Origin: Shigella phage Shfl1
Sequence record: HM035024
Direction: 5' to 3' (one strand)
DNA length: 50,661 nucleotides
Shown: positions 1 through 50,661 of the stretch, in pieces
How the letters are laid out: each line of letters begins with the position of its first letter
How positions within the stretch are numbered: position 1 is the stretch's first letter
Notes under the pieces: model-generated
Database searches by the model: none
Seen by the model: the letters and a program-made list of their open reading frames with translations, nothing else
Told to the model about the DNA's origin: nothing
Program-made: the position numbers and the translations under genes

Positions 1-46
1 AGAGGGAGGATCTGGTGTTACCCGGTTCGCCTGGTAGTCATCTCCA

Positions 47-66
47 TTTTTAGCAAAAAGTGCTAT
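47..66 (-). promoter_or_regulatory. conserved promoter-associated motif (reverse orientation), directed out of the window
   Basis: Reverse complement reads ATAGCACTTTTTGCTAAAAA. Confidence 0.4.
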
Positions 67-170
67 CGATTACACTTTAACTTGTCACGACTGTAATATT
101 TGTCTAGAATCGCCATTGTGACAAAATTACACACTGTGACGCCTCTAAATATACATATAGATATATGTAT

Positions 171-187
171 CTATATAATATATATAG
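171..187. repeat. 17-bp AT-rich palindromic element CTATATAATATATATAG (copy 1)
   Basis: Identical 17-mer also at 31230-31246. Confidence 0.85.
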
Positions 188-469
188 TGTTTTTTTTATT
201 TATATATATAGATAATTATATTGTAACAGCTGTGTATAGCTGTCTTACATTGTCTAGCGTACTGTTGGCATATTTCTATCTGCATGTTTATATATACAGT
301 ACTTTTTTGGGAGCTATATATTTCTATAGTGACTCTATACAGCTAGACAAATGTTACACGGCTTAAAATTGGCTCTCAGGCGTTGACGTATCTGCATTGC
401 GCTGTCACAATGGCAATTGTTGACACGTTATGACACCATTTACACACGAATAGACAAAGAGGTTATATT

Positions 470-985
470 ATGAGCAATACCAATCAGGAATTAAAAATCA
501 CCGACATGATTCGCCTAACCTGCGACGCAATGTATCGCGACAAGGGCATGAGTGAGTTCTCTTTCGTGGCTGATGATATGGCCCTGGAAGGCGCGCGATT
601 CTATTTCCGCAATCAGGATGTAAGCGATAGCGATCTTGAGTCTGCCGCTGCCGGATGGGTGGACCAGAACCAGGGGGAGGTAGAGAAGCGATTCAAGTCT
701 GCTTTCATCACTCCGATCATTACCAGGCACTTCTGCAAGTATGGCAAGGTAGCAAAGGTGAAGGTAGGCCGAAATGACGCAGCAATCACAATGATAACGG
801 TTATCGTTACAGACGAAGAGGTTCCTGTGAAGAAGCGCCGCAGTCGGAAAAAAGTTAGCCTGGCCGACTGCCTGGATTCTTTTGACGTTGATGTTAGTAA
901 GCTGGGCGATAGTGAACTGATGGTTCGTGATGTAAATGAGATCGTGCGCCAGATGAAAGCGCATATCGAAAAGTGCGGACTGTGA
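470..985 (+). CDS. hypothetical early protein (171 aa)
   Basis: Intact ORF; AGAGG-type RBS upstream of ATG; first gene after the AT-rich leader region; no recognisable catalytic motif. Confidence 0.55.
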   Translation: MSNTNQELKITDMIRLTCDAMYRDKGMSEFSFVADDMALEGARFYFRNQDVSDSDLESAAAGWVDQNQGEVEKRFKSAFITPIITRHFCKYGKVAKVKVGRNDAAITMITVIVTDEEVPVKKRRSRKKVSLADCLDSFDVDVSKLGDSELMVRDVNEIVRQMKAHIEKCGL

Positions 986-999
986 GCACTGAAAGGTAA

Positions 1000-1019
1000 A
1001 TAGCACTTTTTGTTAAAAC
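1000..1019 (+). promoter_or_regulatory. conserved motif ATAGCACTTTTTGTTAAAAC with TATAGT 18 nt downstream
   Basis: Motif, then 18-nt spacer, then TGgTATAGT (1038-1043) inside inverted repeat GGGATAAC/GTTATCCC. Confidence 0.5.
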
Positions 1020-1074
1020 CGGATCGGGATAACCTGGTATAGTTATCCCATCAACAACGAATGAGGAAACGAAG

Positions 1075-1269
1075 ATGGAAACGCAAATTGACGTAGTGGT
1101 TGTTCAGCGAGACTCAACTCATGAAAAGGGTCTGTTCAAGAAAGGAACCGAAATCACGATCGACCTTGAAGATATGGTTGCGTATCACTCGGGTCTTACC
1201 TGGAACGTAGTGCGCGTTGGTAGCGACTACAAACTCAAAGGCTTTAACACTTACTTTGCAGAGGCTTAA
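1075..1269 (+). CDS. hypothetical protein (64 aa)
   Basis: ORF preceded by conserved motif, -10-like hexamer and GAGGAA RBS. Confidence 0.5.
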   Translation: METQIDVVVVQRDSTHEKGLFKKGTEITIDLEDMVAYHSGLTWNVVRVGSDYKLKGFNTYFAEA

Positions 1270-1271
1270 TC

Positions 1272-1739
1272 ATGACGACCATTACCGTATTTCTGGCCAA
1301 AGATGAACTGGACGACGAAATGTCATTCTTCGCGTTCGAGCATAAAACCGGATCGCACTGGCACACGTACACTCATTACACGGTCATCGCAATTGAGGCT
1401 TACGACGGCGATTTCACTGACAAGCTGAGTAATTTTATTGAAGCGGTTAAGGCCAGTGATGGTTGCGAGTGGAAAGAAGATCACGAAGTTATGCGAATGT
1501 ATGAGATGATCAATCCGGTTCGCCTTGAGTCTTTCGAGCTGGATTCGAATGTTGGTATCAAGGTGAGAAAGTCGGGTGAGTTATTGCCAGGGATGCGTGT
1601 GCTGACTGGTTACTCAGGGCGTAAGGTATGGCGCACTGTATCCAAGATTCGCCAGCGATCGGCAACATGCTACAGCGTATTCTTTGAAGATGGCTGGAAT
1701 ATGCTTTCAGGCAGTGAAGTGAAGTATCTCACCAAATAG
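1272..1739 (+). CDS. hypothetical protein (155 aa)
   Basis: ORF tightly packed 2 nt after previous stop; same strand as early gene train. Confidence 0.55.
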   Translation: MTTITVFLAKDELDDEMSFFAFEHKTGSHWHTYTHYTVIAIEAYDGDFTDKLSNFIEAVKASDGCEWKEDHEVMRMYEMINPVRLESFELDSNVGIKVRKSGELLPGMRVLTGYSGRKVWRTVSKIRQRSATCYSVFFEDGWNMLSGSEVKYLTK

Positions 1740-1755
1740 CACGAACTGTTAAAAC
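1736..1755 (+). promoter_or_regulatory. conserved motif ATAGCACGAACTGTTAAAAC with TATAGT 18 nt downstream
   Basis: TGcTATAGT at 1774-1779. Confidence 0.5.
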
Positions 1756-1821
1756 AGGATCTGGGTATCTTGCTATAGTTACCACATTGAAACGCTTCGG
1801 GGCAAACCCAAAAGAAGGAAG

Positions 1822-1904
1822 CGGCAAACGTAGACCGGAGCCGCGCAAACCTCGAAGCAAATTGACTTGGGAAAACCCATTAGGAAGGAAGGGGCAAACG
1901 TAGA
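1822..1904 (+). repeat. direct repeat GGCAAACGTAGACCGGAGCC (two copies) in a long 5' leader
   Basis: Copies at 1822-1841 and 1885-1904, each preceded by GAAGGAAG-like purine tract. Confidence 0.8.
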
Positions 1905-1957
1905 CCGGAGCCTCGGAACCCCAGGTTAAAAATGATGTACCAATCAGAGGAATCACC

Positions 1958-2188
1958 ATGTCAATCGTCAAGAACCAGCAAGCCATCGATTCAACCAATA
2001 ACAACCGCTTTGCCATTTTCATCACGTCTATAGGTCGACGCTTTGCAGTCAAGGCCGTACCGGGCGGGTACAAAACATACATGGAAGATAACGGAAAGTG
2101 GGTGTGGTGCGAAAACCTTGCAAACTTCCTGGTATGGAACGCAGACCTCCAGGGCTTTGACGATATCAGCACTTTAATTGAGGAATAA
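1958..2188 (+). CDS. hypothetical protein (76 aa)
   Basis: ORF preceded by conserved leader ACCAATCAGAGGAAT. Confidence 0.5.
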   Translation: MSIVKNQQAIDSTNNNRFAIFITSIGRRFAVKAVPGGYKTYMEDNGKWVWCENLANFLVWNADLQGFDDISTLIEE

Positions 2189-2194
2189 ATAATC

Positions 2195-2422
2195 ATGCCA
2201 CATTACAGCAGCCTAACCAAACTGACCCGAGTCAACGGGCACATGATCCCGGCAAAATCCACTCACTACGCAATGGGCGCAAAACACGGAGTCTATTTCA
2301 AGTGGCGCGGTCAATGGAACTTCACGGCTGTGAACAATTTCTATATGCGCGTTCCTGGCGATGACCCGCAATCGGTAGTAGAGAACTCAATCGGCGACAA
2401 CAAGATCGAGGTGCTGAAATGA
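2195..2422 (+). CDS. hypothetical protein (75 aa)
   Basis: ORF with GAGGAA RBS 10 nt upstream. Confidence 0.5.
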   Translation: MPHYSSLTKLTRVNGHMIPAKSTHYAMGAKHGVYFKWRGQWNFTAVNNFYMRVPGDDPQSVVENSIGDNKIEVLK

Positions 2423-2529
2423 ACTTCAATACAATTGCATTATGGTCTGCCGTCTGGTTCTTCTGCATGGGTCACGCCATTGTTAGGATCGTAATCATGT
2501 TACTACTGTGTGCCGGAGCGTTCGAATGA
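2419..2529 (+). CDS. putative 36-aa hydrophobic peptide (MNFNTIALWSAVWFFCMGHAIVRIVIMLLLCAGAFE)
   Basis: ATGA start/stop overlaps at both ends link it to flanking genes; not in the ORF track (below 60 aa); hand translated. Confidence 0.25.
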   Translation: MNFNTIALWSAVWFFCMGHAIVRIVIMLLLCAGAFE

Positions 2530-2699
2530 TGCGCATTCTGATTTGCATGATGGCGGCAGTCGCCATAACTATCCTGGCTGTATCCGGTTGTGTGGAGGTA
2601 AAAGAGCGATGCCACGAAACCGGGAACCAGGTTACTACGTTCGTGATGGTCGGCAACGTATTGCTACCAATCACATCAAATGAGATCACTTGCGAATAG
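2526..2699 (+). CDS. small putative lipoprotein (57 aa precursor)
   Basis: N-terminal hydrophobic signal followed by lipobox-like LAVSGC; GGAG 10 nt upstream of internal ATG at 2526 (track ORF 2508..2699 trimmed). Confidence 0.45.
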   Translation: MMRILICMMAAVAITILAVSGCVEVKERCHETGNQVTTFVMVGNVLLPITSNEITCE

Positions 2700-2708
2700 G
2701 ATTTAACA

Positions 2709-2900
2709 ATGTCTGATTTTATGCACCAAATGATTGCAGTATTCAAAGGCAGTGATGATGAGGAGGTTAAAGAGTGCTTTAACGTTGACAAGTCTTATAA
2801 CGCGTCACTAACCAGCTTTGGTAATATCTCATTGCTTGATGATAATGGCGATCCCTGGATATTCGACGAAGACACTGATTGCTTCGAGATTAAAGAATAG
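2709..2900 (+). CDS. hypothetical acidic protein (63 aa)
   Basis: ORF with AGGA RBS; Asp/Glu-rich. Confidence 0.45.
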   Translation: MSDFMHQMIAVFKGSDDEEVKECFNVDKSYNASLTSFGNISLLDDNGDPWIFDEDTDCFEIKE

Positions 2901-2916
2901 CACTTTTTGTTAAAAC
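2897..2916 (+). promoter_or_regulatory. conserved motif ATAGCACTTTTTGTTAAAAC with TATAGT 18 nt downstream
   Basis: TATAGT 2935-2940 inside inverted repeat GGGGTT/AACCCC. Confidence 0.5.
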
Positions 2917-2970
2917 TCAATATCGGGGTTGCGATATAGTAACCCCATCAACAACGAACGAGGATTTATC

Positions 2971-3177
2971 ATGAAACTGCGGTGCATTGAATCAAATCAA
3001 ATTAACTACTCAGAAGGCTTCGAATATGTCGCTCAAATCGATAGCTTTACAAACAAAAACGGAGAGGTTATTGATGTGGTTCATGGAGTGTATACGTGGT
3101 TCTACTTTGACAAGAAAGCGCTAACAGCAACTAAGCGCAATGGTGATGTGGTGGCTAAATTTAAACGTGAACAATGA
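2971..3177 (+). CDS. hypothetical protein (68 aa)
   Basis: Start trimmed to ATG at 2971, preceded by CGAGGA RBS and conserved CATCAACAACGAA leader. Confidence 0.5.
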   Translation: MKLRCIESNQINYSEGFEYVAQIDSFTNKNGEVIDVVHGVYTWFYFDKKALTATKRNGDVVAKFKREQ

Positions 3178-3187
3178 GGACGATAGC

Positions 3188-3676
3188 ATGAAAATTAAAT
3201 TACTGAGCAATGGCGGTTACAAAGGCTTTACTCGCGATCTGGAAGCTGACCCTATCGTGGTTGACGCGGTGAAGCGTGATGATAGCTTGGGCGGCTACCG
3301 CGTTAAGGTTGACGACCTGGTTAAAGCTGGAGTGTACGATCTTGACTATGGGCTTTCGGTTAGCCCTGTATTTGGTCCGGCTGACTTCAACGAGAAAGAC
3401 GGAACGATGTTCTTCTTCGAATGGGAAGTCCTGGCAAATCCTAGACCGCGCAAGGTTCGACTTCTCAACAATGGCGGCTACCCGATGCGACCAGGTTATG
3501 AGAACCGCACGTTCCCGGTTATCGTGGACTTTACCGAAATCACTAACAACTTGGTCTACGTCAGCAATGAGCATCTCCAGGCTGTAGGATTCACTGGCGG
3601 TATGCATAAAGAGAGTTTGTGCTTCGTTCGCGAAGAAATGCCCGGTTACTATTCTGAGTGCGAGTTGGTTTACTAA
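3188..3676 (+). CDS. hypothetical protein with internal duplication (162 aa)
   Basis: Start trimmed to ATG 3188 (GAGGA RBS); two NGGY-containing repeats (LLSNGGYKGF / LLNNGGYPMR). Confidence 0.6.
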   Translation: MKIKLLSNGGYKGFTRDLEADPIVVDAVKRDDSLGGYRVKVDDLVKAGVYDLDYGLSVSPVFGPADFNEKDGTMFFFEWEVLANPRPRKVRLLNNGGYPMRPGYENRTFPVIVDFTEITNNLVYVSNEHLQAVGFTGGMHKESLCFVREEMPGYYSECELVY

Positions 3677-3693
3677 GCACGAATTGTTAAAAG
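3674..3693 (+). promoter_or_regulatory. conserved motif variant TAAGCACGAATTGTTAAAAG with TATAAT 18 nt downstream
   Basis: TGgTATAAT 3712-3717 inside inverted repeat GGGGATT/AATCCCC. Confidence 0.5.
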
Positions 3694-3747
3694 GGGATTC
3701 TGCCTGATTGGTATAATCCCCACATCAACCACTAAGAGGAAATCGAT

Positions 3748-4233
3748 ATGTTGAAATTAAACGAGATTAAATTCCCTGTAGTTTTTAACACTATTAGCTG
3801 CGGAAAAATAACCTGCCATAACAAAGATCGTGCAACAGATTCGTCATTCAATGAGTGTCATCCGTCTATTGTTGGCAATCTCATTGAACTTCATAACAAT
3901 CACAACCCCGATAACATCCCATCTCTTCCATATTATGTTGAGTATGCTGGTCCTGGTTGGAAGGCTGGTCGAGCAATCTTTCACTCGTCAAAGCCAGAAA
4001 TCAAGCTATCGCTACAGCGCACTCAGATCGAGAACATGCCATTGAGCGCAACGCTAAAAGGTATCCAGCTTGATAGCGAATCCTGGCTTGAAATCACCGC
4101 TACACCGAAAACTATTGAGGTACACGATGATGTGGTGATTCTCCTGTTGCATTACGGCGGCTTTAAGCACAAGACTGTATCAGGTGAAATAAGCATTAAG
4201 CGCGGAACGCTTGTACGCTACGAGGTGAAATAA
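3748..4233 (+). CDS. hypothetical protein (161 aa)
   Basis: ORF preceded by motif, TATAAT and AAGAGGAAA RBS. Confidence 0.6.
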   Translation: MLKLNEIKFPVVFNTISCGKITCHNKDRATDSSFNECHPSIVGNLIELHNNHNPDNIPSLPYYVEYAGPGWKAGRAIFHSSKPEIKLSLQRTQIENMPLSATLKGIQLDSESWLEITATPKTIEVHDDVVILLLHYGGFKHKTVSGEISIKRGTLVRYEVK

Positions 4234-4296
4234 TGAGCAACTGGTATAACGAACATGTAATGCAGTTTTACCGCAATCGCATCAAGAAAATTTTGA

Positions 4297-4316
4297 ACAG
4301 CACGAATTGCTAAACC
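4297..4316 (+). promoter_or_regulatory. conserved motif variant ACAGCACGAATTGCTAAACC with TATAGT 18 nt downstream
   Basis: TGaTATAGT 4335-4340 inside inverted repeat AAGGCCA/TGGCCTT. Confidence 0.5.
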
Positions 4317-4380
4317 TTCCGCAAGGCCATTTGATATAGTGGCCTTATTGAAGCACGGCAACCAATCAGAGGAATTAGCT

Positions 4381-4587
4381 ATGGCTACACGACTCACTCA
4401 GTGGCAGATTTACGACAAGGCATCACGCCTACGCGAATCACTTCGCGGATTGACAGCAAACGACAGAATGGAGATTATCGGGCACGCTTTGCACGAACTC
4501 ACGCCTCAGGACGTAACCTATCATTCATGCGGCAATAAATTCTGGAACGTAACATTCGAGGTAAAGAAAGATGAGCAAAACTCATAA
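4381..4587 (+). CDS. hypothetical protein (68 aa)
   Basis: Start trimmed to ATG 4381 after conserved leader CAACCAATCAGAGGAAT. Confidence 0.5.
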   Translation: MATRLTQWQIYDKASRLRESLRGLTANDRMEIIGHALHELTPQDVTYHSCGNKFWNVTFEVKKDEQNS

Positions 4588-4858
4588 GTTAAAAATTGCC
4601 CCGATCCATTTCATCGGTGTAATGAACGGCACAAAAACGGCAGAGTTCCGCATTAATGACCGCAACTTCCAGCCTGGCGATATCCTGGAGCTATGCGAGT
4701 TCGATCGGGGTGAGTTTACCAGGTGGGAAGTACATGCCAGGGTATCCGATGTTACAGACGTGACGCCATACATCAATAGCGGGTATGACGAGCAAGAATG
4801 CGACTTCACGCAATACGTGATGTTATCAATAAAACCTTACAGAAAGGTTAGACCATGA
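4571..4858 (+). CDS. ASCH-like (DUF3850-type) domain protein
   Basis: N-terminal pattern K-x-H-x-LKI-x-P-x-HF-x-GV-x-NG-x-KT-x-EFR-x-NDR-x-F-x-PGD matches the ASCH/DUF3850 signature from memory. Confidence 0.4.
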   Translation: MSKTHKLKIAPIHFIGVMNGTKTAEFRINDRNFQPGDILELCEFDRGEFTRWEVHARVSDVTDVTPYINSGYDEQECDFTQYVMLSIKPYRKVRP

Positions 4859-5493
4859 AATTTGAGTGCGTATCAAGTAGCGGATCTGGTTTCAAGTGGG
4901 GTAAGGTCTACGAAGGCGCTCGCGTCAATGACAATAGATTCGTCATCACGGATGAGCGCGGTAGAAATGTTAACGTTGTCCGGCGTCACGAATACCAGGA
5001 AATACTCCTTCCGTATGGCGGTAGCTCAAAATATATCTTCCATCGAATCGTGGATGGTGTTAAATTTAAAGACGTAATCGAAGCAATCAACCAACTGCAT
5101 AATAAAGAGGTCAAATTTATGAAATTCGAATGTATCAGTGATAACACCAAAAAATTTACCGTTGGCAAAATCTACGATGTGCCTACTGAGCACGCAAAGC
5201 ACACTGTAGCACTGACCGACGACACGGGCCGCCACCGCATTGCAACCGTAACGCACAACGGTGAAGGTCTTCGCTGGAATAGCGGCGGCACTAAATTCGC
5301 AACGTTCGGCAAGAAGCGCAAGCGTACTTTCTGCGTCAATGGCAAGGTTACAGCGAACAAGATCCACAACGTCAAGCCGTCAGAAGTTTACCGTAAGCCA
5401 GCGACGAAGTTTGAAGAGAAGGCAGATTTGTCTGGTCTGGCTATCGCTCTTGTTCTCCTTGTTGCTTCGATTTCGCTGCTGTTCATCATGTAA
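4855..5493 (+). CDS. membrane-anchored protein with tandem repeated domain (212 aa)
   Basis: Two copies of a KFEC(V/I)S...GK(V/I)Y module; C-terminal hydrophobic helix LSGLAIALVLLVASISLLFIM. Confidence 0.55.
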   Translation: MKFECVSSSGSGFKWGKVYEGARVNDNRFVITDERGRNVNVVRRHEYQEILLPYGGSSKYIFHRIVDGVKFKDVIEAINQLHNKEVKFMKFECISDNTKKFTVGKIYDVPTEHAKHTVALTDDTGRHRIATVTHNGEGLRWNSGGTKFATFGKKRKRTFCVNGKVTANKIHNVKPSEVYRKPATKFEEKADLSGLAIALVLLVASISLLFIM

Positions 5494-5500
5494 TGCTAAT

Positions 5501-5534
5501 GGGGAATCGGCTCTGAACGGTTCCCCTTTCTTTT
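5501..5534 (+). terminator. intrinsic terminator
   Basis: Hairpin GGGGAATCGG...CGGTTCCCC followed by TTTCTTTT. Confidence 0.5.
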
Positions 5535-5641
5535 GGAGAAAACACTATGCCAGACTTTTCTAACTGGAATAACGAGCCGCCATCATTTCAGGAGTTGCTA
5601 TTTTGCCTCCTGATCCTAACATTATCTCTTAAGGGTGTTTT

Positions 5642-5860
5642 ATGGCTACTATCATGACAGCAGAAGATGCAGCACACGATGCAGTGGAAGGGATGCGCCC
5701 AAATAGCTCCAGAATCGCCCACTACTACAAATCTGATGTGTCGGCAGTGCAATTGGTCCATGAAATTTTAAGGCTCCCACAAGTCGATTCAGCGCGCGTG
5801 GTGACGTGCTTAAAAAATTATTTTTGCATCACTATTAAAACGAATAGCACGAATTGCTAA
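5642..5860 (+). CDS. hypothetical protein (72 aa), doubtful
   Basis: ORF only; its 3' end runs through the conserved promoter motif at 5844. Confidence 0.25.
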   Translation: MATIMTAEDAAHDAVEGMRPNSSRIAHYYKSDVSAVQLVHEILRLPQVDSARVVTCLKNYFCITIKTNSTNC

Positions 5861-5863
5861 AAC
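5844..5863 (+). promoter_or_regulatory. conserved motif ATAGCACGAATTGCTAAAAC with TATGAT 18 nt downstream
   Basis: TATGAT 5882-5887 inside inverted repeat AGGGGAAT/ATTCCCCT. Confidence 0.5.
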
Positions 5864-5917
5864 CTATCAAGGGGAATGCGCTATGATTCCCCTACACCAA
5901 CAAACGAGGAATCACCA

Positions 5918-6364
5918 ATGAAACACTTAATTTGCATTGAAACGCCTAACGATGAATACACTCTTCACGGCATAGGAATGTTCAAAGGTCACTACATGAC
6001 AGCAAGTATTCATGATGCGCGTCTTTGCGATGGCGATCTGATGATTACGTCAAAAGAAGTAAATCCGTACATTATGCAGAATCTTGGCAATAACGAATAT
6101 ATGGCCTACGGCTGCAACGCCGTGTACAAGCATATCAAGATCCGCAAGCGTGTCGTGCGTGCATTCAAGAAGATTGCAATGAAATACTGGAAGATGAGCA
6201 AGAAGGACGCCGGACGCTGGGCGCGCAATGTTGCTGACTCGTACTTCTATCGTAACGGTGAGTCCTGCTACTTCCTGATCGATGAAATTATGGAAAACTA
6301 CGGTGGCGACTTCAGTCAGTGTAACTTTGACGATTGGGCTGACTATGAGATCAGTTGTTGGTGA
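5918..6364 (+). CDS. hypothetical protein (148 aa)
   Basis: Start trimmed to ATG 5918 after ACGAGGAA RBS and conserved leader. Confidence 0.55.
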   Translation: MKHLICIETPNDEYTLHGIGMFKGHYMTASIHDARLCDGDLMITSKEVNPYIMQNLGNNEYMAYGCNAVYKHIKIRKRVVRAFKKIAMKYWKMSKKDAGRWARNVADSYFYRNGESCYFLIDEIMENYGGDFSQCNFDDWADYEISCW

Positions 6365-6383
6365 TAGCACGAATTGCTAAAAC
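6364..6383 (+). promoter_or_regulatory. conserved motif ATAGCACGAATTGCTAAAAC with TAGAAT 18 nt downstream
   Basis: TGtTAGAAT 6402-6407 inside inverted repeat AAGGGCATT/AATGCCCTT. Confidence 0.5.
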
Positions 6384-6446
6384 TTGCTCAAGGGCATTTG
6401 TTAGAATGCCCTTCGTTGAGTTAAGCAACCAATCAGAGGAATCAAT

Positions 6447-6650
6447 ATGAAAACTATTACCGGAATGAGCAACGAAACGAGAACGCAGATCGTTAACATG
6501 CTAATCGGGATGGCTGACGATATTCAGAATAGCCATGTCGTTATTGATTCATGCAATCAGACTCGTGAGAGTAAATTTGAATCATCCGGCTACAAAATTG
6601 TTGAAGAAGAATTAACCATCAAAATCATTCGCGTACAGGAGAAAGCATAA
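6447..6650 (+). CDS. hypothetical protein (67 aa)
   Basis: ORF preceded by CAACCAATCAGAGGAAT leader. Confidence 0.5.
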   Translation: MKTITGMSNETRTQIVNMLIGMADDIQNSHVVIDSCNQTRESKFESSGYKIVEEELTIKIIRVQEKA

Positions 6651-7183
6651 TGGATAAAATCACAATTTGGGGTCAGACAATCAACCTGTTTCTCGGCACT
6701 TGCCGCGTGGCAATCTTTGACTTCGACGGAACACTGAGTGACGGCTCAAAACGTCTTCACCTGCTACCGACGAAAGATTTGCACTTGACGGAAAGCTGGT
6801 CTGAGTTTAACAGGGCGGCAATATTTGATAACCCAATCCATAGTACGATTGAAGTGATGAACTCTATGCATGCCTCTGGTCATTATGTGATCATTTTAAC
6901 TGGGCGAAGTGATGAGGTGCGTTACGAATCTGAGTTATGGCTTAAGCATCACGGCGCTCGATATGATTACTTAGTCATGAGGCCGCATACCGACAACCGC
7001 AAAGACACGGTAATGAAAGAAGAGGCTGTGCGCGCGATCGGCATTGATAACATTCTGGCGGCTTGGGATGACTCACCGCAAATTATTCCATTATTCCGTT
7101 CGCTTGGAATAACTACGTATGCTGTAGTTGACTATGGCGATAACGTTCACGATCATTTAAAATATCACGGGGTGGATGAATGA
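6650..7183 (+). CDS. HAD-superfamily phosphatase (polynucleotide 3'-phosphatase-like)
   Basis: HAD motif I FDFDGTLSDG (DxDGT); later motifs IILTGRS and AAWDDSP; resembles the T4 Pnk phosphatase domain. Confidence 0.6.
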   Translation: MDKITIWGQTINLFLGTCRVAIFDFDGTLSDGSKRLHLLPTKDLHLTESWSEFNRAAIFDNPIHSTIEVMNSMHASGHYVIILTGRSDEVRYESELWLKHHGARYDYLVMRPHTDNRKDTVMKEEAVRAIGIDNILAAWDDSPQIIPLFRSLGITTYAVVDYGDNVHDHLKYHGVDE

Positions 7184-7290
7184 ACCTATACGAATTTATT
7201 GCAGCGCATCCGGTATTGACGGTTATCATCCTGTTAATCATCAATCACACTATCATCAATGTGGCAAAATTATTTTTAGGGAGATGCTAA
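7180..7290 (+). CDS. putative 36-aa hydrophobic peptide (MNLYEFIAAHPVLTVIILLIINHTIINVAKLFLGRC)
   Basis: ATGA overlap with upstream stop; hand translated; below ORF-track size cutoff. Confidence 0.25.
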   Translation: MNLYEFIAAHPVLTVIILLIINHTIINVAKLFLGRC

Positions 7291-7291
7291 C

Positions 7292-7864
7292 ATGAAAACA
7301 GCTATCATTTTAAACGGCGCACCTGGATCTGGAAAAGACACTATCGGATGTATCCTGGCTGACACTTACGATCACGTAGCCTTGCGCAGCTTCAAAGCGC
7401 CAATGTTTGAGATTGCCCGGGCAATCCTGGGTGAAGCTAACTACGAGTATTTCATGTTCTTATATGAGGACCGTCGATATAAAGAAGAGCCAGCATCAAT
7501 CCTGAACGGTAAAAGCCCACGCCAGTTTATGATCTGGATTAGCGAGGAAGTCATCAAGCCGCAGTTCGGAAATCGCTTCTTCGGTATGCGAGCGGAAAGC
7601 AAAGTGAAAGAGTCGCACTCCCTTTCGGTATTTACTGACGGTGGATTCAAAGACGAAATCTTGCAGATGATTGAAGGTGATATCCAGGTCAAGCTATGTC
7701 GAATACATCGCAACGGCTGCAACTTCGATAATGACAGTCGAGACTATATCTACCTGGATGATATGATCGGTGTCAACGGTTATCAAGAATGTGACTTCTT
7801 CTCTGTCGAAGGTCATCCAGAAATTACCGCTCATCACATAGCCGCCACATTCATCAATAAATAG
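7292..7864 (+). CDS. P-loop nucleotide kinase (dNMP-kinase-like or polynucleotide-kinase-like)
   Basis: N-terminal Walker A ILNGAPGSGKDT, as in T4 gp1 dNMP kinase and Pnk kinase domains. Confidence 0.55.
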   Translation: MKTAIILNGAPGSGKDTIGCILADTYDHVALRSFKAPMFEIARAILGEANYEYFMFLYEDRRYKEEPASILNGKSPRQFMIWISEEVIKPQFGNRFFGMRAESKVKESHSLSVFTDGGFKDEILQMIEGDIQVKLCRIHRNGCNFDNDSRDYIYLDDMIGVNGYQECDFFSVEGHPEITAHHIAATFINK

Positions 7865-7880
7865 CACGAATTGCTAAAGC
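7861..7880 (+). promoter_or_regulatory. conserved motif ATAGCACGAATTGCTAAAGC with TATAGT 18 nt downstream
   Basis: TGaTATAGT 7899-7904. Confidence 0.5.
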
Positions 7881-7936
7881 GTCGATGGGGTGATTTGATA
7901 TAGTTACCTCATCGACAACGAATAGAGAAAATCGAA

Positions 7937-8146
7937 ATGATGGTATCAACTGATAAGTTTTTTACTTGCACTAAAACTTCCGAGGTATTCGAACTGGTTC
8001 ATACTGACAACGGTGATTTCATGCATGACGGTTGCGACGTTTTCATTGAAGTGAAAGAAAGCGACTATGACGAAGGAGTTTATTACAACCCGGCAGTTAA
8101 CACGCAGTTTTTTACCCCGATCGAGGAAGATGGAGAAGAGGCATGA
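7937..8146 (+). CDS. hypothetical acidic protein (69 aa)
   Basis: ORF; about 17 Asp/Glu against 3 Lys. Confidence 0.5.
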   Translation: MMVSTDKFFTCTKTSEVFELVHTDNGDFMHDGCDVFIEVKESDYDEGVYYNPAVNTQFFTPIEEDGEEA

Positions 8147-8487
8147 TTACGATTAACCTGTCAGAGAAGCAAGCTCGTGAAATCCTGGATACGATCGGCG
8201 ACCAGTTACACATCAAAGGCGCTACCGCCGAACTTCTTAACCAGATCGAAAGGCAGCTTACCCCAGCATCAACGAATCAATCTGAGTTTGCGACCTGGAA
8301 GAGCGAGCGCATCTTGCCAAATATCATCAATGCATGGAAGCGCAAGCATAAAAAAGAAATCAACGTTGAGGATTTATTTACCGATGAATTAAGTCCTTCA
8401 AAGGTTGCTCAATATCAGTTGCGATACATGGAATCAGTTTGCAATCAGGTTTTAGGTGCTAATTTTTCATTTGGGAGAGGTAAATAA
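8143..8487 (+). CDS. hypothetical protein (114 aa)
   Basis: ORF; ATGA overlap with previous gene. Confidence 0.5.
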   Translation: MITINLSEKQAREILDTIGDQLHIKGATAELLNQIERQLTPASTNQSEFATWKSERILPNIINAWKRKHKKEINVEDLFTDELSPSKVAQYQLRYMESVCNQVLGANFSFGRGK

Positions 8488-8717
8488 TGTTCGGTTTAAG
8501 TGAAGCAGAATGGAACGTGGTAAAGCGCGCGGCGAAGGAATTAAATAAATTCGTCAGTGGCATGAAAAAAGAAGATCGGAAAAACGACAAAATCATGATT
8601 GACGTTATTTCTGCTCACCACAAAAAGGTCGAATTACTCATCGATCGCTACAAATTTGTCTGGACTGCCGGGTATATTGCCGGGCGCGTAGGTAACAAAG
8701 AAGGGGATTACGAATAA
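8487..8717 (+). CDS. hypothetical protein (76 aa)
   Basis: ORF; overlapping stop/start with neighbours. Confidence 0.5.
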   Translation: MFGLSEAEWNVVKRAAKELNKFVSGMKKEDRKNDKIMIDVISAHHKKVELLIDRYKFVWTAGYIAGRVGNKEGDYE

Positions 8718-8920
8718 TGGCTAATTTACCAAAGAAAGGCGATCAGGTTCGATGCGTAACGTCACGCAGTGGCGATGCTTTCTCTGCTGGCTGCTCTTAC
8801 GATGTGGAAAAGATTAGTAAAGCAAAGAGACTTGTGTATGTGTACGGCGACGATGGAAACTTGCATGAGATTGATTACCCGCAGGATATGACTAAGGGTC
8901 AATTTGAAATTAATGATTGA
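8717..8920 (+). CDS. hypothetical protein (67 aa)
   Basis: ORF; overlapping stop/start. Confidence 0.5.
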   Translation: MANLPKKGDQVRCVTSRSGDAFSAGCSYDVEKISKAKRLVYVYGDDGNLHEIDYPQDMTKGQFEIND

Positions 8921-9085
8921 CCTGAATCCCTGAGCGGTGATAGTATTAATCCCGTAGACATACGAGGCGCAATGAGTCGCAACGCGTGAGACGATTCTCA
9001 CCATTCCAGCTAACAAGCTCGGTTGCATAGTGGTTAAGCAACGCCGCAGACCCGTAAGCGGCAACAATTCAAGAGGATTGCATAA

Positions 9086-9247
9086 TGCAAAACAATAAAG
9101 ACGAATCAGTAAAAATTGAAATTAAAGTAACTCGCAACGGTGAAACCACTCGTTATAAAAAGCGATTAAATCCTGGCGAGGCTGTTATTGGTCGCATTGC
9201 TGGCGTTATGATTAAGGCGCAGGAAGATGAAGCGATTCAAAGTTAAA
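9086..9247 (+). CDS. small hypothetical protein (53 aa, MQNNKDESVKIEIKVTRNGETTRYKKRLNPGEAVIGRIAGVMIKAQEDEAIQS)
   Basis: Hand translated; AAGAGGA RBS 7 nt upstream; below ORF-track cutoff. Confidence 0.35.
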
Positions 9248-9413
9248 TTAATTATTCGAAAGATGGGAATGTTTTGCCAGTCGTGCAAACAATCTTTCGA
9301 AACAGAATTATCTGCAACCAGTCAGGCAGAAGCCATCACGAAAGCGAAGAAACTTTCAGGCGCTAATCTTGACACTCACAAAATAAACATTGAATTAATC
9401 AAGGAGATTTAAC

Positions 9414-9641
9414 ATGACCATTTTTTTATTGATTATCGCTGGTATCGTTATTTTTGGTGCTGGTTTGCTTGCTGGATTCGTACTTGTGGCGGCAGCAATT
9501 GCGATGGACGCGAAGGATAAAACTGGTGTGTGGCTGACCTACTCACCTAAGAAGGACCAGTGGGAAATGACTGGCGACCTTGCTCACTGCTACTCTAAAG
9601 CTCAGACCCACCCAAAAGGCATTAAACGACGATTATCATGA
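9414..9641 (+). CDS. small membrane protein (75 aa)
   Basis: N-terminal transmembrane helix FLLIIAGIVIFGAGLLAGFVLVAAAIA; GGAG RBS; followed by an intrinsic terminator. Confidence 0.5.
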   Translation: MTIFLLIIAGIVIFGAGLLAGFVLVAAAIAMDAKDKTGVWLTYSPKKDQWEMTGDLAHCYSKAQTHPKGIKRRLS

Positions 9642-9650
9642 TAAATACTA

Positions 9651-9673
9651 ACCCGCTTCGGCGGGTTTTTTTA
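9651..9673 (+). terminator. intrinsic terminator
   Basis: ACCCGCTTCGGCGGGT followed by T7. Confidence 0.7.
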
Positions 9674-9691
9674 TGTCTGCAATATGGTAAA

Positions 9692-9710
9692 ATAGCACTA
9701 AATGTTAAAC
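9692..9710 (+). promoter_or_regulatory. conserved motif variant ATAGCACTAAATGTTAAAC upstream of small terminase
   Basis: Motif directly followed by GAGAGGA RBS region; no hairpin. Confidence 0.35.
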
Positions 9711-9725
9711 AGAGAGGATGGATTT

Positions 9726-10250
9726 ATGAGTGAACCTAAGAACGCTCCCGTAGTCCAGGGTGGTAATTTCAAAGAGCTATACAAGAAAAAATTCGGCACT
9801 GTACTCGCGAAAAACCGTGCGATGACGCCTGAACAATTATTCGATCTGTCAGTGAAGTACTTTGAATGGGCCGAGGACAACGCGATCAAGGCGTCAGAAT
9901 CAGCCAGCTTTCAGGGTGGAGTTTATGAATCGCTTGTTCATAAGCCGCGCGTCTTCACCTGGACCGGATACCGACTATTTATCGGTGCAAGCGAGGCCGC
10001 AATCATTAAATGGAAGCGCGAGGAAGAATACAGTGAGGTTATGGAGTTCGTGGAATCCGTAATCAACGAGCAAAAATTTCAGCTTGCCGCAAACGGCGTT
10101 ATTAACGCCTCATTTATCGGCAAAGATCTCGGAATCGACAAGCCAGCCTCAATCAACATCGAAAACTCAGCGGCTTCAGCGTCGACCACCGTCGCCACTA
10201 CTGAGGACGCAATGAAAGAGGCTGTAAACAGTATTCTTGACATGCTTTAA
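9726..10250 (+). CDS. putative terminase small subunit
   Basis: Position immediately upstream of large terminase; start trimmed to ATG 9726 (GAGGA RBS); sequence has no decisive motif. Confidence 0.45.
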   Translation: MSEPKNAPVVQGGNFKELYKKKFGTVLAKNRAMTPEQLFDLSVKYFEWAEDNAIKASESASFQGGVYESLVHKPRVFTWTGYRLFIGASEAAIIKWKREEEYSEVMEFVESVINEQKFQLAANGVINASFIGKDLGIDKPASINIENSAASASTTVATTEDAMKEAVNSILDML

Positions 10251-10288
10251 CGTTACGGGCGCGCAAGCGCCCATACAGGAGAATTGAC

Positions 10289-11857
10289 ATGATTCAATGG
10301 GAAGAACTCGACGCAACTCAGAAGTTGGCGATCAAAAAAATGAGCGAGGCCAATTTCGAAAAAATGATTCGGATCTGGTTCCAGCTTATGCAGGCGCAGC
10401 AGTTCCAGCCTAACTGGCATCACCTTTACCTCTGTCACGAAGTGGAGGAAATTATTGCAGGCCGACGCGGTAATACTATCTTTAACGTCACGCCAGGCTC
10501 CGGTAAAACTGAGGTGTTCTCAATACACCTTCCGGTATACGCAATGCTCAAGTGTAAGAAGGTGCGAAACCTTAACGTGTCGTTTGCCGACAGCTTAGTT
10601 AAGCGTAACAGTAAGCGCGTCCGTGAGATTATCAGCAGCAACGAGTTCCAGGAATTATGGCCCTGCAAATTTGGCACATCGAAAGATGAAGAGATGCAGG
10701 TTCTTAACGAAGACGGAAAGGTTTGGTTTGAGTTGATATCCGCTGCGGCTGGCGGTCGCATTACTGGTTCGCGTGGTGGCTACATGATGCCGGGATTCTC
10801 AGGGATGGTAATGCTCGACGATATCGACAAGCCTGATGATATGTTCTCAAAGGTTAAGCGTGAGCGTACGCACATGCTATTGAAAAACACCATTCGATCC
10901 CGTCGTATGCATAACGAGACGCCTATTATTGCAATTCAGCAGCGACTACATGCGCAGGACTCAACGTGGTTCATGATGAATGGCGGCATGGGTATTGAGT
11001 TTGATCAGATCTCAATTCCGGCACTGGTTACTGAAGAATACGGAAAGACGCTCCCTGACTGGTTACAGCCTTACTTTGAGCGCGACGTTTTGTCGTCTGA
11101 ATATGTAGAGTTGGATGGAGTTAAGCATTACTCATTCTGGCCCAGCAAGGAAAGTGTTCACGACCTGTTAGCCTTGCGAGAAGCGGACCAGTACACCTTT
11201 GACTCTCAGTATCAGCAGAAGCCGATTGCGCTTGGTGGCTCCGTGTTTAACTCGGAGTGGTGGACTTATTACGGCAGCAGCCTTGACGCTGACGAGCCAG
11301 ATCCTGGTAAATATGATTACCGTTTTATCACAGCGGATACCGCTCAGAAGACGGGCGAGCTAAACGACTACACAGTCTTTTGTTTATGGGGTAAGAAAAA
11401 CGATAAGGTTTACTTTATCGACGGCATTCGCGGCAAGTGGGAAGCGCCTGATATGGAGAAACAATTTACCGCCTTTGTGAATCAGGCATGGAGGCACAAT
11501 AAATCAATGGGCGTGCTTCGCAAAATCTACGTGGAAGATAAAGCGAGCGGAACGGGCTTGATTCAGAACTTAAGGAAAAAGACCCCGATCTCAATTACAC
11601 CATTGCAACGCAACAAAGATAAAGTTACCAGAGCGATGGATGCTCAACCAGTCATTAAGGCAGGGCGTGTAGTTCTTCCAGAAGAGCACCCTATGCTTGC
11701 GGAAATCATCGCAGAGCATAGCGCTTTCACATATGATGACACACATCCGCATGATGACATTGTCGATAACTTCATGGATGCGGCGAACATTGAATTGCTG
11801 ACTATTGACGATCCTATCGAGCGAATGAAGCGACTTGCCGGGATGGTTAAGCGGTAA
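10289..11857 (+). CDS. terminase large subunit
   Basis: 522 aa; P-loop TPGSGKTE; Walker-B-like MVMLDDIDKPDD; C-terminal RNaseH-like nuclease region with acidic residues; lies upstream of portal. Confidence 0.85.
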   Translation: MIQWEELDATQKLAIKKMSEANFEKMIRIWFQLMQAQQFQPNWHHLYLCHEVEEIIAGRRGNTIFNVTPGSGKTEVFSIHLPVYAMLKCKKVRNLNVSFADSLVKRNSKRVREIISSNEFQELWPCKFGTSKDEEMQVLNEDGKVWFELISAAAGGRITGSRGGYMMPGFSGMVMLDDIDKPDDMFSKVKRERTHMLLKNTIRSRRMHNETPIIAIQQRLHAQDSTWFMMNGGMGIEFDQISIPALVTEEYGKTLPDWLQPYFERDVLSSEYVELDGVKHYSFWPSKESVHDLLALREADQYTFDSQYQQKPIALGGSVFNSEWWTYYGSSLDADEPDPGKYDYRFITADTAQKTGELNDYTVFCLWGKKNDKVYFIDGIRGKWEAPDMEKQFTAFVNQAWRHNKSMGVLRKIYVEDKASGTGLIQNLRKKTPISITPLQRNKDKVTRAMDAQPVIKAGRVVLPEEHPMLAEIIAEHSAFTYDDTHPHDDIVDNFMDAANIELLTIDDPIERMKRLAGMVKR

Positions 11858-11911
11858 TAAATGAGATATAATCAAGGCTGTCAATTGACGGCCTTTTTTA
11901 TTGGAGGAAAC

Positions 11912-13195
11912 ATGAAAATTGTTAAACATGATGGATATAACGATATCTTTAACGGCGGTGCTGACGGTTCACCAAAGCCATTTTTTATGTCAGACGCATC
12001 ATATCACGTAGGATCTTTCTATAACGATAACGCCACGGCGAAACGAATTGTAGATGTGATCCCGGAAGAAATGGTGACGGCTGGTTTTAAAATTTCAGGC
12101 GTTAAGGATGAAAAAGAGTTCAAATCTCTTTGGGATAGTTACAAAATTGATCCTAGCTTGGTTGATGTTCTTTGCTGGGCGCGCCTATACGGTGGAGCGG
12201 CTATTGTAGCAATCATTAATGACAACAGAATGCTAACCAGCCCAGTTAAGCCTGGGGCTAAACTTGAAGGTGTGCGTGTTTACGATAGGTTCTCAATTAC
12301 AATAGAAAAAAGAGTAACCAATGCGAGATCGCCTCGCTATGGTGAGCCTGAGATCTATAAGGTGTCGCCAGGTGACAATGTTCAACCTTACTTAATCCAC
12401 CACACGAGAATTTTCATTGCTGATGGTGAGAGAGTTACCCCTCAGATTAGAAGACAGAATCAGGGGTGGGGTGCTTCCGTTTTGAATAAGTCACTGATTG
12501 ATGCAATCTGCGACTACGACTATTGCGAATCACTTGCGACTCAGATTTTGCGGCGTAAGCAACAGGCGGTATGGAAGGTCAAAGGTCTTGCCGAAATGTG
12601 CGATGATGACGACGCTCAGTATGCGGCGCGCCTGCGACTTGCTCAGGTTGATGATAACTCCGGTGTAGGTCGCGCGATCGGTATCGACGCTGAGACGGAA
12701 GAATACGACGTTCTCAACTCTGATATCAGCGGAGTCCCTGAGTTCTTATCAAGCAAGATGGACCGCATTGTCTCCCTATCCGGGATTCATGAGATTATCA
12801 TCAAGAATAAGAACGTAGGCGGCGTATCAGCGAGCCAAAACACGGCGCTTGAGACTTTCTATAAGTTAGTCGATCGCAAGCGTGAGGAAGATTACAGGCC
12901 GCTTCTTGAGTTCTTGTTGCCGTTCATTGTTGATGAAGAAGAATGGTCGATCGAGTTTGAGCCATTGTCGGTCCCTAGCAAGAAAGAAGAATCCGAGATC
13001 ACGAAGAACAATATTGAGTCGGTGACGAAAGCCATCACTGAGCAAATCATCGATCTGGAGGAGGCTCGCGATACGTTGCGCTCTATCGCTCCTGAGTTTA
13101 AACTCAAGGACGGTAATAACATCAATATTCGCGAACCGGAAGAAACAACTGAACCGGAGCCGGGATTGGGGGAGAAGTTAGAAGATGAAAATTAA
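11912..13195 (+). CDS. portal protein
   Basis: 427 aa directly after TerL; acidic C-terminus; start trimmed to ATG 11912 (GGAGGAAAC RBS). Confidence 0.65.
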   Translation: MKIVKHDGYNDIFNGGADGSPKPFFMSDASYHVGSFYNDNATAKRIVDVIPEEMVTAGFKISGVKDEKEFKSLWDSYKIDPSLVDVLCWARLYGGAAIVAIINDNRMLTSPVKPGAKLEGVRVYDRFSITIEKRVTNARSPRYGEPEIYKVSPGDNVQPYLIHHTRIFIADGERVTPQIRRQNQGWGASVLNKSLIDAICDYDYCESLATQILRRKQQAVWKVKGLAEMCDDDDAQYAARLRLAQVDDNSGVGRAIGIDAETEEYDVLNSDISGVPEFLSSKMDRIVSLSGIHEIIIKNKNVGGVSASQNTALETFYKLVDRKREEDYRPLLEFLLPFIVDEEEWSIEFEPLSVPSKKEESEITKNNIESVTKAITEQIIDLEEARDTLRSIAPEFKLKDGNNINIREPEETTEPEPGLGEKLEDEN

Positions 13196-13946
13196 TGGCG
13201 TTGCTACTCAGTGGCGCTATCCTGAAATGAGCGAGCGCGCTATGTCGCGCTCCCTACAGGATGTAGCAGCCAAACTAACTGAAAAAATGCGTGACGAATT
13301 AAAGCCGATGAAATTTGACGCTACCGACGAAGAGATAGACCAGGCAGAAAGGTCATTGCTTGATTACGTTGAATCGCTCATCGCGCCGATTATCGGTTCT
13401 CTATCATCCGTTGCGCTCACGATCTATAAATTCAACTCTAGGCAGTGGTTGCGTATCGCTCGCAACTCTGGAGGGAAGAAGAATCAGGCCGTAATGCTAC
13501 TTGCCCTGATTGGTCCTACCGCTGCCGAAAGCTGGTACTCAGGACAATATAATCTGTGGCGATCGCAGGTGACTACTTCTATCAGGAAATTTGCCGCCAA
13601 CATGGTTACTGATTTCACTGATAAACTTCGTGCAGCATCCGGTCAGGGTAAAAGCAAGGATTTTGTTGTTGAACTTGCTAAGGAGCGATTTGGTATTTAC
13701 CGTAATTGGGCCAAAAATAGAGCGTCTGGAATTGTCGGAACATGGAACAGTAGACTAATGCGCCAACGCATAAAAGATGCTGGTGTCTCTTACTATTTCT
13801 GGCACGGGGTGATGGATTTACGAGAACGTGAAAAGCATGTAAGATGGGAAGGTAAGCGAATAGCGGTAGATTCTGATCACGTATTCCCTGGTGAAGAATA
13901 CAACTGCCGTTGTTGGGCTGTTCCAGACTTTTCCACAGGAGATTAA
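13185..13946 (+). CDS. head morphogenesis protein (Mu F / SPP1 gp7-like)
   Basis: C-terminal signature WEGKRIAVDSDHVFPGEEYNCRCW typical of Mu F-like minor head proteins. Confidence 0.7.
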   Translation: MKINGVATQWRYPEMSERAMSRSLQDVAAKLTEKMRDELKPMKFDATDEEIDQAERSLLDYVESLIAPIIGSLSSVALTIYKFNSRQWLRIARNSGGKKNQAVMLLALIGPTAAESWYSGQYNLWRSQVTTSIRKFAANMVTDFTDKLRAASGQGKSKDFVVELAKERFGIYRNWAKNRASGIVGTWNSRLMRQRIKDAGVSYYFWHGVMDLREREKHVRWEGKRIAVDSDHVFPGEEYNCRCWAVPDFSTGD

Positions 13947-13948
13947 AA

Positions 13949-15061
13949 ATGAAGGCAAAGCAAAGATTCGATTCGGTAAAAATCAAGGCTCACTTTGATG
14001 ATAATGGTTTTTTGGTTGATCGCCCCATCGTGGCGCGAATCGGTGCTCAGGTTTACAAGACTCCACACGGCGATCGCGTTGAGTTCCGTCCGGCATCCGA
14101 AGTTTTCAAGCAAGAATCCTTGCAAAGTTTTGCAGGTAAGCCAATTACTGTCGGTCACGTAACGGTAACTCCGCAGAATGCTAAGGACGTTGTTGTCGGA
14201 TCGTGTGCTGGCGCTGGTATTGCTTCAGGGGTTGGCGTTGAAGTTCCTTTGAGTATTTACAGCGACTACGCGATCAGCAAAGCTAAAGCAAAAGAAGCGG
14301 GTGAATTATCTGTTGGCTACACGTCAGTAGATATTGATAAGCCTGGATGGGGTTCTAACGAGACGGGGGAGTATATCTTCGAAGAGGATATGAAGCAGGA
14401 TGAAGCGCCGCCGGAAGGATGGGTTAAATTTGACGCGGTACAGACTAATATCAAGGTCAACCATATCGCACTAGTTTTCAAGGGTCGTGCTGGAATTGCT
14501 AAATTAAACCTTGATGCTGAACAGGAATTTCCGTATGATAATAACGTTCAATCAACTAACGAGGACAAGCAAATGAAAAAAATCAAGATCGACTCCGTTG
14601 ATGTGGAAGTAACCGAAGACGTTGCTAACCACATCGAAAAATTAACCGCACAGATTGCCACCATTCAGGGGAAAGCCGATGGCTTCGAAGCTGAACGCGA
14701 CGCTCTTAAGGTTAAGGTTGATTCTATCCCTGAACTGGTAAAAGCAGAAGTAGAGAAGCAGAAAGCTGACGCCGCAGCACGTGCAGAAGTTACCGCAGTG
14801 GCAGAAACCGCAGGCGTTAAGCATGATGGCCTTGAAATCAAAGACGTTAAGGTCGCAGTAGTCAAAGCAATGCTGAACAAAGATGTGAGCGAAAAATCTG
14901 ATGCATATATCGACGCTATGTTTGATGTTGCTAAAGATTCTGATATCATGGCTATTCAGCGTAAAGCAGTAAAAGGCGACTCTATCGAAGGCGGTAAGCC
15001 GGAAGAGAAAAACGACGCCGCGCCTGTTACGCCAAATTCACGTTTAAGCAAAGTAATGTAA
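13949..15061 (+). CDS. putative scaffolding protein
   Basis: Position between head morphogenesis and capsid genes; C-terminal half Ala/Glu/Lys-rich, coiled-coil-like (AERDALKVKVDSIPELVKAEVEKQKADAAARAE); start trimmed to ATG 13949. Confidence 0.5.
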   Translation: MKAKQRFDSVKIKAHFDDNGFLVDRPIVARIGAQVYKTPHGDRVEFRPASEVFKQESLQSFAGKPITVGHVTVTPQNAKDVVVGSCAGAGIASGVGVEVPLSIYSDYAISKAKAKEAGELSVGYTSVDIDKPGWGSNETGEYIFEEDMKQDEAPPEGWVKFDAVQTNIKVNHIALVFKGRAGIAKLNLDAEQEFPYDNNVQSTNEDKQMKKIKIDSVDVEVTEDVANHIEKLTAQIATIQGKADGFEAERDALKVKVDSIPELVKAEVEKQKADAAARAEVTAVAETAGVKHDGLEIKDVKVAVVKAMLNKDVSEKSDAYIDAMFDVAKDSDIMAIQRKAVKGDSIEGGKPEEKNDAAPVTPNSRLSKVM

Positions 15062-15072
15062 GGGGAAATATT

Positions 15073-15549
15073 ATGGCACAAATTAACGCATCTTATCAGC
15101 GCGATATGGCGATCGCCCTTCCGGGTATGGTTGCAGACACTTCCAAGTACAACATTGACGGCGCTTGTGTCGTTAACGAAGGTGATGTTTTTGTTGGCGC
15201 TGCCGTACAAGTCGTTCAAGCTCAGGCGGTTGATGGTCATAAGTTGGTTAAGGCTCTTACTACCGGAACCACTCCGTACGGTGTAGCTATTCGATCTCAC
15301 TGGCAGACTGTGAACTCTAAAAACCAAATGGTTTATGAAGAAGGCGGCGCAATCAACGTCATGACCTCCGGGCGAGTATGGATGCTTTCAAAATCAGAAG
15401 AAGCACCAACTTTCGGAACCGCCGTAAAACTCGACGTTGACGGTCAAGAGAAATCTGATGGCACGATCGAAACTACATGGACTTACGCTGGCGGTTGGAC
15501 TAAATACAAAGACGTTCAGCTTGTAGAGGTTCAGTTGCATCAACTGTAA
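15073..15549 (+). CDS. capsid decoration-like protein (paralog A)
   Basis: N-terminal about 130 aa alignable by eye with the next gene (DTSKYNIDGACV / DTSTYNIDGSCV; TPYGVAIRS / TPYGIAFRS); flanked by intrinsic terminators. Confidence 0.4.
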   Translation: MAQINASYQRDMAIALPGMVADTSKYNIDGACVVNEGDVFVGAAVQVVQAQAVDGHKLVKALTTGTTPYGVAIRSHWQTVNSKNQMVYEEGGAINVMTSGRVWMLSKSEEAPTFGTAVKLDVDGQEKSDGTIETTWTYAGGWTKYKDVQLVEVQLHQL

Positions 15550-15565
15550 TTAGAGTTTAATATGG

Positions 15566-15596
15566 GGACTATCCTTTTTGGATAGTCCTTTTTTTA
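15566..15596 (+). terminator. intrinsic terminator
   Basis: GGACTATCC-TTTTT-GGATAGTCC followed by T7. Confidence 0.7.
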
Positions 15597-15609
15597 TGGA
15601 GAAATTATT

Positions 15610-16410
15610 ATGGCTTACGAAAATTTAATGTTGCGCCCAGCGTGTCCGGGCAATCTTTCTGATACTTCAACCTACAACATTGATGGATCTTGTGTTGCTC
15701 AGGGGGATATTGAGTTCGGCGCTGCGGTTCAGGTTGTCGGGATCGTTGATGGAGTGAAGGTTGTAAAGGCGCTTGCTGATGGTGGAACTCCTTACGGTAT
15801 CGCTTTCCGTTCACAATACGAACACCTGAGCGGTAAAATATTAGACGGTGAAGTTTGCAATGTCGTTTCTCATGGTCGCATGTGGACACTTACTTCTCTT
15901 GATGAATCTCCGGCCTTATTCTCAAAGTTACAATTTGGATCTGGTGGTGTTGTTACTGGTAGCTCTGGTTCCGTAGGTTGGACATTTGCTGGCGGGTTTG
16001 TTAAGCACGATGACGGGTACATTATTGAGGTGCAGGTGAAGCAAAATTCTTTCATTACTCCACCTCCACCACCTCCTGTGGTTCTTGTTGAGTCTGCGAC
16101 GATTACCACTAACAAGGAGAGTCCTCAGCCAAACAATGCACCCGTGCAATTTAGCGTTGCTGTGAAACCTGACAACGCCACTAATAAAACTGGCGTGTGG
16201 AAACCTGACAACGCCACTAATAAAACTGGCGTGTGGTCTGTTGATGCTGAAGATGTTGCGACAATAGATCCAAAATCTGGCGTTCTTACTCCAATTGGTG
16301 GAGATGCGGCAGGTAGCGTAAGCGTAAATTGGACGGCTAACGATGCCAGCAAAACTAAAGAATCGATCGCTTATGTCTTTAATGCTACGCCAGCCGAAGA
16401 AGAGTCATAA
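15610..16410 (+). CDS. capsid decoration-like protein with C-terminal Ig-like domain (paralog B)
   Basis: Shared N-terminal domain with 15073..15549; PPPPPP linker; C-terminal Big_2-like segment with exact 12-aa tandem repeat KPDNATNKTGVW. Confidence 0.4.
   Translation: MAYENLMLRPACPGNLSDTSTYNIDGSCVAQGDIEFGAAVQVVGIVDGVKVVKALADGGTPYGIAFRSQYEHLSGKILDGEVCNVVSHGRMWTLTSLDESPALFSKLQFGSGGVVTGSSGSVGWTFAGGFVKHDDGYIIEVQVKQNSFITPPPPPPVVLVESATITTNKESPQPNNAPVQFSVAVKPDNATNKTGVWKPDNATNKTGVWSVDAEDVATIDPKSGVLTPIGGDAAGSVSVNWTANDASKTKESIAYVFNATPAEEES
16165..16236 (+). repeat. perfect 36-bp tandem duplication within coding sequence
   Basis: AAACCTGACAACGCCACTAATAAAACTGGCGTGTGG occurs twice back to back (16165-16200 and 16201-16236). 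Confidence 0.9.
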
Positions 16411-16429
16411 CATAAAAACACTTTGACGC

Positions 16430-16447
16430 TTTAACAAAAAGTGCTAT
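16430..16447 (-). promoter_or_regulatory. conserved motif, reverse orientation, adjacent to terminator
   Basis: Plus strand reads TTTAACAAAAAGTGCTAT. Confidence 0.3.
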
Positions 16448-16454
16448 TATTGAA

Positions 16455-16481
16455 GCCGTGAACATAATCACGGCTTTTTTA
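16455..16481 (+). terminator. intrinsic terminator
   Basis: GCCGTGAACATAATCACGGC followed by T6. Confidence 0.65.
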
Positions 16482-16501
16482 TTAACTACGGAGAAGTAAT
16501 C

Positions 16502-17461
16502 ATGACTACTAAAAAATTTGATGAAGCAGATAAAAGCAATGTTGAAATGTATCTGATCCAGGCTGGCGTAAAACAGGATGCAGCAGCAACGATGGGTATC
16601 TGGACCGCTCAGGAACTACACCGCATCAAGAGCCAGTCCTATGAAGAAGACTACCCGGTAGGCTCCGCACTGCGAGTATTTCCGGTTACTACCGATCTTT
16701 CTCCGACCGACAAGACGTTTGAGTATATGACCTTTGATAAGGTTGGTACTGCGCAGATTATCGCTGACTATACAGATGACCTGCCGCTTGTTGATGCCCT
16801 GGGTACTTCTGAGTTCGGTAAGGTATTTCGTTTGGGTAACGCGTATCTGATCTCAATTGATGAAATCAAAGCAGGTCAGGCAACTGGTCGCCCACTGTCA
16901 ACTCGCAAGGCAAGCGCGTGTCAGTTAGCACACGACCAACTGGTTAACCGCCTGGTGTTCAAAGGTTCTGCTCCGCACAAGATCGTGTCCGTGTTCAATC
17001 ATCCGAACATCACCAAAATTACCTCGGGTAAGTGGATGAATGCCGCAACTCCGAAACCGGAAACAGCAGAGGCTGAACTGACTCAGGCGATCGAAACCAT
17101 CGAGACGATTACGCGCGGTCATCACCGAGCTACCAACATCCTGATCCCGCCGTCTATGCGTAAGGTTCTGGCGATCCGTATGCCTGAAACTACCATGTCT
17201 TACCTGGACTATTTCAAGTCTCAGAATGCGGGTATCGAAATCGACTCTATCGCAGAGCTTGAAGATATCGACGGTGCGGGTACTAAAGGCGTGCTGGTGT
17301 ACGAAAAAAATCCGATGAATATGTCCATCGAGATCCCGGAAGCGTTTAACATGCTGCCAGCGCAGCCGAAAGACTTGCACTTTAAAGTGCCTTGCACCTC
17401 TAAGTGCACTGGTCTTACAATTTATCGCCCGATGACTATTGTCTTAATCACTGGCGTGTAA
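16502..17461 (+). CDS. putative major capsid protein
   Basis: 319 aa ORF after decoration-like genes; strong RBS (GGAGAAG); terminators on both sides imply high expression; size fits an HK97-fold capsid protein. Confidence 0.55.
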   Translation: MTTKKFDEADKSNVEMYLIQAGVKQDAAATMGIWTAQELHRIKSQSYEEDYPVGSALRVFPVTTDLSPTDKTFEYMTFDKVGTAQIIADYTDDLPLVDALGTSEFGKVFRLGNAYLISIDEIKAGQATGRPLSTRKASACQLAHDQLVNRLVFKGSAPHKIVSVFNHPNITKITSGKWMNAATPKPETAEAELTQAIETIETITRGHHRATNILIPPSMRKVLAIRMPETTMSYLDYFKSQNAGIEIDSIAELEDIDGAGTKGVLVYEKNPMNMSIEIPEAFNMLPAQPKDLHFKVPCTSKCTGLTIYRPMTIVLITGV

Positions 17462-17468
17462 TATTATA

Positions 17469-17497
17469 GGGGCTAACTTAGTTAGTCCCTTTTTTTA
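17469..17497 (+). terminator. intrinsic terminator after major capsid gene
   Basis: GGGGCTAAC-TTA-GTTAGTCCC followed by T7. Confidence 0.65.
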
Positions 17498-17511
17498 TTG
17501 GAGAAATCAAA

Positions 17512-17799
17512 ATGGCTAAAGAAAAAACTGTTGTTATCGTAAACGTTGGTGTGGCTCTTCAGATGTTCCGTCTTGAAGATGGTTCCTTTGCTAAAGTTCT
17601 TCCAGATGAAGAGGTCACGCTTCCGGCTTCCGTTCTTGATTTACCTGGCCTGCGTTGCTTGATTGCTCGCGAAGAAATCGAAGTTAAAGACGACAGTGCA
17701 ACCAACCGCAAAATCCGCGATGAAATGGCAAAGATCACTAAGCCAGATCCGTGGGATAGCAAAAGCGTTAAAGAGCTTGAGGACGGCGGCGAATATTAA
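17512..17799 (+). CDS. hypothetical structural protein (95 aa)
   Basis: ORF flanked by two intrinsic terminators in the head module. Confidence 0.4.
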   Translation: MAKEKTVVIVNVGVALQMFRLEDGSFAKVLPDEEVTLPASVLDLPGLRCLIAREEIEVKDDSATNRKIRDEMAKITKPDPWDSKSVKELEDGGEY

Positions 17800-17805
17800 T
17801 CATCA

Positions 17806-17831
17806 AGGCGCTCACGTAGCGCCTTTTTTTA
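17806..17831 (+). terminator. intrinsic terminator
   Basis: GGCGCTCACGTAGCGCC followed by T7. Confidence 0.7.
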
Positions 17832-17843
17832 TGGGGGTAAATT

Positions 17844-18257
17844 ATGAATCAAGAAAATTTAATTGCAGTTATTGAGCAAATGCGAAAGCTGGTTCCGGCA
17901 CTTCGCAAGGTTCCAGACGAAACGCTTTATGCGTGGGTAGAAATGGCTGAGCTATTTGTATGCCAGAAGACCTTTAAAGATGCATACGTCAAGGCGCTTG
18001 CTCTTTATGCATTGCACCTTGCTTTTCTTGATGGTGCGCTAAAAGGTGAAGATGAGGATATTGAATCGTACTCACGACGCGTTACGTCATTCTCCCTGAG
18101 CGGTGAATTTAGCCAGACTTTCGGAGAGGTGACGAAGAACCAGTCAGAGAACATGATGTTATCGACGCCGTGGGGTAAGATTTTCGAACAACTTAAAGCG
18201 CGACGCCGTGGTCGATTCGCATTAATGACAGGACTCCGTGGAGGATGCCACCAATGA
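17844..18257 (+). CDS. putative head-tail connector protein
   Basis: Position between capsid and tail genes; size. Confidence 0.35.
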   Translation: MNQENLIAVIEQMRKLVPALRKVPDETLYAWVEMAELFVCQKTFKDAYVKALALYALHLAFLDGALKGEDEDIESYSRRVTSFSLSGEFSQTFGEVTKNQSENMMLSTPWGKIFEQLKARRRGRFALMTGLRGGCHQ

Positions 18258-18625
18258 ACTACTCACAGATTGAAAGGATGGCTCGTAAAGGCGTAGCTTT
18301 CTTCACCGATCCTTCAAGACCTATGAACCTGATAAAGCAAGGTGAATACGGATATGATGAAAACGGATTCGAGATCCCGCCTATGGAGCAGGTTATTCCA
18401 ATATCCGGCACGACGCGAAGACCGAGTGCGCGTGAGATTGACGGGGAAACTATCCGCGCATCAGATATTTTGGGGATTTTCAATAATGATCATGAAATAA
18501 ACGAAGGTGACTATATAGAGATTGATGGCATTCGTCATGTTGTCGTTGATGCTCGCCCGGTTCAGGCGTCACTGAAACCAGTCGCCTATCGTCCAGTATT
18601 GCGGAGGGTATCAGTCGGTGGCTAA
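18254..18625 (+). CDS. putative head-tail joining protein
   Basis: Start trimmed to ATG 18254 (GGAGG 9 nt upstream, ATGA overlap). Confidence 0.35.
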   Translation: MNYSQIERMARKGVAFFTDPSRPMNLIKQGEYGYDENGFEIPPMEQVIPISGTTRRPSAREIDGETIRASDILGIFNNDHEINEGDYIEIDGIRHVVVDARPVQASLKPVAYRPVLRRVSVGG

Positions 18626-19061
18626 TTATCAGATTCGTAGATTTCAAGGCGAGATTGATGCGTGGATTAAGGCCGCTGAAAGCACGTTAGAACATGCCAT
18701 TGAGATATTCGTAAGGGATATTCACGATGCGCTCGTTAGCCGTTCTCCTGTCGACACAGGGCGATTTAAGGGTAACTGGCAGATAACTTTTAACGAAATC
18801 CCCAACTACGCATTAAATAGATACGATAAAACTGGCGGCGTCGTCCGTAGTGAGGAGCAAGCCAAAACTTATGGCATGTTCAGCCGTGGAGGCGCGATAA
18901 CATCCGTTCACTTCTCAAACATGTTGATTTATGCAAACTCTCTTGAGTACGGTCATTCACAACAAGCACCAAACGGCGTAGTCGGACTGGTTGCATTGAG
19001 ATTGCGATCGTATATGGCAGACGCAATAAAGCAAGCAAGGAGACAACAAAATGCACTATGA
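18618..19061 (+). CDS. putative tail completion protein
   Basis: GTG start with GGAGGG RBS; position. Confidence 0.35.
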   Translation: MANYQIRRFQGEIDAWIKAAESTLEHAIEIFVRDIHDALVSRSPVDTGRFKGNWQITFNEIPNYALNRYDKTGGVVRSEEQAKTYGMFSRGGAITSVHFSNMLIYANSLEYGHSQQAPNGVVGLVALRLRSYMADAIKQARRQQNAL

Positions 19062-19449
19062 GTTATCAGCGGCGGCGCGCGCCGCCTTTCTGTCGAAGTA
19101 TAGAGACTTTCCTCACTACATGGAAAACAGGAACTTTACACCGCCGAAGGGTGGCGGCATGTGGCTAAGGTTCAACTACATTGAAGGCGATACGCTTTAT
19201 CTATCAATTGACAGAAAGTGTAAATCTTACATCGCAATAGTTCAGATCGGAGTTGTGTTCCCTCCTGGTTCCGGCGTTGATGAGGCAAGATTGAAAGCAA
19301 AAGAGATTGCCGATTTTTTCAAAGATGGTAAAATGCTTAACGTTGGTTATATTTTTGAGGGTGCAATCGTGCATCAAATTGTTAAACATGAAAGCGGATG
19401 GATGATTCCAGTTCGCTTCACGGTACGAGTAGACACAAAGGAGACTTAA
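19051..19449 (+). CDS. putative tail component
   Basis: ORF; AAGGAGA RBS; position. Confidence 0.35.
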   Translation: MHYELSAAARAAFLSKYRDFPHYMENRNFTPPKGGGMWLRFNYIEGDTLYLSIDRKCKSYIAIVQIGVVFPPGSGVDEARLKAKEIADFFKDGKMLNVGYIFEGAIVHQIVKHESGWMIPVRFTVRVDTKET

Positions 19450-19451
19450 TT

Positions 19452-20120
19452 ATGCACTTACCAAATGGCGCGCAAATTTTCGTGGAAACCTCTCGCGGAG
19501 AAGAGATCGAGGCAACCGCTGTCACTAACGCAAAAAATCCTGTTGCTACAGTTGCATCTAAGGGAGACTTGACTAAAGGTGATTACGTTATTGTAACTCA
19601 GTCAATGTGGGCTAAGATGATCAGTCGAGTTCTTATTGTGACTGATGCTCAAGAAACGGAAATTACACTTGCTGGCATTGACACAACGGATACTCTTGTT
19701 TTCCCGGCTGGCGGCACGATGAGCTTTGCAAAAGTTACTGGCTGGACTGAGATCCCTTGCGTACAGGAGATTGGTCAGGACGGAGGCGAGCAACAGTATT
19801 ACACTTATCAGTGTTTGTCAGATGACAAAGAACAGCAGATCCCAACGTTTAAATCTGCGATCTCGTTAACGTATACTTTCGCGCACGAATTTGATAACCC
19901 GATCTACCCTATTCTGCGTAAGCTGGATTCTTCTGGTCAGGTAACTGCGGTTCGGATGTATGTTCCAAAAGCGAACGAGATGCGCATGTGGGCTGGTATC
20001 TTGTCTTTTAACGACATTCCATCTACGCAAGTAAACGAAATGGAAACAGTACAACTCGCCGTATCCCTGAAAGGTGATTTTACTTTCGTTTCATCCACTC
20101 TGGCATCTCCAGGTGCCTAA
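19452..20120 (+). CDS. putative major tail protein
   Basis: 222 aa; start trimmed to ATG 19452 (AAGGAGA RBS); followed by GC hairpin terminator; immediately upstream of chaperone and tape measure. Confidence 0.5.
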   Translation: MHLPNGAQIFVETSRGEEIEATAVTNAKNPVATVASKGDLTKGDYVIVTQSMWAKMISRVLIVTDAQETEITLAGIDTTDTLVFPAGGTMSFAKVTGWTEIPCVQEIGQDGGEQQYYTYQCLSDDKEQQIPTFKSAISLTYTFAHEFDNPIYPILRKLDSSGQVTAVRMYVPKANEMRMWAGILSFNDIPSTQVNEMETVQLAVSLKGDFTFVSSTLASPGA

Positions 20121-20132
20121 ATCACATCCATA

Positions 20133-20160
20133 GGGGGGCTTGCGCCCCCTTCTTCATTTC
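20133..20160 (+). terminator. intrinsic terminator after major tail gene
   Basis: GGGGGG-CTTGCG-CCCCC followed by T-rich TTCTTCATTTC. Confidence 0.5.
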
Positions 20161-20194
20161 TGTAGAATCATCGTATCAACTTTATTCACTTCAC

Positions 20195-20213
20195 TTTTAA
20201 CAAAAAGTGCTAT
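20195..20213 (-). promoter_or_regulatory. conserved motif, reverse orientation, upstream of tail assembly chaperone
   Basis: Plus strand reads TTTTAACAAAAAGTGCTAT, directly followed by CAACCAATCAGGAGAAC leader. Confidence 0.3.
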
Positions 20214-20233
20214 CAACCAATCAGGAGAACATC

Positions 20234-20551
20234 ATGGCTAAATTCAATTTTGTGCTGGGCCAGCTTCCAGACTTCAAACTTCCGGTTACTTTCACCATGC
20301 CAAACGGTGAAGATGCGACGATTATTTTTACCGTGCGCCACCTTTCCAGTAAAGAAGTACAGGATATGTACACTAAACAGGGAGAAATGAATGATAGCGA
20401 TTTCATCACTAAGATCGCGTCCGGGTGGAATCTGGAAGAAGAATTTAACGAAGAGAATGCGCGTAAACTGGTACAGTATTACCCTTCCGCAGCGTACAAT
20501 CTGACGGCAACTTACATCAAGGCGCTCGCCGGACACCGCGCAAAAAACTAA
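20234..20551 (+). CDS. tail assembly chaperone (lambda gpG analogue)
   Basis: Position before tape measure; ends at slippery heptamer A_AAA_AAC. Confidence 0.6.
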   Translation: MAKFNFVLGQLPDFKLPVTFTMPNGEDATIIFTVRHLSSKEVQDMYTKQGEMNDSDFITKIASGWNLEEEFNEENARKLVQYYPSAAYNLTATYIKALAGHRAKN

Positions 20552-20868
20552 AAAGGGCGGTTTATCTGTTATATCAGAAACCGCCGACAGAAGAGCAATT
20601 ACGATCGGTTGGCCTCAGTCTTTCTGACTATGAAGACGAGGAACCGGAAACGATAATTGGCGACGCTGAAATGGTGAAGGCGTGGAATGTTTTTACGTCA
20701 ATGCTCACTCAGTGGAGAAGTTCAGGCGCTGGAGCTTATGGTCTTGACTATAATGTTTTGCCTATGCTGTTCAAAATCTATAAAATAGATGATGAAGAAC
20801 TGGCATTGCAGGACGTTAGAATCATGGAAGCGAAAGCGCTTGAAATGATTGCTAAGCAGAATAACTAA
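20234..20868 (+). CDS. tail assembly chaperone, -1 frameshift-extended form (gpGT analogue)
   Basis: Slippery site A_AAA_AAC at 20542-20548; the -1 frame is open from 20548 to stop at 20866-20868. Confidence 0.5.
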
Positions 20869-20890
20869 GCCGCCGTTTGGCGGTTTTTTC
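20869..20890 (+). terminator. intrinsic terminator between chaperone and tape measure
   Basis: CCGCC-GTTT-GGCGG followed by T6. Confidence 0.55.
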
Positions 20891-20906
20891 GTATATAGGG
20901 GGCTAT

Positions 20907-23780
20907 ATGGTTGATAAAGTAGCAGGTTTGTCTCTTGACGTTGACGTGTCAACAGTACAGCGCGCCGTCAAGTCACTGAAAGAGTTTTCAAGGGCCAACG
21001 ACCAGGCCGCTGACTCTATGGGATCTTTAATCAATGAGGCAGAAGTAGCGAAGCAGAAGGCTAAAGAACACGCAGAACAACTCAAGCGACAGAGAAAAGA
21101 GTACGAAGCGGTAGAGAAAGCAATCGATCCTACAGTTGCAAAAATGGAGAGGTTAAAAGTTGCTTCCCAGCAGCTTGATAAACTCTGGCAGCAAGGCGTT
21201 ATTCCAGATGGCACGTTTTTCCGTTTAGGTGAAATGCTGGATATGCAAAACGCAAAACTTGCTCGCAGTCGTGCGATGCTGACGGAAGAGGGTCAGGCGG
21301 CATTGCAGGAAGCGAAAGCAAAAGAACAGGCGGCAGCACGAAGCAAGGCATTCATGGATGCCCTGAATGGTCAAGTTAACGCGATCGGCAAGACTCACGC
21401 TGAATTGATGGAACTTAAAGCGGCTGAGCTTGGCTTATCGAAAGAAGCAGCGCCACTAATCGCAAAACTGAAAGATCAGGGTCGGGCAATGAATGCCGCA
21501 GGCATTAGCGCAGGGCAATATAGGCAGGCAATGCGAATGCTTCCTGCGCAGATCACAGACGTCGTAACGTCTCTTGCTTCTGGTATGCCTGTATGGATGG
21601 TTGCTATCCAGCAGGGAGGGCAGATTAAGGATTCTTTCGGCGGGATCGGCAACACGTTTAAGGTATTGCTCAGTTATATTAATCCGGTCACAGCAGGTAT
21701 TGGTGTTCTAGTTGGTTCGTTAGGTCTTCTCGCGAAAGCTGGTTATGACTCTTACAAGTCAATAACTGATATGCAGAATGCTCTTGTTGAGACTGGAGGT
21801 TATGCAGGAGTCACGGCTGAAGACCTTGATTCTGTTGCTAAAAAGGTAGCTCAGACGAGCAACTCAACAATTTCAAGCATTCGTGAGATTGTTACTGAAC
21901 TTGCCAGTACGGGGAAATATACGCGAGAGCAGATTCAGAACATCACAAAAGCTACCGCCGAGTGGTCGACAGCAACAGGAAAATCAGCAAGTAAAATCAT
22001 TGCTGAGTTCGATAAAATCGCAAGCGATCCTGTAAAGGGTCTGGCTAAACTTAACGAGCAATACAACTTTTTGGAAAAAGGACAACTGACATATATCGAT
22101 ACGCTAAGCCGTACTAAGGGTGAAACGGAGGCAGTGTCTGAAGCAACGAAATTATTCGCCGAAGTTATGGAAAAGCGAATGAAGTCGATCGCAGACAATG
22201 CCACACCTCTTGAAAAAATGTGGAACGATATTAAGCAGTGGGCCTCTGATGCGTGGGGGTGGGTTGGGGATCACACTCTCGGGGCATTAAACCTGATTAT
22301 TGACGTAGTTCAGGGGACGGTAATTCAGGTAAAAATGATTCTAGCGAAGGGTGATGAGTACATTTCAAACTTTATAGCATCTGCAATCAAGGCCACGCAA
22401 TCACTGCCTGGTATGAGTGATTTTGGTGCTGATGTGCTGAAGGAGCAGGAGAACATCGTAAAAAGTTCTCGCGACAACTACGAACAGTTGGCTTCAGAGC
22501 TTGATGCCATTAACGCCCGTGTTGAAAAAGGTGAGATGGGATACGTTGAAGCAATGAAGCAGCGTCGTACCCTTGAGAAGCAGTACATCCAGGAAACTAA
22601 GGATGCTATCAAGGAAGAAGCTGAAGAGATCGAAAAGCGAAACCGTGAGCGAAATAAGCAGTCGAAAATTTTACGCTCACCTACAGAGCAATTCGATAAG
22701 GAGTTAATTTCACTAAAAGCGCAGCTTAAGGTTTTGCAAGAGCACAAGGAGATCGGGCAAAAACTTTCCGCGCAGAGAAAGGCGCTGTTTACTACTGAGG
22801 CTACGATCGCTGTTCTTCGCGAGGCTAGTTCTAAGCGTCAGTTGTCTGCGGAAGAAAAAGCACTACTTGCAAATCAGGAGAAAGTTTTAGAGCTTGCGAA
22901 ACAGAAGGCTGAGATTGGCGATCAGATTGTTAAGCAGCAGCAGTTGAACGCTCTTACCGATAAATCACTGAAATTTGTTAATGATTTGACGGCAGCTACA
23001 GAGCAGCTAAACGCGTCTCGCGGGATGAGCACCCGAGAAATGGAACGGCAAGCTGAGTTGGCTAAGATCACCACTGATTATATTAATGCAGGTGGCAGCG
23101 AAGGAGATGAAAAACTCCAGAACATGATCAAAGCACAAAATGATTACTATTCTGCGGAAGATGCCAAGCGTGCTGACTGGTTGGCAGGTGCTGAAAGCGC
23201 ATTTGCAGATTACGGCGATTCTGCAATGGATATGTATGGTAACGTATATGATATCGCGTCAAGTTCACTTAACGGAATGAGTGATATGATGACTCAATTC
23301 CTGACTACAGGTAAGGCAAACTTTGAGGACTTTGCGAAAAACATCATTAGCATGATTATTAAGATGATTGCTCAGATGGTAATCTTCAATACGATCTCAG
23401 GCATGATGGGAGGTAAGACGTGGAGCTTTGCTGGAGTGGCGTCGTCTGGTGCTTCTGCGGCATCACAGGCAACTCCTACGCCTGCCGCCTCCGGTTTTAG
23501 GTCTTTATCATCTGGCGCTGCCGTTACCTCTCTTGCTGCCGCAGCTGGTAGTGTGGCAACATCTGGATTTAACGCATCTAAAGCAGCACCGAAGGCAGTA
23601 AACCAATCAGCAGGTGGGACGGTCGTTGACGTTAGTGGTATGGAGGTTAAAGTTGACAACGGTTCAGATCCGAGAGGCATTTCTCAGGGTGTAGAAATGA
23701 TGTTCAAAAAAATGATTCGTGAGTCTTGTTCTCAGGGCGGCGAGGTTTATAATTACATTCAGGAAAAAACAGGAGGTTAA
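20907..23780 (+). CDS. tail tape measure protein
   Basis: 957 aa; long Ala/Glu/Lys/Gln-rich helical region; C-terminal Gly/Ala/Ser-rich segment; located after chaperone/frameshift pair. Confidence 0.85.
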
Positions 23781-23782
23781 TA

Positions 23783-24136
23783 ATGGCGACACTTGACACT
23801 TTCGGTTGGTGTACGCAGGTTCAAGGGGGCGGTGGCTCCCTTACTACTACCAATAACGACCGCTCCATCCAGTTTGGTAATGGCTACATGCAGCTTGCAT
23901 CGTCTGGATTTAACACCACTCGACGCGAGTATTCAGTTGTCTATGCCGGGGAAGATTTCATGGCTGTTTACGACTTCTGCGATTCTCACCGCATTAAGCC
24001 GTTCGCATGGACGCCGCCGGACGGGAAGATCGGAGTATGGGTTGTCAAGCCTAACAGCCTGGGGGCGAAGCCAGTATCACGCGAAGTGATGGAGATTAAC
24101 GTAACGTTTATTGAGCAGTTTACATCTATGGAATAG
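23783..24136 (+). CDS. minor tail protein (lambda gpM-like)
   Basis: 117 aa, first gene after tape measure, as in lambda-type tail tip clusters. Confidence 0.55.
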   Translation: MATLDTFGWCTQVQGGGGSLTTTNNDRSIQFGNGYMQLASSGFNTTRREYSVVYAGEDFMAVYDFCDSHRIKPFAWTPPDGKIGVWVVKPNSLGAKPVSREVMEINVTFIEQFTSME

Positions 24137-24147
24137 CGCCACATAAC

Positions 24148-24174
24148 AAAGCCCGCCTTGCGCGGGTTTTTTTG
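24148..24174 (+). terminator. intrinsic terminator
   Basis: CCCGCCTTGCGCGGG followed by T7; identical hairpin at 26328. Confidence 0.7.
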
Positions 24175-24214
24175 TAGCTGTAGAATGGTTGCAGGTAAAC
24201 AAGAGGAAAAATCA

Positions 24215-24997
24215 ATGAGCGAAAACAAAAAACTTTATGATGAAGAAAGCGGGAGAAGCCTGTTTCACAACTGCCTACAATCACTGTATCCGGGCGAAAT
24301 AATCACCCTTATTGAAGTTGATGGTAGTAAGTTCGGTGCTCAGGTGTACAGATTTCACGGCGAGAATATCCAGTACACTCCAGAAGAAATCATGCAGGCC
24401 CAGCAAACAGGAACGCTACCGCCGAAAGAAATTACCTTCCGTGGTGAACAGTACGGCGCGCGACCGTTCGGTATATCAGGGATCTCGTTCGACAGTTCAG
24501 GCAAGGCCACAAAACCACAATTAACGGTAGCAAACATTGATAGTAGAGTGTCTGCGATGATTCGCGCGTATAACGGATTGATGCAGGCGAAGGTGACAAT
24601 CTGGATAACTCAAAAGGACTTGATTAAACCTGATGGCTCAATCGCTGACGGTGCTTATCGGAAGCTGGTATACTATATCGAACGCCCGAGCTATGTCGAT
24701 AAGAGTGTTGCACGATTCGATCTCACGTCGCCGTATGATATGGATGGAATCATGATACCGTCACGACTCACGCAAAGCGTTTGCTATTGGGCGCAGCGTG
24801 GCTGGTATAAAACCGGGAAAGGTTGCGGATACAACGGGCAAAATGGTTACTTTGACAAAGACAATAATCCTGTAGATGATCCTTCGCTTGATTTTTGCCC
24901 AGGAACAGTAACGGCCTGCCGCCTGCGGTTCGGCGCAAACAATGAATTGGATTTTGGCGGTTGCGCTGTCGCTTCACTACAGAGGAAAAATCAATGA
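24215..24997 (+). CDS. minor tail protein (lambda gpL-like)
   Basis: C-terminal cysteine cluster CYWAQ...CGYNG...FCPGTVTACRL consistent with the gpL Fe-S site; start trimmed to ATG 24215. Confidence 0.6.
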   Translation: MSENKKLYDEESGRSLFHNCLQSLYPGEIITLIEVDGSKFGAQVYRFHGENIQYTPEEIMQAQQTGTLPPKEITFRGEQYGARPFGISGISFDSSGKATKPQLTVANIDSRVSAMIRAYNGLMQAKVTIWITQKDLIKPDGSIADGAYRKLVYYIERPSYVDKSVARFDLTSPYDMDGIMIPSRLTQSVCYWAQRGWYKTGKGCGYNGQNGYFDKDNNPVDDPSLDFCPGTVTACRLRFGANNELDFGGCAVASLQRKNQ

Positions 24998-25728
24998 TTA
25001 GTGCAAAAATTAAACTTGAAATTATGACTCACGCTCATGAAGAATACCCCCGAGAATGCTGCGGGGTAGTCACCCAAAAGGGCCGCGTGCAAAAATACCA
25101 TCGCGTTGATAATGTACACCGCGATCCTGAAAATCACTTCATGATGGACGCAGTGCAATACGCATGTATTGAGGACGATGCGGAATCAACTACGATCGCA
25201 ATTGTTCACAGCCACACCGGAGACGGGGCTACAACTCTTCCAAGCGCTCACGATACGTGCATGTGTAATGAGATGGAAGTGACATGGATTATTGTTAGCG
25301 TACCGGAAGGAGATATGCGATTTGTGAAGCCTGAGAAATTACCTCTGATTGGTCGTCCGTGGTCGTTAGGCTCATTTGACTGTTACGGTCTTGTTATGGC
25401 TTGGCACAAAGAGCACGGCGTAGAATTGCGCGATCGAAGGTTGAATTTTGAATGGTGGAAACCTGAGTACGGAATTAATCTCTATCAGGACTATTACAGG
25501 CAAGATGGATTTGTTGAAATTCCAGATCAGAATAATCCTTCATTTGGTGATATGGTAATCATGCAAATAGGGCAAAATGTTCCGGTGTGGAACCATGCGG
25601 GGATTTACCTGGGTGATAATCAGATCTTGCATCACGCATTCGGAAAGCTATCGCGTCGTGATATTTATTCTGGCTGGTATCAGGATCACACAGTTTTAAT
25701 TGTTCGCCATAAGGATCTTAAATTATGA
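24994..25728 (+). CDS. tail assembly protein (lambda gpK-like, JAMM/MPN plus NlpC/P60)
   Basis: JAMM-type motif HSHTGDGATTLPSAHD; C-terminal NlpC/P60-like segment with Cys (FDCYGL) and His; ATGA overlap with previous gene. Confidence 0.65.
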   Translation: MISAKIKLEIMTHAHEEYPRECCGVVTQKGRVQKYHRVDNVHRDPENHFMMDAVQYACIEDDAESTTIAIVHSHTGDGATTLPSAHDTCMCNEMEVTWIIVSVPEGDMRFVKPEKLPLIGRPWSLGSFDCYGLVMAWHKEHGVELRDRRLNFEWWKPEYGINLYQDYYRQDGFVEIPDQNNPSFGDMVIMQIGQNVPVWNHAGIYLGDNQILHHAFGKLSRRDIYSGWYQDHTVLIVRHKDLKL

Positions 25729-26324
25729 ATGATGTAAAAGTGATCAAATTATCCGGTTCACTTGGGAGACGCTTCGGCGTCTTTCACAGATTCGCTATCG
25801 ACTCTTACCCGGAAGCTATCCGAGCGCTATCCAGTCAGGTAGACGGATTTAAAGAATACATGCAGAGTGAAGTCGGATCACGTAGCAAGTTTGCAATATT
25901 TGTGGATGGCGTTAACGTTGGACACCATGAAGAGGAAAAATTCAAGTGCGCCAAAGAGATAAGGATTGTCCCCATCCCTACTGGTTCTAAGTCAGGCGGT
26001 CTATTCCAAGTTGTATTGGGGGCGGCAATAATGGTTGCGGCGTTCTATACTGGAGGTGCGTCTCTGGCATTAATGGGAACAATGTCATCTTCTCTGTTTA
26101 TGATGGGCGGCGCTATGGTGCTGGGAGGCGTGATGCAGATGATTTCACCGCAGCCTGGAGGGGCAAACTTTGAAGTTCAATCAAGCAAGAATAAACCTTC
26201 GTACGCGTTCGGCGGTGCTGTCAATACGACGGCGGCGGGATACCCTCTCCCGGTCCCGTATGGATATCGCGCCGGAGGTGGCGCAACTTTCTCAGCAGGT
26301 TCCTATGCCGAGGATATGAGTTAA
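25725..26324 (+). CDS. tail assembly protein (lambda gpI-like)
   Basis: 199 aa; Gly/Ala/Met-rich hydrophobic C-terminal half; position between K-like and J-like genes. Confidence 0.5.
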   Translation: MNDVKVIKLSGSLGRRFGVFHRFAIDSYPEAIRALSSQVDGFKEYMQSEVGSRSKFAIFVDGVNVGHHEEEKFKCAKEIRIVPIPTGSKSGGLFQVVLGAAIMVAAFYTGGASLALMGTMSSSLFMMGGAMVLGGVMQMISPQPGGANFEVQSSKNKPSYAFGGAVNTTAAGYPLPVPYGYRAGGGATFSAGSYAEDMS

Positions 26325-26327
26325 AAT

Positions 26328-26354
26328 ATACCCGCCTTGCGCGGGTTTTTTTTC
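26328..26354 (+). terminator. intrinsic terminator
   Basis: CCCGCCTTGCGCGGG followed by T8. Confidence 0.7.
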
Positions 26355-26379
26355 GCCTGTATAATGGGTTCACCGATAA

Positions 26380-26398
26380 ATAGCACAAAAAGGTAAAC
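26380..26398 (+). promoter_or_regulatory. divergent motif copy ATAGCACAAAAAGGTAAAC upstream of gpJ-like gene
   Basis: Preceded by TATAAT at 26360-26365 and terminator at 26328. Confidence 0.3.
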
Positions 26399-26401
26399 AT
26401 C

Positions 26402-29400
26402 ATGATTCAAAAAGTGATAAGCGGATCGAAAGGCGGTTCACCTAAGCCGCATAAGCCAGTTGAGATGGAAGATAATCTAATCTCAATCAACAAAATCAAG
26501 ATCCTGTTAGCTGTGTCTGATGGCGAGATTGACGAAACATTCAGCCTAAAGCAGTTGATGTTTAACTCAGTCCCGGTGCAAAACGAGGATGGCTCATTTA
26601 ACTTCGAGGGAGTAAAGGCAGAGTTTAGGCCGGGGACGCAGACTCAGGAATATATCAAGGGGATGGAAGATAGCTCTAGTGAGGTAACTGTAAACCGTGA
26701 GGTTACTACAGATAACCCATACACGATCTCAGTAACCAACAAAACACTTTCGGCAATCCGTATCAAAATGTTTATGCCTCGCGGCGTACGAATTGAAAGC
26801 AACGGTGATAAAAACGGCGTAAGAGTTGAGTATGAGGTGCAACAAGCTGTTGATGGCGGCTCGTTTGAGACGGTGCTCACCGATGTAATCGAAGGCAAAA
26901 CAATGTCAGGTTACGATCGAAGCAGACGTGTAAACCTACCTAACTTCAATAATCAGGTGATATTCAGAGTCGTTCGTAAAACTCCAGACTCTAAAGACTC
27001 GAACGTTGTTGACGCGATTCAAGTAAAGAGCTATGCCGAGGTGATTGATGCTAAATTCCGTTACCCTCTGACTGGTCTTCTTTTTGTCGAGTTCGATTCG
27101 AAGATGTTCCCAAACCAGTTGCCTACGATCTCAATTCGTAAGCGCTGGAAGATTGTAAACGTTCCGTCAAACTATGATCCAGAATCGCGAACTTATAACG
27201 GAAATTGGGATGGAACTTTTAAGAAGGCGTGGACGAATAATCCGGCTTGGGTGCTTTATGACCTGATGATTAATCAGCGTTATGGGCTGGATCAGAAAGA
27301 GCTTGGAATATCTGTCGATAAATGGGCGCTATATGAGGCGGCGCAATATTGCGATCAGATGGTTCCTGACGGTAAAGGCGGTACGGAGCCTCGCTACCTT
27401 TGTGACGTGATAATTCAGTCACAGACTGATGCGTACAAGGTGATTCGAGATATTTGCTCAATCTTCCGTGGCATGAGCTTTTGGAATGGTGAAAGCATTT
27501 CGGTAATCATCGACAGGCCGCGTGAACCTGCGTACATCTTCACTAACGACAACGTGGTTAATGGTGACTTCTCCTACACGTTCGCAAGCGAAAAGAGCAT
27601 GTACACGACGTGTAATGTGATGTTTGATGATGAACAAAACATGTATCAGCAGGACGTTGAGCCAGTATTCGATCGTGAGGCTACTCTACGTTTTGGGAAC
27701 AACGTAACGAGTATTACAGCGATCGGTTGCACACGTCGAAGCGAGGCCAACCGACGCGGGAGGTGGATTCTGAAAACTAACCTCCGCAGCACTACGGTAA
27801 ACTTCGCTACCGGACTTGAGGGCATGATCCCGACAATCGGAGATGTTGTAGCAATAGCTGATAACTTCTGGTCAAGTAACTTGACGATGAACCTGTCAGG
27901 GCGTTTGCTCGAAGTATCCGGTAGTCAGATTTTCCTGCCGTTCCGCGTTGATGCTCGCGCAGGTGACTTTATTATCGTAAATAAGCCCGATGGTAATCCC
28001 GTGAAGCGCACAATCTCAAGTGTTAGTGCGGATGGTAAGACTATAGAGGTTAACATCGGCTTTGGCTTTCCTGTGAAGCCTAACACGGTATTCGCAATCG
28101 ACCGTACCGACATTGCGTTGCAGCAGTACGTCGTGACCAAAATCGACAAGGGTGATGATGATGAAGAGTTTACCTACAAGATTACTGCGGTTGAGTACGA
28201 TCCTAACAAGTACGATGAGATTGATTACGGAGTTAACATCGACGACCGACCGACGAGCATCGTTGAGCCAGATCAGATCCCTAAACCGGAAAACGTGCAG
28301 GTGTCCTCAGAGTCGAGAATCGTCCAGGGTATGAGCGTAGAAACGATGATTGTTAGCTGGGATAAAGTGCCGTACGCAGTTTTCTATGACGTCCAGTGGC
28401 GAAAGGATAACGGCAACTGGCAGAACGTTCCGCAGACGGCAAACAAAGAGGTTTACGTTGAAGGGATTTACGCTGGAAACTATCAGGTTCGCGTTCGATC
28501 TGTAGCTGGCTCAGGTACGACTTCAGGATGGTCAAATATCGTAGCTGCGACGCTGACGGGTAAACAAGGTGAGCCGGGACGACCTATTAACCTTACAGCT
28601 ACGGATGATGTTGTTTTTGGTATCCGTACAAAATGGGGGTTCTCTGATGGTTCTGGAGATACGGCCTATACAGAGTTGCAACAGTCACCGGATGGAACAG
28701 TGGATAACGCAAGTTTGCTTTCTTTGATTCCGTACCCGCAGCATGAGTATTATCACTCACCGATGCCTGGAGGGAATATTGTGTGGTATAGGGTAAGGAC
28801 GGTTGACAGGATCGGTAACGTGTCTCAGTGGACTGATTTTGTCAGAGGTATGGCATCAACAAACGTTGACGATATCATCGGAGAGATTTCTGTCGATATC
28901 GAAAACTCGCCGGGTTACGAGTGGCTTGTTGATAACGCAACAGACAACGCGGCGCAGAACGCAGCTAACGCAGAGGCAGCAATAGAAAACGCGCTCGCCA
29001 ATGACAAAGACGCGATCTACATGAAGAAGGAGAACGGAAAACGAAAAGCTGAGTACACGAAATCACTTAAACTTATTGCTGATGAGACGCAGGCGCGAGT
29101 GACGTCGATCGAGCAGTTGAAGGCAAGTTTTGACGATCAGATTAGCGCAAGCAATAGCGAATTGCGTGAAGTTATAGCGACTGAGACTGGAGCGCTATCG
29201 CGTGAAATTGACCAACTCAAGGCAGAGATTGGTGATGATATCCAGGCAAGTTTGACTGATATCAGAGAGGCTATAGCAAACGAGACTGAGGCGAGAACGC
29301 AAGCTGACTTGTCGTTAAGCGCGAGGCTCGGGAATAATGAGGCGGCACTTTCTCAAAAACTTGATTCGTGGAGTAACGCGGATTCGACTGGTGCAATGTA

Positions 29401-29851
29401 CGGCGTCAAATTGGGTCTTAAATACAACGGGCAGGAATACAGCGCAGGCATGGCTATGTCTCTGATTGGTTCCGGCGCTGCGGTTAAGGCTCAGATTTTA
29501 TTTGAGGCATCACGATTTGCCATCATGACTGGAATGAATGGTCAGACGCAGTACCCATTCGTTGTTGAGAATGGCCAGGTTATTCTAAGTAGCGCGATCA
29601 TCAAGGATGGATTTATTACTAACGCCATGATTGGTAACGCGATTCAGTCTAACAATTGGGATGGAAATCAAGGGTGGCATATTAACAAGAATGGCGCAGC
29701 TTACTTCATGAACGCAACCGTAAGAGGTGCTTTGTATGCAAATAACGGAGCCTTTGCATTCAACGGGACAAACAATACGGTTCAGATAAACAATAACGGG
29801 ATCACGGTTAACCTACCTAACGGTGGACGAGTGGTTGTTGGTGTATGGTAA
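26402..29851 (+). CDS. central tail fibre / host specificity protein (lambda gpJ-like)
   Basis: 1149 aa; last large gene of tail cluster; fibronectin-III-like segments; Gly/Asn-rich C-terminal region. Confidence 0.8.
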   Translation: MIQKVISGSKGGSPKPHKPVEMEDNLISINKIKILLAVSDGEIDETFSLKQLMFNSVPVQNEDGSFNFEGVKAEFRPGTQTQEYIKGMEDSSSEVTVNREVTTDNPYTISVTNKTLSAIRIKMFMPRGVRIESNGDKNGVRVEYEVQQAVDGGSFETVLTDVIEGKTMSGYDRSRRVNLPNFNNQVIFRVVRKTPDSKDSNVVDAIQVKSYAEVIDAKFRYPLTGLLFVEFDSKMFPNQLPTISIRKRWKIVNVPSNYDPESRTYNGNWDGTFKKAWTNNPAWVLYDLMINQRYGLDQKELGISVDKWALYEAAQYCDQMVPDGKGGTEPRYLCDVIIQSQTDAYKVIRDICSIFRGMSFWNGESISVIIDRPREPAYIFTNDNVVNGDFSYTFASEKSMYTTCNVMFDDEQNMYQQDVEPVFDREATLRFGNNVTSITAIGCTRRSEANRRGRWILKTNLRSTTVNFATGLEGMIPTIGDVVAIADNFWSSNLTMNLSGRLLEVSGSQIFLPFRVDARAGDFIIVNKPDGNPVKRTISSVSADGKTIEVNIGFGFPVKPNTVFAIDRTDIALQQYVVTKIDKGDDDEEFTYKITAVEYDPNKYDEIDYGVNIDDRPTSIVEPDQIPKPENVQVSSESRIVQGMSVETMIVSWDKVPYAVFYDVQWRKDNGNWQNVPQTANKEVYVEGIYAGNYQVRVRSVAGSGTTSGWSNIVAATLTGKQGEPGRPINLTATDDVVFGIRTKWGFSDGSGDTAYTELQQSPDGTVDNASLLSLIPYPQHEYYHSPMPGGNIVWYRVRTVDRIGNVSQWTDFVRGMASTNVDDIIGEISVDIENSPGYEWLVDNATDNAAQNAANAEAAIENALANDKDAIYMKKENGKRKAEYTKSLKLIADETQARVTSIEQLKASFDDQISASNSELREVIATETGALSREIDQLKAEIGDDIQASLTDIREAIANETEARTQADLSLSARLGNNEAALSQKLDSWSNADSTGAMYGVKLGLKYNGQEYSAGMAMSLIGSGAAVKAQILFEASRFAIMTGMNGQTQYPFVVENGQVILSSAIIKDGFITNAMIGNAIQSNNWDGNQGWHINKNGAAYFMNATVRGALYANNGAFAFNGTNNTVQINNNGITVNLPNGGRVVVGVW

Positions 29852-29854
29852 CAG

Positions 29855-29880
29855 AAAGGGGCCGATTGGCCCCTTTTTTA
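29855..29880. terminator. bidirectional intrinsic terminator between convergent gpJ-like and receptor-binding-protein genes
   Basis: GGGGCC-GATT-GGCCCC flanked by A-run and T-run. Confidence 0.65.
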
Positions 29881-30843
29881 ATACATGTTTGGAGTGAAAG
29901 GAATTGGCATTGAAATGTTTATATTGAAGGGGAATCGCGCTCCGCTTTGGGTGGAATAGTTACCTACTCTTGTTCCGGGGGCGCTTCTCACGTTACCGCC
30001 ACTCATACACACGCCCTTGTATCGAATGTTATTATATCCACCTGTAACTCTGCATATTGTACCAGTTCTAAGTATTGGGAAAAATCCACCGCACCACTGC
30101 CACCCGTCATTTATCGCCATAGTCCCGCCGAGAACAAAAGGACGTCGAACGATTGAGAAAACAATCTGACCAGCAGGATTGCTCATAGTGATTCCAGGGC
30201 CGGGAGGTGGTGGGGTGTTATTAAATATTACGAGTTGAACGTATACGCTCGCGCCAACGTCATCAATACCGTTATAGTTTGCGTCTCTGCACCATATTGT
30301 ATTCCCGTCAGATTCAAGTGTTACATTTGGGTTATCCCACATACCGAAAGGAACACCCTGGACTGGCAACTGAGCCTGACCGTTAACCTGGATGCCTCCA
30401 ACAAATGCCGCACTCATCAACCTGGCGTTATTCGGTATCGCCGCGAAGTTCGTTGAATCGCTAACAAGCATCCCCTGATTTCCAGCCTGGGCGGGGAGAA
30501 TTTCGTAACAGTTGCCGTAAAACCTCATCCTTCTTCCACCATGACCGTTAAAATTACCTACCGTTATTCTCCCGGTTGAATCATTAACCTTCTGAAAGCT
30601 GGTTAAATAATACACCTCCGGGATATAATCCATGTCGTCTATGTAGATAGCCTGAGATGGAAGGCAAAAAGCGGTAGATCCTGGACTCATTTGCAGACCA
30701 AAATCAAAAACCGATCCAGATGAATCAACCCCGTCCGCTTGTATTGGTCCGCACCATGAAGGGGCGCGAAGTCCAGAGGTTATCTCCATTGCCGGACGAC
30801 CGTCATTTAGGTTTATGTATATTCCTTGTCCCATAATTACCAC
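29878..30843 (-). CDS. putative receptor-binding protein
   Basis: 321 aa Gly/Asn-rich protein convergent on gpJ-like gene and co-transcribed with a small lipoprotein, an arrangement like T5 pb5-llp; no catalytic motif. Confidence 0.35.
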   Translation of the reverse strand: MVIMGQGIYINLNDGRPAMEITSGLRAPSWCGPIQADGVDSSGSVFDFGLQMSPGSTAFCLPSQAIYIDDMDYIPEVYYLTSFQKVNDSTGRITVGNFNGHGGRRMRFYGNCYEILPAQAGNQGMLVSDSTNFAAIPNNARLMSAAFVGGIQVNGQAQLPVQGVPFGMWDNPNVTLESDGNTIWCRDANYNGIDDVGASVYVQLVIFNNTPPPPGPGITMSNPAGQIVFSIVRRPFVLGGTMAINDGWQWCGGFFPILRTGTICRVTGGYNNIRYKGVCMSGGNVRSAPGTRVGNYSTQSGARFPFNINISMPIPFTPNMY

Positions 30844-31067
30844 TCTTTGGTTTTGATTGATACCTTACCGCTGAAGTTACCCTGATCGTCGTCGGATGAC
30901 AGACCTTTGAATCGCATATCTATTTCTCCAGCCGGAACCTTCTTGCCGTCAACGAATCGCATCATGCAAGATCCGTAAGTGTAAGTAACGCAGTCTCCAT
31001 TTTTAAGATTCTGAGCGCAACCAGTCAGGATGAATGCAGCAGTAATAATGGCGATTAACTTTTTCAT
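30837..31067 (-). CDS. small lipoprotein, putative superinfection-exclusion factor (Cor/Llp-like)
   Basis: Signal peptide MKKLIAIITAAFILTGC with lipobox LTGC; start trimmed to internal ATG 31067 (GAGGA RBS); adjacent to putative receptor-binding protein. Confidence 0.45.
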   Translation of the reverse strand: MKKLIAIITAAFILTGCAQNLKNGDCVTYTYGSCMMRFVDGKKVPAGEIDMRFKGLSSDDDQGNFSGKVSIKTKEW

Positions 31068-31124
31068 TTGTATGTCCTCGTCTTTAGTGTGATTGCATTG
31101 TATGTCGCATTTACTTTTATTGCA

Positions 31125-31140
31125 ATAGCACGATTGCAAT
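31125..31140. promoter_or_regulatory. palindromic motif variant ATAGCACGATTGCAAT in divergent intergenic region
   Basis: Near-perfect palindrome TTGCAATAGCACGATTGCAA. Confidence 0.3.
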
Positions 31141-31146
31141 TTTTTA

Positions 31147-31320
31147 GTGTAACAGGTGTCTATTTTTGTAACCGTAACGGGTGTTACAAAATACACCACA
31201 TCCGATCGCAGAGGGATATGATAAAAACTCTATATAATATATATAGATAGATAATATTTAATTTTAGCTTTATATATATAATTATTGCTGTGTAACAGTT
31301 GTCTATCGTGTAACAGGTGA
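31147..31320. repeat. iteron-like repeats GTGTAACAG(G/T)TGTCTAT
   Basis: Copies at 31147-31163, 31290-31306, partial 31308-31320; inverted half-sites TGTTACA (31414) and ATAGACACC (31432); palindrome TGTAAC-N10-GTTACA at 31167-31188. Confidence 0.7.
31230..31246. repeat. 17-bp AT-rich palindromic element CTATATAATATATATAG (copy 2)
   Basis: Identical to 171-187. Confidence 0.85.
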
Positions 31321-31480
31321 TTTTATTGATTCGTCAAATTTCTATCATATATGTTCAAAATTTAATCAATATTGATTCTATTCATGGATATCTGTGTATT
31401 TCTAAGAAAATGCTGTTACAAGTATTACACAATAGACACCACATAAAAACAGTGCTAAGCTATTGATTACGTTGACACTG

Positions 31481-31515
31481 GTTGTAACTTGAGCGATATA
31501 GACACGCAATTACAC
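31481..31515 (+). promoter_or_regulatory. candidate sigma70-type promoter for exonuclease/erf/ssb operon
   Basis: TTGACA (31481-31486), 17-nt spacer, GATATA; overlaps a TGTAAC iteron half-site. Confidence 0.35.
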
Positions 31516-31593
31516 GCCAATTACATGTATTCGATTGACTAAACGCCGTTAATGGCTATAATGGATTCATCGTAAACGAAGGAGATAAACGCA

Positions 31594-32658
31594 ATGTTCC
31601 AAGTATTCACATCAAGTCAGCTTTCTAATGACGAGTATCATAGTAACGAAGGTTGGGCGGCAGAGTATGTAAGCGGATCGAGCCTTGCAGAAATCTACCA
31701 AACTTGCCCGGCTAACTGGCGATTCAAGAAGAATGAGACAACGAAAGCGCTTGAGTTTGGCACTCAGTCGCATACTAACTTTGAGAGTCGTGATCTGTTT
31801 ACTGCAACGTATGCACGTTGTCCGGCTCCGTCAGAGTTCAAGGATCTGATTACGTCACAAGCCGCACTGGCTGCAAAATTAAAATCTTTCGGCCTGAAAG
31901 GTACATCCGGCAAGCAATACCCGGACCTCATCAAAATGATGATTGATTGCGGTGAAGAACTCAACGTTCAGTATCTGATCGAACTGATCGCAGAAGCAGA
32001 GGCGCGTGCTGAAGGAAAGCAATTGGTTGACGCTGACAAATACGACGCCTGCATGAAGATGAGGGCGATCCTTGAGCAAAATCCGGATCACGAAGCATGC
32101 ATCAATAGCGAGACGGCTCAGCGTGAGATCTCAATCTTCGGTGAGATATCCGGCGTCAAAGTTAAGGTTCGTCTTGACCATCTGGACTACAAAGAGAATG
32201 TTCCAGGTCGTGTGCTGACTGGTTATGATGAGAGCGGCGATCCGGTATTTGAAGACGTTATTTTCCCTGAAGCGCTAATTATCACTGACTTCAAAACCAC
32301 GATGAGCGCTAACCCGTTAGAGTTCCCGAGACTGGCATACAATCACGGGTATTATCTTAAAATGGCCTTGCAGCATGACCTGCTACGACGTGCAATCCAG
32401 GCTGGCGCTTTTGAAGGAAACTTTCCGGAAGATATCCCGATCGTAGTTCGATTGCTTGCGCAGGAGAAAAAAGAGCCTTACATCGCACTTGCTTACCGTA
32501 TGACTATGGAGCAAATCAGGATCGGGCGCAGTCAGTACATTAGCGTAGTCCACACTTACAAGGCTTGCTCTGAAATGGATGTTTGGCCTGGATACGCTGG
32601 CGATGCAAGCGAGATTGAACTTGAAACGCCGTCATGGGTACGCTACCAAAACAAGTAA
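31594..32658 (+). CDS. putative PD-(D/E)XK exonuclease (RecE-like)
   Basis: 354 aa; D..E..K-like segments VRLDHLDYKE and IITDFKTT; immediately upstream of Erf and SSB genes. Confidence 0.45.
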   Translation: MFQVFTSSQLSNDEYHSNEGWAAEYVSGSSLAEIYQTCPANWRFKKNETTKALEFGTQSHTNFESRDLFTATYARCPAPSEFKDLITSQAALAAKLKSFGLKGTSGKQYPDLIKMMIDCGEELNVQYLIELIAEAEARAEGKQLVDADKYDACMKMRAILEQNPDHEACINSETAQREISIFGEISGVKVKVRLDHLDYKENVPGRVLTGYDESGDPVFEDVIFPEALIITDFKTTMSANPLEFPRLAYNHGYYLKMALQHDLLRRAIQAGAFEGNFPEDIPIVVRLLAQEKKEPYIALAYRMTMEQIRIGRSQYISVVHTYKACSEMDVWPGYAGDASEIELETPSWVRYQNK

Positions 32659-32732
32659 ACGGCACAAATAGCTAAACAAATAATTAATGAGGTGTTATAA
32701 TGCACCTCATACACCAATCAGGAGAAGTTAAG

Positions 32733-33380
32733 ATGCAATTATCACCAGAAACAAACGAAATACTTCCGGCTCTGTTCAACGCTCGCAATAAATTCGCGAA
32801 GGCAAAGAAGGACGCGAAAAACAATCACCTGAAAAATTCATACGCAACTCTTGACGCAATGATGGCGGCAGTAAGTCCGGCGTTAACCGACAACGATATC
32901 ATGATCCTGCAATCAATGCTGGATACCAGTACAGAAACTACTTTCCATCTTGAAACTATGCTGATTCACAAATCAGGGCAGTGGGCCAAATTCTTCATGA
33001 TGATGCCGATTGCAAAACGCGATCCGCAAGGCGTAGGTTCTGCAATGACGTATGCGCGACGTTACTCTCTAGCCGCAGCGCTTGGAATTAGCCAAAGTGA
33101 CGACGACGCGCAGCTTGCGGTGAAATCTGTCAAGGACTGGAAGAAAGAACTTGATGCGTGTGAAGATATCGAGTCACTGAAGGATGTTTGGGCCAATGCT
33201 TACCGCCAGACTGACACAGCGAGCAAGTCAATCATTCAGGATCACTACAACGCACTGAAGGCTAAGTTTGAGATCGGAAAAGCTCGCGGCATTCGCCCGG
33301 CCAAACCGGAACAGAAAAAACAGGTTGAAGCAACGAGCGCGAAACCTGTACAATCCCAATCAATAACCAACTTTGAATAA
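32733..33380 (+). CDS. erf: single-strand annealing protein (Erf family)
   Basis: N-terminal region (LPALFNARNKFAKAKKDAKNNHLKNSYATLDAMMAAV) resembles Erf family; start trimmed to ATG 32733. Confidence 0.5.
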   Translation: MQLSPETNEILPALFNARNKFAKAKKDAKNNHLKNSYATLDAMMAAVSPALTDNDIMILQSMLDTSTETTFHLETMLIHKSGQWAKFFMMMPIAKRDPQGVGSAMTYARRYSLAAALGISQSDDDAQLAVKSVKDWKKELDACEDIESLKDVWANAYRQTDTASKSIIQDHYNALKAKFEIGKARGIRPAKPEQKKQVEATSAKPVQSQSITNFE

Positions 33381-33426
33381 CAACTCGGGCGGCTTCGGTC
33401 GCCCATAAATTTTAGGAGAGAAAATC

Positions 33427-33840
33427 ATGCATATTATCACTGGCGAGATCCGAAAAGAGCCTAAGATTCTTGAACGTAATGGCGGGAATACTTATATAAT
33501 CGAACTGGCAGAAAGCTACAAGCCTCGTGATGGCGATCGCGAATACACAAACTACACATTCTTTTTTAGCGATGGTGGAAAGCCTGGTCTTGCTGACTGG
33601 TATCGTGAAGCATTCCAGGTTGGTCGCGTAGTGTCAGTATCGTGCGAGACGTTGAAGATCTCATCCCGTGAGCACAACGGAAATGTTTACAATTCATTGC
33701 AGGCTGCTGATTTTCCGAAACTGGTATTCAGTCAACGAGGTCAAGGTAATCAACAACGAGCACCGCAGCAACAACAACGAACGCAATCACAGCCACAGCC
33801 AAATCCTCAATCAACTTTCGATGATGATATCCCGTTCTAA
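33427..33840 (+). CDS. ssb: single-stranded DNA-binding protein
   Basis: OB-fold-sized N-terminal domain, Gln/Pro-rich linker and acidic C-terminal tail DDDIPF. Confidence 0.65.
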   Translation: MHIITGEIRKEPKILERNGGNTYIIELAESYKPRDGDREYTNYTFFFSDGGKPGLADWYREAFQVGRVVSVSCETLKISSREHNGNVYNSLQAADFPKLVFSQRGQGNQQRAPQQQQRTQSQPQPNPQSTFDDDIPF

Positions 33841-33844
33841 CAAA

Positions 33845-33872
33845 AATCCCCGCATTGCGGGGATTTTATCAT
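33845..33872. terminator. bidirectional intrinsic terminator between convergent ssb and tail fibre genes
   Basis: ATCCCCGC-ATT-GCGGGGAT flanked by A-run and T-run. Confidence 0.65.
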
Positions 33873-35653
33873 TTGGACTTCAACATTTTTATCTCTTCTT
33901 GTAACTCTTCAACTTTCTTTATTGTATCCTGCAAAGCTCTCATAGTGTCAAGCAATAAAGGAGTTGTATCAAGCTCAAGCCTTTCAACTTTTGGCCCGTT
34001 TAGCTCGTGGCTCTCATACAACCTTCTCTTAACATATAGATTGTCGATCTCTTCTATCTCCTGAGCTATAACACCTCGCCTTACCCTTTCTTGCTCATCA
34101 TCGTTAAATATAAAGTTCCTAAATCTCATTGATTTTATATTGTTGTATGCAATGCTTGATTCATCATCCTTTATGCTGTGCTTTATATTTCTGTCAGATG
34201 CCGGAACTTGTTGGAAACTTCCAGCCCCTTGCGGTCCAGCGTAAGATATTTGCCCTGAAGCCATAAACCTGAAATGCATTTGCAGACCAATATTGCCTGC
34301 TCCATCCCTATCTTGAGCACCTACTGATATTTGTGCCCTGGGCCATTCAGGATTGCCCGTAGTCATCATGCCAAAAGCTACGCCGCCAACGTACCCTTGC
34401 CCCCTCGTATCACACGATCCAGCAACAAGCGATTGATAGTTTTCAGCACCACTATCGGCGGTGAAAGCATTTCCTTGAAAGCATGAAGCGGACCACATCT
34501 GGTTATAACCCATAGTTGTTTTCTGGCATAAAAACTGATTGGATCTGAATCTATTGTTAGTCTCGAAGTAGTTTGCATATTCGTAAAATAATAAAGTCCC
34601 AGCATATCCATCACTGCCATTTTTTTTTCTGACGTAAATCCCTGGCTCAGACACTCCATCAGGTGACATAATCATCAATGATGACAATATGGACTGACTA
34701 CCCCAGTTAGAACCGTCCCATGAGTTCCTTCCTGCACCTATAGCCCCGGTGGTGTTAATAGTAAGAAAGTTAACAGCATCATTTTCACCTAACCCAATAT
34801 TTTTTCTAGACTCTTTTTTGTTCACAAGACCAGAGAGATTACCATCCTTAGTTAAAAGATTATCGGCATTAATGCTATTAGCTGCGTCTTTAGCTTCTTG
34901 AGCGCTTACCGAAGCCGCATCTTTTGATCTTACGGCATCGTCACGCGCTGCCTGAGCATCGTTTTTTGCAGAGGTTGCCGTTTGCGCTGCCGTTTGAGCG
35001 TCGTTAACGTAAACCGATAAATCACCTTTAGCATCATTAATTGCCTGAATAGCCGAAGCCTCTTCCGTGTCGATGTGAGAGATGACAGATGATTCCTTAG
35101 AGCCGATATCAGTGATAGCCTGATCTTTTGCGGCATTAATTCCACCGACAGCACTGTCAACAATCTGCTGTGTCTGATTCTTGATTGAGTTAGTTTCATC
35201 ACGCGCAGCGTTGGCTGCGTCACGCGCTAATTCAGCCTGATTTTGCGCAGCTTGAGAATCAGATTTCGCCTTATTCACATCAGCAACTATTTGCTCAAGT
35301 TTATTCATATCAAGCTGATTTATCAGATCTATAGCTGCCGCGATCTCAGTCTCTTTGCTTTGATAGTATCGAAGCGTCTCGGCAACGTTTTGAGCTAAGC
35401 CGTTAACAGTTAACGAATCGTTAAGCAAGATCACATACTTTCCGTCAGATGCGGTCTGACCATCCGTAGAGATAGCCTTTAGCTCTGTGTCGCTCACAAT
35501 ATCGCTAATTACAGCCAGCTTAATTGGTTGCTCCAGGAATACGATAGTTGCACCGACTCGAATCAGAGCAAGCTGATCTTTCCATTTTGTATCTGTTCCG
35601 TGAACCGTACCGTCTGCATCCATTGATGCAGTACCGCGTCTGTATAAAGCCAT
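33869..35653 (-). CDS. tail fibre protein with C-terminal intramolecular chaperone (peptidase S74-like) domain
   Basis: 594 aa; C-terminal segment ...SDRNIKHSIKD...LLDTMRALQDTIKKVEELQEEIKMLK matches auto-cleaving chaperone domains of endosialidase and T5 L-shaped fibres; Ala/Gln/Asp-rich coiled stalk. Confidence 0.75.
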   Translation of the reverse strand: MALYRRGTASMDADGTVHGTDTKWKDQLALIRVGATIVFLEQPIKLAVISDIVSDTELKAISTDGQTASDGKYVILLNDSLTVNGLAQNVAETLRYYQSKETEIAAAIDLINQLDMNKLEQIVADVNKAKSDSQAAQNQAELARDAANAARDETNSIKNQTQQIVDSAVGGINAAKDQAITDIGSKESSVISHIDTEEASAIQAINDAKGDLSVYVNDAQTAAQTATSAKNDAQAARDDAVRSKDAASVSAQEAKDAANSINADNLLTKDGNLSGLVNKKESRKNIGLGENDAVNFLTINTTGAIGAGRNSWDGSNWGSQSILSSLMIMSPDGVSEPGIYVRKKNGSDGYAGTLLFYEYANYFETNNRFRSNQFLCQKTTMGYNQMWSASCFQGNAFTADSGAENYQSLVAGSCDTRGQGYVGGVAFGMMTTGNPEWPRAQISVGAQDRDGAGNIGLQMHFRFMASGQISYAGPQGAGSFQQVPASDRNIKHSIKDDESSIAYNNIKSMRFRNFIFNDDEQERVRRGVIAQEIEEIDNLYVKRRLYESHELNGPKVERLELDTTPLLLDTMRALQDTIKKVEELQEEIKMLKSK

Positions 35654-35673
35654 AGTATAAACTCCTTAAGTAA

Positions 35674-35715
35674 ATAGCACGAATTGCTAAACAATGATTT
35701 TATCATTGTGCTATC
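35674..35715. promoter_or_regulatory. inverted pair of motif copies between tail fibre start and primase stop
   Basis: ATAGCACGAATTGCTAAAC followed by AATGATTTTATCATTGTGCTAT. Confidence 0.35.
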
Positions 35716-35729
35716 TGACTTGCAATGGA

Positions 35730-35756
35730 CAATAAAAAACCGCCAGAAGGCGGTTA
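35730..35756 (-). terminator. intrinsic terminator after primase (minus strand)
   Basis: Minus strand AACCGCCTTCTGGCGGTT followed by T6. Confidence 0.6.
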
Positions 35757-36689
35757 GAGTAGGTCACTCGCTGAGAATAACTTGGCTTGCATCCCTGAGC
35801 GGTATCCTCCATGATTTGGGATGATTATTTTTAATTGTCGGTCGTCTGCCATGTATAAAGTCTCCTTGTCTGAAGGTTCGCACGCAACCCTTACTTCTCG
35901 ATCCCCTTTATATCTGTATGCAACCATTTCCAGATTCTCAGGAGTGAAGCAGGCCCATACCTCTTGCTTTGTGTGAAATGCAATATGCTGAGCATCAATC
36001 CAATTAAGGCATAAGTAGATCGCTTTTTCTGTTTTACCAGTCACGGCAACCGAACAACTCGTATATTTCTTAGCGTAAAACGATTCCCTTCCTTCTTCAT
36101 CAATAATCAAAATATTGCAAAACTCGTCATCAAGACCGTCCTCGTGTACAAGTTGACACGGGATAGTGTGAAATACGCTCTCCCTGCCATCATCGCGACG
36201 TTTTACGCCAACGTCGAATGATTCAGTTGGTAGAGATTCAAACATGCTTAGAGGTGTGTTTACGCGCTTCTCTGTGCGCTCCATTACTTTCATCACTTCT
36301 TCATGATCTGCCATCATCACATTGACACCAGACACCGGAGTCCTGCGTGCTTTCTTGTTTGCCTTGACGATGTATTCCTGAGGGACTTTTCCGAGAAATC
36401 TTCCCAGGATGTTTATGCAATCGCTATACGGCATACCAGTTAACTTCATCAACCAACCGATCCCGGAGTCGTTACCGCATGAGTTGCAGATCGCACCGCC
36501 GTCTCCTGGAGTGTTCAGATTATCAGTCCAGCGAAAGCGGTCTTTACCTCCGCAGTTAGGGCAAGGTTGGTGCTTCTTGTTGAAAACCTCGTTAGGTAAT
36601 CCGCATACGGACTGGAACGCCTCGCGCCATAACCCATTCATATACGGCAATACGTCCTCTTTCTGAAACATCATAAATTCTTCGTTCAC
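35754..36689 (-). CDS. DNA primase (zinc-ribbon plus Toprim-like)
   Basis: N-terminal CPNCGGKDRFRW...GGAICNSCG matches the primase-helicase zinc-binding domain; GTG start with GGAG RBS. Confidence 0.6.
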   Translation of the reverse strand: MNEEFMMFQKEDVLPYMNGLWREAFQSVCGLPNEVFNKKHQPCPNCGGKDRFRWTDNLNTPGDGGAICNSCGNDSGIGWLMKLTGMPYSDCINILGRFLGKVPQEYIVKANKKARRTPVSGVNVMMADHEEVMKVMERTEKRVNTPLSMFESLPTESFDVGVKRRDDGRESVFHTIPCQLVHEDGLDDEFCNILIIDEEGRESFYAKKYTSCSVAVTGKTEKAIYLCLNWIDAQHIAFHTKQEVWACFTPENLEMVAYRYKGDREVRVACEPSDKETLYMADDRQLKIIIPNHGGYRSGMQAKLFSASDLL

Positions 36690-36702
36690 TTCCAGATCTC
36701 CA

Positions 36703-36741
36703 AATAAAAAACGCGTAGAAGGATGTTACCCCGCTACGCGT
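36703..36741 (-). terminator. hairpin/T-run between HTH regulator and primase (minus strand)
   Basis: 8-bp stem ACGCGTAG/CTACGCGT with 15-nt loop followed by T6 on minus strand. Confidence 0.4.
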
Positions 36742-36746
36742 CGTTT

Positions 36747-36766
36747 GTTTTAACTAAAAATGCTAT
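36747..36766 (-). promoter_or_regulatory. conserved motif (minus orientation) overlapping 3' end of HTH regulator gene
   Basis: Reverse complement reads ATAGCATTTTTAGTTAAAAC. Confidence 0.4.
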
Positions 36767-37202
36767 TGGTCGTCCCGATATCTTCCTTCTTCACCACTCG
36801 CATAAACTTCTTGTTCTTGCATCGCTTCTCTAGGCACTTGCCGTTACCGTCAAACTTGAGGTCGAATCGCAACCATGCGGCGCGGAATCCTTTACAACCC
36901 TGACGACGGTAAGCACGATGTGCAGCTTCAGCACCTTGCCACGAAATCATGTTGCGCTCCTTCCATCCCTGCACGGTCTGATTGCTAACTTTCAGAGCCT
37001 TTGCGCAGGCCGCAGGGCCGCCATAATATTCGATAAGAGCATCAAGTCTCGCTCTCAGTCCGGCGCGTGTTTCTTCTTTATGGATATAGAAACCGCAGCG
37101 TTGGCGTGGCTTTTTATCTTTACCGCGTCTCGTTCCGTTGTTACCATTGATGTGACGTTTATCGATTTCACCAGTTGACTCTGCGATGCGTTGCATATTC
37201 AT
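36750..37202 (-). CDS. putative HTH DNA-binding regulator (Cro/YdaS-like)
   Basis: GGPAACAKALKVSNQTVQGWKERNMISWQ resembles Cro/YdaS-type helix-turn-helix; basic N-terminus; start trimmed to ATG 37202 (AGGAG RBS). Confidence 0.4.
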   Translation of the reverse strand: MNMQRIAESTGEIDKRHINGNNGTRRGKDKKPRQRCGFYIHKEETRAGLRARLDALIEYYGGPAACAKALKVSNQTVQGWKERNMISWQGAEAAHRAYRRQGCKGFRAAWLRFDLKFDGNGKCLEKRCKNKKFMRVVKKEDIGTTNSIFS

Positions 37203-37214
37203 CTTAATTCTCCT

Positions 37215-37235
37215 GTAGCACTTTTTGCTAAAAAC
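37215..37235 (+). promoter_or_regulatory. conserved motif GTAGCACTTTTTGCTAAAAAC upstream of helicase, divergent from HTH regulator gene
   Basis: TATTAT about 18 nt downstream (37253-37258). Confidence 0.45.
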
Positions 37236-37296
37236 GTTTACTGTATGTCGTGTATTATAGCGTAAACGATACAATGATTCAAAGGATTAAATAGCC

Positions 37297-39315
37297 GTGA
37301 CAATTAACATCAAGAAGCAAATCGCATTACTTGGCGAGGACTATATAAAACGCACTCAAGAACGATTCACTGTCGGTGAGGTCGTTCCTTATCCGTATCA
37401 GGTTGTTGCTTATGCCGAGATCGCAAAACGCCTGTCAAATTACGAGCATCCATTCTTTGTTAAAGCGTCAGTATCTGCGGGTAAAACAATCATATTCGCT
37501 ATGGTGGCAAAGCAGTGTCAAAAAATGGGCCTGAAAATGCTTGTGCTTGCCCGACAGGGTGAGATCGTCGATCAGGATAGTGAGGAGATCGACAACTTCG
37601 GGGTAACGAACTCCATCTTCTCAGCATCGCTTGGAATCAAGTCCTGCTACTTCCCGATCGTGGTTGGCTCTGAGGGTACGGTTGCAAATGGCCTCGACAA
37701 TGAGTTGGCTGATTTTGTCCCGCATGTAATTGGGATCGACGAATGTCACCAGGTGGATTGGGAAGACCTTGCTCAAGCCATCGAAGGAAAAGAAACGATG
37801 GAGCAGATGAGGGGCGAGAAAGGGAAAATTATTATGGACGGGGAGATTCCTCTGATTGGTAATGACGGGAAACCTTTACTTGGAACTAAGCGAAGCCAGT
37901 ATACGATCGTAATCATGGAGATGATGCGTCGCTGTAAAGAGATTCACGGGCATGACCTCAGAATATTTGGCATGACAGGATCTGAATTTAGGGGCGTTGT
38001 TCCGATTCTGGTGGAGAATCCAAAGGCGTTAGGATTCTGGCGTGAGCGCGTAACTGATATCGACACAAACTATCTGATTGAGTTTGGCTCTGTTGTGCCG
38101 ACGATATTCGGTTCGACTGACGGAGTACACTACGATCTGGATAAGTTCAAGGCATCAAGCGAGGACGGCGTACAGGACTTTGCAGAGAAAGATATGAAGG
38201 CAATGGAAGATGAGATCCTTCATGATAAATCTCTTACTCAGCGAATCATGCAAATGGTCGCCAAAAAGGCTGAAGAACGTAACGCGGTTCTGATTACATG
38301 CGCGGGTGTGCGTCACTGTAAAGAGGCGGCGGCGGCACTGCCTCCAGGAAGCACCTATGCAATAATCACTGGCGACACAGACACCAAAACGCGCAAGAAG
38401 ATTCTGGACGATGTAAGGGCCGGGAAGATTAAATACACCTTTCAGGTAATGGCTCTCACTACTGGCGTTAACGTTCCAAATTGGGATTTCAGTGTCATAC
38501 TCCGCAAGATAGGATCTCTCACTCTGTTGATTCAGCTTTTGGGTAGGGGTATGCGGCTGCTTAAATCATGGCAGGTTGCTGAAGGAATGGTTAAGCAAGA
38601 CCATCTGGTATGGGATTTCGCTGGCACTATGGATGAGTTGGGCCAACTTTATTTCGATCCGATACTTGAGCAGGCGCAATTCCAGAAGCGTTTTGAAAAC
38701 GGCAAAGACCCGAAAACGTGTCCTAAGTGTGGTTGCGTTAATAGCTTCTACGCTCGCCGATGCGTTAACGTTATAGACGGTGAGAGATGCGATCACTTCT
38801 GGACTTCTCAGATTTGCGAGGACCAGGTTGATGAGCGAACCGGGAAAATTCTTGTTAAAGGATGTGGTGCCGAGAATGACGTTGTCGCCCGAGTTTGTCG
38901 TTGCTGTGATGTGTCACTTGTCGATCCTAACCTGAAATTGTCCGGCAAGGCGTACACCAAGAATGACTGGTATGAGGTCAAGAATTTTGAGGTAACGCTA
39001 ACCAAAAACCAAAAGGGCGTGATATACAAATACACGCTGATTAACGATGATGGTGATGAGTTCAAGGCGTATGAAAAATTCTTCCCCGAGTCCGACTCTA
39101 AGATTTGCGGTACGCTATGGAAAACTAAGGGTGTATTGCCTCATGTGTCAGATCCTAAAATGCGTCGCTACTTTATCGGAATGAAGAACGCAATCAAGAT
39201 CGTGCAGTACTCACATCATATTGCTCATCCGGTACGAGTCACACACCGACGCAACCAGAAGAAGGAAGATATTATTTCACGTAAAGATTTCGGTATGGAG
39301 GATATCCCGCAATGA
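37297..39315 (+). CDS. SF2 helicase (DEAD/DEAH-box-like) with C-terminal zinc-finger region
   Basis: Walker A SVSAGKT; DExH box GIDECHQ; C-terminal Cys clusters CPKCGC...CDHFW and CRCC; GTG start. Confidence 0.7.
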   Translation: MTINIKKQIALLGEDYIKRTQERFTVGEVVPYPYQVVAYAEIAKRLSNYEHPFFVKASVSAGKTIIFAMVAKQCQKMGLKMLVLARQGEIVDQDSEEIDNFGVTNSIFSASLGIKSCYFPIVVGSEGTVANGLDNELADFVPHVIGIDECHQVDWEDLAQAIEGKETMEQMRGEKGKIIMDGEIPLIGNDGKPLLGTKRSQYTIVIMEMMRRCKEIHGHDLRIFGMTGSEFRGVVPILVENPKALGFWRERVTDIDTNYLIEFGSVVPTIFGSTDGVHYDLDKFKASSEDGVQDFAEKDMKAMEDEILHDKSLTQRIMQMVAKKAEERNAVLITCAGVRHCKEAAAALPPGSTYAIITGDTDTKTRKKILDDVRAGKIKYTFQVMALTTGVNVPNWDFSVILRKIGSLTLLIQLLGRGMRLLKSWQVAEGMVKQDHLVWDFAGTMDELGQLYFDPILEQAQFQKRFENGKDPKTCPKCGCVNSFYARRCVNVIDGERCDHFWTSQICEDQVDERTGKILVKGCGAENDVVARVCRCCDVSLVDPNLKLSGKAYTKNDWYEVKNFEVTLTKNQKGVIYKYTLINDDGDEFKAYEKFFPESDSKICGTLWKTKGVLPHVSDPKMRRYFIGMKNAIKIVQYSHHIAHPVRVTHRRNQKKEDIISRKDFGMEDIPQ

Positions 39316-39728
39316 TTACAGACAAAGGAGATTACTTAGAGTTTTACGAGCGAGATCCCAGCGACACTCGAAAGGAGGACGCGCACCAGGTAGATTGCGT
39401 GTCCTGGCTGAAATACAATTTCCCACACCTTCTATTTTGGCACACTGTCAATGAAGGTGAAAAAACAATCACTTCAGCACTCAGGGATGAGCAGGCTGGA
39501 TTACTTAAAGGCGTGTCAGACTTCGTTATCCTGATTGGTGTAAACTCACGCCACCCGTTCGCAGCTATCGAACTCAAACGGGTTAATAAGTCCGGCAAAG
39601 GAAAGGCATCACCAGTCAGCGATAAGCAAAAGGAATTTCTCCGTAAGGTTCGCGAACGCGGTGGATTCTCTGCGGTGGCTTACGGATTTGAGCAATTCAA
39701 GATCGCAATTTACGAAATGATGAAATAG
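39312..39728 (+). CDS. VRR-NUC domain nuclease
   Basis: PD-(D/E)XK-type core VSDFVILIG ... AAIELKRVNKSG ... SDKQKEFL typical of VRR-NUC. Confidence 0.55.
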   Translation: MITDKGDYLEFYERDPSDTRKEDAHQVDCVSWLKYNFPHLLFWHTVNEGEKTITSALRDEQAGLLKGVSDFVILIGVNSRHPFAAIELKRVNKSGKGKASPVSDKQKEFLRKVRERGGFSAVAYGFEQFKIAIYEMMK

Positions 39729-39744
39729 CACTTTTTGTTAAAAC
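39725..39744 (+). promoter_or_regulatory. conserved motif ATAGCACTTTTTGTTAAAAC upstream of Dam methylase
   Basis: TGgCATTAT 18 nt downstream (39763-39768). Confidence 0.45.
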
Positions 39745-39795
39745 TGCCGGAATGGAATCTGGCATTATTATTTCACCAAAACGAGAGGACTAAAA

Positions 39796-40509
39796 ATGAA
39801 AGACTTCAATGATATTGAAACCATAGACTTTGCAGAAACTGGTTGCTCATTTACTCGCGAAGCAATAGCATCAGGCGGTTATTATCAGGCGCTAAAAACG
39901 CCAACATGCAAAGAGATTTCAGGTCGTCGATATAAGGGTACAAACACACCTGACGCCGTTCGTGATTTATGGTCGACTCCGCGCGAGGTTATTGCATACC
40001 TTGAGGGGCGATACGGAAAATATGATCTCGACGCTGCGGCAAGCGAAGAAAATAAAGTTTGCGATAAGTTTTATTCTCAGGAAACAAACTGCTTAAAACG
40101 TTGGTGGGGTAAAAATAAGCATGTGTGGCTAAATCCCCCTTATAGCCGACCTGATATGTTCGTCAAGAAGGCGATCGAGCAAATGGAGCACAACAACCAG
40201 ATCGATATGTTGTTACCTGCCGATAACTCGACGGCGTGGTTTACTGAGGCGCGACAGCACGCGGCTGAAATCATCTGGATTGAAGCGGATTTGACTGAGG
40301 ATATCGACGGGAATGAGTACGCACGATCAGGTCGCCTGGCGTTCATATCCGGTGAAACAGGAAAGGCGGTTGACGGCAACAACAAAGGTTCGGTAATTTT
40401 CATTATGCGAGAACTTAAAGAGGGTGAGACACAGCAAACTCACTATATCCCAATCACAAGCATTTGCCCTTCAGTGAAAAACAAACGCGCAAAAGTGAGG
40501 AAATTATGA
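39796..40509 (+). CDS. dam: DNA N6-adenine methyltransferase (phage Dam-like)
   Basis: Catalytic motif NPPYS (WLNPPYSRPDMF). Confidence 0.65.
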   Translation: MKDFNDIETIDFAETGCSFTREAIASGGYYQALKTPTCKEISGRRYKGTNTPDAVRDLWSTPREVIAYLEGRYGKYDLDAAASEENKVCDKFYSQETNCLKRWWGKNKHVWLNPPYSRPDMFVKKAIEQMEHNNQIDMLLPADNSTAWFTEARQHAAEIIWIEADLTEDIDGNEYARSGRLAFISGETGKAVDGNNKGSVIFIMRELKEGETQQTHYIPITSICPSVKNKRAKVRKL

Positions 40510-40757
40510 TGAACGAGAAAATGATTCAGGTTAAGTTAACTGATCAAGGTTTATGGCTGCTTTATCGAGCTACGTGCTGCGAAATTATGGAGCGAAACGG
40601 ATTGACTCAGGATGTTATTGGTTGCGATCTGTGGGAGTTCACTAGTTCTCTTGATATGTCTTTCGATGAGATAAAAAATGAATATATCGAGAATTGGCCT
40701 TCAATTATCCAGAAGGACGTAGATGAACTTAAAGCAGATACGATCGTACAGCACTAA
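40506..40757 (+). CDS. hypothetical protein (83 aa)
   Basis: ATGA overlap with Dam stop; start trimmed to 40506. Confidence 0.45.
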   Translation: MMNEKMIQVKLTDQGLWLLYRATCCEIMERNGLTQDVIGCDLWEFTSSLDMSFDEIKNEYIENWPSIIQKDVDELKADTIVQH

Positions 40758-40767
40758 TTGCTAAAAA
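40748..40767 (+). promoter_or_regulatory. conserved motif variant ACAGCACTAATTGCTAAAAA with TATAGT 18 nt downstream
   Basis: TATAGT 40786-40791 after inverted repeat CCCGGCGAAAGTCGGG. Confidence 0.45.
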
Positions 40768-40823
40768 TACCCGGCGAAAGTCGGGTATAGTTATTTCATC
40801 GATACGAAATGAGGAATCAAAAG

Positions 40824-41033
40824 ATGGCACGCATTAACGAAAACTTTTTCAATATAGCTCAACAGTCCGCAAAAATGGCTGTTCATATCACTAATGAGAA
40901 AGGCGGCAACTTTGATTGGGATATTGCCATGAACTTCCTTAAAATGGCTTATTACCTATGCTCAGTCAAAGATATTGAGTGTTTTATTGAAAGCGTGGAG
41001 AAACTAACTAATGCTGATAAAAAAACAAGGTAA
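40824..41033 (+). CDS. hypothetical protein (69 aa)
   Basis: Start trimmed to ATG 40824 after motif, TATAGT and GAGGAA RBS. Confidence 0.5.
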   Translation: MARINENFFNIAQQSAKMAVHITNEKGGNFDWDIAMNFLKMAYYLCSVKDIECFIESVEKLTNADKKTR

Positions 41034-41283
41034 ACGAGAGGTTTGGGAGCACGCGAAGGAATGCGGAATCTCAGAAGATATAGCACTAATAGCAAAATAT
41101 TTCGATATAAAGGATGTTAGCATTATCTCAAACGGAAAGATTTCATTTATGGAAGATATGCCGAGAAAAATGCATAGAGTGCCAGCCACCCCATCACTTG
41201 AGTTTTATCGTGAAGAAGGAAAGAGAATTGAGCGAGAACGAAAGAACGCAAAGAACAACAAGCCTTCCAGGCTTAAATATTAA
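41011..41283 (+). CDS. hypothetical protein (90 aa), uncertain frame
   Basis: ORF overlapping 41114..41515 in another frame; weak RBS; A7 run at 41016-41022. Confidence 0.3.
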   Translation: MLIKKQGKREVWEHAKECGISEDIALIAKYFDIKDVSIISNGKISFMEDMPRKMHRVPATPSLEFYREEGKRIERERKNAKNNKPSRLKY

Positions 41284-41515
41284 CTCAGATGACTACCAGA
41301 CAATATGGATTGGGAAAAAGCAGGTTAAGCAAATCCCTTTCTCTGACTGGTTGCCACCTGACTTTGTTAACGTGCTTTGCACTATCGGTATTGAGCAGGA
41401 GTTGCATATAGGTTACTACTCACCAGGCAGAAACAGTATGATGCTTGAGGTTGACGGAAAACTTGTTGAGTTTAAATCTTCGGATCTAGGATTCTGGTTA
41501 AAGGCTGTGGCATGA
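41114..41515 (+). CDS. hypothetical protein (133 aa), uncertain start
   Basis: ORF overlapping 41011..41283; no convincing RBS at 41114. Confidence 0.3.
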   Translation: MLALSQTERFHLWKICREKCIECQPPHHLSFIVKKERELSENERTQRTTSLPGLNINSDDYQTIWIGKKQVKQIPFSDWLPPDFVNVLCTIGIEQELHIGYYSPGRNSMMLEVDGKLVEFKSSDLGFWLKAVA

Positions 41516-41583
41516 AACTTTATTTTGCTGTAGTATTAACACCGCTAATTTCATTTTCAGTAATGTATTTCATTATCATGTAA
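41512..41583 (+). CDS. putative 23-aa hydrophobic peptide (MKLYFAVVLTPLISFSVMYFIIM)
   Basis: ATGA overlap with upstream stop; hand translated. Confidence 0.2.
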   Translation: MKLYFAVVLTPLISFSVMYFIIM

Positions 41584-41593
41584 GGATTAAAAT

Positions 41594-42745
41594 ATGTCAC
41601 AAGCTAAAATCACCACCGAGCAACTTATTGAAGAGCGCATGAGCGGCCTAACACTTCGCGAAATCGCGGAAAAATACGGTATGCACATTCGCACTGTTGA
41701 AGCGCGCCATGCCAAGCTGGCAAAAGAAGGTCATTTTCACGGTAACGAGCATGTTGCTAAAAACGTGCCCGAGGGATTCATGGTAAAAGGCACGTCGACG
41801 ATGATTCGCGGCGATGGGACCGAGGTAGTGCGCTGGGTAAAAACCGATCAGGACCGTGAGAAGATTGCGGCAATGATGGAGGCGGCGCGCATTGCATTCT
41901 GTGAAGACCTGCCGCGAGCAAAGCCAACCGAGCTACTAACCTCGCAAGGGATTACGACAGCGATGGGTAAGCTGGCACTCTATCCGGTATTCGACCTGCA
42001 CATTGGTGCGCTTGCTCACAAGCATGAATGCGGAGAGAACTACTCTACCGACGTAGCCGAAAAAGTGCTTGTCGACTTCTTCAATTACGCGATCGATATT
42101 GCCCCGAACGCAGAGAAAGCTGTTCTGTTAATCGGCGGTGACTTCCTTCACTCGGACGGCCTTGATGCTGTTACCCCGGCAAGCGGTCACGTTCTGGATC
42201 AGGATTCACGATACGCAAAATTGGTGCATGTTGCGATCCGTTCGGTGCGTCGCGCTATCGACAAAATGCTTATGAAACACAAAGAAGTCGAGGTTCAGAT
42301 TATTGAAGGGAACCACGACCAGGCCGGGATGATTTGGCTACGTGCTGCAATGTCGGCATATTATGAAGACGAGCCGCGAGTATTCGTTGACGTTAGCCCT
42401 ATGATTCTGCATAAGACTCGATGGGGAAACACCTTATTGGGATACACTCACGGGCACACTATGAAAAAGGCAGACACGCGACTTGCAGCGATGGCGGCAG
42501 ACTTCCGTGCAGACTTCGGAGAGAGCAAGTATGTGTATACTCATAGCGGTCACTGGCATCATCAGACAATCACTGAACACTCGTTAGGTATCGATGAGGT
42601 TCACGGTCAGTTAGGAGCGAAGGATGCATACGCCGCGCGCGGCGGGTGGCGCTCATATCGTCAGGCGGCGGTAATCGTTTACGATAAACAGTTTGGGGAA
42701 ATCGGTCGGTTCATCTATCGTCCAGAAATGACAGGATCGCACTAA
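41594..42745 (+). CDS. calcineurin-like metallophosphoesterase with N-terminal HTH-like segment
   Basis: Metallophosphatase motifs FDLHIG (DxH), GGDFLHSDG (GD...), EGNHDQ (GNHD/E), HSGHWHH; N-terminal LTLREIAEKYGMHIRTVEARHAKL. Confidence 0.55.
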   Translation: MSQAKITTEQLIEERMSGLTLREIAEKYGMHIRTVEARHAKLAKEGHFHGNEHVAKNVPEGFMVKGTSTMIRGDGTEVVRWVKTDQDREKIAAMMEAARIAFCEDLPRAKPTELLTSQGITTAMGKLALYPVFDLHIGALAHKHECGENYSTDVAEKVLVDFFNYAIDIAPNAEKAVLLIGGDFLHSDGLDAVTPASGHVLDQDSRYAKLVHVAIRSVRRAIDKMLMKHKEVEVQIIEGNHDQAGMIWLRAAMSAYYEDEPRVFVDVSPMILHKTRWGNTLLGYTHGHTMKKADTRLAAMAADFRADFGESKYVYTHSGHWHHQTITEHSLGIDEVHGQLGAKDAYAARGGWRSYRQAAVIVYDKQFGEIGRFIYRPEMTGSH

Positions 42746-42756
42746 TTGATAAAAAC
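42737..42756 (+). promoter_or_regulatory. conserved motif variant TCGCACTAATTGATAAAAAC with TATAGT 17 nt downstream
   Basis: TATAGT 42774-42779 after inverted repeat CCCGAAGGGATTCGGG. Confidence 0.4.
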
Positions 42757-42810
42757 GCCCGAAGGGATTCGGGTATAGTAACCACATCAAAAACAAAGAG
42801 GCTACATATC

Positions 42811-42987
42811 ATGAAACGAGTTAAGTGCATCAGAAATGACTCCAAAACACTTCCATTCCGCGTAAATCAGATCTATAGTGTTGGTTATGATTTCGTTGGG
42901 GGATTGTTTGAGATTTACGACGGTCGAGGCTCAGTAATCCAGGCGCCTCTGAATGGTTACTACCTGGAATTTATTGAGATAAATTAA
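42811..42987 (+). CDS. small hypothetical protein (58 aa)
   Basis: Hand translated; AAAGAGG RBS; preceded by motif and TATAGT; followed by intrinsic terminator. Confidence 0.4.
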   Translation: MKRVKCIRNDSKTLPFRVNQIYSVGYDFVGGLFEIYDGRGSVIQAPLNGYYLEFIEIN

Positions 42988-43010
42988 CAATATCATTCAT
43001 CACCTTACAG

Positions 43011-43041
43011 GCTGGCATGATTTACATGCTGGCCTTTTTGC
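43011..43041 (+). terminator. intrinsic terminator upstream of lysis cassette
   Basis: GGCTGGCATG...CATGCTGGCC (with G-U pairs) followed by T5. Confidence 0.5.
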
Positions 43042-43106
43042 GTTGTATCAAGTAAATTTGAAGGTTAAAATCGACTCACTTGTTCAAAAAAATATATGGT
43101 GAGATT

Positions 43107-43322
43107 ATGAAAGAATTTTTAACAGCAGCCACGTCAAGCACGGGCGGTGCTTCGTTGGTAGGGGCGGCGACAGGTCAACTTTATATTGCTGGCGCTACAT
43201 TCATTTGCTTTCTGCTTTTTGGCGCTTGGGGAGCGTACTGGAAGTATCGCGATAGCAAGGCAATTCAGGAAGCGTTAAACGATGGCGATCTAAATAAGGC
43301 GCTTAAGATCAGGGGGAGATAA
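43107..43322 (+). CDS. putative holin (pinholin-like, two transmembrane segments)
   Basis: 71 aa; weakly hydrophobic Gly/Ala-rich first segment and second [19 protein letters not shown]; charged C-terminus; directly upstream of lysozyme. Confidence 0.5.
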
Positions 43323-43810
43323 TGAGTTTAAAAAATAACGTTATAGGCGCATCGATCGGGGCAGCTTTGACGTTGACACCTACCCTACTGGAACGAATCG
43401 AAGGTATAGAATACGAGGTTTATTACGATATCGCCGGAGTCCCTACCGTATGCAGCGGAATAACCGGGCCGGACGTCATACCTGGTAAGAAATACACTAA
43501 GCGAGAATGCGATGCTTTGTTGATAAAACACATCGGCGTCGCTCAGCGATACGTTGACAAAAAGGTAAAGGTTGATATTCCGGTAACGATGCGAGCGTCA
43601 TTGTATAGCTTTACTTTCAACGTTGGTACTGGCGCGTTCGGATCTTCTACAATGCTTAAGCTAATAAATCAGGGTAAGCACAGGGAAGCGTGCAATCAGT
43701 TATGGCGATGGGTATACTACTACAACCCAAAAACCAAAAAGCGCGAAGTGTCTAGAGGACTCAAGAACAGACGCGCTGAAGAATACGCGTATTGCGTTAA
43801 GGAATTATGA
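43322..43810 (+). CDS. endolysin (T4-type lysozyme, probable SAR endolysin)
   Basis: Catalytic triad spacing E-x8-D-x5-T in [19 protein letters not shown]; N-terminal Gly/Ala-rich weakly hydrophobic stretch [17 protein letters not shown]. Confidence 0.7.
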
Positions 43811-44211
43811 TGAAACTGAAGAAAACATGCATTGCGATTGTAGTGGCTGTTGGTGTTATTTCTCTATCCGGTTGCTCGATGCCATCTGCCCTGAGCGGTT
43901 TAATCGGATCTAAACCTGAAGTTACAGCACAGATTGGAGAGGAGAACACAAAGCAATTAGCAGGAGTAACCGCAAAATCCGAAGATAAGCGAGATGTTAA
44001 AGTTGAAAAGTCCAATGTAGGAAAGGTTGACTCTTCCGTGAAGAAGTCAATTGAAGTGTCAACCATTCAGGCCAACACGGTTAACGCTGAAAGCATCACT
44101 GTGACTAAGCCTGGAAACTGGTATGATCCTATAGTTGGTTGGACACTCGTTCTCATTGGTCTGTTGCTGGTTTATTTTTCAATTCGTAAGGGCGAAAAAA
44201 AGGAGGCTTAG
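43807..44211 (+). CDS. unimolecular spanin (lipoprotein with C-terminal transmembrane anchor)
   Basis: Lipobox LSGC after signal peptide; C-terminal [18 protein letters not shown]; last gene of lysis cassette. Confidence 0.55.
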
Positions 44212-44228
44212 CCTCCTTTCTTATTTGT
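44195..44228. terminator. bidirectional intrinsic terminator after spanin
   Basis: AGGAGGC-TTA-GCCTCCT flanked by A7 and T-rich run. Confidence 0.6.
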
Positions 44229-44332
44229 ACCTTTTTACATGGAGGAGTAATTCACCCTCCTGATCGCAAAGATTGTGCTCACTGTCGTTATTTGCCCTCA
44301 TAGAAGTAAGCAATAGACTGAGCAATCCTTGT

Positions 44333-44740
44333 TCAAATTCTTCTTTCGTAAGCTGGAGACTTGCGCACAATTCGACGTTCCGATCTATCAACGTTTCTAC
44401 GTTCGCCAAACAATTCTTCATCACTCATTTCTCCAATGTGCATCATTTCCCACGTATATCGATTATTGTAGCCATCAATACACATCAGCTTCATCATTAC
44501 CGGGCGCTTGATCTTTCCCTTGCACCAGTAAAATCCATCCTTACGATCCAAGTAACCATCAGTAACACAACGAGCGCAAAACTCCTTAGATAGCGCGCTT
44601 GTAAATTCACGGTGAGTCATCCCTGCGGCCTTAGCAAATCGCTCACTTTCCTTGTGGGCGTATATAAATTTCGCTATGTGCTGCCGAGTGTATTTGTCGT
44701 AACCTTCGCAGAACCTGAACAGATCTAAAAGAAGAAGCAT
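44333..44740 (-). CDS. hypothetical Cys-rich protein (135 aa)
   Basis: ORF coupled to upstream ATPase gene; several Cys (FCEGY, FCARC, YWCKG, MCIDGY). Confidence 0.45.
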   Translation of the reverse strand: MLLLLDLFRFCEGYDKYTRQHIAKFIYAHKESERFAKAAGMTHREFTSALSKEFCARCVTDGYLDRKDGFYWCKGKIKRPVMMKLMCIDGYNNRYTWEMMHIGEMSDEELFGERRNVDRSERRIVRKSPAYERRI

Positions 44741-44744
44741 ATTT

Positions 44745-46313
44745 TTAACCCATCAGTCGAGGATTGATGAAAACAATATCATCAATACGGCAAGTGTAAT
44801 TCATCTCTTCGAGCGTAATCAGAAGGCTGTCGATTCGCTCAGATACTTTCTGTTGACCGTTGAACGGCGTAACGTTCCGGCACTTTGCAACAATACTATG
44901 AATAGGTGCGCGCCCTTTGTTCTTCTTTGCGATCTCAGTGATAACATCAATCAGCTTACGAGATTCAGCCTCATCACCAGCATACCCGGCAGCGCTGGCA
45001 GACGACAGATAAGTCCTGGAAAGCTCATTGAAGATCATGATCGCTTCCTGCATTGTTTCAAGGTCAATCTCACGGTTGGAACGGTTCGGTGATTCACCCT
45101 CCCAATTCTTGATCGTGTGTAGAACTGAAGCAATACGCAAAGCGTGCTTATCGAACTTGCCGAGATGACCGCGAAGCATTGAGTGAGAGTATTTTCCCCC
45201 GGCGGCGAAATCAGGCTCCATCGCCTGGCGTGCAAGGTTTAATTCACGCATAGCATTACGGCTCACAGAGAGAACAACGTTGTCCTCCTTCATGATGTTG
45301 TGCACGAGTCTGTAATATTTGCTAACCAGTCCGCGATCGACTTCTTTATACAGTGCATCACCATTTTCATCACAAAGAATACGAGTACCTAAAAGCGGTT
45401 CCTCTCGAACCAGGAGGAAACGCTCAGATACACCGATACCGCGCTGTCCTGCGTCCATGATACCCTTGATTGTTTCATCCTGAGCAATTACGCAGATTGA
45501 ACCGACCGGGCATAGAGACAAGTTATTATCCTGGTTGGAACGCGCGACCTCCATATGGTTTTTATCCCACGCCTTAAGGATAAGCTCACTGTTAGATTTC
45601 TTATCTGAACCGCCATACGTAAGCCCGAGCAATGTATTGATTGCCGTTGCCTCGTCAGATATTACGGAAAAGTGACCTTGCACTGCCGCCACTTTCGCAA
45701 GACCTTCAGGTGTAGGATCTGATACCGCGAAAACAATATCAGCCATCTTCTTGATCTTCTCTTCCAGTTTTTCTTTGTCCTCGTACAGTGCCGCAGTCGT
45801 GTTGCCTTTAGGATCATTCTTGATTTCCTTCTCAACCTGGCGTAGCTGACTGGTTAAACGGATACGTTCCTTTTTGCGCTCTTCATTCAGTCGCTGAATC
45901 TCCGCACGCATAGGTGTAATCGCCGCTGAGTTAATCGCTGACTTACCTGTTGATGGTGGCTGGCTGATTACCATGTAAAGCGCGGTCGGCTGTTCCTCTC
46001 CGTGATATTGCACCCAAAACTTCCCGAGCATCGCGGCTGAGATGCAACCGATAAAATGAGCATACGCGGATGAAACCGGGAACTGGACTGATTCAGCTTT
46101 TGCTTTTGCATATTCGAATACCAGGTTATCACCACCTAACGAAATCAGAGGGAACTTATCGTTTCCGCTGTTGATATCGATCGGATCTTGCCAAAAAGAA
46201 ACTGAATCCCCGTAACTGTTTTCACGAATTGCGATCGCCACCGGATTCACTCCAGTGCTATTTGCGATCTCAATAATTTGTTGGTAATTCAGTTTTGGCT
46301 TAATGTTAAACAT
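44745..46313 (-). CDS. P-loop NTPase (DUF3987-like, putative replication ATPase)
   Basis: Walker A ISQPPSTGKSA; Walker-B-like VISDEA; start trimmed to ATG 46313 (AAGGAG RBS). Confidence 0.5.
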   Translation of the reverse strand: MFNIKPKLNYQQIIEIANSTGVNPVAIAIRENSYGDSVSFWQDPIDINSGNDKFPLISLGGDNLVFEYAKAKAESVQFPVSSAYAHFIGCISAAMLGKFWVQYHGEEQPTALYMVISQPPSTGKSAINSAAITPMRAEIQRLNEERKKERIRLTSQLRQVEKEIKNDPKGNTTAALYEDKEKLEEKIKKMADIVFAVSDPTPEGLAKVAAVQGHFSVISDEATAINTLLGLTYGGSDKKSNSELILKAWDKNHMEVARSNQDNNLSLCPVGSICVIAQDETIKGIMDAGQRGIGVSERFLLVREEPLLGTRILCDENGDALYKEVDRGLVSKYYRLVHNIMKEDNVVLSVSRNAMRELNLARQAMEPDFAAGGKYSHSMLRGHLGKFDKHALRIASVLHTIKNWEGESPNRSNREIDLETMQEAIMIFNELSRTYLSSASAAGYAGDEAESRKLIDVITEIAKKNKGRAPIHSIVAKCRNVTPFNGQQKVSERIDSLLITLEEMNYTCRIDDIVFINPRLMG

Positions 46314-46368
46314 CACAATAAACTCCTTAGTTGACGGTGTGAATGATACACCGCCAATGTTACACGCG

Positions 46369-46386
46369 TTTTGCAAAAAGTGCTAT
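46369..46386 (-). promoter_or_regulatory. conserved motif (minus orientation) upstream of P-loop ATPase gene
   Basis: Reverse complement ATAGCACTTTTTGCAAAA; hairpin GGTGT...ACACC with TATCAT downstream. Confidence 0.45.
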
Positions 46387-46389
46387 TGG

Positions 46390-46806
46390 TTATAAGTATT
46401 TGGCCTCAAAGGTTGTGCCGTCAGCAATACTAAAACCAACCTCTTCGCGAAATAATGTCCAGCGGCAACCGTCCTCATCAAAGATGTAACCAGCCACTCC
46501 ACCGAGAGCGCGACCGCTTTCAACCTGGTAACGCTTTCCAACTTTGAATGATTTTTTAATTGGGTTGCGATGGTCAAGCCCGGTACACTTTAGTGTTTTG
46601 GTCTTAAGTTCAGTGAATTTTGCGAAGAAGATTTCATCAGATCCGTGAATCTGTAATTCATCGTGCTTTTCAAGTTTTAAATACTTACCACACTTTAACT
46701 TAACCTCACGAGTACCATCGTAGCGCTCTCTACCTTTGTACAGGTTGTTAACTTCAAATCCTGTGATTTTGTCTGCGGAAGTACATTTAAGTTTGATGGA
46801 TTTCAT
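46390..46806 (-). CDS. hypothetical protein with three K(L)KC-containing repeats (138 aa)
   Basis: ORF preceded by conserved leader CAGGAG; internal repeats IKLKCT / VKLKCG / KTLKCT. Confidence 0.5.
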   Translation of the reverse strand: MKSIKLKCTSADKITGFEVNNLYKGRERYDGTREVKLKCGKYLKLEKHDELQIHGSDEIFFAKFTELKTKTLKCTGLDHRNPIKKSFKVGKRYQVESGRALGGVAGYIFDEDGCRWTLFREEVGFSIADGTTFEAKYL

Positions 46807-46868
46807 TGCGTTAACTCCTGATTGGTTATCTTGAATAAGGTCACTTTATCAAATGACCTTACGGCAAT

Positions 46869-46886
46869 ATTAACAAATCGTGCTAT
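46869..46886 (-). promoter_or_regulatory. conserved motif (minus orientation)
   Basis: Reverse complement ATAGCACGATTTGTTAAT; followed by inverted repeat AAGGTCA/TGACCTT. Confidence 0.45.
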
Positions 46887-47096
46887 TTACCAGGGAATAT
46901 AATCGTCGTCATTATCACCAATATCATCTCCTGGCATCTCGAAGTCGGGATTATATTCACTTTCTGCGTCCATATCCATATTCCCTAGCGCGTCGTCAAG
47001 CGTAATTTCTTTATATGCAACCTTGATACACCATTCCGCACTAAGCCCGGCATCGAGCGCGGCAAAATAACGGGTCCAGAAATTATCCTGTTCCAT
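46887..47096 (-). CDS. small highly acidic protein (69 aa)
   Basis: About 19 Asp/Glu against 3 Arg/Lys; GGAG RBS. Confidence 0.5.
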   Translation of the reverse strand: MEQDNFWTRYFAALDAGLSAEWCIKVAYKEITLDDALGNMDMDAESEYNPDFEMPGDDIGDNDDDYIPW

Positions 47097-47099
47097 TAA

Positions 47100-47324
47100 T
47101 TAGCTCCATGAATTAATGTAAATCGAGTTAGCCTCAAGCGTTGCGCGAACATCTGCATCTGTTGCATTTACTAAGCGCGATCCTGGTGTGCTGCCAATAA
47201 CATTATTACCGTTCCGAGCCTTAGTTACCGTCATTGAAATAAAACCGGAAGACTTATCCATTTTGATAACTACACGCCCTTTCGCGTTCAGATGCTTGAT
47301 GATATTCTCAACTTTAATGCTCAT
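47100..47324 (-). CDS. hypothetical protein (74 aa)
   Basis: ORF with AAAGGAA RBS downstream of motif and hairpin. Confidence 0.5.
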   Translation of the reverse strand: MSIKVENIIKHLNAKGRVVIKMDKSSGFISMTVTKARNGNNVIGSTPGSRLVNATDADVRATLEANSIYINSWS

Positions 47325-47383
47325 TTTTAATTCCTTTGTTTCGTTTGGTGTGGGAGTAATATACCTTACTCCCTATTTATTGT

Positions 47384-47402
47384 CTTTAGCAATTAGTGCT
47401 AT
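47384..47402 (-). promoter_or_regulatory. conserved motif (minus orientation)
   Basis: Reverse complement ATAGCACTAATTGCTAAAG; followed by inverted repeat GGGAGTAA/TTACTCCC with TATATT. Confidence 0.45.
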
Positions 47403-47541
47403 CAGTACTCTGAAATTACTTTACACTCTTTGATTGTTCCACCTAGCACTACTTTCTGCATCATTGCTTTTTGGTGGCTATCGTAAACGCGAACATTTTT
47501 TACGCTGTTAAATTTGCCAGTATAGAAAGTGTGAATATAAA

Positions 47542-47862
47542 TCATTTTTTACCGTCCCATGTTTGATACACCGTCACAAGGTTAATGCTATGGTCGAACT
47601 CGTCAATGCTAAGCGATCCGATTCGAACCAGTTCTTTATCATGCTTTATATCAATCATCCGGCTATATGGATGGCCTGGAACATATTTGAATAGTCGCTT
47701 ACTGTCAGCAATGTCGGCGTTGATTCCATAGAACCGACCTACAGCCGCCTTTACGCGTTCCATGATGTTTTTTTCGTGGATTGCTGCCGCGTTATTCAAT
47801 GCCGCGACCGTGCTTCCGTTAATCTTCGGTGATTTCGTTGTGATTTTATAAGTGTGGTTCAT
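47542..47862 (-). CDS. hypothetical protein (106 aa)
   Basis: Start trimmed to ATG 47862 (GGGGGA RBS). Confidence 0.45.
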   Translation of the reverse strand: MNHTYKITTKSPKINGSTVAALNNAAAIHEKNIMERVKAAVGRFYGINADIADSKRLFKYVPGHPYSRMIDIKHDKELVRIGSLSIDEFDHSINLVTVYQTWDGKK

Positions 47863-47878
47863 TATTCCCCCTAACCAG

Positions 47879-48079
47879 TCAGGATAGCTTTCTCGCTTCA
47901 TCAATGATAACAGGTTCGAGACGCTCAAGTCGAACGCGGAACGTGTTCATAAATCCTTCGTTATTCTTCAGTAGCTCGAATGCGTCTGTTGCCTCAATTG
48001 CGCTATTTCCCATGTAGGCAACTACTCTCTTTTGCGTCTTGCGTGAGATCGCAACCACGCGGTAGATATTATCACTCAT
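47879..48079 (-). CDS. hypothetical protein (66 aa)
   Basis: Start trimmed to ATG 48079 (AAGGAGG RBS 7 nt upstream). Confidence 0.45.
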   Translation of the reverse strand: MSDNIYRVVAISRKTQKRVVAYMGNSAIEATDAFELLKNNEGFMNTFRVRLERLEPVIIDEARKLS

Positions 48080-48443
48080 ACAATGCCTCCTTAACACGAT
48101 CCGCAATGCAGGAGTTTACAGTGATTGAGTAGTTAGCCACGCCCCATAATGCAATATTGCCAAGCTCGGTACGCATAGATGGATTATTAAGCTGAATGAT
48201 TGCCTCTCCAGTGTCTTTATCGACGAATCGAGACACTCCAGAATGGTCCACCACGCGCGTTACGCGATTCACGCACTCCATTGCATCACTCACACCATAA
48301 TAGGCGCTCAGAGCGGCTCTCACGGCCTTCTCTTGCTTGTTGTAAATCTTGTGCGCAATGTTCTCGATCGCAACGTGCTCTTTTTCGTCAGTAGGTATTG
48401 CTGCGCTTGCTGAGAAGTCGAGGTCAGTGAACTGCTTAAACAT
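48072..48443 (-). CDS. hypothetical protein (123 aa)
   Basis: Start trimmed to ATG 48443 after motif, TATAGT hairpin and CGAGGAA RBS. Confidence 0.5.
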   Translation of the reverse strand: MFKQFTDLDFSASAAIPTDEKEHVAIENIAHKIYNKQEKAVRAALSAYYGVSDAMECVNRVTRVVDHSGVSRFVDKDTGEAIIQLNNPSMRTELGNIALWGVANYSITVNSCIADRVKEALYE

Positions 48444-48500
48444 AATTATTTCCTCGTTTACTGTTGATGGGATGACTATACCATCCACCCCATTTATGCG

Positions 48501-48518
48501 TTTAACAAAAAGTGCTAT
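48501..48518 (-). promoter_or_regulatory. conserved motif (minus orientation)
   Basis: Reverse complement ATAGCACTTTTTGTTAAA; TATAGT (plus 48475-48480) within inverted repeat GGATGG/CCATCC. Confidence 0.45.
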
Positions 48519-48679
48519 TCTATAACTTCCTTTTGAACGACCTTGATCTCATCAAAGAAGATATTCCTGTCATTCTCAGTGAGATTCTTGATCTCGTTAG
48601 CTTTGCTCTCGGTTGAGCATATCTCGATCAGTTCGTCACCTTCATAATAGATGGTCCCAACAACGCAATATACGATCAT
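48515..48679 (-). CDS. small hypothetical protein (54 aa)
   Basis: Hand translated; ATGA overlap with upstream gene; GGAGG RBS; 3' end overlaps promoter motif. Confidence 0.35.
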   Translation of the reverse strand: MIVYCVVGTIYYEGDELIEICSTESKANEIKNLTENDRNIFFDEIKVVQKEVIE

Positions 48680-49056
48680 AATTTTTCCTCCAGCACTTCA
48701 CGGATGCGGTTTATTGCGTCCAGCTTATCGCAATCCCAACGAGTCGTTCCGTTATCCGGTCGCTCTTCGAACGCGAGACTCACCTCTTCGAGAAGGTTGT
48801 CAATGATAGCCTCCTTCTCGTCACCGCCCAGCTTTCCGAACTCAACCGATCCTACGTAACGATTGATATAAGCAATCATGCTCTGATGTTCTTCAATGGT
48901 GAATATATCCGTGATACTGATCCCGGTATCTCGCTGAGTGATAACAACCCGGTTGCTGGGGTGGATTATCCCGCCCACCAGGCGATTGCAAATCTCAACT
49001 GTGAAACCTTTCTCATTTGCGCGGTCAATTGCTTCCTGAAGTTTTGAATCTGTCAT
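48676..49056 (-). CDS. hypothetical protein (126 aa)
   Basis: ORF preceded by conserved leader CAACCAATCAGAGGAAT. Confidence 0.5.
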   Translation of the reverse strand: MTDSKLQEAIDRANEKGFTVEICNRLVGGIIHPSNRVVITQRDTGISITDIFTIEEHQSMIAYINRYVGSVEFGKLGGDEKEAIIDNLLEEVSLAFEERPDNGTTRWDCDKLDAINRIREVLEEKL

Positions 49057-49123
49057 CTCGTCATTCCTCTGATTGGTTGATGTGTTAAATATACCCCGAT
49101 TACCTTCGGGGCGTTTAGCAATT

Positions 49124-49141
49124 CGTGCTATTAAGCGATAT
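49124..49141 (-). promoter_or_regulatory. conserved motif (minus orientation)
   Basis: Reverse complement ATAGCACGAATTGCTAAA; hairpin CCCCGAAGGTAATCGGGG then TATATT. Confidence 0.45.
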
Positions 49142-49466
49142 CGAACTCAGCGGCATATGCTTTCTTGAAGCCAGCTTCACGCATGGTGCGCTTGCTGATT
49201 TTGCGAGGGAATTTGTACTGGCTGTTAGGCTTAATCCACCAAAAGCAGGCAGTTTCACGAACGATTTCATATTTACCATAGCGGGTGAAGGTGTCACGTT
49301 CAGCGTCCGGCTGATAAATACAGGTCAGGAATTTAGCTGCATTTTCTTCAGTTTTGATTTCTTCCCATACGAAGGAATCCATACCGTTAACTTTGCAAGC
49401 TACCATGATGTACTCAACGCCGTTTTCGATTTTGATGATTTCGTTACCGCGATTTTCGTATTTCAT
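49131..49466 (-). CDS. hypothetical protein (111 aa)
   Basis: ORF downstream of motif. Confidence 0.5.
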   Translation of the reverse strand: MKYENRGNEIIKIENGVEYIMVACKVNGMDSFVWEEIKTEENAAKFLTCIYQPDAERDTFTRYGKYEIVRETACFWWIKPNSQYKFPRKISKRTMREAGFKKAYAAEFDIA

Positions 49467-49529
49467 TTTCCTGCCCCTGATGTGTATCTCGTTTCGATGA
49501 GGTAATTATGCCAAATCACACCGATCGAG

Positions 49530-49548
49530 TTTTAACAAAAAGTGCTAT
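49530..49548 (-). promoter_or_regulatory. conserved motif (minus orientation) overlapping 3' end of methyltransferase-like gene
   Basis: Reverse complement ATAGCACTTTTTGTTAAAA. Confidence 0.4.
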
Positions 49549-50236
49549 TTGCGATTGCTTTGAAAAATCCACGCGGCGACAGCGATCGTATCAACTTCGT
49601 TTTGGCAGACTTGCCGCCCAGCTTGTTATGCTGTGCAGAGTACCCGTCAGGAAGGTTTACAGGTTTTCTCTCCGGCATGACAAAATCGTCCGAGGTCCAA
49701 AGGCACGTCTTTTTCGGGTAAGCATCGCGCGGCGCAATATACATAGGGAACCAGGGATGTGAGTCATTCTCAGGAAGGTAGCCGCCATACTCCCAGGGAT
49801 TGAATGAGTGATCTGGTTTTCTCCAGGCAGATGACAGGACGCTAACCGGATTCTCAATGATGTAGGTCACGCCCAGGGCATCGCCAATATTCGCAGCAAT
49901 CCGTGCGGTTGCAACAGCCTTCTCCTGGAATAACGGATCGCGCTCACGCTTACTTGCAAAGTGCGCGGCACCACTAACAGCCAGGTCGGTGCATGGAGGA
50001 AATGCCATGATGAAATCTGGCTTGCCATACACACCCGCGATCGCATCACGTTCGAACTTCTCATCAATGAAGACGTTCACATACTCAATATTCGGATGCT
50101 CTACCCGGGCGTTGTACTTTGCATAATCTCCGTGATCGGCCCCGTCAAAGTTGAAGCACATTACCTTATGACCTCGCTTAGCCAGTTCATGACCAGCAAG
50201 GCCGGAGCCATCGAATAATGACCAGATTAATTTCAT
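49532..50236 (-). CDS. C5-cytosine-methyltransferase-like protein (short, divergent)
   Basis: Motif-I-like LFDGSGLAG, motif-IV-like FPPCTDLAVSG (Pro-Cys but Thr in place of Gln), motif-VI-like IIENPV; only 234 aa. Confidence 0.4.
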   Translation of the reverse strand: MKLIWSLFDGSGLAGHELAKRGHKVMCFNFDGADHGDYAKYNARVEHPNIEYVNVFIDEKFERDAIAGVYGKPDFIMAFPPCTDLAVSGAAHFASKRERDPLFQEKAVATARIAANIGDALGVTYIIENPVSVLSSAWRKPDHSFNPWEYGGYLPENDSHPWFPMYIAPRDAYPKKTCLWTSDDFVMPERKPVNLPDGYSAQHNKLGGKSAKTKLIRSLSPRGFFKAIANSTFC

Positions 50237-50445
50237 TTCGTTACCTCCTTGAATACCGTTTTTCCGTCATTGGTCAGGAATCGATCCCACCCATTCATTG
50301 AACGGAAAACGCCGATTTGATTTTGATGATTGTCAGTCGCAAAGTAACCGCCATCAATAAGGTAGATCTCATATACTGATTGATTCGTGAAGCTGTCGGT
50401 GCTGACGCTAATGCATCGCACAGCACATTCAAATTCTGGTTCCAT
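50233..50445 (-). CDS. hypothetical protein (70 aa)
   Basis: ORF preceded by conserved leader CAACCAATCAGAGGAAT. Confidence 0.45.
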   Translation of the reverse strand: MEPEFECAVRCISVSTDSFTNQSVYEIYLIDGGYFATDNHQNQIGVFRSMNGWDRFLTNDGKTVFKEVTK

Positions 50446-50504
50446 TGCATGATTCCTCTGATTGGTTGATGTGATGAATCATACCCTGCCAACATGGATA
50501 AGTC

Positions 50505-50522
50505 GTTAGCAAAAAATGCTAT
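50505..50522 (-). promoter_or_regulatory. conserved motif (minus orientation)
   Basis: Reverse complement ATAGCATTTTTTGCTAAC; TATGAT downstream on minus strand. Confidence 0.4.
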
Positions 50523-50661
50523 TCCAATAGTTGCTCATTATTCCATCAATACTGGAATAGTTGGAATAATTTTGATTGTGATTGATTGCGAATGATGAAA
50601 CGTGATTATTGCATGATGTGCAACAGTTGTTTGATTTGTTGCTGAGATTGCAATGATTGTG

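Follow-up and report, generated by a model that had tools for sequence, protein, structure and literature searches.

Paired AT-rich repeat modules in two intergenic regions of a T1-like phage genome as candidate replication-origin-like sites

T1 is one of the seven classical T phages. In phage P4, two separated cis regions, ori and crr, have common short octamers and are bound by the alpha protein. The domain order of alpha is that of a primase-helicase with a C-terminal winged-helix domain (PMC2777425). Winged-helix domains of initiators contact approximately three bases, and a described origin design combines phased initiator sites, an AT-rich unwinding element and an IHF site (PMC4980987). 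Bacillus phage SPP1 has two origins, oriL and oriR, that are bound by one phage protein (PMC6316719). No origin of T1-like phages has been identified in the accessible literature (PMC11447400), and the 2024 re-annotation of phage TLS reports no iteron-like repeats anywhere in the TLS genome (PMC11447400). The literature was searched for an origin, a transcriptome or an OmpR motif in T1-like phages, and in the papers covered, which were others than the original T1 genome paper, no earlier description was found. The paired modules described here are new to the literature searched; if they are origins, they would be a new example of a known element type in a classical phage family.

The window (the whole stretch of DNA analysed, 50,661 bp) is the complete genome of a T1-like coliphage (Drexlerviridae, Tunavirinae, Tunavirus). 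Its gene order follows that of T1, TLS and Rtp. Bases 1-1500 match 70 phage records (80-96% identity) and bases 30800-31900 match 68. Two intergenic regions, which together make up 2.4% of the genome, are considered here. Region J (50446..50661 plus 1..469, approximately 685 bp, with bases 1-469 as its right part) is bordered on one side by the right-end cluster of the minus strand, which ends with the gene at 50233-50445, and on the other by gp1 (470-985), the first gene on the plus strand. Region M (31071-31593) is bordered by a minus-strand cor-type lipoprotein gene, recognized by a Pfam match, and the plus-strand gene recE. In SA30RD, whose record is permuted differently, 27 of 30 bases agree across the junction of window end and window start, and the whole 780 bp align. 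Because relatives with another permutation join the window end to the window start, bases 1-469 abut the right-end minus-strand cluster, an arrangement that a sequence-only reading had proposed for a permuted or terminally redundant genome. The same reading regarded bases 1-469 as non-coding, and rightly so: the product of ORF 100-366 is rich in Ile, Tyr, Phe and Leu and of low complexity, and its counterparts in relatives range from 42 to 98 codons with neither frame nor length kept, so a coding function for this ORF was rejected. GC skew along the genome tracks only gene orientation and transcription and carries no information on origins.

The two regions were first connected by a 17-mer (CTATATAATATATATAG; 171-187 and 31230-31246) and by TTGTAACAGCTGTGTATAGCTGTC (221-244), which resembles GTGTAACAGGTGTCTAT and GTGTAACAGTTGTCTAT at 31147 and 31290. 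All of these lie at the positions reported. The 17-mer is absent elsewhere on both strands, and the identity extends to an exact 18-mer (170-187 and 31229-31246) with no further copy in the genome. In first-order Markov simulations of the two 9%-G+C cores, a shared word of at least 18 bases arose in 0.36% of cases and one of at least 12 bases in 22%; for the whole regions, a word of at least 18 bases was found in 0 of 2000 simulations. Taken alone, the 18-mer would be no more than a moderately unlikely coincidence; it is the combined evidence that is decisive. A 15-bp composite repeat, TGTAAYANNTGTSTA, has five matches in the genome, all of them in J or M (92, 222, 344 on the minus strand, 31148 and 31291; 0.17 +/- 0.40 expected, and five reached in 0 of 100 shuffles). 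J and M also contain all 17 genomic copies of ATATATA, all five of TGTAACAG, eight of the 12 copies of TAGACA and nine of the 13 of TGTNACA. The motif count also found ATTGCAA to be enriched, and a copy of ATTGCAAT lies at 50647. The regions align with a local score of 55 (dinucleotide shuffles: 24.5 +/- 3.2) and a semi-global score of 81 (shuffles: 37.5 +/- 5.2; reverse complement: only 50), and this collinear alignment holds in one orientation only (z of approximately 9). The similarity therefore reaches beyond the 17-mer, to non-TA motifs common to both regions and to their collinear alignment. The proposal that the two regions form a pair has stood: they are related and collinear, share one orientation and occur as a pair throughout the family.

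J and M each appear to hold one paralogous cis-acting module, termed A and M, respectively (Table 1). The order of parts is identical in the two: a TGT cluster with composite copy 1, the TA core, composite copy 2 with TGT units, inverted units and a phased cluster. Two direct TGTAAYANNTGTSTA copies bracket each core (92/222 and 31148/31291), and within each core the box that contains the 18-mer comes first and is separated by an A/T-tract spacer from a second TA run. The cores (approximately 9% G+C) are the two least stable 100-bp duplex stretches of the 50.6 kb (free energy z = 5.5 for A and 4.9 for M). Distances between same-strand TGT units in the window have their main peak at 9-11 bp (22 pairs, 1.6 expected), a second one at 18-22 bp and a small one at 31 bp; in 11 divergent lineages, the peak at 9-10 bp comprises 73 pairs (6.5 expected). 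With a length of 9-10 bp and TGT alone invariant, the units are shorter than classical iterons of 17-22 bp, a point against reading the modules as origins. Inverted copies recur at an equal distance in the two modules, the units at 31414..31438 lying approximately 122 bp from M2, as A3 does from A2. One exact copy of the IHF consensus is found in M (31456) and none in bases 1-469.

Table 1. Coordinates of the parts of regions J and M and of two candidate trans factors. Promoter-like entries are predictions unless an annotation is given.
Feature	Coordinates	Strand	Remarks
Left part of J	50446..50661	.	Contiguous with base 1 in permuted relatives; GATTG/ATTGCAAT-type repeats and a probable leftward promoter
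Probable leftward promoter	50478..50522	-	Box-like site 50504-50522 (3 mismatches); TATGAT 50478-50483, 20 nt downstream of it; then SD and ATG 50445
T1-like intergenic box ATAGCACNNNTTGNTAAAA, perfect copy	48..66	-	Zero mismatches; palindromic core TAGCA-N5-TGCTA
Promoter-like TTGTCA-17-TAGAAT (10/12)	82..110	+	Reads rightwards into TA core; TTGTCTAGA (99-107) invariant among relatives
Composite copy A1 TGTAATATTTGTCTA	92..106	+	Inverted partner 343-358, 94% complementary
TA core of module A	146..221	.	9.2% G+C; least stable stretch, 40-bp windows rank 1 and 3; 18-mer 170-187, T8 tract, second TA run 199-213
Composite copy A2 TGTAACAGCTGTGTA (222-236) and TGT units 241, 251, 262	222..265	+	Spacing 9-11 bp
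Composite copy A3, inverted	344..358	-	TGTAACATTTGTCTA on minus strand; repeat match and inverted-repeat search
Promoter-like TTGACG-17-CACAAT of gp1	383..411	+	Promoter annotated in SA30RD; with phased units spans 383..469; gp1 ATG at 470
Phased units TGTCACA 403, TTGACAC 420, ATGACAC 431, TTACAC 440, TAGACA 451	403..457	+	Overlap, then follow, gp1 promoter
Left part of M: promoter-like TTGCAA-17-TACAAT of lipoprotein gene	31097..31146	-	Promoter scan; two ATTGCAAT palindromes (31119, 31133)
Composite copy M1 TGTAACAGGTGTCTA (31148-31162) and third phased unit TTGTAAC (31166-31172)	31148..31190	+	TTGTAAC has inverted partner GTTACAA at 31183-31189
TA core of module M	31222..31285	.	9.4% G+C; second least stable stretch, z = 4.9; 18-mer 31229-31246, second TA run 31270-31281
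Composite copy M2 TGTAACAGTTGTCTA (31291-31305) and extra TGTAACAG at 31309	31291..31316	+	
Inverted units TGTTACA 31414, TTACAC 31425, TAGACA 31433	31414..31438	-	Motif map and inverted repeats
Exact IHF core consensus WATCAANNNNTTR	31456..31468	-	-138/-142 from recE ATG, position kept in other lineages
Phased units TTGACAC, TTGTAAC, TAGACAC, TTACAC, TTACAT	31472..31526	+	Directly upstream of recE promoter
recE promoter TTGACT-16-TATAAT	31535..31562	+	Annotated in SA30RD
Candidate trans factor: Cro/YdaS-like helix-turn-helix protein	36750..37202	-	Just upstream of primase gene
Candidate trans factor: DUF3987 helicase	44745..46313	-	MCM-like fold; last 82 residues form a C-terminal winged-helix domain

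Several other types of element were looked for. With up to one mismatch allowed, the DnaA box TTATCCACA has no match, and GATC sites are depleted, not enriched; the lack of good DnaA boxes and the GATC depletion count against an origin, and a DnaA-dependent origin in particular was rejected. A structured RNA was also rejected, with no Rfam match at E <=1 in bases 1-600 and one sub-threshold match at 31039-31144. The fold z-scores of the cores (-0.75 and +1.1) indicate no significant fold. A cruciform or hairpin was discarded as well: the 17-mer can form no more than an AT stem of 7-8 bp (-2.4 to -3.1 kcal/mol), shuffled sequences fold as well as the cores do, and neither TLS nor Rtp retains the palindrome.

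Both modules are strongly conserved. Among 13 Tunavirus relatives (approximately 91% identity over M), 93% of the columns are invariant in the block 31221-31348, compared with 81-82% in the flanking coding sequence and 39% in 31193-31220. In an alignment of J that takes in three relatives only 57-62% identical overall, 80% of the columns are invariant in the core (146-226) and 29% in the adjoining gp1 coding sequence. Both TA cores are less variable among relatives than the coding sequence next to them. The pair is present in T1 itself (220-309 and 30016-30095; score 66 vs 23 +/- 3), where the outer clusters of the junction region use ATTACGCC and GATTAACAC. Such variation of the outer clusters even among close relatives, as at the T1 junction, speaks against an origin.

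More distant members of the family have the pair as well, written in other vocabularies. TLS (Tempevirinae) uses TGTTCAC, TGTTCCA and AAAAAGAACAAA, and its recE-upstream module lies between two co-directional genes, so the module is not merely a spacer between divergent promoters. In Rtp (Braunvirinae), the two copies show a 124-bp gapless match of approximately 80% identity (score 141 vs 23 +/- 3), with TTACGC/TTACAC units every 10-11 bp and TCCGCGGAAA boxes. The comparison was extended to 15 further Drexlerviridae genomes for which the sequence upstream of recE and the 7.5 kb past the DUF3987 helicase were both available. The pair was found in 14 of these, always in the same orientation (scores 50-127 vs approximately 25 +/- 2.5), and in these 14 the best local match falls in the junction region, at a distance of 3.2-5.3 kb from the helicase. 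An alignment of 27 modules gives a common plan: TCTATATA(A/T)TA, a 15-45 bp A/T-rich spacer, TTATATATAT and then two to four TGT units. An IHF site occurs in 29 of 41 related recE-upstream regions (shuffles: 3.2 +/- 1.7), and in 13 of the 41 the two TA boxes of the core have an exact IHF consensus between them; the position of this spacer site in other lineages corresponds to the T8 tract in J of the present phage.

The repeat sequences are lineage-specific, and the copies within one genome are closer to each other than to copies in other subfamilies. This likeness within genomes suggests either concerted evolution or co-evolution with a phage-encoded reader. The repeat GTGTAACAGNTGTCTAT occurs in paired copies only in T1-like phages among viral contigs, the few matches on other contigs being single. 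In 596 Gb of bacterial genomes it has 70 scattered single matches, none enterobacterial and fewer than a rough chance estimate; satellite or plasmid copies were rejected on this basis.

The reading that we favor, at a probability of roughly 40% as judged from sequence, is that the modules are two replication-origin-like sites, each made of phased initiator-binding repeats and an unwinding element. This reading draws on the phasing of the repeats and their position next to the least stable duplex of the genome, on an IHF site or bend, on conservation, lineage-specific repeats and the presence of two loci, a combination that recalls an iteron-type design and the two origins of SPP1. It is also in line with the gene content of the phage, which has a primase of its own, a helicase of MCM-like fold ending in a winged helix, and RecE, Erf and SSB. 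Repeats that differ between lineages and match within a genome are what would be expected from co-evolution with a phage protein. The words "iteron" and "origin" are interpretive labels here. The proposed model is as follows. A phage-encoded DNA-binding protein would bind the phased units cooperatively on one face of the helix, assisted by DNA bending, either intrinsic, at the T8 tract of the present phage, or induced by IHF, in other lineages. The resulting protein complex would melt the TA core, allowing the phage helicase and primase to load. The two modules may then be a pair of origins, or one origin and an auxiliary cis site, as with oriL and oriR of SPP1.

The main rival, somewhat less probable than the origin reading, is that the modules are instead extended transcription-control regions, in which a phage or host regulator on the phased TGT units would switch the flanking early promoters (gp1 and the right-end cluster; cor and recE) by bending or looping across a flexible TA core, with replication starting elsewhere. 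Promoter-like sites do flank both modules, as found in the -35/-10 scan and in the SA30RD annotation; they lie at the module edges, outside the cores, and repeat clusters adjoin two of them. The cluster at 403-457 overlaps the gp1 -10 and leader, and that at 31472-31526 lies at approximately -40 to -100 from the recE promoter. This placement of the outer clusters on or beside promoters would suit a transcription factor equally well and to that extent argues against an origin. The IHF consensus upstream of recE is kept across lineages, inverted copies approximately 120-235 bp apart could support looping, and a perfect orphan regulator-type box is present at 48-66. However, the promoter-like sites are not enriched over shuffles, and the best-conserved part of each module, the TA core with its adjacent repeats, is 150-350 bp from mapped or predicted promoters. 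The clusters are placed differently in the two modules (downstream of the gp1 promoter but upstream of the recE promoter), the TLS module has no leftward gene beside it, and the majority of the other promoters of the phage depend on a different, well-defined element, a 19-nt box followed at 19 nt by a -10 hexamer.

The box just mentioned corresponds to a 21-nt intergenic direct repeat of TLS and T1-like phages, the function of which was left open by the TLS authors (PMC11447400); bases 48-66 match aaATAGCACnnnTTGnTAAAA exactly, reversed. Typical copies of the repeat run along transcription approximately 76 nt before a start codon, whereas the copy at 48-66 is approximately 280 nt from the nearest leftward ATG (50445). 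In relatives, 95% of its columns are invariant. The window has 28 copies of the box with up to three mismatches, and in approximately 19 of these a -10-like hexamer, often TGnTATAGT, begins 19-20 nt downstream. The sequence-only reading had taken 47-66 for a promoter pointing leftwards. The reverse box is indeed perfect, but no -10-like hexamer follows it at 19-20 nt, and it is thus an orphan box and not a complete leftward promoter. A likelier leftward promoter, by analogy with the approximately 19 other copies, is the box-like site at 50504-50522 with its TATGAT. Given the -10 geometry, the palindromic core of the box falls near -42, and its TTGNTA, 22 nt from the -10, is too far away to act as a -35. 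The geometry would fit an activator site overlapping the -35 region.

The replication proteins of the phage, which might include a reader of the repeats, comprise a Zn-ribbon primase, two helicases (SF2 and DUF3987) and VRR-NUC, RecE-like, Erf and SSB proteins. Our guesses for the repeat binder are the winged-helix domain of the DUF3987 helicase and the helix-turn-helix protein (Table 1). The latter has counterparts annotated as "transcriptional regulator" in DELF2, TLS and Rtp and would suit the palindromic box better than the TGT repeats. PDB sequence searches with the helicase, its C-terminal domain and the helix-turn-helix protein returned nothing significant, and an automated comparison of repeat type with the helicase winged helix across 80 loci was confounded by phylogeny and noisy anchoring. 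A bolder version of the origin reading, which we consider doubtful, is that both modules are the origins of T1 and all Drexlerviridae, with the C-terminal winged helix of the MCM-like AAA+ helicase reading one TGT per turn and the helicase loading itself at the TA core. If so, helicase-read modules would be a bacterial-virus counterpart of Orc/Cdc6-MCM or P4-alpha-type recognition, with two origins per genome.

A further, unlikely alternative is that the core box TCTATATAAT is the -10 of an activator-dependent promoter, the transcript of which would prime or activate replication or act as a non-coding RNA or long leader. The origins of T7 and T4 are precedents for replication that is primed or activated by a transcript. 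TATAAT lies within the 18-mer common to both cores. All six modules inspected base by base (this window, TLS and Rtp) retain CTATATA, as do most of the 27 aligned. The promoter scan also gives TATACA-18-TATAAT (10/12) at 150-179, and TLS-like lineages have a conserved AACAAAAAGAACAAA box just upstream. Module M, however, has no -35 or TG extension at the equivalent place, TATAAT is not retained in some lineages (L018, L045 and M of Rtp), and neither an Rfam family, nor terminators, nor a significant fold was found.

DNA packaging is very unlikely to be the role of the module. Recognition as pac, or another end-related transaction, might be expected from the position of bases 1-469 near the conventional genome start, where pac has been mapped in TLS and T1, and many T1-like records begin less than approximately 150 bp from window base 1. 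The TLS record starts at its assigned pac sequence within the equivalent intergenic region, and packaging series start from one pac site (PMC11447400). Since the module is present twice per genome, pac function, which had been suggested for testing alongside origin function, cannot account for the equally conserved copy 31 kb away, upstream of recE, in the lineages examined. The pac-proximal repeats are, moreover, of the GATTG/TGATT type and lie to the left of the module, in 50560-50661.

Also very unlikely is binding of the arrays by a host winged-helix response regulator of the OmpR/PhoB type. The TGTAAC, TGTTTC and TGTTCC units are phased at 10 bp, and TGT(A/T)(A/T)C half-sites every 10 bp in arrays presumably recall OmpR sites. 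The repeats nevertheless differ between phages on the same host species, and literature support was not found. Chance similarity between two AT-rich spacers, for which the simulated frequencies of words shared between the cores given above could be cited, has a negligible probability and is already refuted by the motif counts, including those of non-TA motifs, the scores of the collinear alignment and the conservation of the pair across the family.

Family-wide paired modules with exact coordinates offer concrete targets in the search for the origin and the early control circuits of T1, and their lineage-specific repeat sequences provide a route to the identity of their reader protein. Should the modules prove to be origins, they would matter for the engineering and rebooting of T1-like phages, would help to explain the fast replication of these common laboratory and fermentation contaminants and would guide the choice of a sensible start point for genome records of Drexlerviridae.

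Vibrio phage ICP1, a lytic phage, sets a precedent for more than one origin, with two that are used at different times and were found by read-depth profiling; it is unrelated, and its origins are defined by coverage and not by shared sequence modules (PMC7145576). With iteron plasmid origins and oriC, the modules share repeated putative binding sites of the kind that show helical-phase-dependent cooperativity, a neighboring AT-rich stretch that would be the unwinding element and itself contains short repeats, a bend or IHF site and, if the helicase is the reader, winged-helix domains reading approximately three bases (PMC4980987). Classical iterons, in contrast, are 17-22 bp long and nearly identical, whereas in the T1-like modules only TGT is invariant per 9-11-bp unit, although the 15-bp composite is still present three times in J and twice in M. 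Unlike iteron origins, the modules also have neither DnaA boxes nor an adjacent Rep gene. As in P4, T1-like phages have a Zn-ribbon primase domain of the same kind and a helicase with a C-terminal winged helix, but the two activities reside in different proteins, and the helicase has an MCM-like and not a superfamily 3 fold. The P4 octamer TGTTCACC is not enriched in this genome or in TLS, and the likeness of the TGTTCAC-like units of TLS to it may be coincidence.

A close parallel is SPP1, a siphovirus that is lytic and of the pac type, as the T1-like phages are. It is not homologous to them in sequence or proteins, and it uses gp38, the loader gp39 and the DnaB-type gp40, as opposed to a Zn-ribbon primase, an SF2 helicase and a DUF3987 MCM-like helicase. 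Its oriL is inside gene 38, and its binding and initiation are proven, whereas those at the T1-like modules are proposed. Both systems have two separated sites of similar organization, in which direct repeats adjoin an AT-rich unwinding element, a putative one in the T1-like phages; of the SPP1 sites, one is in a long intergenic region (PMC6316719). In SPP1 an exonuclease, an annealing protein and an SSB take over after firing, and in the T1-like genome the second module lies directly upstream of recE-erf-ssb.

The T1-like box ATAGCACNNNTTGNTAAAA, an intergenic repeat, occurs at 28 sites in the Shfl1 genome. About 19 of these copies are followed, exactly 19-20 nt downstream, by a -10-like hexamer (often in the form TGnTATAGT), and then by a Shine-Dalgarno sequence and an ATG. 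The palindromic core of the box, TAGCA-N5-TGCTA, would lie near -42. Because of this predicted position, the box and -10 sites look more like an activator-dependent promoter class than like "stoperators" or UP elements. Some copies are oriented against their neighbouring genes; two of these immediately precede late genes within the late region and one adjoins a terminator-like hairpin. The small early gene at 1075-1269 (+) scores an E-value of 5e-36 against the Pfam family PF25180, "phage antiviral trigger protein Gp54".

T1-like boxes and IHF core consensus in Shfl1
Feature	Position	Strand	Remark
T1-like box	1000-1018, 2897-2915, 5844, 6364, 37215, 39725	+	example copies
T1-like box	48500, 49530	-	example copies
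T1-like box	16429-16447, 20195-20213, 36748-36766	-	counter-oriented
T1-like box	35674	+	counter-oriented
IHF core consensus	31456-31468	-	exact; upstream of recE

The DUF3987 "helicase" (44745-46313, -) gives a confident structure model (pLDDT 90), whose best solved-structure matches are MCM2-7 subunits (E-value: 3e-5, TM 0.3-0.38) and which is closed by a winged-helix domain. The coliphage DUF3987 "helicase" is predicted to have an MCM-like layout. The promoter preceding this gene has its box at 46368-46386 (-), and the 11-mer AATGTTACACG (46356-46366, also found at 350-360) is located just downstream of that box. Only four TGTNACA sites are found genome-wide outside the junction and recE-upstream regions, one of them in 46356-46366.

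Exact matches to the IHF core consensus are far commoner than chance in the recE-upstream regions of the family (29 of 41, vs 3.2 expected). In the related loci L018-L045, these sites occupy two conserved positions relative to the recE ATG, one at approximately -142 and the other between about -321 and -354, and occur in both orientations.

In the junction region of T1 (L054), the conserved core is flanked at T1 positions 185-210 and 395-430 by tandem units unlike those of Shfl1: two copies of ATTACGCC and three of GATTAACAC, both with 11-bp spacing. The outer repeat clusters therefore turn over fast even within the genus. Among 15 genomes compared, a single one (regions L027 and L215) lacks a clear same-orientation match between its junction and recE-upstream regions, scoring 43 in the same orientation and 62 against the reverse complement.

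The 8-bp palindrome ATTGCAAT has five copies in the genome (at 6173, 10928, 31119, 31133 and 50647), the last three of which lie in the left parts of both intergenic regions, near leftward promoters. The stretch 50560-50661 is filled with GATTG/TGATT-type repeats, as is the equivalent pac-proximal DNA of phages TLS and Rtp.

Follow-up and report, generated by a model that had tools for sequence, protein, structure and literature searches.

The 20-bp repeat and its cassettes

The window, i.e. the whole 50,661-nt stretch of DNA analysed here, is a T1-like Drexlerviridae genome in which about 28 oriented copies of a 20-bp repeat, ATAGCACnnWTTGYTAAAAC, precede nearly all early genes. With up to one mismatch, TAGCA-N5-TGYTA gives 52 strand-hits in the window against 5.65 expected, a number reached in none of the shuffles, which bears out the repeat family described in an earlier note on this DNA. 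A matrix scan of the window detected 24 strong oriented copies and weaker ones at 26381, 32660, 41081 and 42737. Every site that the earlier note listed holds a copy, with small offsets (its 47 is 47-66 and its 49124 is 49112-49131), the one at 31125 being degenerate; two copies (32659-32678 and 41080-41099) were absent from its list. The restriction of the motif to the early and replication regions is supported, as is its scarcity in the structural module, since 10-30 kb has only 16432(-), 20198(-) and the weak 26381(+). All copies face the same way as their transcription. The repeat is already known from phage TLS, whose 21-nt repeats were published in 2024 with their function posed as an open question (PMC11447400).

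In 21-22 copies a sigma70 -10 hexamer, often TGn-extended, lies 17-19 bp (mostly 18 bp) downstream and points into the next gene, and a variable stem-loop is placed either between the repeat and the -10 or around the -10. The copies are listed below, the 20-mer being termed marbox for its identity to the host sites discussed in the next section.

47-66 (-): consensus marbox close to where the window starts; GAACCG (28-23), not -10-like, at the expected distance
1000-1050 (+): cassette; marbox 1000-1019 ATAGCACTTTTTGTTAAAAC; TGG+TATAGT 1038-1043; predicted +1 1050; hairpin GGGATAAC/GTTATCCC enclosing the -10
1736-1786 (+): cassette; marbox 1736-1755; TGC+TATAGT 1774-1779; predicted +1 1786
2897-2947 (+): cassette; marbox 2897-2916; TATAGT 2935-2940; predicted +1 2947; hairpin GGGGTTGC/GTAACCCC
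3674-3724 (+): cassette; marbox 3674-3693 (TAAGCAC variant); TGG+TATAAT 3712-3717; predicted +1 3724
4297-4347 (+): cassette; marbox 4297-4316 ACAGCACGAATTGCTAAACC; TGA+TATAGT 4335-4340; predicted +1 4347; hairpin AAGGCCA/TGGCCTT
5844-5894 (+): cassette; marbox 5844-5863; TATGAT 5882-5887; predicted +1 5894; hairpin AGGGGAAT/ATTCCCCT
6364-6414 (+): cassette; marbox 6364-6383; TGT+TAGAAT 6402-6407, the hexamer of E. coli micF; predicted +1 near 6414; hairpin AAGGGCATT/AATGCCCTT
7861-7911 (+): cassette; marbox 7861-7880; TGA+TATAGT 7899-7904; predicted +1 7911; 15-bp stem including G-U pairs, -23 kcal/mol
9692-9711 (+): marbox immediately 5' of the small terminase gene's RBS and ATG; -10 lacking at the expected distance
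16397-16447 (-): consensus marbox 16447-16428, antisense to + strand head genes; TGT+TATGAC, 18-bp gap
20163-20213 (-): consensus marbox 20213-20194, antisense to + strand tail genes; TGA+TACGAT, 18-bp gap
26380-26399 (+): weak marbox-like ATAGCACAAAAAGGTAAACA, 2 bases 5' of the ATG of the 1149-aa tail ORF; no -10
31125-31140 (+): degenerate copy ATAGCACGATTGCAAT, one base short and AAA missing; not a marbox
32659-32708 (+): cassette, one of the two newly found, before an erf-like gene; marbox 32659-32678 ACGGCACAAATAGCTAAACA; TGT+TATAAT 32696-32701 (17-bp gap); hairpin GAGGTG/CACCTC
35674-35724 (+): consensus marbox 35674-35693, antisense to the - strand primase gene; TGC+TATCTG, a weak hexamer
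36716-36766 (-): degenerate marbox 36766-36747, at the Cro-like gene's stop codon; true terminator hairpin ACGCGTAG/CTACGCGT and T-run follow
37215-37265 (+): cassette before the helicase gene; marbox 37215-37234; TATTAT 37253-37258, overlapping the opposite-strand TATAAT in the Cro-like gene's canonical promoter
39725-39775 (+): cassette before a dam-like methyltransferase gene; marbox 39725-39744; TGG+CATTAT 39763-39768; hairpin TGCCGGA/TCTGGCA between marbox and -10
40748-40798 (+): cassette; marbox 40748-40767; TATAGT 40786-40791; hairpin TACCCGGC/GTCGGGTA between marbox and -10, annotated as a terminator in its T1 equivalent
41080-41130 (+): weaker cassette; marbox 41080-41099 ATAGCACTAATAGCAAAATA; TGT+TAGCAT 41118-41123
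42736-42786 (+): cassette; marbox 42736-42755 ATCGCACTAATTGATAAAAA; TATAGT 42774-42779; hairpin CCCGAA/TTCGGG between marbox and -10
46336-46386 (-): cassette; marbox 46386-46367, core GCACTTTTTGCAAAA; TATCAT 46348-46343
46836-46886 (-): cassette; marbox 46886-46867; TGA+TAAAGT 46848-46843; hairpin TAAGGTCA/TGACCTTA
47351-47402 (-): cassette; marbox 47402-47383; TATATT 47363-47358 (19-bp gap); hairpin GGGAGTAA/TTACTCCC
48468-48518 (-): cassette; marbox 48518-48499; TGG+TATAGT 48480-48475; predicted +1 48468
49081-49131 (-): cassette; marbox 49131-49112; TATATT 49093-49088; hairpin CCCCGA/TCGGGG between marbox and -10
49498-49548 (-): cassette; marbox 49548-49529; TGG+CATAAT 49510-49505
50471-50522 (-): cassette; marbox 50522-50503, core GCATTTTTTGCTAAC; TATGAT 50483-50478 (19-bp gap)

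For four copies no usable -10 occurs where it is expected: 9692(+) and 26380(+), which adjoin start codons, 36751(-), which precedes the terminator, and 47-66(-).

The stem-loop region folds in excess of expectation: over positions 20-56, folding energies average -10.4 kcal/mol, and those of shuffled sequences -4.8 kcal/mol (t = -20). Folding is stronger on the sense strand (z-score -2.8, antisense -1.5; p = 2e-22) because of G-U pairs.

Likeness of the repeat to the marbox

A single protein molecule, carrying two helix-turn-helix motifs, occupies the marbox, whose consensus is GCAHWWWWTGYYAAA (PMC6900184). All 15 positions of this consensus are matched by the TTT and TAA groups of the repeat, and 14 of the 15 by the GAA group; each conserved position of the repeat agrees with the published consensus. 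The marbox is also written AYnGCACnnWnnRYYAAAY, a form that, with up to one mismatch, has 22 matches against 0.99 expected. The pattern gcannwwntgnnaaa, as defined in PMC12052159, gives 22 exact matches in the window (1.0 expected), which no shuffle reached. When the window was scanned with a matrix made solely from 73 Salmonella ChIP-seq sites for MarA/SoxS/Rob/RamA (table in PMC10268841), the top 24 matches were the phage copies. These score 15.4-18.1 bits, compared to a median of 11.2 and a maximum of 17.9 for the host sites, and outscore 81-100% of Salmonella's own sites; the core of the copy at 46369 is identical to a site bound by RamA/SoxS in Salmonella. The 20-mer is thus probably, as judged by its sequence, a near-consensus marbox for host MarA, SoxS and Rob. 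A literature link between marboxes and T1-like phages was not found.

The inverted repeat had been taken as the signature of a dimeric, probably phage-encoded protein. This probably fails because conservation is asymmetric and the copies are oriented: G3 is conserved in 100% of copies while its dyad partner is C in 54% and T in 46%, C6 (93%) stands opposite T10 (96%), and both flanks are A-rich and not complementary. The partial dyad GCA-N5-TGY is already contained in the marbox consensus. A gene for a MarA/SoxS/Rob-like protein was found neither in the window nor in T1-like loci (tblastn, E > 0.7), and none is listed in the RefSeq annotations of T1 and Sfin-1.

Promoter geometry and a proposed mode of action

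The fixed spacing reported for the window holds, most copies having their best -10-like hexamer 18 bp past the 20-mer, with gaps of 17 bp for 32660 and 19 bp for 47387 and 50507. Among 377 unique motif instances from T1-like phage loci, 259 have the best hexamer exactly 18 bp past the motif; 225 of these 259 (87%) carry G at -14, 116 (45%) TG at -15/-14 and 177 CA at -1/+1. The proposal of extended -10 promoters with no usable -35 is supported (mean 1.5/6 matches at a 17-bp spacer), as is a motif centre near -40/-42, the position of a class II activator. Orientation and gap are as in the model class II promoter, E. coli micF, in which ACAGCACTGAATGTCAAAAC-N18-TAGAAT precedes the micF 5' end, as marbox-N18-hexamer does in the phage cassettes. 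In its complex with micF, Rob touches GCAC at G-47 and A-45 (PMC9178005), and the phage cassettes have G and A at -47 and -45 from the predicted +1; RamA is positioned at about -41 on micF (PMC8811837). The hallmarks of class II sites are forward orientation, overlap with the -35 position and no recognisable -35 (PMC10268841), and the phage cassettes share all of them. Marbox match and micF-like placement together suggest that the phage probably borrows host activators for its early genes. What the earlier note called a "phage-specific promoter class" is better seen as a class II marbox promoter of host type that the phage uses about 20 times.

We consider a class II marbox promoter worked by host activators the probable and best explanation, and we infer activator binding, activation, start sites and the role of the stem-loop from sequence as follows. 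Each repeat would be the upstream half of an early-gene cassette of about 75 nt, its asymmetric site, lying forward at about -50 to -31 in place of a -35 element, being occupied by one molecule of the AraC/XylS-type MarA, SoxS or Rob (RamA is a further candidate in Klebsiella, Salmonella and Enterobacter). Once the DNA has entered, the -10 element would be recognised by host sigma70 RNA polymerase, while the bound activator would touch the alpha C-terminal domain and sigma region 4, as Rob and RamA do in their solved micF complexes. Transcription would start at the conserved CA, about 50 nt past the motif start, giving a leader of 24-26 nt (ATCAACAACGAAnGAGGAA or ACCAATCAGAGGAA) before the start codon. 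The stem-loop most likely acts in RNA that reads through from the gene before it, either as an attenuator or as a structure at the 3' end, and would isolate each small transcription unit as do the stem-loops of the PeSL promoter/stem-loop cassettes of T4-type phages, which the phage cassettes resemble in the two placements, GGGG...CCCC stems and G-T pairs. PeSL stem-loops terminate transcription in vivo (PMC2839356).

This model has limits. T1-like phages grow well in uninduced laboratory cells. There, levels of MarA and SoxS are low and most Rob is sequestered, with no access to DNA (PMC2787020; PMC10268841), therefore activator dependence cannot be absolute unless free Rob is enough at these very strong sites, or an activator is released or induced by infection itself. 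The promoters with a full TGn extension (about 45%) can work without any activator, and activation by RamA and MarA is modest, about two- to fourfold (PMC8811837). The promoter model alone does not explain the four copies lacking a -10 or the three antisense copies.

Conservation and alternative readings

Motif and spacing are kept in the related phages T1, TLS, Rtp, e4/1c, F20 and Vc1, while an unrelated Vibrio phage has one chance match to the motif. Vc1, a family member labelled as a Vibrio cholerae phage, may speak against the host-activator reading; host labels in the T1-like family can be unreliable, e.g. there are T1-like records labelled as Campylobacter phages. A perfect copy of the cassette is present in the T4-like Klebsiella phage KP15, of a different family, where its activity, if any, would not depend on T1-like-specific proteins.

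It is possible, though doubtful, that the real ligand is the conserved Cro-like protein (36750-37202, -), which, made first from its own sigma70 promoter, would bind TAGCA-N5-TGYTA as a dimer centred at -42 and either activate all cassettes in a delayed-early switch or later shut them, stoperator-like. The protein is conserved in the family (41 clusters, 821 phage records) and models as an all-helical Cro fold, with Xfaso 1 Cro and N15 Cro as best PDB matches. Its gene has a near-consensus, activator-independent promoter (TTGAAT-17-TATAAT, 37282-37254), a perfect dyad copy (37216-37230) lies between this promoter and the ribosome-binding site, and stoperator and enhancer ideas were put forward by the TLS authors (PMC11447400). 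A symmetric dimer, however, does not foresee asymmetric, oriented conservation, whereas no conserved position departs from what the marbox consensus predicts; a second repeat family (GTGTAACAGGTGTCTAT, 31.1-31.4 kb) is an equal or better candidate operator, and the KP15 cassette may also speak against this ligand. The Cro-like protein is the helix-turn-helix protein pointed out in the earlier note; it may be an additional binder, but its model has the single HTH of Cro, not the double HTH of MarA, and it is not needed to explain the motif.

We regard it as unlikely that the cassettes are activator-independent extended -10 promoters whose marbox likeness has no regulatory consequence, the 20-mer being an enhancer-like or UP-like element, or a recombination patch that shuffles small early genes. 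A UP element was raised for TLS (PMC11447400), and PeSL cassettes, for which the same patch role was proposed, recombine and form mini-circles (PMC2839356). The frequencies of G at -14 and TG given above suit such promoters, and the cassette has moved between the T1-like and KP15 families. Neither a patch nor an A/T-rich UP element, the consensus of which consists of A/T tracts with no GCAC, needs GCAC, TG and AAA at exact marbox positions or a strict 18-bp micF-like register to the -10. Sites of 15-18 bits on the host matrix are expected to bind MarA/SoxS/Rob whenever these are free, therefore some regulatory effect is hard to avoid.

That the element works in RNA, UAGCA-N5-UGYUA (5-bp stem, 5-nt loop) being a boxB-like protein-binding hairpin, e.g. 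for antitermination across the next stem-loop, and the TATAGT-like hexamer a loop or pause, is very improbable. In its favour, C/T at position 13 preserves pairing (G-C or G-U) on the sense strand alone, the stem-loop further downstream has the character of RNA structure formed by the sense strand, and the cassettes sit in regions read through from upstream genes. Against it, the window has no Rfam match, we know of no precedent for antitermination sites at a density of about 25 in 50 kb, the small hairpin is conserved in sequence and does not covary, the conserved AAA(A/C) tail and leading A are left unexplained, and TG at -15/-14, TAnnnT and CA at +1 form a promoter profile at fixed distances.

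Genome setting and promoter register of the repeat

At 50,661 bp, the window represents the complete, or almost complete, genome of a T1-like siphovirus (Drexlerviridae, Tunavirus-like). In the terminase-portal region it shares 96% identity with Shigella phage phiL and 92-95% identity with many T1-like phages of Escherichia and Shigella. The RefSeq annotations of Sfin-1 and T1 have the same gene order as the window, with these modules:

0.4-9.6 kb, plus strand: small early genes
9.7-30 kb: structural module
31.6-44 kb: recombination, replication and lysis genes
44-50.6 kb, minus strand: small early genes

One small early protein (4571-4858, plus strand) matches DUF3850 (E = 5e-15) and phrog_986, and is called "RNA-binding protein" in other annotations.

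An earlier note had described a repeated intergenic 20-mer, taken to be a palindromic phage-specific promoter/operator motif, at a fixed distance from -10 elements. The motif does exist, in numbers that chance would not give: at most one mismatch being allowed, TAGCA-N5-TGYTA has 52 strand-hits in the window versus 5.65 expected, and a matrix scan of the window yields 24 strong and four weaker oriented copies with the consensus AATAGCACnnnTTGnTAAA, in extended form AATAGCACnnnTTGnTAAA(AC). The positions listed in that note hold to within a few bases, save that 31125 is a decayed copy and that the copies at 32659 and 41080 were missed. The fixed spacing is likewise borne out, the hexamer lying 18 bp past the 20-mer in most window copies (the exceptions being 32660 with 17 bp, and 47387 and 50507 with 19 bp), and 21-22 copies aim into the downstream gene. 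The -10 hexamers are of the sigma70 type (TATAGT, TATTAT, CATAAT, TATAAT, TAGAAT and others).

The same register was found in 377 unique instances drawn from T1, TLS, Rtp, F20, e4/1c and many uncultivated T1-like contigs, in 259 of which the best hexamer follows the motif at a gap of exactly 18 bp. G stands at -14 in 225 of these 259, TG at -15/-14 in 116 and CA at the predicted -1/+1 in 177. With a 17-bp spacer, the supposed -35 agrees with TTGACA at a mean of only 1.5 of 6 positions. TTGYTA, inside the motif, is unusable as a -35, as had been argued before, since the spacer would be 22 bp; other registers yield at most 3.1 of 6 matches to a -35, and that at a 19-bp spacer only. Reading TAAAAC as an alternative extended -10 fails as well, there being no T at -7 and the downstream profile fitting TATAGT.

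The repeat itself has already been published. The 2024 re-annotation of phage TLS lists 18 intergenic 21-nt repeats, aaATAGCACnnnTTGnTAAAA, about 76 nt before start codons, oriented with transcription and falling into T, G and A subgroups (TTT, GAA, TAA or AAA); its authors noted the repeat in T1, Rtp and Rogue1 too, found three sigma70-like promoters only, and proposed a stoperator, an enhancer site or an UP element, posing the function as a question for the field (PMC11447400). The TLS and window repeats are the same element, with the same consensus, subgroups, orientation and distance to the ATG; in the window, the predicted +1 and a leader of 24-26 nt place the motif about 75 nt before the ATG. 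The published Rogue1 and KanT1 accounts do not refer to the repeat, and the TLS paper is silent on the 18-bp link to an extended -10, on the stem-loop and on the marbox identity (PMC11447400). Within the searchable literature, what is new is the fixed extended -10 link, the stem-loop and, most of all, the identity of the repeat with the marbox, the site of the host activators MarA, SoxS and Rob, in a class II geometry of the micF type; no paper was found there that joins the marbox, MarA, SoxS or Rob to T1-like phages or Drexlerviridae.

Identity with the marbox and comparison with micF

The view of the motif as a palindromic operator of a dimeric protein probably does not stand: conservation is asymmetric and every copy is in one orientation. 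G3 is present in 100% of copies, and its dyad partner, position 13, is C in 54% and T in 46%; C6 (93%) faces T10 (96%), and both flanks are A-rich instead of complementary. The motif is no symmetric operator. Its "palindrome" arises for the most part as a by-product of the marbox consensus, which itself contains GCA-N5-TGY with flanking Y/A.

Every conserved position of the repeat is specified by the marbox, which is the site of the monomeric double-HTH proteins MarA, SoxS and Rob. Two definitions of the marbox have been published, GCAHWWWWTGYYAAA (PMC6900184) and gcannwwntgnnaaa (PMC12052159). The latter has 22 exact matches in the window versus 1.0 expected, and 0 shuffles reached 22. With the 19-nt marbox consensus AYnGCACnnWnnRYYAAAY, 22 matches at no more than one mismatch were obtained versus 0.99 expected. 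On a matrix built only from 73 Salmonella MarA/SoxS/Rob/RamA ChIP-seq sites, the top 24 sites of the window are the phage repeats (15.4-18.1 bits), which outscore 81-100% of the host sites (host median 11.2 bits), and 36 hits above 12 bits occur in the window versus 5.0 in shuffles. The copy at 46369 is identical to a host site bound by RamA/SoxS, and the T-group core GCACTTTTTGCTAAA differs from the marbox of the mar promoter, CCACGTTTTGCTAAA, at two of 15 positions (mar sequence from PMC8279559).

An Rfam scan of the window matched 0 families. Among other identities considered for the motif, the Lrp consensus, YAGHAWATTWTDCTR, matches the TTT group at 13 of 15 positions; it leaves the invariant GCAC, TG and AAA unexplained. 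A lambda boxB-like RNA hairpin is disfavoured by sequence conservation without covariation, and the promoter profile explains more. Against the sigma54 -24/-12 consensus (TGGCAC-N5-TTGC), the motif TAGCAC-N3-TTGC has AG instead of GG and is 2 bp short, and for a T4 MotA box the distance to the -10 is wrong.

In class II marbox promoters a forward marbox lies over the -35 region, no -35 being recognisable, and the activator touches the alpha C-terminal domain and sigma region 4 (PMC12052159, PMC9178005, PMC10268841, PMC8811837, PMC6900184). Escherichia coli micF, taken from the chromosome, reads ACAGCACTGAATGTCAAAAC-N18-TAGAAT followed by the 5' end of micF (Rfam-confirmed); the phage cassette, as we call the repeat with its -10 hexamer, stem-loop and leader, reads ATAGCACTTTTTGTTAAAAC-N18-TATAGT. 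Both have an asymmetric 20-bp forward marbox in place of the -35, with GCAC distal and YAAA proximal, and an 18-bp gap to a sigma70 -10, and neither has a recognisable -35. In the structure of Rob with polymerase on micF, Rob contacts G-47 and A-45 of GCAC (PMC9178005). Given the predicted start, the phage GCAC occupies -47 to -44, with G at -47 and A at -45. The phage differs from host promoters in carrying about 20 copies in a 50-kb virulent genome, as opposed to single chromosomal promoters, in having marboxes nearer to consensus than nearly all host sites and in their fusion to a stem-loop and a short conserved leader. By consensus, orientation, position and the lack of a -35 beside a sigma70 -10, the phage cassettes appear to be class II marbox promoters. 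This geometry is anchored on micF alone; scored with the ChIP-derived matrix, sodA yields nothing above 8 bits, and at fumC the choice of hexamer is ambiguous, with a gap of 15-19 bp.

Two phage systems offer partial parallels. T4 middle promoters (MotA/AsiA) resemble the phage class in that the sigma70 -10 is kept and the -35 is replaced by an activator box. MotA/AsiA is a case of sigma appropriation, in which the activator touches sigma region 4, and the MotA box has its centre near -30, at a distance of 11-13 bp from the -10. Box and motif are superficially alike (TTTGCTTTA versus TTTGCTAAA); unlike the MotA arrangement, the phage TTGYTA lies 22 bp from the -10 and the candidate activator would come from the host. 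The T1 and Sfin-1 annotations contain neither a MotA nor an AsiA gene. The stoperators of L5, a temperate mycobacteriophage, are asymmetric repressor sites that block elongation. They are like the motif in being many oriented intergenic copies of one short sequence placed along transcription, and unlike it in that the phage motif has a fixed promoter register, occurs in a phage that is virulent, and agrees with the site of a host activator.

Stem-loop, leader and distribution of the cassette

Each copy begins at the stop codon of the upstream gene or a few bases from it, and continues with the 20-mer, about 15 variable bases, (TG)n with the hexamer, a 6-nt G+C-rich stretch, the CA of the predicted start, the leader and the ATG. 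The leader is 24-26 nt long and of two recurrent types, ATCAACAACGAAnGAGGAA or ACCAATCAGAGGAA. Leaders of types ATCAACAACGAAnGAGGAA and (A)ACCAATCAGAGGAAT are seen at +1 to about +26, for example at 1050-1075, 4360-4385 and 49081-49056, and (A)ACCAATCAGAGGAAT occurs also before genes lacking the full cassette (e.g. 20214-20235, plus strand). The leaders may be translation-initiation contexts carried with the cassette.

Positions 20-56 of the cassette fold at -10.4 kcal/mol versus -4.8 kcal/mol for shuffles (t = -20). The stem sequences vary between copies and the location is kept, in two classes: the hexamer is inside the stem-loop in 132 cases ("enclosing"), and in 61 the stem falls in the stretch from marbox to hexamer ("between"). 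With composition controlled, the sense strand outfolds the antisense strand (z = -2.8 versus -1.5, p = 2e-22) because of G-U pairs, which suggests that the structure forms in RNA transcribed through from the gene upstream. An intrinsic terminator would have a G+C-rich stem with a U-tract right behind it. Stems of the "between" class lead into a moderately U-rich tail (4.1 T in the next 10 nt), some being flagged by a terminator scan and some having equivalents with a terminator annotation in T1; "enclosing" stems have next to no U-tract (0.9 T in the next 10 nt). In a small sample of orthologous cassettes substitutions fall mostly at unpaired positions (194) and some are compensatory, with 19 double and 22 single pair-keeping changes and 53 pair-breaking ones.

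The PeSL cassettes of the T4-type phages RB49 and phi1, about 100 bp long and situated between small early ORFs, consist of a promoter, a stem-loop, a ribosome-binding site and an ATG; the stem-loop, of GGGG...CCCC stems with G-T pairs, lies in the spacer that separates the -35 from the -10 or overlaps the -10, and one such stem-loop lowered the expression of lacZ downstream of it to the same degree as the rrnB T1 terminator (PMC2839356). These cassettes mediate gene shuffling and were suggested to be attenuators and recombination linkers (PMC2839356). The T1-type cassette has the same two stem placements, stem composition, G-T pairs and genomic setting; however, PeSL cassettes have a consensus sigma70 -35 with an A/T-rich upstream region and are activator-free, whereas the T1-type cassette has a marbox and no -35. 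On the basis of these parallels and of the folding, we read the stem-loop, with moderate confidence, as an attenuator or 3'-end structure isolating each small unit. We take the whole element to be a class II marbox promoter of host type joined with a PeSL-like stem-loop and a leader, present about 20 times in a virulent phage and found also in at least one T4-type phage.

The search in related phages suggested by the earlier note gave the same picture across T1-like members, marbox density and hexamer geometry being alike in T1, TLS, Rtp, e4/1c, F20, Vc1 and several uncultivated contigs; T1 has 20 marboxes, and for 14 of them the hexamer is correctly placed. The unrelated Vibrio phage vB_VpP_1, used as a negative control, had one chance match only. 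Vc1 (NC_054898.2, Drexlerviridae, 45% G+C), labelled a Vibrio cholerae phage, has 12 marboxes, most of them in T1-type geometry; either an activator that binds the marbox exists in its host or the label itself is in doubt, and host labels are sometimes doubtful within the T1-like family.

The cassette also occurs in KP15, a T4-like Klebsiella phage (Slopekvirus), where a perfect T1-type copy, ATAGCACTTTTTGTTAAAAC-N15-TGGTATAGT-TACCCC-ATCGAAAC...ATG, was annotated by the authors of that genome as 'putative middle promoter; discovered using MEME'. Its neighbours are a copy shorter by one base and a PeSL-like promoter that does have a true -35, under the same annotation:

KP15 (NC_014036.1), 1620-1690, 2360-2445 and 2716-2790: cassettes/promoters

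In a second large contig (T4-like Slopekvirus) a marbox lies directly upstream of a canonical TTGCAT-17-TATATT promoter (8234-8320). Since KP15 shares the cassette with the T1-like phages, the cassette has evidently moved between phage families, and if the KP15 copy is active, T1-like-specific proteins would probably not be needed.

Candidate ligands, possible consequences and odd copies

Most simply read, the very strong phage marboxes would be occupied by host MarA, SoxS or Rob (and by RamA in Klebsiella, Salmonella and Enterobacter hosts). In a tblastn search whose queries were MarA, SoxS and the N-terminal domain of Rob, the window had no AraC/XylS double-HTH gene and T1-like loci had no match better than E = 0.76; no gene of the AraC/XylS type is present in the Sfin-1 and T1 annotations.

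The only annotated phage regulator is the Cro-like protein encoded at 36750-37202 on the minus strand, which is confined to this phage family (Drexlerviridae T1-like) and remains a rival or additional ligand of the cassettes. It has a weak Cro/YdaS-type HTH match, and its model (pLDDT 81) is an all-helical Cro fold with a single HTH, the nearest structures being Xfaso 1 Cro and N15 Cro; the modelled fold is Cro-like and not MarA-like. A second repeat family, GTGTAACAGGTGTCTAT, provides it, however, with an equally good candidate operator (5 hits versus 0.27 expected):

31147-31163, 31290-31306 and 31308-31324, plus strand: GTGTAACAGGTGTCTAT repeats in A+T-rich non-coding DNA upstream of the recE-like gene
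31182-31199 and 31425-31440: inverted partial copies
222-237, plus strand, and 343-358, minus strand: weaker copies

These repeats may serve as iterons of an origin or as operators for the Cro-like protein.

The Cro-like gene has its own near-consensus sigma70 promoter (TTGAAT-17-TATAAT, 37282-37254, minus strand) and the recE-like gene a canonical one (TTGACT-16-TATAAT, 31535-31562, plus strand), both without a marbox. A few genes can therefore be transcribed by polymerase without help, about 20 units bearing marboxes. The -10 of the Cro-like gene promoter and the TATTAT of the helicase marbox promoter overlap on opposite strands, so that the two promoters probably compete.

The reading of host activators at phage marboxes is drawn from sequence throughout. 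T1-like phages grow readily in ordinary cultures. We know of no resistant host mutants in these activator genes, an absence of evidence that redundancy of three or four activators would explain. When no inducer is present, MarA and SoxS are scarce and most of the Rob is sequestered, with no access to DNA (PMC2787020, PMC10268841), and stimulation by this activator family is typically only two- to fourfold (PMC8811837). An extended -10 can fire unaided and, given stimulation of this size, the marbox may therefore tune expression instead of gating it.

A wider proposal, which we put forward tentatively and hold to be rather improbable, is that the whole T1-like early programme is wired to the host stress regulators Mar/Sox/Rob(/Ram), that lytic development is tuned through the activation of these proteins by bile salts, fatty acids, oxidants and antibiotics, that 20-25 near-consensus marboxes per genome titrate the activators off host efflux and stress promoters as the phage DNA replicates, and that the promoter/attenuator module is mobile between T1-like and KP15-like T4-type phages. 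If host activators do work at the phage marboxes, a large family of virulent enterobacterial phages, notorious as laboratory and fermenter contaminants and members of therapy cocktails, would be tuned by or dependent on efflux and oxidative-stress regulators, and phage growth would be predicted to interact with antibiotics or bile. The tolC gene is under the same regulators (a bound site, PMC10268841), and TolC is the TLS receptor. The host-activator reading would also explain why standard searches return few sigma70 promoters in these genomes (PMC11447400), and would provide a set of very strong natural marboxes for the study of MarA, SoxS and Rob.

Copies without a -10 lie at 47-66 (minus strand), 9692-9711 (plus strand), 26380-26399 (plus strand) and 36751, and the promoter model leaves those at 47-66, 9692 and 26380 unexplained. 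The copies at 9692 and 26380 abut the ribosome-binding site/ATG of the small terminase gene and of a gene for a 1149-aa tail protein, respectively. Three consensus marboxes are antisense, with correctly spaced, mostly weaker hexamers:

16397-16447, minus strand: head region, TGn and TATGAC at 18 bp
20163-20213, minus strand: tail region, TGn and TACGAT at 18 bp
35674-35724, plus strand: primase region, TGn and TATCTG at 18 bp

These may be antisense promoters driving antisense RNA, or inverted relics of recombination.

Follow-up and report, generated by a model that had tools for sequence, protein, structure and literature searches.

Promoter-early stem-loops (PeSLs) are known from the T4-like myoviruses RB49/phi1, PST, and nt-1 (Arbiol et al. 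2010, PMC2839356; Comeau et al. 2014, PMC4122927). Judging from their shared architecture, the cassettes of T1-like phages considered here are most likely an analogue of these elements. Both consist of a repeated promoter and a stem-loop of variable sequence, which overlaps the -10 or is placed between it and the upstream promoter element; in both, the 5' arm is G-rich, the 3' arm is C-rich, and a Shine-Dalgarno sequence is present at the 3' end. Both flank small genes of unknown function and lie at indel and replacement junctions. The T1-like cassettes differ in that they occur in unrelated siphoviruses, the Drexlerviridae, and share no sequence homology with PeSLs, that their upstream element is a 21-nt motif in what looks like a promoter of the extended -10 type, without a -35 at canonical spacing, and that most of their stems are devoid of a U-rich tail. 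Terminator and promoter activity as well as mini-circles are on record for PeSLs, and the drop of a lacZ reporter caused by one of their stem-loops equalled that caused by rrnB T1 (PMC2839356).

The TLS paper (PMC11447400) describes a direct repeat of 21 nt, aaATAGCACnnnTTGnTAAAA, between the genes of T1-like phages. It is the motif studied here, in the same orientation and about 76 nt before start codons. The statements on the repeat in that paper put forward a stoperator, an enhancer, or an UP-element and list its function as an open question; they report the repeat only, with no mention of a -10 at a fixed offset or of a hairpin (PMC11447400). According to the same paper, neither an RNA polymerase nor a sigma factor is encoded in published T1-like genomes.

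The window, a stretch of 50,661 nt, is the complete genome of the T1-like Shigella phage Shfl1 (Drexlerviridae, Tunavirus). It carries 22 copies of the motif AGCACNNNNTGYTAAA and about three degenerate ones. The -10 hexamer is located at a fixed offset, exactly 20 nt 3' of the motif, and the TTGYTA sits at a non-canonical 22 nt from it. A-11 and T-7 of the promoter contribute 1.4 bit each, G-14 is present in 89 %, and a CA is conserved at the predicted +1. Behind each small early gene lies a compact cassette of about 75-80 nt, in which a stop codon (as a rule TAG, within TAGCAC), the 21-nt motif, a spacer of 18-20 nt that is free in sequence, the extended -10, a C-rich discriminator, the +1, an A/C-rich leader, a Shine-Dalgarno sequence, and an ATG succeed each other. 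The hairpin lies about 20 nt beyond the upstream stop codon, at 0 to 14 nt from the motif, and has a stem of 6-11 bp, the 3' end of which peaks at -1, and a loop of 4-15 nt, which is of the GNRA or UUCG type in some copies. The individual cassettes are as follows (+, plus strand; -, minus strand).

1002-1049 (+): motif 1002-1017; arms GGGATAAC 1026-1033 and GTTATCCC 1042-1049 (MFE -13.2, p 0.027); TGn and -10 TATAGT 1038-1043 in loop/3' arm; predicted +1 at about 1050
1738-1783 (+): decayed hairpin GGTATCT/AGTTACC (z 0.07), intact in relatives as GGGGTATCT/AGTTACCCC
2899-2946 (+): motif 2899-2914; GGGGTT 2925-2930 and AACCCC 2941-2946; -10 TATAGT 2935-2940 in loop; z -4.8
3676-3721 (+): GGGGATT 3693-3699 and AATCCCC 3715-3721; -10 TATAAT 3712-3717 overlapping the 3' arm; z -4.0
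4299-4346 (+): AAGGCCA 4323-4329 and TGGCCTT 4340-4346; -10 TATAGT 4335-4340; z -4.6; member of the covarying family of alignment A1
5846-5893 (+): AGGGGAAT 5870-5877 and ATTCCCCT 5886-5893; -10 TATGAT 5882-5887; z -3.3
6366-6413 (+): AAGGGCATT 6390-6398 and AATGCCCTT 6405-6413; -10 TAGAAT 6402-6407; z -4.8
7863-7916 (+): 15-bp RNA stem with two G·U pairs inside 7881-7916; -10 TATAGT 7899-7904 in loop; z -7.0; sense RNA -23.0, antisense -12.8 kcal/mol
39727-39764 (+): TGCCGGA 39745-39751 and TCTGGCA 39758-39764, ending at the -10 (class I); p 0.017
40750-40788 (+): class I hairpin 40767-40773/40782-40788 with GAAA loop and one G·U pair, then TATAGTTATTT; z -3.6
42738-42773 (+): degenerate motif (two mismatches); class I CCCGAA 42758-42763 and TTCGGG 42768-42773, then TATAGT
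46331-46384 (-): arms 46348-46357 and 46331-46340; -10 TATCAT 46343-46348; z -3.0
46836-46884 (-): TAAGGTCA 46854-46861 and TGACCTTA 46836-46843; z -5.6; belongs to the family of 4299, its variable position being a T-A pair
47352-47400 (-): GGGAGTAA 47366-47373 and TTACTCCC 47352-47359; z -4.0
48467-48516 (-): ATGGGGTG 48486-48493 and CATCCCAT 48467-48474, with a G·U pair; -10 TATAGT 48475-48480; sense -10.5, antisense -6.9
49094-49129 (-): class I CCCCGA 49106-49111 and TCGGGG 49094-49099, then TATATT 49088-49093; p 0.01
49494-49546 (-): hairpin with G·U pairing inside 49494-49528; sense RNA -10.3, antisense -5.6 kcal/mol

Six further copies of the motif, none of them with a significant hairpin, served as controls.

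49-64 (-): first minus-strand copy, divergent region
9694-9709 (+): directly 5' of the terS ribosome-binding site and preceded by a canonical terminator (9650-9667); no -10, no hairpin
16430-16445 (-): antisense to late genes; no hairpin
20196-20211 (-): antisense to late genes; no hairpin
35676-35691 (+): between two minus-strand genes; weak AT-rich repeat, not significant
37217-37232 (+): first promoter of the helicase block, divergent region, without a co-directional gene upstream; hairpin not significant, as in most orthologues

A sequence-only reading of the window had placed inverted repeats in nearly every motif-bearing promoter, and they were recovered within 1-3 nt of its positions. 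"Nearly every" goes too far, as the six control copies lack a significant hairpin and that at 1738 is decayed. Of the copies behind a co-directional gene, 13 of 16 have a 6-11 bp hairpin beyond shuffles, versus none of the six others (Fisher p=0.0011). The same dependence on an upstream gene is seen in clusters of orthologues, with a mean z of -3.04 in the presence of an upstream ORF (n=230) and of -0.92 in its absence (n=30; p=2e-6). It is not absolute: 20-40 % of the copies that lack a long upstream frame fold well all the same. Over the 42 nt that follow the motif, the RNA MFE of the 22 copies averages -11.6 kcal/mol, compared to -5.7 kcal/mol for random genomic 42-mers. Against dinucleotide shuffles, this folding has a mean z of -2.5, with p<=0.03 in 13 of 22 copies. 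In 368 unique cassettes from contigs of related phages, z averages -2.8 and is below -2 in 68 %, and in an enlarged set from such phages a helix above the 95th percentile of the shuffles is present in 444 of 823 cassettes; the cassettes in these counts are not fully independent of one another.

Across the 823 cassettes, the sequences of the arms vary while pairing is kept, with compensatory changes. Stems were substituted at 0.037 per site, half the rate of the unpaired spacer next to them (0.075). Single transitions in stems kept pairing in 34 cases and lost it in 9, and 11 of 12 double changes were compensatory. In alignment A1, 95.8 % of the cells are paired and the covariation score is 0.26, versus 0.106 in shuffles (reached in 0 of 500); one pair in a single orthologous family is represented by six standard pair types. 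These data support selection for structure rather than sequence, as had been proposed from the sequence.

The sequence-only reading had offered either a DNA cruciform or an RNA hairpin in read-through transcripts. When helices were called blind to mismatch type, interior mismatches were G·T in 33 and A·C in 1 case, and 58 versus 3 in a larger set, as opposed to 59 versus 104 in shuffles. Sense RNA was more stable than antisense RNA in 243 cassettes and less stable in 118. Selection thus acts on the sense strand. The RNA option fits these results as well as the upstream-gene dependence; a symmetric cruciform, for which G·T and A·C should be about equally frequent, is ruled out by the count of 58 versus 3, and stems of 6-11 bp with loops of up to 10-15 nt also speak against it.

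In read-through transcripts, the inverted repeat probably acts as RNA at the 3' end of the upstream cistron, as an attenuator and/or an exonuclease barrier. The cassette's own transcript would begin just past the 3' arm, so that the hairpin would mark the 3' end of the upstream transcription unit, attenuate or terminate read-through and/or block 3'->5' exonucleases after processing, and thereby insulate each gene module; we infer both this biochemical effect (termination or stabilisation) and the transcription start site. The hairpin overlaps the promoter because a gap this short leaves only the spacer and the discriminator free in sequence, which puts the -10 into the loop or the 3' arm. That the repeat engulfs the -10, as was also claimed, is true for about 68 % of the hairpins, which enclose or overlap it and end near +1; about 27 % are confined to the spacer and stop at the -10. 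No fixed pairing register was found across copies. Since the register varies and the hairpin fills the unconstrained spacer and discriminator, the engulfing is a consequence of packing and not a designed feature, and a geometric role in the promoter is argued against.

Like intrinsic terminators, the T1-like hairpins are GC-rich, lie shortly past a stop codon on the sense RNA, and tolerate G·U pairs. They are annotated as terminators in related genomes (PMC4070988) and labelled rho-independent in that of phage SA30RD. Unlike canonical terminators, as which they were rejected, most have no U-tract: for the 68 % that enclose the -10, the tail of 8 nt contains 1.4 T on average, and 5 or more T occur in only 20 % of the others. 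Given this lack, and with canonical U-tract terminators present elsewhere in the genome (5501-5526 and 9650-9667), efficient intrinsic termination is doubtful. Intercistronic 3'-stabiliser hairpins, such as REP-type elements and the RNase III-processed intergenic hairpins of T7, also do without a U-tract and are located on the 3' side of a cistron in polycistronic RNA. By analogy, the T1-like hairpin could block PNPase or RNase II. It differs from stabilisers in its overlap with a promoter and in its stem, which is far shorter than those of RNase III substrates; this makes RNase III, suggested earlier for processing, a poor candidate.

Several other explanations were weighed against that of an RNA marking the upstream 3' end. 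A compositional artefact of GC-rich spacers flanking an AT-rich -10 might be suspected from the copies at 1738, 48501, and 49531, which are individually not significant; dinucleotide-preserving shuffles, the genome background, slid-partner controls, and the compensatory changes reject it, and its probability is negligible. A DNA-level promoter element, in which a cruciform or a hairpin in the non-template strand between motif and +1 tunes binding or melting by RNA polymerase, in one version by bringing the TTGYTA into range, would suit the rigid spacing of motif and -10 and the pile-up of stem 3' ends at -1. The G·T bias would equally suit a hairpin in the sense (non-template) DNA strand and by itself does not separate this from RNA. 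First-in-operon and antisense copies, however, keep the motif (and the -10 where present) without a hairpin, the register varies, a quarter of the hairpins lie wholly upstream of the -10, and the short stems with their long loops reach only -4 to -8.5 kcal/mol as single-stranded DNA, which makes such an element very unlikely. The promoters of the phage N4 virion RNAP likewise combine a hairpin with a variable stem sequence; their hairpins, with stems of 5-7 bp, loops of 3 nt, and conserved bases, work at the DNA level and depend on a phage RNA polymerase. In the T1-like cassettes, unlike in N4, loops are longer and the selection pattern follows upstream transcription, and published T1-like genomes have no gene for an RNA polymerase (PMC11447400).

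A nut-like signal, in which motif and hairpin correspond to boxA and boxB and the nascent RNA recruits a phage or host factor that modifies the elongating RNA polymerase (antitermination or processive control), would account for the succession of a conserved linear element and a hairpin, both of which the sense RNA of read-through transcripts carries, and could answer the question on motif function acknowledged in the TLS paper (PMC11447400). It is quite unlikely, given stems and loops that differ between copies in one genome, the variable distance to the motif, the motif without hairpin before terS and in antisense copies, and the lack of an identified candidate factor. Cassettes are gene-shuffling junctions: of 300 upstream gene clusters, 74 are linked with more than one downstream cluster, the breaks of 19 of 31 alignment gaps fall at cassettes, and a cassette-to-cassette gene indel distinguishes the genome from pSf-2. 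The allele of the hairpin goes with the upstream gene in 35 % and with the downstream gene in 27.5 %, and crossovers in PeSLs have been located in the loop or close to it (PMC2839356). All this would agree with a hairpin that is mainly a recombination device targeting exchange between cassettes, with secondary effects on transcripts. Such a device is nevertheless unlikely, as it predicts neither the G·T tolerance of the sense strand nor the upstream-gene dependence, and homology-driven exchange needs conserved flanks and not a variable stem. With the hairpin as a 3' end marker, it is the conserved flanks that also turn the cassettes into recombination joints for gene shuffling.

At no more than one mismatch, 22 copies of AGCACNNNNTGYTAAA are present in the window (0.56 expected), and degenerate copies were found in addition at 42738, 41082, and 50505. 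In T1-like phages, this motif has been published as a 21-nt direct repeat, aaATAGCACnnnTTGnTAAAA. In the available portions of the 2024 reannotation of phage TLS, the function of the repeat is posed as an unanswered question, with a stoperator, an enhancer, or an UP-element as the ideas offered, and only three sigma70-like promoters are reported for that phage (PMC11447400). The accessible parts of the literature searched describe the T1-like repeat without a hairpin or a -10.

A megablast search with window 900-8000 returned 316 phage records at 80-99% identity, the top matches being Shigella and Escherichia phages of the Drexlerviridae, genus Tunavirus (phi2457T, Sfin-1, SA30RD, SH6). The gene layout was transferred from the annotated relative phi2457T:

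Up to ~9.4 kb, + strand: small hypothetical genes
Up to ~29.6 kb, + strand: terminase and late genes
After ~29.6 kb, mixed: replication and lysis blocks
From ~44 kb to the end, minus strand: small-gene block

Cassettes, the intergenic units running from a motif copy to the next start codon, were collected by scanning viral contigs for one motif variant and by a further scan of the region surrounding the polynucleotide kinase gene, which together gave 192 loci from T1-like contigs. Counts from related phages are only partly independent; tests at the level of clusters and of families agree with them.

A promoter profile was made from 368 unique cassettes of related contigs, aligned by their motif anchor. 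Information content is 0-0.3 bit over the 18 positions that come directly behind the motif. They are followed by a G at -14 (1.0 bit; found in 89% of the cassettes, with TG in 46%) and by a hexamer with the classic -10 pattern at offsets 20-25 after the motif, in which A-11 and T-7 reach 1.4 bit each. The discriminator behind the hexamer is variable, and CA is conserved at offsets 31-32, the position expected for the start site. TTGYTA within the motif lies 22 nt from the -10 (e.g., window 1010-1043), so that the cassettes lack a canonically spaced -35, with no such hexamer 16-18 nt from the -10. Their sites were left uncalled by a standard sigma70 promoter scan, and published T1-like annotations omit them. 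We infer from the profile that the promoters of the cassettes are of the extended -10 type and have a 21-nt element upstream, which may need a factor. In most cases the preceding gene has its stop codon inside or immediately 5' of the motif (the TAG of TAGCAC in 168 of 300), and GAGGA and ATG follow ~60-75 nt past the motif start.

A/C-rich leader boxes are conserved after the predicted start (window 1050-1075, 2947-2972, 4347-4380, and equivalents). They are of two main types, ATCAACAACGAA-GAGGA and (G)CAACCAATCAGAGGA, and may be translation enhancers or processing sites. Pairing of the U-run of the motif with the downstream Shine-Dalgarno sequence in read-through RNA was considered and rejected as compositional, the duplex scoring -5.64 vs. 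-5.81 for shuffled leaders. Canonical sigma70-like promoters (e.g., TTGTCA-17-TAGAAT) are clustered at 82-110, 150-179, 293-322, and 441-469, in the divergent region that precedes the first gene of the + strand, and are a likely source of read-through transcripts, in which the hairpins would be contained.

The sequence-only reading had reported inverted repeats between motif and predicted +1 in nearly every one of these promoters. Their positions were borne out to within a few bases, and the repeats are real, but "nearly every" is too strong, as seven of the window copies have no convincing hairpin. Over the 42 nt past each of the 22 motif copies, the RNA minimum free energy (MFE) averages -11.6 vs. 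-5.7 kcal/mol for random genomic 42-mers. Relative to dinucleotide shuffles, the mean z is -2.5, with p<=0.03 in 13 of the 22 copies, and the same hairpin was retained in the centroid structure when stretches of 76 nt were folded. In the 368 unique cassettes of related phages, the mean z is -2.8 and z < -2 is reached in 68%. A helix above the 95th percentile of shuffles is present in 444 of 823 unique cassettes, which amounts to 277 different hairpins. Stems are 6-11 bp long (the longest in the window is 15 bp) and loops ~4-15 nt, mostly 4-10 nt. The 5' arm is biased toward G (469 vs. 240 C) and the 3' arm toward C (443 vs. 242 G). Rfam gave no match at gathering score across the whole window.

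The hairpins do not share one register. The sum of the paired offsets is 39 in 141 hairpins, 41 in 52, 23 in 48, and 30 in 22. When all paralogous cassettes were tested in a fixed register, i+j=39 gave 0.56 paired vs. ~0.42 in other registers, and mutual information stayed at the null level. This weak signal indicates that there is no fixed geometry, and free-register and orthologue-based tests were therefore used. That the repeats engulf the -10 hexamer, as had been proposed, holds for 187 of the 277 unique hairpins (~68%), which enclose or overlap it and end near +1; another 74 (~27%) lie wholly in the spacer and end at the -10. With a stop-to-start gap of ~75 nt, the only unconstrained positions are those of the spacer and the discriminator, so that a hairpin either spans both, with the -10 in its loop, or fits within the spacer. 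The overlap with the -10 is accordingly regarded as a consequence of packing.

Selection for secondary structure rather than sequence, which had been suggested from the variable yet complementary arms, is supported. Closely related hairpin alleles were compared along minimum spanning trees in groups with a common downstream gene. The substitution rate in stems is half that at unpaired non-hexamer positions (0.037 vs. 0.075 per site), single transitions in stems kept the pairing via G·U 34 times and broke it 9 times, and pairs changed on both sides were still paired in 11 of 12 cases. Further evidence comes from a widespread family with the arms AAGGNCA/TGNCCTT, which includes the window cassettes at 4299 and 46869. 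Its 20 distinct aligned sequences were picked by their flanks and left-arm features only, leaving the right arm free to vary. In this alignment 95.8% of the cells are paired, vs. 33-54% with the partners slid by 1-3 columns, and the covariation score is 0.26 vs. 0.106 in shuffles (none of 500 as high). One pair takes the forms CG, GC, GU, UG, AU, and UA.

Which strand is selected for pairing can be read from the mismatches. In a best-helix search with a score blind to mismatch type, the interior mismatches of 144 hairpins were G·T in 33 cases, A·C in one, and other in six; the larger set of 277 hairpins gave 58, 3, and 19, respectively. In shuffles, 59 G·T vs. 104 A·C were obtained (Fisher p=6.5e-12). 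The mismatch-bearing hairpins are spread over ~25 unrelated families. Because every sense-strand G·T corresponds to an A·C opposite, pairing is selected on the sense strand only. The bias tracks the direction of transcription, the minus-strand cluster showing it on the minus strand. A tally of G·U pairs on MFE structures had found the strands alike (348 vs. 314), since wobble pairs are inserted freely during MFE folding; the test to rely on is the type-blind search. Individual hairpins of the window fold as follows:

Sense vs. antisense RNA MFE (kcal/mol) of the hairpins of four cassettes
7863: -23.0 vs. -12.8
40750: -14.8 vs. -9.6
48501: -10.5 vs. -6.9
49531: -10.3 vs. -5.6

A DNA cruciform, one of the two forms originally envisaged for the repeats, would need both strands to pair and predicts no mismatch bias, contrary to the 58 G·T vs. 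3 A·C seen. It would also need long arms and a short loop, and the present hairpins have arms of 6-11 bp and loops that are commonly 8-15 nt; as single-stranded DNA, the four listed are worth only -4 to -8.5 kcal/mol. A hairpin in sense-strand DNA fits the mismatch bias as well as RNA does, and it is the dependence on context, not the bias, that argues against it.

This dependence concerns the gene upstream. The 3' end of the stem peaks at offset 31, i.e., at -1. With the predicted start just past the 3' arm, the hairpin would be present in RNA only when transcription comes from upstream. In the window, significant folding was obtained for 13 of 16 motif copies directly behind a co-directional gene and for none of the six others (Fisher p=0.0011), which are:

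49, minus strand: first copy at a divergent region, without co-directional upstream gene
37217: first copy at a divergent region, without co-directional upstream gene
16430, minus strand: antisense copy, without co-directional upstream gene
20196, minus strand: antisense copy, without co-directional upstream gene
35676, + strand: antisense copy, without co-directional upstream gene
9694: canonical terminator upstream

Related phages gave the same picture. Over single cassettes, the mean z is -3.17 where the open frame upstream has 50 codons or more (n=300) vs. -1.38 where it has fewer than 30 (n=46), and among orthologue clusters it is -3.04 with an upstream frame (230 clusters) vs. -0.92 without (30 clusters; p=2e-6). 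In most orthologues of the terS copy, and likewise of the helicase-block promoter, the hairpin is missing. A role intrinsic to the promoter would require the hairpin also at promoters that have no upstream gene.

Some of the copies without a hairpin have features of their own. The motif at 9694-9709, behind the terminator at 9650-9667, is separated by 5 nt from the Shine-Dalgarno sequence of the gene for the small terminase subunit, and has neither a -10 nor a hairpin. The arrangement is conserved in 14 related phages, and the motif may thus have a role independent of the promoter part. The copies at 16430-16445 (-), 20196-20211 (-), and 35676-35691 (+) oppose the surrounding gene blocks and are possible antisense promoters. 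Inverted copy 20196 abuts the ATCAACCAATCAGGA leader box of the next + strand late gene.

The hairpin begins ~17-24 nt past the upstream stop codon and is best read as a transcript-end element of the upstream cistron, which would act as an attenuator or weak terminator of read-through and/or, after processing, as a barrier to 3' exonucleases. Termination or attenuation of upstream transcription would fit both the sense-strand selection and the dependence on an upstream gene, and so has indirect support from them. In related GenBank records, the hairpins are labelled as rho-independent terminators (by WebGeSTer, sometimes by TransTermHP), and T1-like genome papers count 18-21 of these (PMC4070988). 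As canonical intrinsic terminators they have to be rejected: the GC-rich hairpin is present, but the U-rich tract is missing in most. At least five T in the 8-nt tail are found in 7% of the hairpins enclosing the -10 and in 20% of those ending at it, the mean being 1.4 vs. 3.1 T, and TATTAT-type hexamers may double as a weak U-tract in the latter class. A terminator scan of window 1-10000 called no cassette hairpin. It did identify two true U-tract terminators:

5501-5526: U-tract terminator
9650-9667: U-tract terminator

RNase III acts on double-stranded RNA that spans some two helical turns (~20 bp). The suggestion that the hairpins are processing sites for this enzyme is not sustained by stems of 6-11 bp, with a window maximum of 15 bp. 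No transcript mapping of T1 was found in the literature searched.

Alternatively, the overlap with the -10 might itself be functional, the cassette being a terminate-and-reinitiate module that would link termination of one transcript to initiation of the following one. Read-through polymerase would be held in a sigma70-dependent pause, a few nucleotides beyond +1, by a -10 located in the hairpin loop or 3' arm. During this pause the upstream RNA could be released even by a hairpin that has no U-tract, and the polymerase, still at the promoter of the following gene, would be poised to start again. We consider this improbable. The available part of a 2026 preprint claims widespread promoter-terminator coupling in bacteria.

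The cassettes are also places at which genes are exchanged. The hairpin in front of one and the same downstream gene can differ completely from phage to phage. Via the cassette, 74 of the 300 upstream gene clusters are joined to more than one downstream cluster; the reverse applies to 70 of 294. In pairs whose two sides conflict, the hairpin allele goes with the upstream gene in 35% and with the downstream gene in 27.5%, and exchange therefore takes place on both sides of the hairpin. In alignments with six close relatives, a break within -30 to +90 of a motif start was seen for 19 of the 31 gaps. This gap analysis replaced a count of HSP endpoints over all distant loci, in which the enrichment was only modest (13.9% vs. 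8.1% of the sequence) because divergence inside genes adds endpoints. The gene at 5911-6364 plus one cassette, between the cassettes at 5846 and 6366, are absent from pSf-2. Both breakpoints lie inside the two flanking cassettes, of which one chimeric cassette remains.

This is a cassette-to-cassette indel in the style of the promoter-early stem-loops (PeSLs) of T4-like myoviruses. A PeSL cassette ends with a Shine-Dalgarno sequence and a start codon, flanks ORFans, and mediates indels, and one PeSL stem-loop cut a reporter as strongly as rrnB T1 (PMC2839356, PMC4122927). The T1-like cassettes match PeSLs in architecture and junction behaviour: a variable stem-loop lies between the upstream box and the -10 or overlaps the -10, the flanked genes are small and annotated as hypothetical proteins in relatives, and the cassettes mark indel or replacement junctions. 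PeSLs have a sigma70-like early promoter with a -35 and a -10, whereas the T1-like cassettes have a predicted -10 with A-11 and T-7 and no -35 at 16-18 nt. Further differences are the phage family (Tunavirus instead of T4-like myoviruses), a motif unrelated to the PeSL consensus promoters, a noncanonical upstream element, and the lack of U-rich tails; the promoter and terminator activities of the T1-like cassettes are putative. No PeSLs outside T4-like phages are described in the literature searched. The T1-like cassette is an analogue of the PeSL and not a homologue. This suggests convergence: a second phage family seems to have evolved, on its own, the same kind of portable joint for gene shuffling, in which a promoter shares its space with a hairpin of the upstream transcript.

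T1-like phages are common in the laboratory and relevant to therapy, and their transcription signals are poorly understood. Taking the repeat, the extended -10 at a fixed offset, and the sense-strand hairpin as one cassette addresses the published question on the 21-nt repeat, accounts for the "terminators" that coincide with repeats in GenBank records, and provides a testable model that assigns ~20 promoters and transcript boundaries per genome. It could be of practical use for better annotation and for the design of insulated gene modules in phage engineering.

Cassette 1738 is followed by a 218-nt non-coding gap, which at window 1787-1957 holds a 70-nt tandem duplication in two copies, 79% identical, the repeat units being 1799-1851 and 1869-1921; no ORF above 38 aa is present in the gap. 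This stretch is absent from phi2457T and pSf-2 and occurs in only a few T1-like phages (ULIM2, 96.8%; ECO104; in part FSL SP-126, F20, and Solomon), where it is mostly unannotated. It could represent a mobile insert or encode a small RNA.

Follow-up and report, generated by a model that had tools for sequence, protein, structure and literature searches.

The gene that starts at position 1958 of Shigella phage Shfl1 (sequence record HM035024) has an unusually long 5' leader in which the same 20 nucleotides occur twice. The question raised by this locus is what the repeated sequence is, and whether it serves the gene that follows it. The DNA analysed here, referred to as the window, is the whole stretch of 50,661 nt, numbered from its first letter. 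It represents the genome, complete or nearly so, of a T1-like siphovirus (Tunavirus, Drexlerviridae), and a 1-kb query around the leader matched 57 Escherichia/Shigella phage records with 78–93% identity.

A long leader with an exact repeat

The genome is composed of short gene cassettes, each with the promoter-associated motif TAGCAC-N4-TGYTAAA upstream and an extended -10 element after it. The window has about 25 copies of this motif (28 matches with at most 2 mismatches as compared to 2.3 expected), and promoters recur about every 1 kb. The distance from the start of the motif to the start codon is 70–83 nt elsewhere in the genome and 221 nt at the gene at 1958, which confirmed that the leader is exceptionally long. 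The -10 element ends at 1779 and transcription is predicted from the sequence to start near 1786. The features surrounding the leader are:

1737–1753, + strand: promoter-associated motif TAGCACGAACTGTTAAA, one of the approximately 25 copies in the genome
1771–1779, + strand: extended -10 element TGCTATAGT, as read from the sequence; TATAGT is found at the same offset at other copies of the motif
1946–1951, + strand: ribosome-binding site AGAGGA of the gene at 1958, as read from the sequence and kept in relatives without the insertion described below
1958–2188, + strand: downstream gene with its ATG at 1958 (76 aa, PHROG 11449), outside the RNA module described below

The exact 20-mer GGCAAACGTAGACCGGAGCC was found twice in the 50,661-nt window, at 1823–1842 and 1893–1912, both on the + strand. 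No third copy was present in the window even when 3 mismatches were allowed, and none of 100 shuffled controls gave any match. The exact repeat that was originally predicted from the sequence is therefore real, although its copies had been placed at 1822–1841 and 1885–1904, which is wrong by 1 and 8 nt, respectively, and the true spacing is 70 nt. The purine tracts that had been noted ahead of both copies were also found (AAAGAAGGAAG at 1811–1821 and AGGAAGGAAGG at 1882–1892). A repeat search gave longer copies of 53 nt with 79% identity, located at 1799–1851 and 1869–1921.

The leader had been described as free of open reading frames. Mechanically, a 38-aa frame with a TTG start exists at 1787–1903, but it is not preceded by a ribosome-binding site, the 70-nt spacing disrupts its frame and it shows no conservation. 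A small-ORF reading was rejected on two further grounds, since the spacing of the repeated units is not a multiple of three and the substitutions are compensatory in stems and not synonymous. The thermodynamic stability of the leader is ordinary (z = -0.9). No terminator-like site was found on the + strand between 1930 and 3350, and the first strong terminator on this strand is located at 5501, after three further promoters.

The repeat lies within an accessory insertion

When the leader was aligned with those of related phages, the additional length was found to be a single block:

1792–1933, + strand: accessory block of about 141 nt, defined by the leader alignment with relatives

This block is present in the window and in phages ECO104 4-5-2 and ULIM2 and cleanly missing from SH6, SH2 and ADB-2, while the promoter, the ribosome-binding site and the gene are otherwise conserved across the aligned relatives. 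In relatives without the RNA the homologue of the gene at 1958 is present with a leader of normal, short length. Of the 57 Tunavirus-like records with matches to the flanks just 2 have the block, and ECO104 4-5-2 and ULIM2 were also the only Tunavirus-like carriers among 50,697 phage records. The block is more similar between carriers than are its flanks, with identities of 97.4% vs 89.9% for ULIM2 and 91.3% vs 87.2% for ECO104.

Each repeat is the core of a three-way-junction RNA

An undescribed, conserved structured RNA is present in two tandem copies, and the 20-mer found twice forms the core of each. Each unit folds into a three-way junction of about 60–68 nt, and for both units the fold of the covariance model was the same as the minimum free energy (MFE) fold of the single sequence. 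When the covariance model, which was made from the structural alignment described below, was run on the window with filters off exactly two copies were detected, and the next best match reached 10 bits. The units and their segments, all on the + strand, are:

1794–1858: unit W1, three-way-junction RNA (covariance model 58.4 bits, E = 5e-15)
W1 segments: P1 1794–1802/1850–1858; J1 1803–1807; P1a 1808–1809/1817–1818; P2 1821–1825/1840–1844; J2/1 1845–1849
1821–1844: P2 hairpin of W1, with a 5-bp stem, an AAA/GA internal loop, a 2-bp CG/CG helix and the pentaloop UAGAC; it holds the 20-mer at 1823–1842
1862–1929: unit W2, three-way-junction RNA (covariance model 57.0 bits, E = 1e-14)
W2 segments: P1 1862–1871/1920–1929; J1 1872–1876; P1a 1877–1878/1887–1888; P2 1891–1895/1910–1914; J2/1 1915–1919
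1891–1914: P2 hairpin of W2, with the stem GGGGC/GCCUC, which has a G-U pair where W1 has C-G; it holds the 20-mer at 1893–1912

Taking the 20-mer as the element was thus correct as to the repeat and too narrow as to its extent, since the 20-mer represents most of a P2 hairpin inside the larger junction. P1 and P2 of W2 differ from those of W1 by compensatory or wobble changes.

The same order of segments was found in all units: from 5' to 3', a P1 strand, an A-rich strand of 4–5 nt (CAAAC or AAACA), P1a, an AA linker, P2, the strand G(A/C)AAA and the second P1 strand. P1 is a closing stem of free sequence and P1a a variable hairpin, and P2 consists of a covarying 5-bp stem, AAA opposite GA, an invariant CG/CG mini-helix and the pentaloop UAGRC. 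When the 19 units were folded individually the same junction architecture was obtained nearly every time. Two types can be distinguished by P1a, which in type A is a real hairpin of 4–6 bp and in type B only CC...GG around a purine-rich loop, after a conserved CAAACCC. The window has two type B units; an A unit followed by a B unit is found in phages TH27, Msk and SP-126 and in contig L099, a single B unit in Webervirus and a single A unit in TS33 (these carriers are described below). The linkers are A/U-rich and single-stranded (AAAUUGA, and UUAAAAAUGAUG).

Helices covary around an invariant core

The structural alignment contained 19 units from 12 phage sequences, which were padded with N so that MAFFT kept the columns, and about 12 independent lineages were available in all. 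Standard base pairs were found in 97.5% of the cells as compared to 68% in column shuffles and 29–46% when the partners were slid, and 18 of the 23 pairs were changed on both sides; these counts are biased by P1 and P1a having been aligned with the structure in mind, whereas P2 is anchored by its invariant flanks and required no judgement. In 500 shuffles the observed value was never attained, whichever measure was used. For P2, 4/5 pairs were changed on both sides and 98.9% of the cells were paired, and its stem runs through the series GCGGC/GCCGC, GGGGC/GCCUC, GCGGU/ACCGC, GUUGC/GCAAC, GUGAU/AUCAC and GCGUU/AACGC. From a plain MAFFT alignment of 17 units RNAalifold recovered P2 and the mini-helix, with four of the five stem pairs compensatory and none broken, and when it was applied to the 11 type B units the whole junction was recovered with 9/16 compensatory pairs. 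Support of this kind is unusually good for so few sequences, three helices being replaced by compensatory changes around an invariant core.

Among the cells that were not Watson-Crick pairs there were 13 G-U and one A-C. This indicated a selected structure in the RNA of the + strand, which is the transcribed strand in every phage, and a palindrome acting at the DNA level is ruled out by this strand specificity. The general idea of a functional RNA element in the long leader, which had been put forward from the sequence of the window alone, is thereby strongly supported, the covariation demonstrating a conserved fold on the transcribed strand.

In contrast to the stems, which are replaced wholesale, there is hardly any variation in the P2 segment AAACGUAGRCCGGA and in the A-rich junction strands. 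Ten alignment columns are invariant and several more nearly so, and all of them fall either in the loop region of P2 or in a junction strand. They comprise the AA linker, the G that opens P2, the AAA, CG and UA of the 5' half of the P2 loop region, the CG and (G)A of its 3' half, and the strand GxAAA. An invariant core amid freely changing helices is the signature of specific recognition and goes beyond the needs of a generic stabiliser. One position of the internal loop appears to covary in a non-canonical manner, with A opposite G, G opposite A and G opposite U. Kissing between the two P2 loops through the palindromes ACGU or CCGG was considered and rejected; both palindromes are lost in unit b of K64-1 and one in unit a of L099, and the internal CG/CG is invariant.

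The RNA is exchanged between unrelated phages

Relatives of the RNA were found by sensitive blastn with the block from the window followed by successive queries, and large collections were searched by exact patterns and blastn. The RNA was detected in 16 of the 50,697 phage records, corresponding to about a dozen distinct phages from three unrelated lineages (Drexlerviridae, Guernseyvirinae and the jumbo Alcyoneusvirus), all of which infect Enterobacterales. In addition to the Tunavirus-like phages the carriers are:

Salmonella phage FSL SP-126 (Tlsvirus): two copies
Klebsiella/Enterobacter phages Solomon, F20 and VAC2 (Webervirus): one copy
E. coli phage TH27 (Nouzillyvirus): two copies
E. 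coli phage Msk/OzMSK (unclassified Caudoviricetes in the record): two copies
Hafnia phage TS33 (Guernseyvirinae): one copy
Jumbo Klebsiella phages K64-1, RCIP0023 and Muenster (Alcyoneusvirus): two copies

In IMG/VR one more carrier, the uncultured contig L099, was detected by a pattern scan, and no further members beyond SP-126, F20 and L099 were obtained from pattern scans of IMG/VR, JGI metagenomes and GTDB genomes. The other pattern matches were chance or REP-like sequences, had no P2 complementarity or were located inside open reading frames. Three matches to the covariance model at 25 bits (L121, L136 and L147) were rejected since each was, by reading, inside an apparently uninterrupted coding frame. 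No counterpart was found by blastn in 5,426 complete E. coli genomes, prophages included, or in the plasmids of PLSDB. In Muenster the element is located inside the terminal repeat.

The insertion in the window is not the only one of its kind. In Webervirus a unit is again an indel of RNA only: the flanks were matched by 232 relatives, and in those listed the stretch covered by the two matched pieces is shorter than in Solomon by about 73 nt. In every phage the units begin about 2–20 nt after the -10 element of an early promoter and are in the sense orientation, and a start just after the -10 element places the unit essentially at the 5' end of the early transcript. The genes that follow fall in seven PHROG families without an annotated function, only Solomon and TH27 having a downstream family in common, and no neighbouring protein shared by the loci was found. 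Msk has, in this order, a promoter, a leader, units A and B, a complete second promoter with leader, and the gene, and in K64-1 two units with their own promoter are followed by another promoter. The module is therefore an accessory element, placed just after an early promoter, that is exchanged between unrelated enterobacterial phages, all from lineages which we take to be virulent.

The RNA fits no known family

None of the 4,227 covariance models of Rfam 15 matched at the gathering threshold anywhere in the window, and at E<10 no match overlapped the units, either those of the window region or those of seven related loci. Likewise, no description of the motif was found in the literature on the core sequence, on structured RNAs of T1-like phages and on phage RNA decoys. 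We know of few conserved non-coding RNAs in virulent coliphages and of none in the T1 group. The RNA thus represents a family that fits no known one, which does not preclude that its kind of function may prove ordinary.

Several specific resemblances were followed. No tRNA or tmRNA genes were found in the window by ARAGORN. The best similarity or complementarity of the loop to 16S, 23S and 5S rRNA was 10–11/14, equal to that of shuffled queries. Kink-turns, GGA sites for CsrA, the sarcin-ricin loop, 4.5S RNA and the L11-binding domain were rejected by eye, since only short words were matched and the conserved positions did not fit. The phi29 pRNA is an early non-coding RNA of 117–174 nt with a three-way junction, and it is essential and present in all phi29-like phages. 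The RNA described here is also phage-encoded and early with a three-way junction, but it is only about 65 nt long, is accessory (2/57 close relatives) and has no Rfam match.

Possible functions of the RNA

The reading that we favour, tentatively and with not quite an even chance of being right, is that of an autonomous early RNA which is its own payload, acts via a trans factor that recognises the invariant upper part of P2 and the junction, and is not dedicated to the gene at 1958. According to this model, a promoter-plus-RNA cassette would have been fused into the leader of this gene in Shfl1 and the RNA would be made in quantity during the first minutes of infection. The trans factor would specifically recognise upper P2 and the junction adenines and would most probably be a host protein that E. 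coli, Salmonella, Klebsiella and Hafnia share. Given that the carriers have common hosts but no common genes, a host protein is the simplest candidate partner. The RNA could serve as a decoy, a sponge or a recruiting RNA, and two copies might add avidity. Since no terminator defines a 3' end, the RNA may also stay attached to the mRNA and act in cis. The model can be approached experimentally given that the element is small (141 nt) and cleanly deletable, with natural relatives without the block defining the exact wild-type junction, and standard E. coli hosts are infected so that the binding partner of the RNA is directly testable.

The combination of an invariant core, compensatory helices, mobility and early expression is the pattern expected of host-takeover or counter-defence functions, which to our knowledge have so far almost all been assigned to proteins. 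An anti-defence role of the RNA is possible, though on balance unlikely. In this case an abundant early decoy or sponge would titrate, through its invariant P2 loop and junction, a protein of host immunity or RNA surveillance, or else a nucleotide that serves as immune signal, and would have spread as a promoter-plus-RNA cassette. Some phages carry pseudo-ToxI repeats as accessory counter-defence; like type III antitoxins these are promoter-proximal tandem repeats of 34–45 nt which are near-identical, pseudoknotted and homologous to an antitoxin array beside a toxin gene in a host or plasmid. The units here are similarly promoter-proximal, tandem and accessory in phages, but they are 60–68 nt long with 70-nt spacing and 79% identity, form three-way junctions and have no E. 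coli or plasmid counterpart, and no ToxN-like gene was found after the RNA.

It is rather improbable that the units regulate in cis from the leader, as a translational operator or as tandem aptamers of the riboswitch kind, in which case a ligand or protein bound at the junction would alter translation or stability of the downstream early mRNA. The units are located in the 5' untranslated region between promoter and ribosome-binding site, and in six of the eight contexts a ribosome-binding site is found 22–33 nt beyond the RNA, with which a leader function is also compatible. The glycine riboswitch and the glutamine-binding glnA RNA of cyanobacteria and cyanophages are small junction folds with invariant junction nucleotides, often in tandem in a 5' leader, and the small three-way junctions described here resemble such aptamers in all these features. 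The RNA differs from them in having no expression platform, no consistent downstream family and no match to an Rfam riboswitch even at E<10, and no terminator hairpin follows it. In the window a 10-nt stretch at 1861–1870 can pair (9/10) with the start-codon region at 1956–1965, but by reading this pairing has no counterpart in the leaders of Solomon, SP-126 and TH27.

The more specific suggestion that the leader is a translational operator for the gene at 1958, which was part of the original prediction, is disfavoured by four observations. The same RNA precedes unrelated genes from seven PHROG families with no association to one pathway; in Msk and K64-1 the element is bypassed by a second promoter between the RNA and the next gene; neither the ribosome-binding site nor the AUG of the gene at 1958 is paired in the predicted MFE fold of the whole leader; and the RNA is missing in 55/57 relatives that keep, and express, the same gene with the same leader. 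The two other readings of the original prediction, a small RNA and an RNA-processing module, would be compatible with these findings.

We consider it quite unlikely that the folded RNA modifies transcription in the manner of put, that is, by binding the transcribing host RNA polymerase in cis and suppressing pausing or either type of termination (intrinsic or Rho-dependent) along the early operon. In HK022, a temperate lambdoid phage, put is found at both PL and PR, and its RNA suppresses pausing and termination by binding the beta-prime zinc-binding domain of RNA polymerase. All carriers infect Enterobacterales, hosts among which this enzyme varies very little. The put RNAs of HK022 (putL and putR) are structured RNAs of about 70 nt just past early promoters which need no phage protein, and they form a two-stem structure without a closing helix (PMC9378689). 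The units described here are similar in length (about 65–70 nt) and are always located directly after an early promoter, in the direction of transcription, whatever gene comes next, and they would likewise act as RNA with no phage protein dedicated to them. They differ from put, with its two stem-loops only, in forming a closed three-way junction with a covarying P1, in often being tandem and in occurring in virulent phages, and no terminator that would need read-through is evident. There is in fact little to antiterminate in the window, given the short distances between promoters and a first strong terminator that lies past three more of them, and the element is dispensable in the 55/57 close relatives that have the same operon.

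The chances are small that the RNA is a generic 5' stabiliser against 5'-end-dependent decay or a processing module with RNase E sites in its linkers. In every phage the predicted 5' end is followed within a few nucleotides by the start of P1, and the A/U-rich, single-stranded character of the linkers would suit processing. The leaders of ompA and of T7 phi10 have 5'-terminal stabilising stem-loops for which only a helix is needed, and the likeness to the present RNA is a stable helix within a few nucleotides of the mRNA 5' end. A stem alone would suffice for stabilisation, however, which leaves the 14-nt invariant P2 loop region and the junction strands unexplained. Here it is the loop and junction nucleotides that are invariant while the helices change, and the stability of the leader, as noted above, is not unusual.

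Little probability is also given to a trans-acting RNA that binds a small molecule, for example as a sponge for a nucleotide immune signal, or to a new self-cleaving ribozyme. Ribozymes and aptamers for small molecules just as typically have conserved nucleotides at a junction, and the size and conservation pattern of the RNA are aptamer-like, with early production and an accessory distribution in virulent phages. On the other hand, no known family matches and nothing points to a ligand, and the lengths and sequences of the junction strands do not fit the hammerhead core.

A DNA-level feature, whether an operator that was duplicated, a REP-like or miniature transposable element, or a duplication by chance, is largely refuted by the covariation and is most improbable: P1 resembles terminal inverted repeats, an 11-nt direct repeat surrounds the Solomon copy and the P2 loop has GTAGGCCGGA in common with REP-like sequences, but the "inverted repeats" vary between copies and yet stay complementary, the internal stems covary with a G-U excess that is sensible only for + strand RNA, no copies exist in the 5,426 E. 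coli genomes or the plasmid collection, and an exact repeat of 20 nt is far beyond chance. As to REP/BIME elements, in which GTAG precedes an imperfect palindrome and which hosts have in hundreds of copies, this 10-mer was the only sequence in common, the 3' strand of P2 lacks the REP palindrome and there was no blastn match in E. coli genomes; the 10-mer was also seen in REP-like sequences beside the chance matches L095 and L096. Direct repeats flanking the element were rejected as a general signature, since they were significant only in the Solomon/Webervirus lineage, suggestive in TH27 (p = 0.10) and not significant in the window. The Solomon insertion is flanked by an 11-nt direct repeat, a perfect copy of the start of the leader (p = 0.002), which looks like the remnant of a second promoter-leader unit.

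Promoter motif and cassette organisation

The 17-nt promoter motif TAGCAC-N4-TGYTAAA was found at about 25 sites in the window (28 matches versus 2.3 expected), and an extended -10 (TGnTATAGT) is located about 20 nt 3' of it. Most of the short gene cassettes in both genome arms have the motif and the extended -10 upstream. The motif also includes the stop codon (AAATAG) of the gene that comes before it. Example sites are as follows:

1001-1017, promoter motif
1737-1753, promoter motif
2898-2914, promoter motif
5845-5861, promoter motif
37216-37232, promoter motif
48501-48517, - strand, promoter motif
49531-49547, - strand, promoter motif

In the Tunavirus relative ADB-2 (L004, 530-940), the locus matching window position 1736 holds an additional 86-aa gene. 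A copy of the promoter motif lies on each side of this gene, an arrangement suggesting that cassettes, whether RNA or protein, are swapped by recombination at the repeated promoter-leader sequences. In the Webervirus Solomon (L007) the single RNA unit is flanked by a perfect 11-nt direct repeat, CACACCAACAA, at 1185-1196 and 1264-1274, and in Sushi, a related phage, the repeat occurs once and the RNA is missing. Either the Solomon repeat is what remains of a second promoter-leader that has been lost, or it is a duplication like that of a target site.

RNA-carrying loci in other phages

In OzMSK (L087, 1394-1636) the annotated CDS begins at a GTG located within the second promoter motif, and the local sequence suggests that the true start is the ATG at 1442, which follows a normal leader and ribosome-binding site. 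In the jumbo Klebsiella phage K64-1 (L085, 1230-1375) a second promoter-like site, TTGACG-N17-CATAAT, drives a further ORF-free stretch of about 100 nt, located just 5' of the two RNA units. Several "hypothetical proteins" of 23-50 aa annotated in this region of the record look spurious, and the region may hold a cluster of small non-coding RNAs. The gene after the RNA in K64-1 (1676-2176) encodes an H-NS N-terminal domain; the corresponding gene in an uncultured IMG/VR contig (L099, 9780-9962) matched ribosome modulation factor (Pfam RMF) weakly and below threshold, at E=2e-4.

Sequence likenesses within the leader

The segment AUUGACUUGG (window 1861-1870), comprising the linker and the 5' strand of P1 in the second RNA unit, is complementary at 9/10 positions to CCAUGUCAAU (1956-1965), which covers the start codon of the downstream 76-aa gene (1958..2188). 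This complementarity is probably due to chance, since no counterpart was found when the leaders of three other RNA-carrying phages were read.

The 10-mer GUAGGCCGGA is common to the G-variant P2 loop, present in units at related loci (e.g. Solomon and TH27, L086), and to REP-like elements of enterobacteria, which begin with GTAGGCCGGATAAG... and were seen next to chance pattern-scan matches in Escherichia and Enterobacteriaceae chromosomes (L095, L096). The window copies of the loop (GUAGACCGGA, at 1831-1839 and 1901-1909) have A in place of G. Beyond the 10-mer the G-variant loop and the REP-like elements are unlike, and the likeness is probably a coincidence.

Other features of the window

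Two terminator-like hairpins were observed:

5501-5526, strong terminator-like hairpin, 3' of the gene that ends at 5493
9650-9667, bidirectional terminator-like hairpin, AACCCGCTTCGGCGGGTT, with T-runs on both strands

Near the left end, 5' of the first gene, positions 120-340 are very AT-rich with short TATATA/ATAGATA repeats, and this stretch might be part of a packaging or terminal region.

Follow-up and report, generated by a model that had tools for sequence, protein, structure and literature searches.

The window, by which we mean the whole 50,661-nucleotide stretch of sequence record HM035024 (Shigella phage Shfl1), is a complete T1-like phage genome (Drexlerviridae, Tunavirus) with 88 to 96% identity to Tunavirus phages. 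About 20 of its genes or short operons are preceded by an expression cassette of ~85 bp with parts in constant order: a direct repeat (DR; ATAGCACnnnTTGnTAAAA), a 22-bp spacer, an extended -10 element, a C(-1)A(+1) start, and a 5' untranslated region (UTR) of 24 to 26 nt. The spacer is exactly 22 bp long, variable in sequence, and usually hairpin forming. The extended -10 has G at -14 followed by TATAGT or TATAAT, with C(-1)A(+1) 7 nt downstream, and the 3' end of the UTR is GAGG or GGAG. Two leader words, class A (ACCAATCAGAGGAAT; A-box) and class B (CATCAACAACGAAYGAGGAA), recur in the transcribed part. The cassettes and related sites are as follows (all +1 positions are predicted).

1001..1074, plus strand: class B cassette; DR 1001-1017; -10 TATAGT 1038-1043; +1 1050; leader CATCAACAACGAATGAGGAAACGAAG; start codon 1075
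1737..1957, plus strand: cassette with a long (172-nt) 5' UTR; DR 1737-1753; -10 1774-1779; +1 1786; tandem 70-nt element 1799-1921; A-box leader ACCAATCAGAGGAAT 1939-1953; start codon 1958
2898..2970, plus strand: class B cassette; DR 2898-2914; -10 2935-2940; +1 2947; leader CATCAACAACGAACGAGGATTTATC; start codon 2971
3675..3747, plus strand: cassette with degenerate A-box; DR 3675-3691; -10 TATAAT 3712-3717; +1 3724; ACCACTAAGAGGAAA 3728-3742; start codon 3748
4298..4380, plus strand: long class A cassette; DR 4298-4314; -10 4335-4340; +1 4347; A-box leader 4361-4375; start codon 4381
5845..5917, plus strand: class B-like cassette; DR 5845-5861; -10 TATGAT 5882-5887; +1 5894; leader ACACCAACAAACGAGGAATCACCA; start codon 5918
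6365..6446, plus strand: long class A cassette; DR 6365-6381; -10 TAGAAT 6402-6407; +1 6414; A-box leader 6428-6442; start codon 6447
7862..7936, plus strand: class B cassette; DR 7862-7878; -10 7899-7904; +1 7911; leader CATCGACAACGAATAGAGAAAATCGAA; start codon 7937
20196..20233, plus strand: A-box ribosome site of the tail assembly chaperone; inverted DR copy 20196-20212 directly 5'; ACCAATCAGGAGAAC 20216-20230; start codon 20234
32660..32732, plus strand: erf cassette with degenerate DR; GCACAAATAGCTAAA 32662-32676; -10 TATAAT 32696-32701; A-box ACCAATCAGGAGAAG 32713-32727; start codon 32733
39726..39795, plus strand: dam methylase cassette; DR 39726-39742; -10 TATTAT; short leader CAAAACGAGAGGACTAAAA; start codon 39796
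40749..40823, plus strand: class B cassette; DR 40749-40765; -10 40786-40791; +1 40798; leader CATCGATACGAAATGAGGAATCAAAAG; start codon 40824
42737..42810, plus strand: class B-like cassette; DR-like GCACTAATTGATAAA 42739-42753; -10 TATAGT 42774-42779; +1 ~42786; leader ATCAAAAACAAAGAGGCTACATATC; start codon 42811
46807..46885, minus strand: long class A cassette; DR 46885-46869; -10 TAAAGT from 46848; +1 46836; A-box ACCAATCAGGAGTTA 46828-46814; start codon 46806
47325..47401, minus strand: class B-like cassette; DR 47401-47385; -10 TATATT from 47363; +1 47351; leader CACACCAAACGAAACAAAGGAATTAAAA; start codon 47324
48444..48517, minus strand: class B cassette; DR 48517-48501; -10 TATAGT from 48480; +1 48468; leader CATCAACAGTAAACGAGGAAATAATT; start codon 48443
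49057..49130, minus strand: short class A cassette; DR 49130-49114; -10 TATATT from 49093; +1 49081; A-box leader 49077-49063; start codon 49056
49467..49547, minus strand: class B-like cassette; DR 49547-49531; -10 CATAAT from 49510; +1 49498; leader CATCGAAACGAGATACACATCAGGGGCAGGAAA; start codon 49466
50446..50521, minus strand: short class A cassette; DR 50521-50505; -10 TATGAT from 50483; +1 50471; A-box leader 50466-50452; start codon 50445

The DR is the published 21-nt intergenic direct repeat of TLS and other T1-like phages, whose function was left open (Kropinski, Misra and colleagues 2024; PMC11447400). The upstream part of each cassette corresponds to that repeat (consensus aaATAGCACnnnTTGnTAAAA) and, like it, is oriented with transcription and lies ~76 nt before start codons. 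Whereas that study describes the 21-nt repeat only, the constant 22-bp distance from the repeat to an extended -10, the start site consensus, and the two leader words were derived in the present analysis. Across 75 related loci, a -10-like hexamer accompanies 623 of 689 DR matches, 539 of these 623 at a single fixed offset, and the resulting promoter logo reads G(-14), TAtaaT, c(-1)A(+1)tcgaaac. Among 464 nonredundant cassettes, UTR length peaks at 24 to 26 nt, and composition upstream of the Shine-Dalgarno sequence (SD) is 50% A, 25% C, 13% G, and 12% U. T4 middle promoters combine a MotA box (TGCTTtA), 11 to 13 bp from the -10, with an extended -10. The cassette promoters resemble them in that the DR contains TTGCTAAA, which is similar to the MotA box, and in having no canonical -35 and often TGn at the -10, but the DR hexamer lies 22 bp from the -10. 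Because the searched literature held no transcription start sites or translation measurements for any T1-like phage, we infer promoter use, as well as the enhancer activity discussed below.

The class B leader (CATCAACAACGAA as first described) had been proposed as a translational element starting at the predicted +1 of many promoters. With up to three mismatches, CATCAACAACGAAYGAGGAA has three matches in the window (1049-1068, plus strand; 2946-2965, plus strand; 48450-48469, minus strand) against 0 expected, and the other sites named for it (7910, 40797, and 42780) are looser, with at least 4 mismatches or 1-nt shifts. Every one of the sites begins 7 nt downstream of a -10 hexamer. Rather than forming a translational element in its own right, class B is the consensus, anchored at the start site, of the first transcribed stretch of a promoter cassette shared by the whole family; it reads AUCAACAACGAA in the window and AUCGAAACGAA across the family.

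Class A behaves differently with respect to both promoter and start codon. There are six exact copies of ACCAATCAGAGGAAT (1939-1953, 4361-4375, and 6428-6442 on the plus strand; 49063-49077, 50452-50466, and 37846-37860 on the minus strand), five of which are followed by a start codon 4 to 7 nt downstream. At up to two mismatches, there are eight matches, against 0.15 expected from shuffles. CAGGAG variants precede start codons at 20216-20230 (plus strand; ACCAATCAGGAGAAC), 32713-32727 (plus strand), and 46814-46828 (minus strand), and ACCACTAAGAGGAAA at 3728-3742 (plus strand) is a looser ninth copy. The original prediction that this leader stands before eight start codons is thus borne out by five exact and three variant copies, with the coordinates off by 0 to 3 nt. 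The exact copy at 37846-37860, which is absent from the sites first named for this leader, was rejected as a leader, being the antisense of codons I-P-L-I-G within the helicase open reading frame; it shows single-site differences in T1 (synonymous) and in Sfin-1 (Ile to Val). The coding sequences downstream of the leaders are unrelated (best pairwise blastp E = 0.064), and leader similarity therefore ends at the start codon; segmental duplication including flanking coding sequence does not explain it.

The core of class A is a separate 9-nt box, ACCAAUCAG (ACCAATCAG as DNA), just upstream of the SD, of which no description was found in the searched literature. It precedes ~25 to 30 unrelated gene families in the 75 related loci. 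When words were counted without bias in 463 UTRs, representing 161 N-terminal families, ATCGAAAC was present in 41 families and ACCAATCA in 28, whereas the most widespread SD-containing word reached 18. The box lies mostly 10 to 11 nt from the start codon and 0 to ~5 nt from the SD core, whereas its distance from +1 varies from 5 to 19 nt. This position bears on whether the box could be a DNA site at which a transcription regulator blocks promoter escape or elongation just past the start site. The phage encodes a Cro-like helix-turn-helix regulator, and in a few promoters of relatives ACCAATCAG directly follows the DR, at about -32 to -24. We nevertheless regard such a role as very improbable: the box keeps its position relative to the start codon while its distance from the promoter varies, it lies 153 nt from +1 in the cassette at 1737, and it is present far from any promoter at internal ribosome sites that immediately follow stop codons (that of terL in the Klebsiella phage clade, for instance). 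It also has no dyad symmetry, and Rtp, which has the regulator, carries a single box.

In retained orthologous cassettes, the box diverges from the window by 3.2 to 3.4%, compared with 6.1% for the DR, 9 to 14% for the SD region, 11% for the -10, 22 to 24% for the other UTR positions, and 25.5% for the spacer, estimates that come from related, nonindependent sequences filtered at 60% or more upstream identity. Only the start codon is more conserved among the cassette elements, and the original observation that conservation extends beyond the SD holds. Orthologs of erf keep the box down to 43 to 44% protein identity, where the flanks are 50% diverged. The near-invariance of the nine bases is more than would be expected of a low-specificity S1 or standby enhancer and would better fit a sequence-specific binder.

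Such a binder could be a trans-acting factor, either an RNA-binding protein of phage or host or a small RNA, for which the box is the operator; it might switch phage mRNAs jointly on or off, as T4 RegA does early mRNAs, or mark them for translation during host shutoff. We consider this unlikely, although several observations favor it: the nine bases are under stricter conservation than the SD, the box is always sense oriented beside ribosome sites, and most relatives carry several copies per genome. Moreover, neither rRNA pairing nor accessibility accounts for it. The best pairing of the box with Escherichia coli 16S rRNA, for which the rrsH copy was used, is a 7-mer and no better than shuffled, there is no 16S complementarity beyond the SD, and predicted ribosome site accessibility is 0.57 for leader-bearing genes against 0.54 for other window genes (P = 0.25, with imperfect class assignment). 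The original prediction had named a shared enhancer or a regulator target; the tie to the start codon fits an mRNA-level translation initiation element, but a small-RNA partner found no support. Noncoding, intergenic phage DNA contains no complement of the box, there is no antisense partner in the phage, and leader pairing with GcvB equals that of shuffled leaders or is worse. The DUF3850/ASCH-like protein, the sole phage protein annotated as RNA binding, was rejected as a partner, as it is missing from T1, which has five boxes. T4 RegA operators are loose, AU-rich sites that overlap with the start codon. The box is similarly a short RNA motif that recurs in the initiation regions of numerous phage mRNAs with unrelated functions, but it is nearly invariant and lies 10 to 11 nt upstream of the start codon, and no candidate repressor was found. 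The genes behind it are mixed in function (small early open reading frames, erf, the tail chaperone, and terL in other clades), and variants (ACCAGTCAG) stand beside the canonical box within the same genomes, so there is no sign of coevolving specificity.

The likeness among leaders could alternatively reflect common descent, the box having no function beyond carrying the SD and duplicated cassettes being homogenized by recombination or gene conversion within and between phages. Susskind and Botstein reportedly described conserved boundary ("linker") sequences in modular phage evolution, and the cassettes, too, are short gene-boundary repeats that coincide with recombination joints. T1 has a joint exactly at CATCAAC between the promoter of one window cassette (50521) and the leader of another (48517). 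The 6365..6446 cassette stands directly before pnk in T1 and before a 67-amino-acid open reading frame in the window, just as single genes are found behind different leaders, and in a relative a 17-nt leader sequence is fused to the DR within a promoter spacer. Homology block ends are 2.3-fold enriched in cassettes, and the phages have genes for RecE-like and Erf recombination proteins. Near start codons, however, block ends are no more frequent at cassette genes than at other genes, with no demonstrated excess of joints over ordinary gene boundaries, and unlike linkers the repeats look like functional expression signals. Conversion tracts would also homogenize neighboring nucleotides, yet within the same retained leaders the box diverges by ~3% and the adjoining nucleotides by 14 to 24%. 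Furthermore, the box persists before erf in different subfamilies and is present at internal ribosome sites lacking a cassette. Descent without function is thus a doubtful explanation, to which we assign a low probability.

The box is most likely a cis-acting, interchangeable translation initiation module. Many orthologous genes have no box in their leaders because whole leaders have been exchanged, and the box is dispensable for any single gene. Judged from sequence, host sigma-70 RNA polymerase would initiate at the A of CATC, and the short, G/U-poor 5' UTR may aid both promoter escape and 30S binding. On the mRNA, ACCAAUCAG would serve as a portable initiation enhancer close to the 5' side of the SD, at a flexible distance from it, and would be exchangeable for other types of leader. 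A similar phage leader element, 5' of the SD and conserved beyond it, is the epsilon sequence in the leader of T7 gene 10, reportedly described by Olins and Rangwala in 1989 as an rRNA-complementary enhancer. The defining property of epsilon is that it is complementary to a segment within 16S rRNA, whereas the 16S pairing of the box is at the level of shuffled sequence. The mode of action may be that of the C/A-rich and ACA elements that enhance translation from a position directly 5' of the SD in the enteric mRNAs yifK and dppA (PMC3879156). Those are likewise short, sequence-specific elements of enterobacterial mRNAs, located in an A/C-rich segment adjoining the SD on its 5' side and loosely positioned relative to it. 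The box differs in containing no ACA motif and in that its enhancer role is deduced from sequence, and GcvB, the natural antagonist of the ACA enhancers, pairs with it no better than with shuffled controls.

The repeated leaders are the transcribed ends of a stereotyped promoter and ribosome site cassette that stands before many unrelated T1-like phage genes. The full reading, with sigma-70 initiation at CATC, a cis-acting portable initiation enhancer, and crossover-prone cassettes, is one that we hold at about even confidence. Because ~20 copies are present and oriented with transcription, the cassettes probably also act as crossover points for the gain, loss, and exchange of gene cassettes.

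Over its initial 8 kb and its final 20 kb, the window shares 88-96% identity with the Tunavirus phages phi2457T, Sfin-1, and phiL (Shigella) and SA30RD (Escherichia), and the gene order matches that of phage T1, which together identify the window as a complete T1-like siphovirus genome (Drexlerviridae). Small early genes are found on both arms, pointing inwards, and the structural genes are central. T1-like phages are frequent laboratory and industrial contaminants and are candidates for therapy. To our knowledge, their gene expression signals are essentially unmapped, and no transcriptome of any T1-like phage was found in the searched literature. The sample compared with the window consisted of 71 related left-arm loci, obtained via the polynucleotide kinase gene (56-94% protein identity), together with T1, Sfin-1, and Rtp.

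Nearly all of the recurrent leaders in the window form the downstream end of one cassette, and the leaders of both the first and the second class are the transcribed part of this family-wide expression unit. The cassette begins with ATAGCAC-nnn-TTGnTAAAA, a 21-nt direct repeat (DR; consensus aaATAGCACnnnTTGnTAAAA) that has been published for phage TLS and also stated for T1, Rtp, and Rogue1; it was described there as intergenic, oriented with transcription, and located ~76 nt before start codons, and its function was named as an open question by the TLS genome authors (PMC11447400). The window contains ~20 copies with the consensus that agree with this description, in which the DR starts 49 nt upstream of the predicted +1 and is followed by a 5' untranslated region (UTR) of ~25 nt. 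Among the 689 DR matches in the sampled loci and the window, 623 are accompanied by a -10-like hexamer, which in 539 of the 623 lies at one fixed offset, 22 bp after the TTGnTA of the DR. The cassette logo reads G(-14), TAtaaT, and c(-1)A(+1)tcgaaac, with 1.3 to 1.6 bits at G(-14), 2.0 bits at the A and T of TAtaaT, and 1.2 to 1.3 bits at A(+1) (427-494 non-redundant cassettes); T(-15) is weak. The predicted cassette promoters thereby show the features of sigma-70 extended -10 promoters, namely, TGn, a TATAAT-like hexamer with A2 and T6, and a purine ~7 nt downstream. A canonical sigma-70 promoter with a TTGACA-like -35 element at 16-18 bp spacing was rejected, as the TTGnTA sits 22 bp upstream; a scan for the canonical -35/-10 consensus returned 13 sites against 12.5 expected (chance level), with no cassette among them. 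Reading the DR as a sigma-54 site (TGGCAC-N5-TTGC) was rejected by inspection, because the spacing falls short by 2 nt and a -10 element of the sigma-70 type follows at a fixed distance.

The 22-bp spacer and the discriminator are variable in sequence; among 332 non-redundant cassettes, 86% have a hairpin in this region, with native arms pairing better than arms exchanged between cassettes (-10.8 versus -7.05 kcal/mol). The hairpin lies between the DR and +1, where it encloses the -10 element or stops just before it (for example, 1018-1049, 3692-3723, 6382-6413, and 49113-49082 on the minus strand), and its arms covary from cassette to cassette. These hairpins are the features annotated as rho-independent terminators in the T1 and SA30RD records. 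An intrinsic terminator (G+C-rich hairpin plus U-tract) was rejected here, since there is no T-run and the terminator scan did not report them.

Copies of the DR that are inverted or lack a -10 element abut the Shine-Dalgarno sequence (SD) of late or regulatory genes at 20196-20212, 35675-35691, 37216-37232, 16430-16446, and 9693-9709; the genes behind them encode the tail chaperone, a tail fiber (start 35653, minus strand), TerS, and a Cro-like regulator (36750-37202 on the minus strand, start 37202). The DR contains the dyad TAGCA-N5-TGCTA. These copies and the dyad suggest that the DR is a candidate protein-binding site usable in either orientation, and the copy near the Cro-like regulator gene is possibly a site of autoregulation. 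The inverted DR before the tail chaperone has, on the minus strand (20212-20163), a -10-like TACGAT at the standard distance, and the major tail gene's bidirectional terminator hairpin follows within ~35 nt; this site could give a very short antisense transcript.

The first leader class is characterized by a 9-nt box, ACCAAUCAG, just upstream of the SD. The leader sequence ACCAATCAGAGGAAT occurs in six exact copies in the window, and allowing up to 2 mismatches gives 8 matches against 0.15 expected. All eight of the sites placed before start codons by the original prediction were recovered, five as exact copies and three with CAGGAG, at coordinates differing from the predicted ones by 0 to 3 nt.

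Leaders of the first class before start codons in the window (all 4-7 nt before the start codon)
1939, 4361, and 6428, plus strand: exact copies
49077 and 50466, minus strand: exact copies
20216 and 32713, plus strand: CAGGAG variants
46828, minus strand: CAGGAG variant

The sixth exact copy, at 37846-37860 on the minus strand, is antisense to the codons I-P-L-I-G of the helicase open reading frame (ORF) and has no start codon after it. It has one difference each in T1 (synonymous) and Sfin-1 (Ile to Val), similar near-copies are antisense to L-I-G codons in tail genes (25339-25353 and 29456-29470), and it is probably a coincidence of codon usage.

In 464 non-redundant cassettes, the predicted 5' UTR measures 24 to 26 nt (mode, 25), and the part upstream of the SD is composed of 50% A, 25% C, 13% G, and 12% U. 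In an unbiased count of 8-mers in the cassette UTRs, scored by the number of N-terminal peptide families preceded (161 families), the highest-ranking words were ATCGAAAC (41 families), CGAAACGA (39), and GAAACGAA (37); the CATCAACAACGAA of the window is the Tunavirus form of the top-ranked word. The next most shared 8-mers were ACCAATCA (28), CCAATCAG (26), and AACCAATC (25), and the highest SD-containing 8-mer preceded 18 families, below all of the listed box words. The second motif family had been proposed to start at the predicted +1 of many promoters; this stood for three close copies (0 expected), and the other sites are looser matches occupying the same position relative to the -10 hexamer. 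As the word is anchored to the -10 element, it is the first stretch transcribed from the cassette promoter, leading directly into the SD, and is not an element in its own right.

The box behaves differently in position. It is present in 74 of the 464 cassettes, at a variable 5-19 nt from +1 and mostly 10-11 nt from the start codon, and its gap to the SD core ranges from 0 to ~5 nt (...CAGGAG, ...CAGAGGA, ...CAAAGGAG, and ...CAGAAGAGGA). In the window cassette at 1737, the box and the predicted start site are 153 nt apart. Promoter-less copies exist as well, at internal ribosome sites immediately behind stop codons; in 22 Klebsiella-phage-like loci, for instance, such a copy precedes the large terminase gene. 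In the sampled loci, the box is followed by some 25-30 credible protein families unrelated to one another, among them pnk, erf, the tail chaperone, and a methyltransferase. The anchoring to start codons, the promoter-less sites, and the many unrelated families indicate that the box is a portable element of the ribosome-binding region. Segmental duplication including flanking coding sequence, which had been named as the finding that would undo a shared leader element, was not found: the similarity does not continue into the coding sequence, and all-against-all blastp among 19 proteins downstream of leaders gave a best E value of 0.064.

Divergence from the window was measured in orthologous upstream regions selected by homology of the downstream protein, with cassettes of at least 60% upstream identity counted as retained (139 pairs); the figures come from related sequences and involve no formal rate test.

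Divergence from the window by cassette part
Box (ACCAATCAG): 3.2%
DR: 6.1%
SD: 9.0%
-10 element: 11%
First 8 transcribed nucleotides: 11%
Other UTR positions: 24%
Spacer: 25.5%

Conservation beyond the SD, as originally predicted, was thus borne out in retained cassettes, the box diverging less than the SD itself. A second, per-gene computation gave 3.4% for the box, 13.6% for the SD together with the spacer, and 22% for the remaining positions, and upstream of erf the box is retained at 43-44% protein identity with its flanks half replaced. When the identity filter is removed, the box goes together with the whole leader; upstream of gene 46806, neither DR nor box is found in 21 of 28 orthologues. 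The box is therefore all or none, being either intact or exchanged along with its leader.

Judging from genome comparison, cassettes are demonstrably used as recombination joints. In T1, the promoter of the window cassette at 50521 is joined to the leader and gene of the cassette at 48517; the joint (T1 contig 48750 versus window 50466-48460, minus strand) falls exactly in the CATCAAC shared by the two cassettes, so that the promoter of one drives the leader and gene of the other, and ~2 kb of the window is absent. The cassette at 6365 precedes a 67-amino-acid ORF in the window and directly precedes pnk in T1, orthologues of a single gene have either a second-class leader or the box, depending on the genome, and in one relative the 17-nt box leader is fused to the DR within the promoter spacer. 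Cassettes make up 9% of the sequence and contain 72 of the 342 homology-block ends, a 2.3-fold enrichment; block ends adjoining start codons are no more frequent at cassette genes than at other genes. The paralogous leaders at 16370 and 9683 of Sfin-1 carry the same SD-weakening variant, ACCAATCATAGGAAT, which is also present in a TLS-like contig (L168, 12051) and hints at exchange or conversion between cassettes. Such exchange raises an explanation in which the box has no function and its similarity reflects descent and recombination between cassettes; given how little the box itself diverges, we regard this as improbable.

A duplex search found no pairing of the box with the 16S 3' end, where only the GAGG/GGAG of the SD pairs with CCUCC. 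The segment ACCAAUCA is located 5' of the SD, beyond the reach of the 16S 3' end, so the box is not an extended SD. An rRNA enhancer of the T7 epsilon type was rejected (best match, a 7-mer at 16S 1019-1025, equaled by a fraction of 0.05-0.24 of shuffles; E. coli rrsH copy, a single rrn operon), and pairing of the second-class leader with 16S rRNA was likewise not above shuffled controls. Unpaired probability of the ribosome site (-15 to +3) was 0.57 versus 0.54 for other genes (P = 0.25), a comparison that is weak because the class assignment is imperfect. Rfam 15 gave no match at the gathering score in the whole window, and no conserved RNA helix was seen by inspection within long leaders.

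The host small RNA GcvB targets C/A-rich enhancers. It was rejected as a partner, with duplex energies no better than shuffles in 14 of 16 leaders, as was a phage antisense RNA: the exact complement (37846-37860) and the near-complements (25339, 29456, and 13500) are coding L-I-G codons in preferred usage. The small RNA target suggested earlier consequently found no partner, there being no non-coding complement in the phage and GcvB pairing standing at shuffle level. An ASCH-like (DUF3850) "RNA-binding protein" was rejected too, since T1 lacks it and still has five boxes; it is missing from 58 of 74 box-carrying loci. A T4 RegA-type operator is paired with a phage-encoded repressor and overlaps the start codon, whereas the box does not overlap it; the Pfam scan covered nine phage proteins. 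That the box is an operator of a trans-acting factor seems unlikely in view of these results for the ASCH-like protein, GcvB, and the phage complements, even if the strictness of its conservation favors a sequence-specific binder.

Host origin was rejected, as the 19-mer occurs only at chance level in 185,579 bacterial genomes, with 8 occurrences, each in an unrelated taxon; when viral contigs were scanned for the 15-mer, most of the matches were chance ones outside T1-like phages. The 22-mer CACATCAACCAATCAGAGGAAT is too long for chance in three non-T1-like viral contigs (51% G+C, no repeat cassettes), where it apparently lies inside coding sequence (L032, 2177; L086, 1447; L088, 6096; all minus strand).

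With these mechanism tests negative, the reading left is that of a cis element, specific in sequence and flexibly spaced, upstream of the SD. Among experimentally established elements, the nearest in kind is the ACA or C/A-rich enhancer found in mRNAs of Salmonella and E. coli, in which ACA just upstream of the SD raises translation with flexible spacing (PMC3879156). The box resembles these enhancers in its A/C-rich context and flexible spacing but lacks ACA; ACA is present in the second-class leaders of the window (CAACAAC) and absent from the family-wide AUCGAAACGAA. The most likely role of the box is that of a cis-acting, interchangeable translation-initiation module, a reading about which we are evenly balanced; its main rivals are the trans-acting operator and descent with recombination without function.

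Several other elements were observed in leaders. Two tandem stem-loop-forming copies at 1799-1921 (53 nt aligned, 70-nt period, 79% identical) fill the 172-nt 5' UTR that separates the 1737 promoter from the box leader at 1939. This insertion is missing in T1, is confined to 8 phage records that represent three Drexlerviridae genera, mostly as unannotated intergenic DNA, and has no Rfam match and a fold z-score of -1.4. A third stereotyped leader, mainly of late genes, consists of a G+C-rich terminator hairpin, TTTTTTATTGGAGAAAT, and the start codon. In one cassette family, CTGATTGGT, the exact reverse complement of the box, recurs directly upstream of the -10 element and overlapping it (CTGATTGGTATAAT), and the leader is a degenerate box, ACCACTAAG; CTGATTGGT may be a mere reflection of the consensus ..tGATTtGgTATAAT upstream of the -10 element.

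Further leader elements
Upstream of starts 5547, 11912, 15610, 16502, and 17512, plus strand: third leader type
Upstream of start 36689, minus strand: third leader type
Window 3704-3712: CTGATTGGT
Related contigs L163 (9661), L168 (4902, minus strand), and L190: CTGATTGGT

The upstream DR is already published; the fixed geometry of the promoter, the consensus at the start site, and the ACCAAUCAG box are apparently undescribed, as the searched literature yielded no account of them and the leader and DR sequences occur as text in none of its papers. The cassette aids the placement of start codons in Drexlerviridae annotation and provides a compact promoter and 5' UTR part for engineering, and the DR, at a fixed distance from an extended -10 element and a consensus start, is testable as a promoter element substituting for -35. 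The two leader words, and in particular the 9-nt box with its stronger conservation than the SD, offer a short, precisely defined target for mutagenesis, which could reveal either a control step specific to the phage or a sequence-specific enhancer of translation that is new for Enterobacteria. A far-reaching and quite doubtful extension is that ACCAAUCAG might be the site recognized by a sequence-specific factor, which would be a protein of the phage or a component of the host ribosome in modified form, defining a family-wide translational regulon of the Drexlerviridae. If this is true, the factor would prioritize phage mRNAs during host shut-off or turn the gene set off later.
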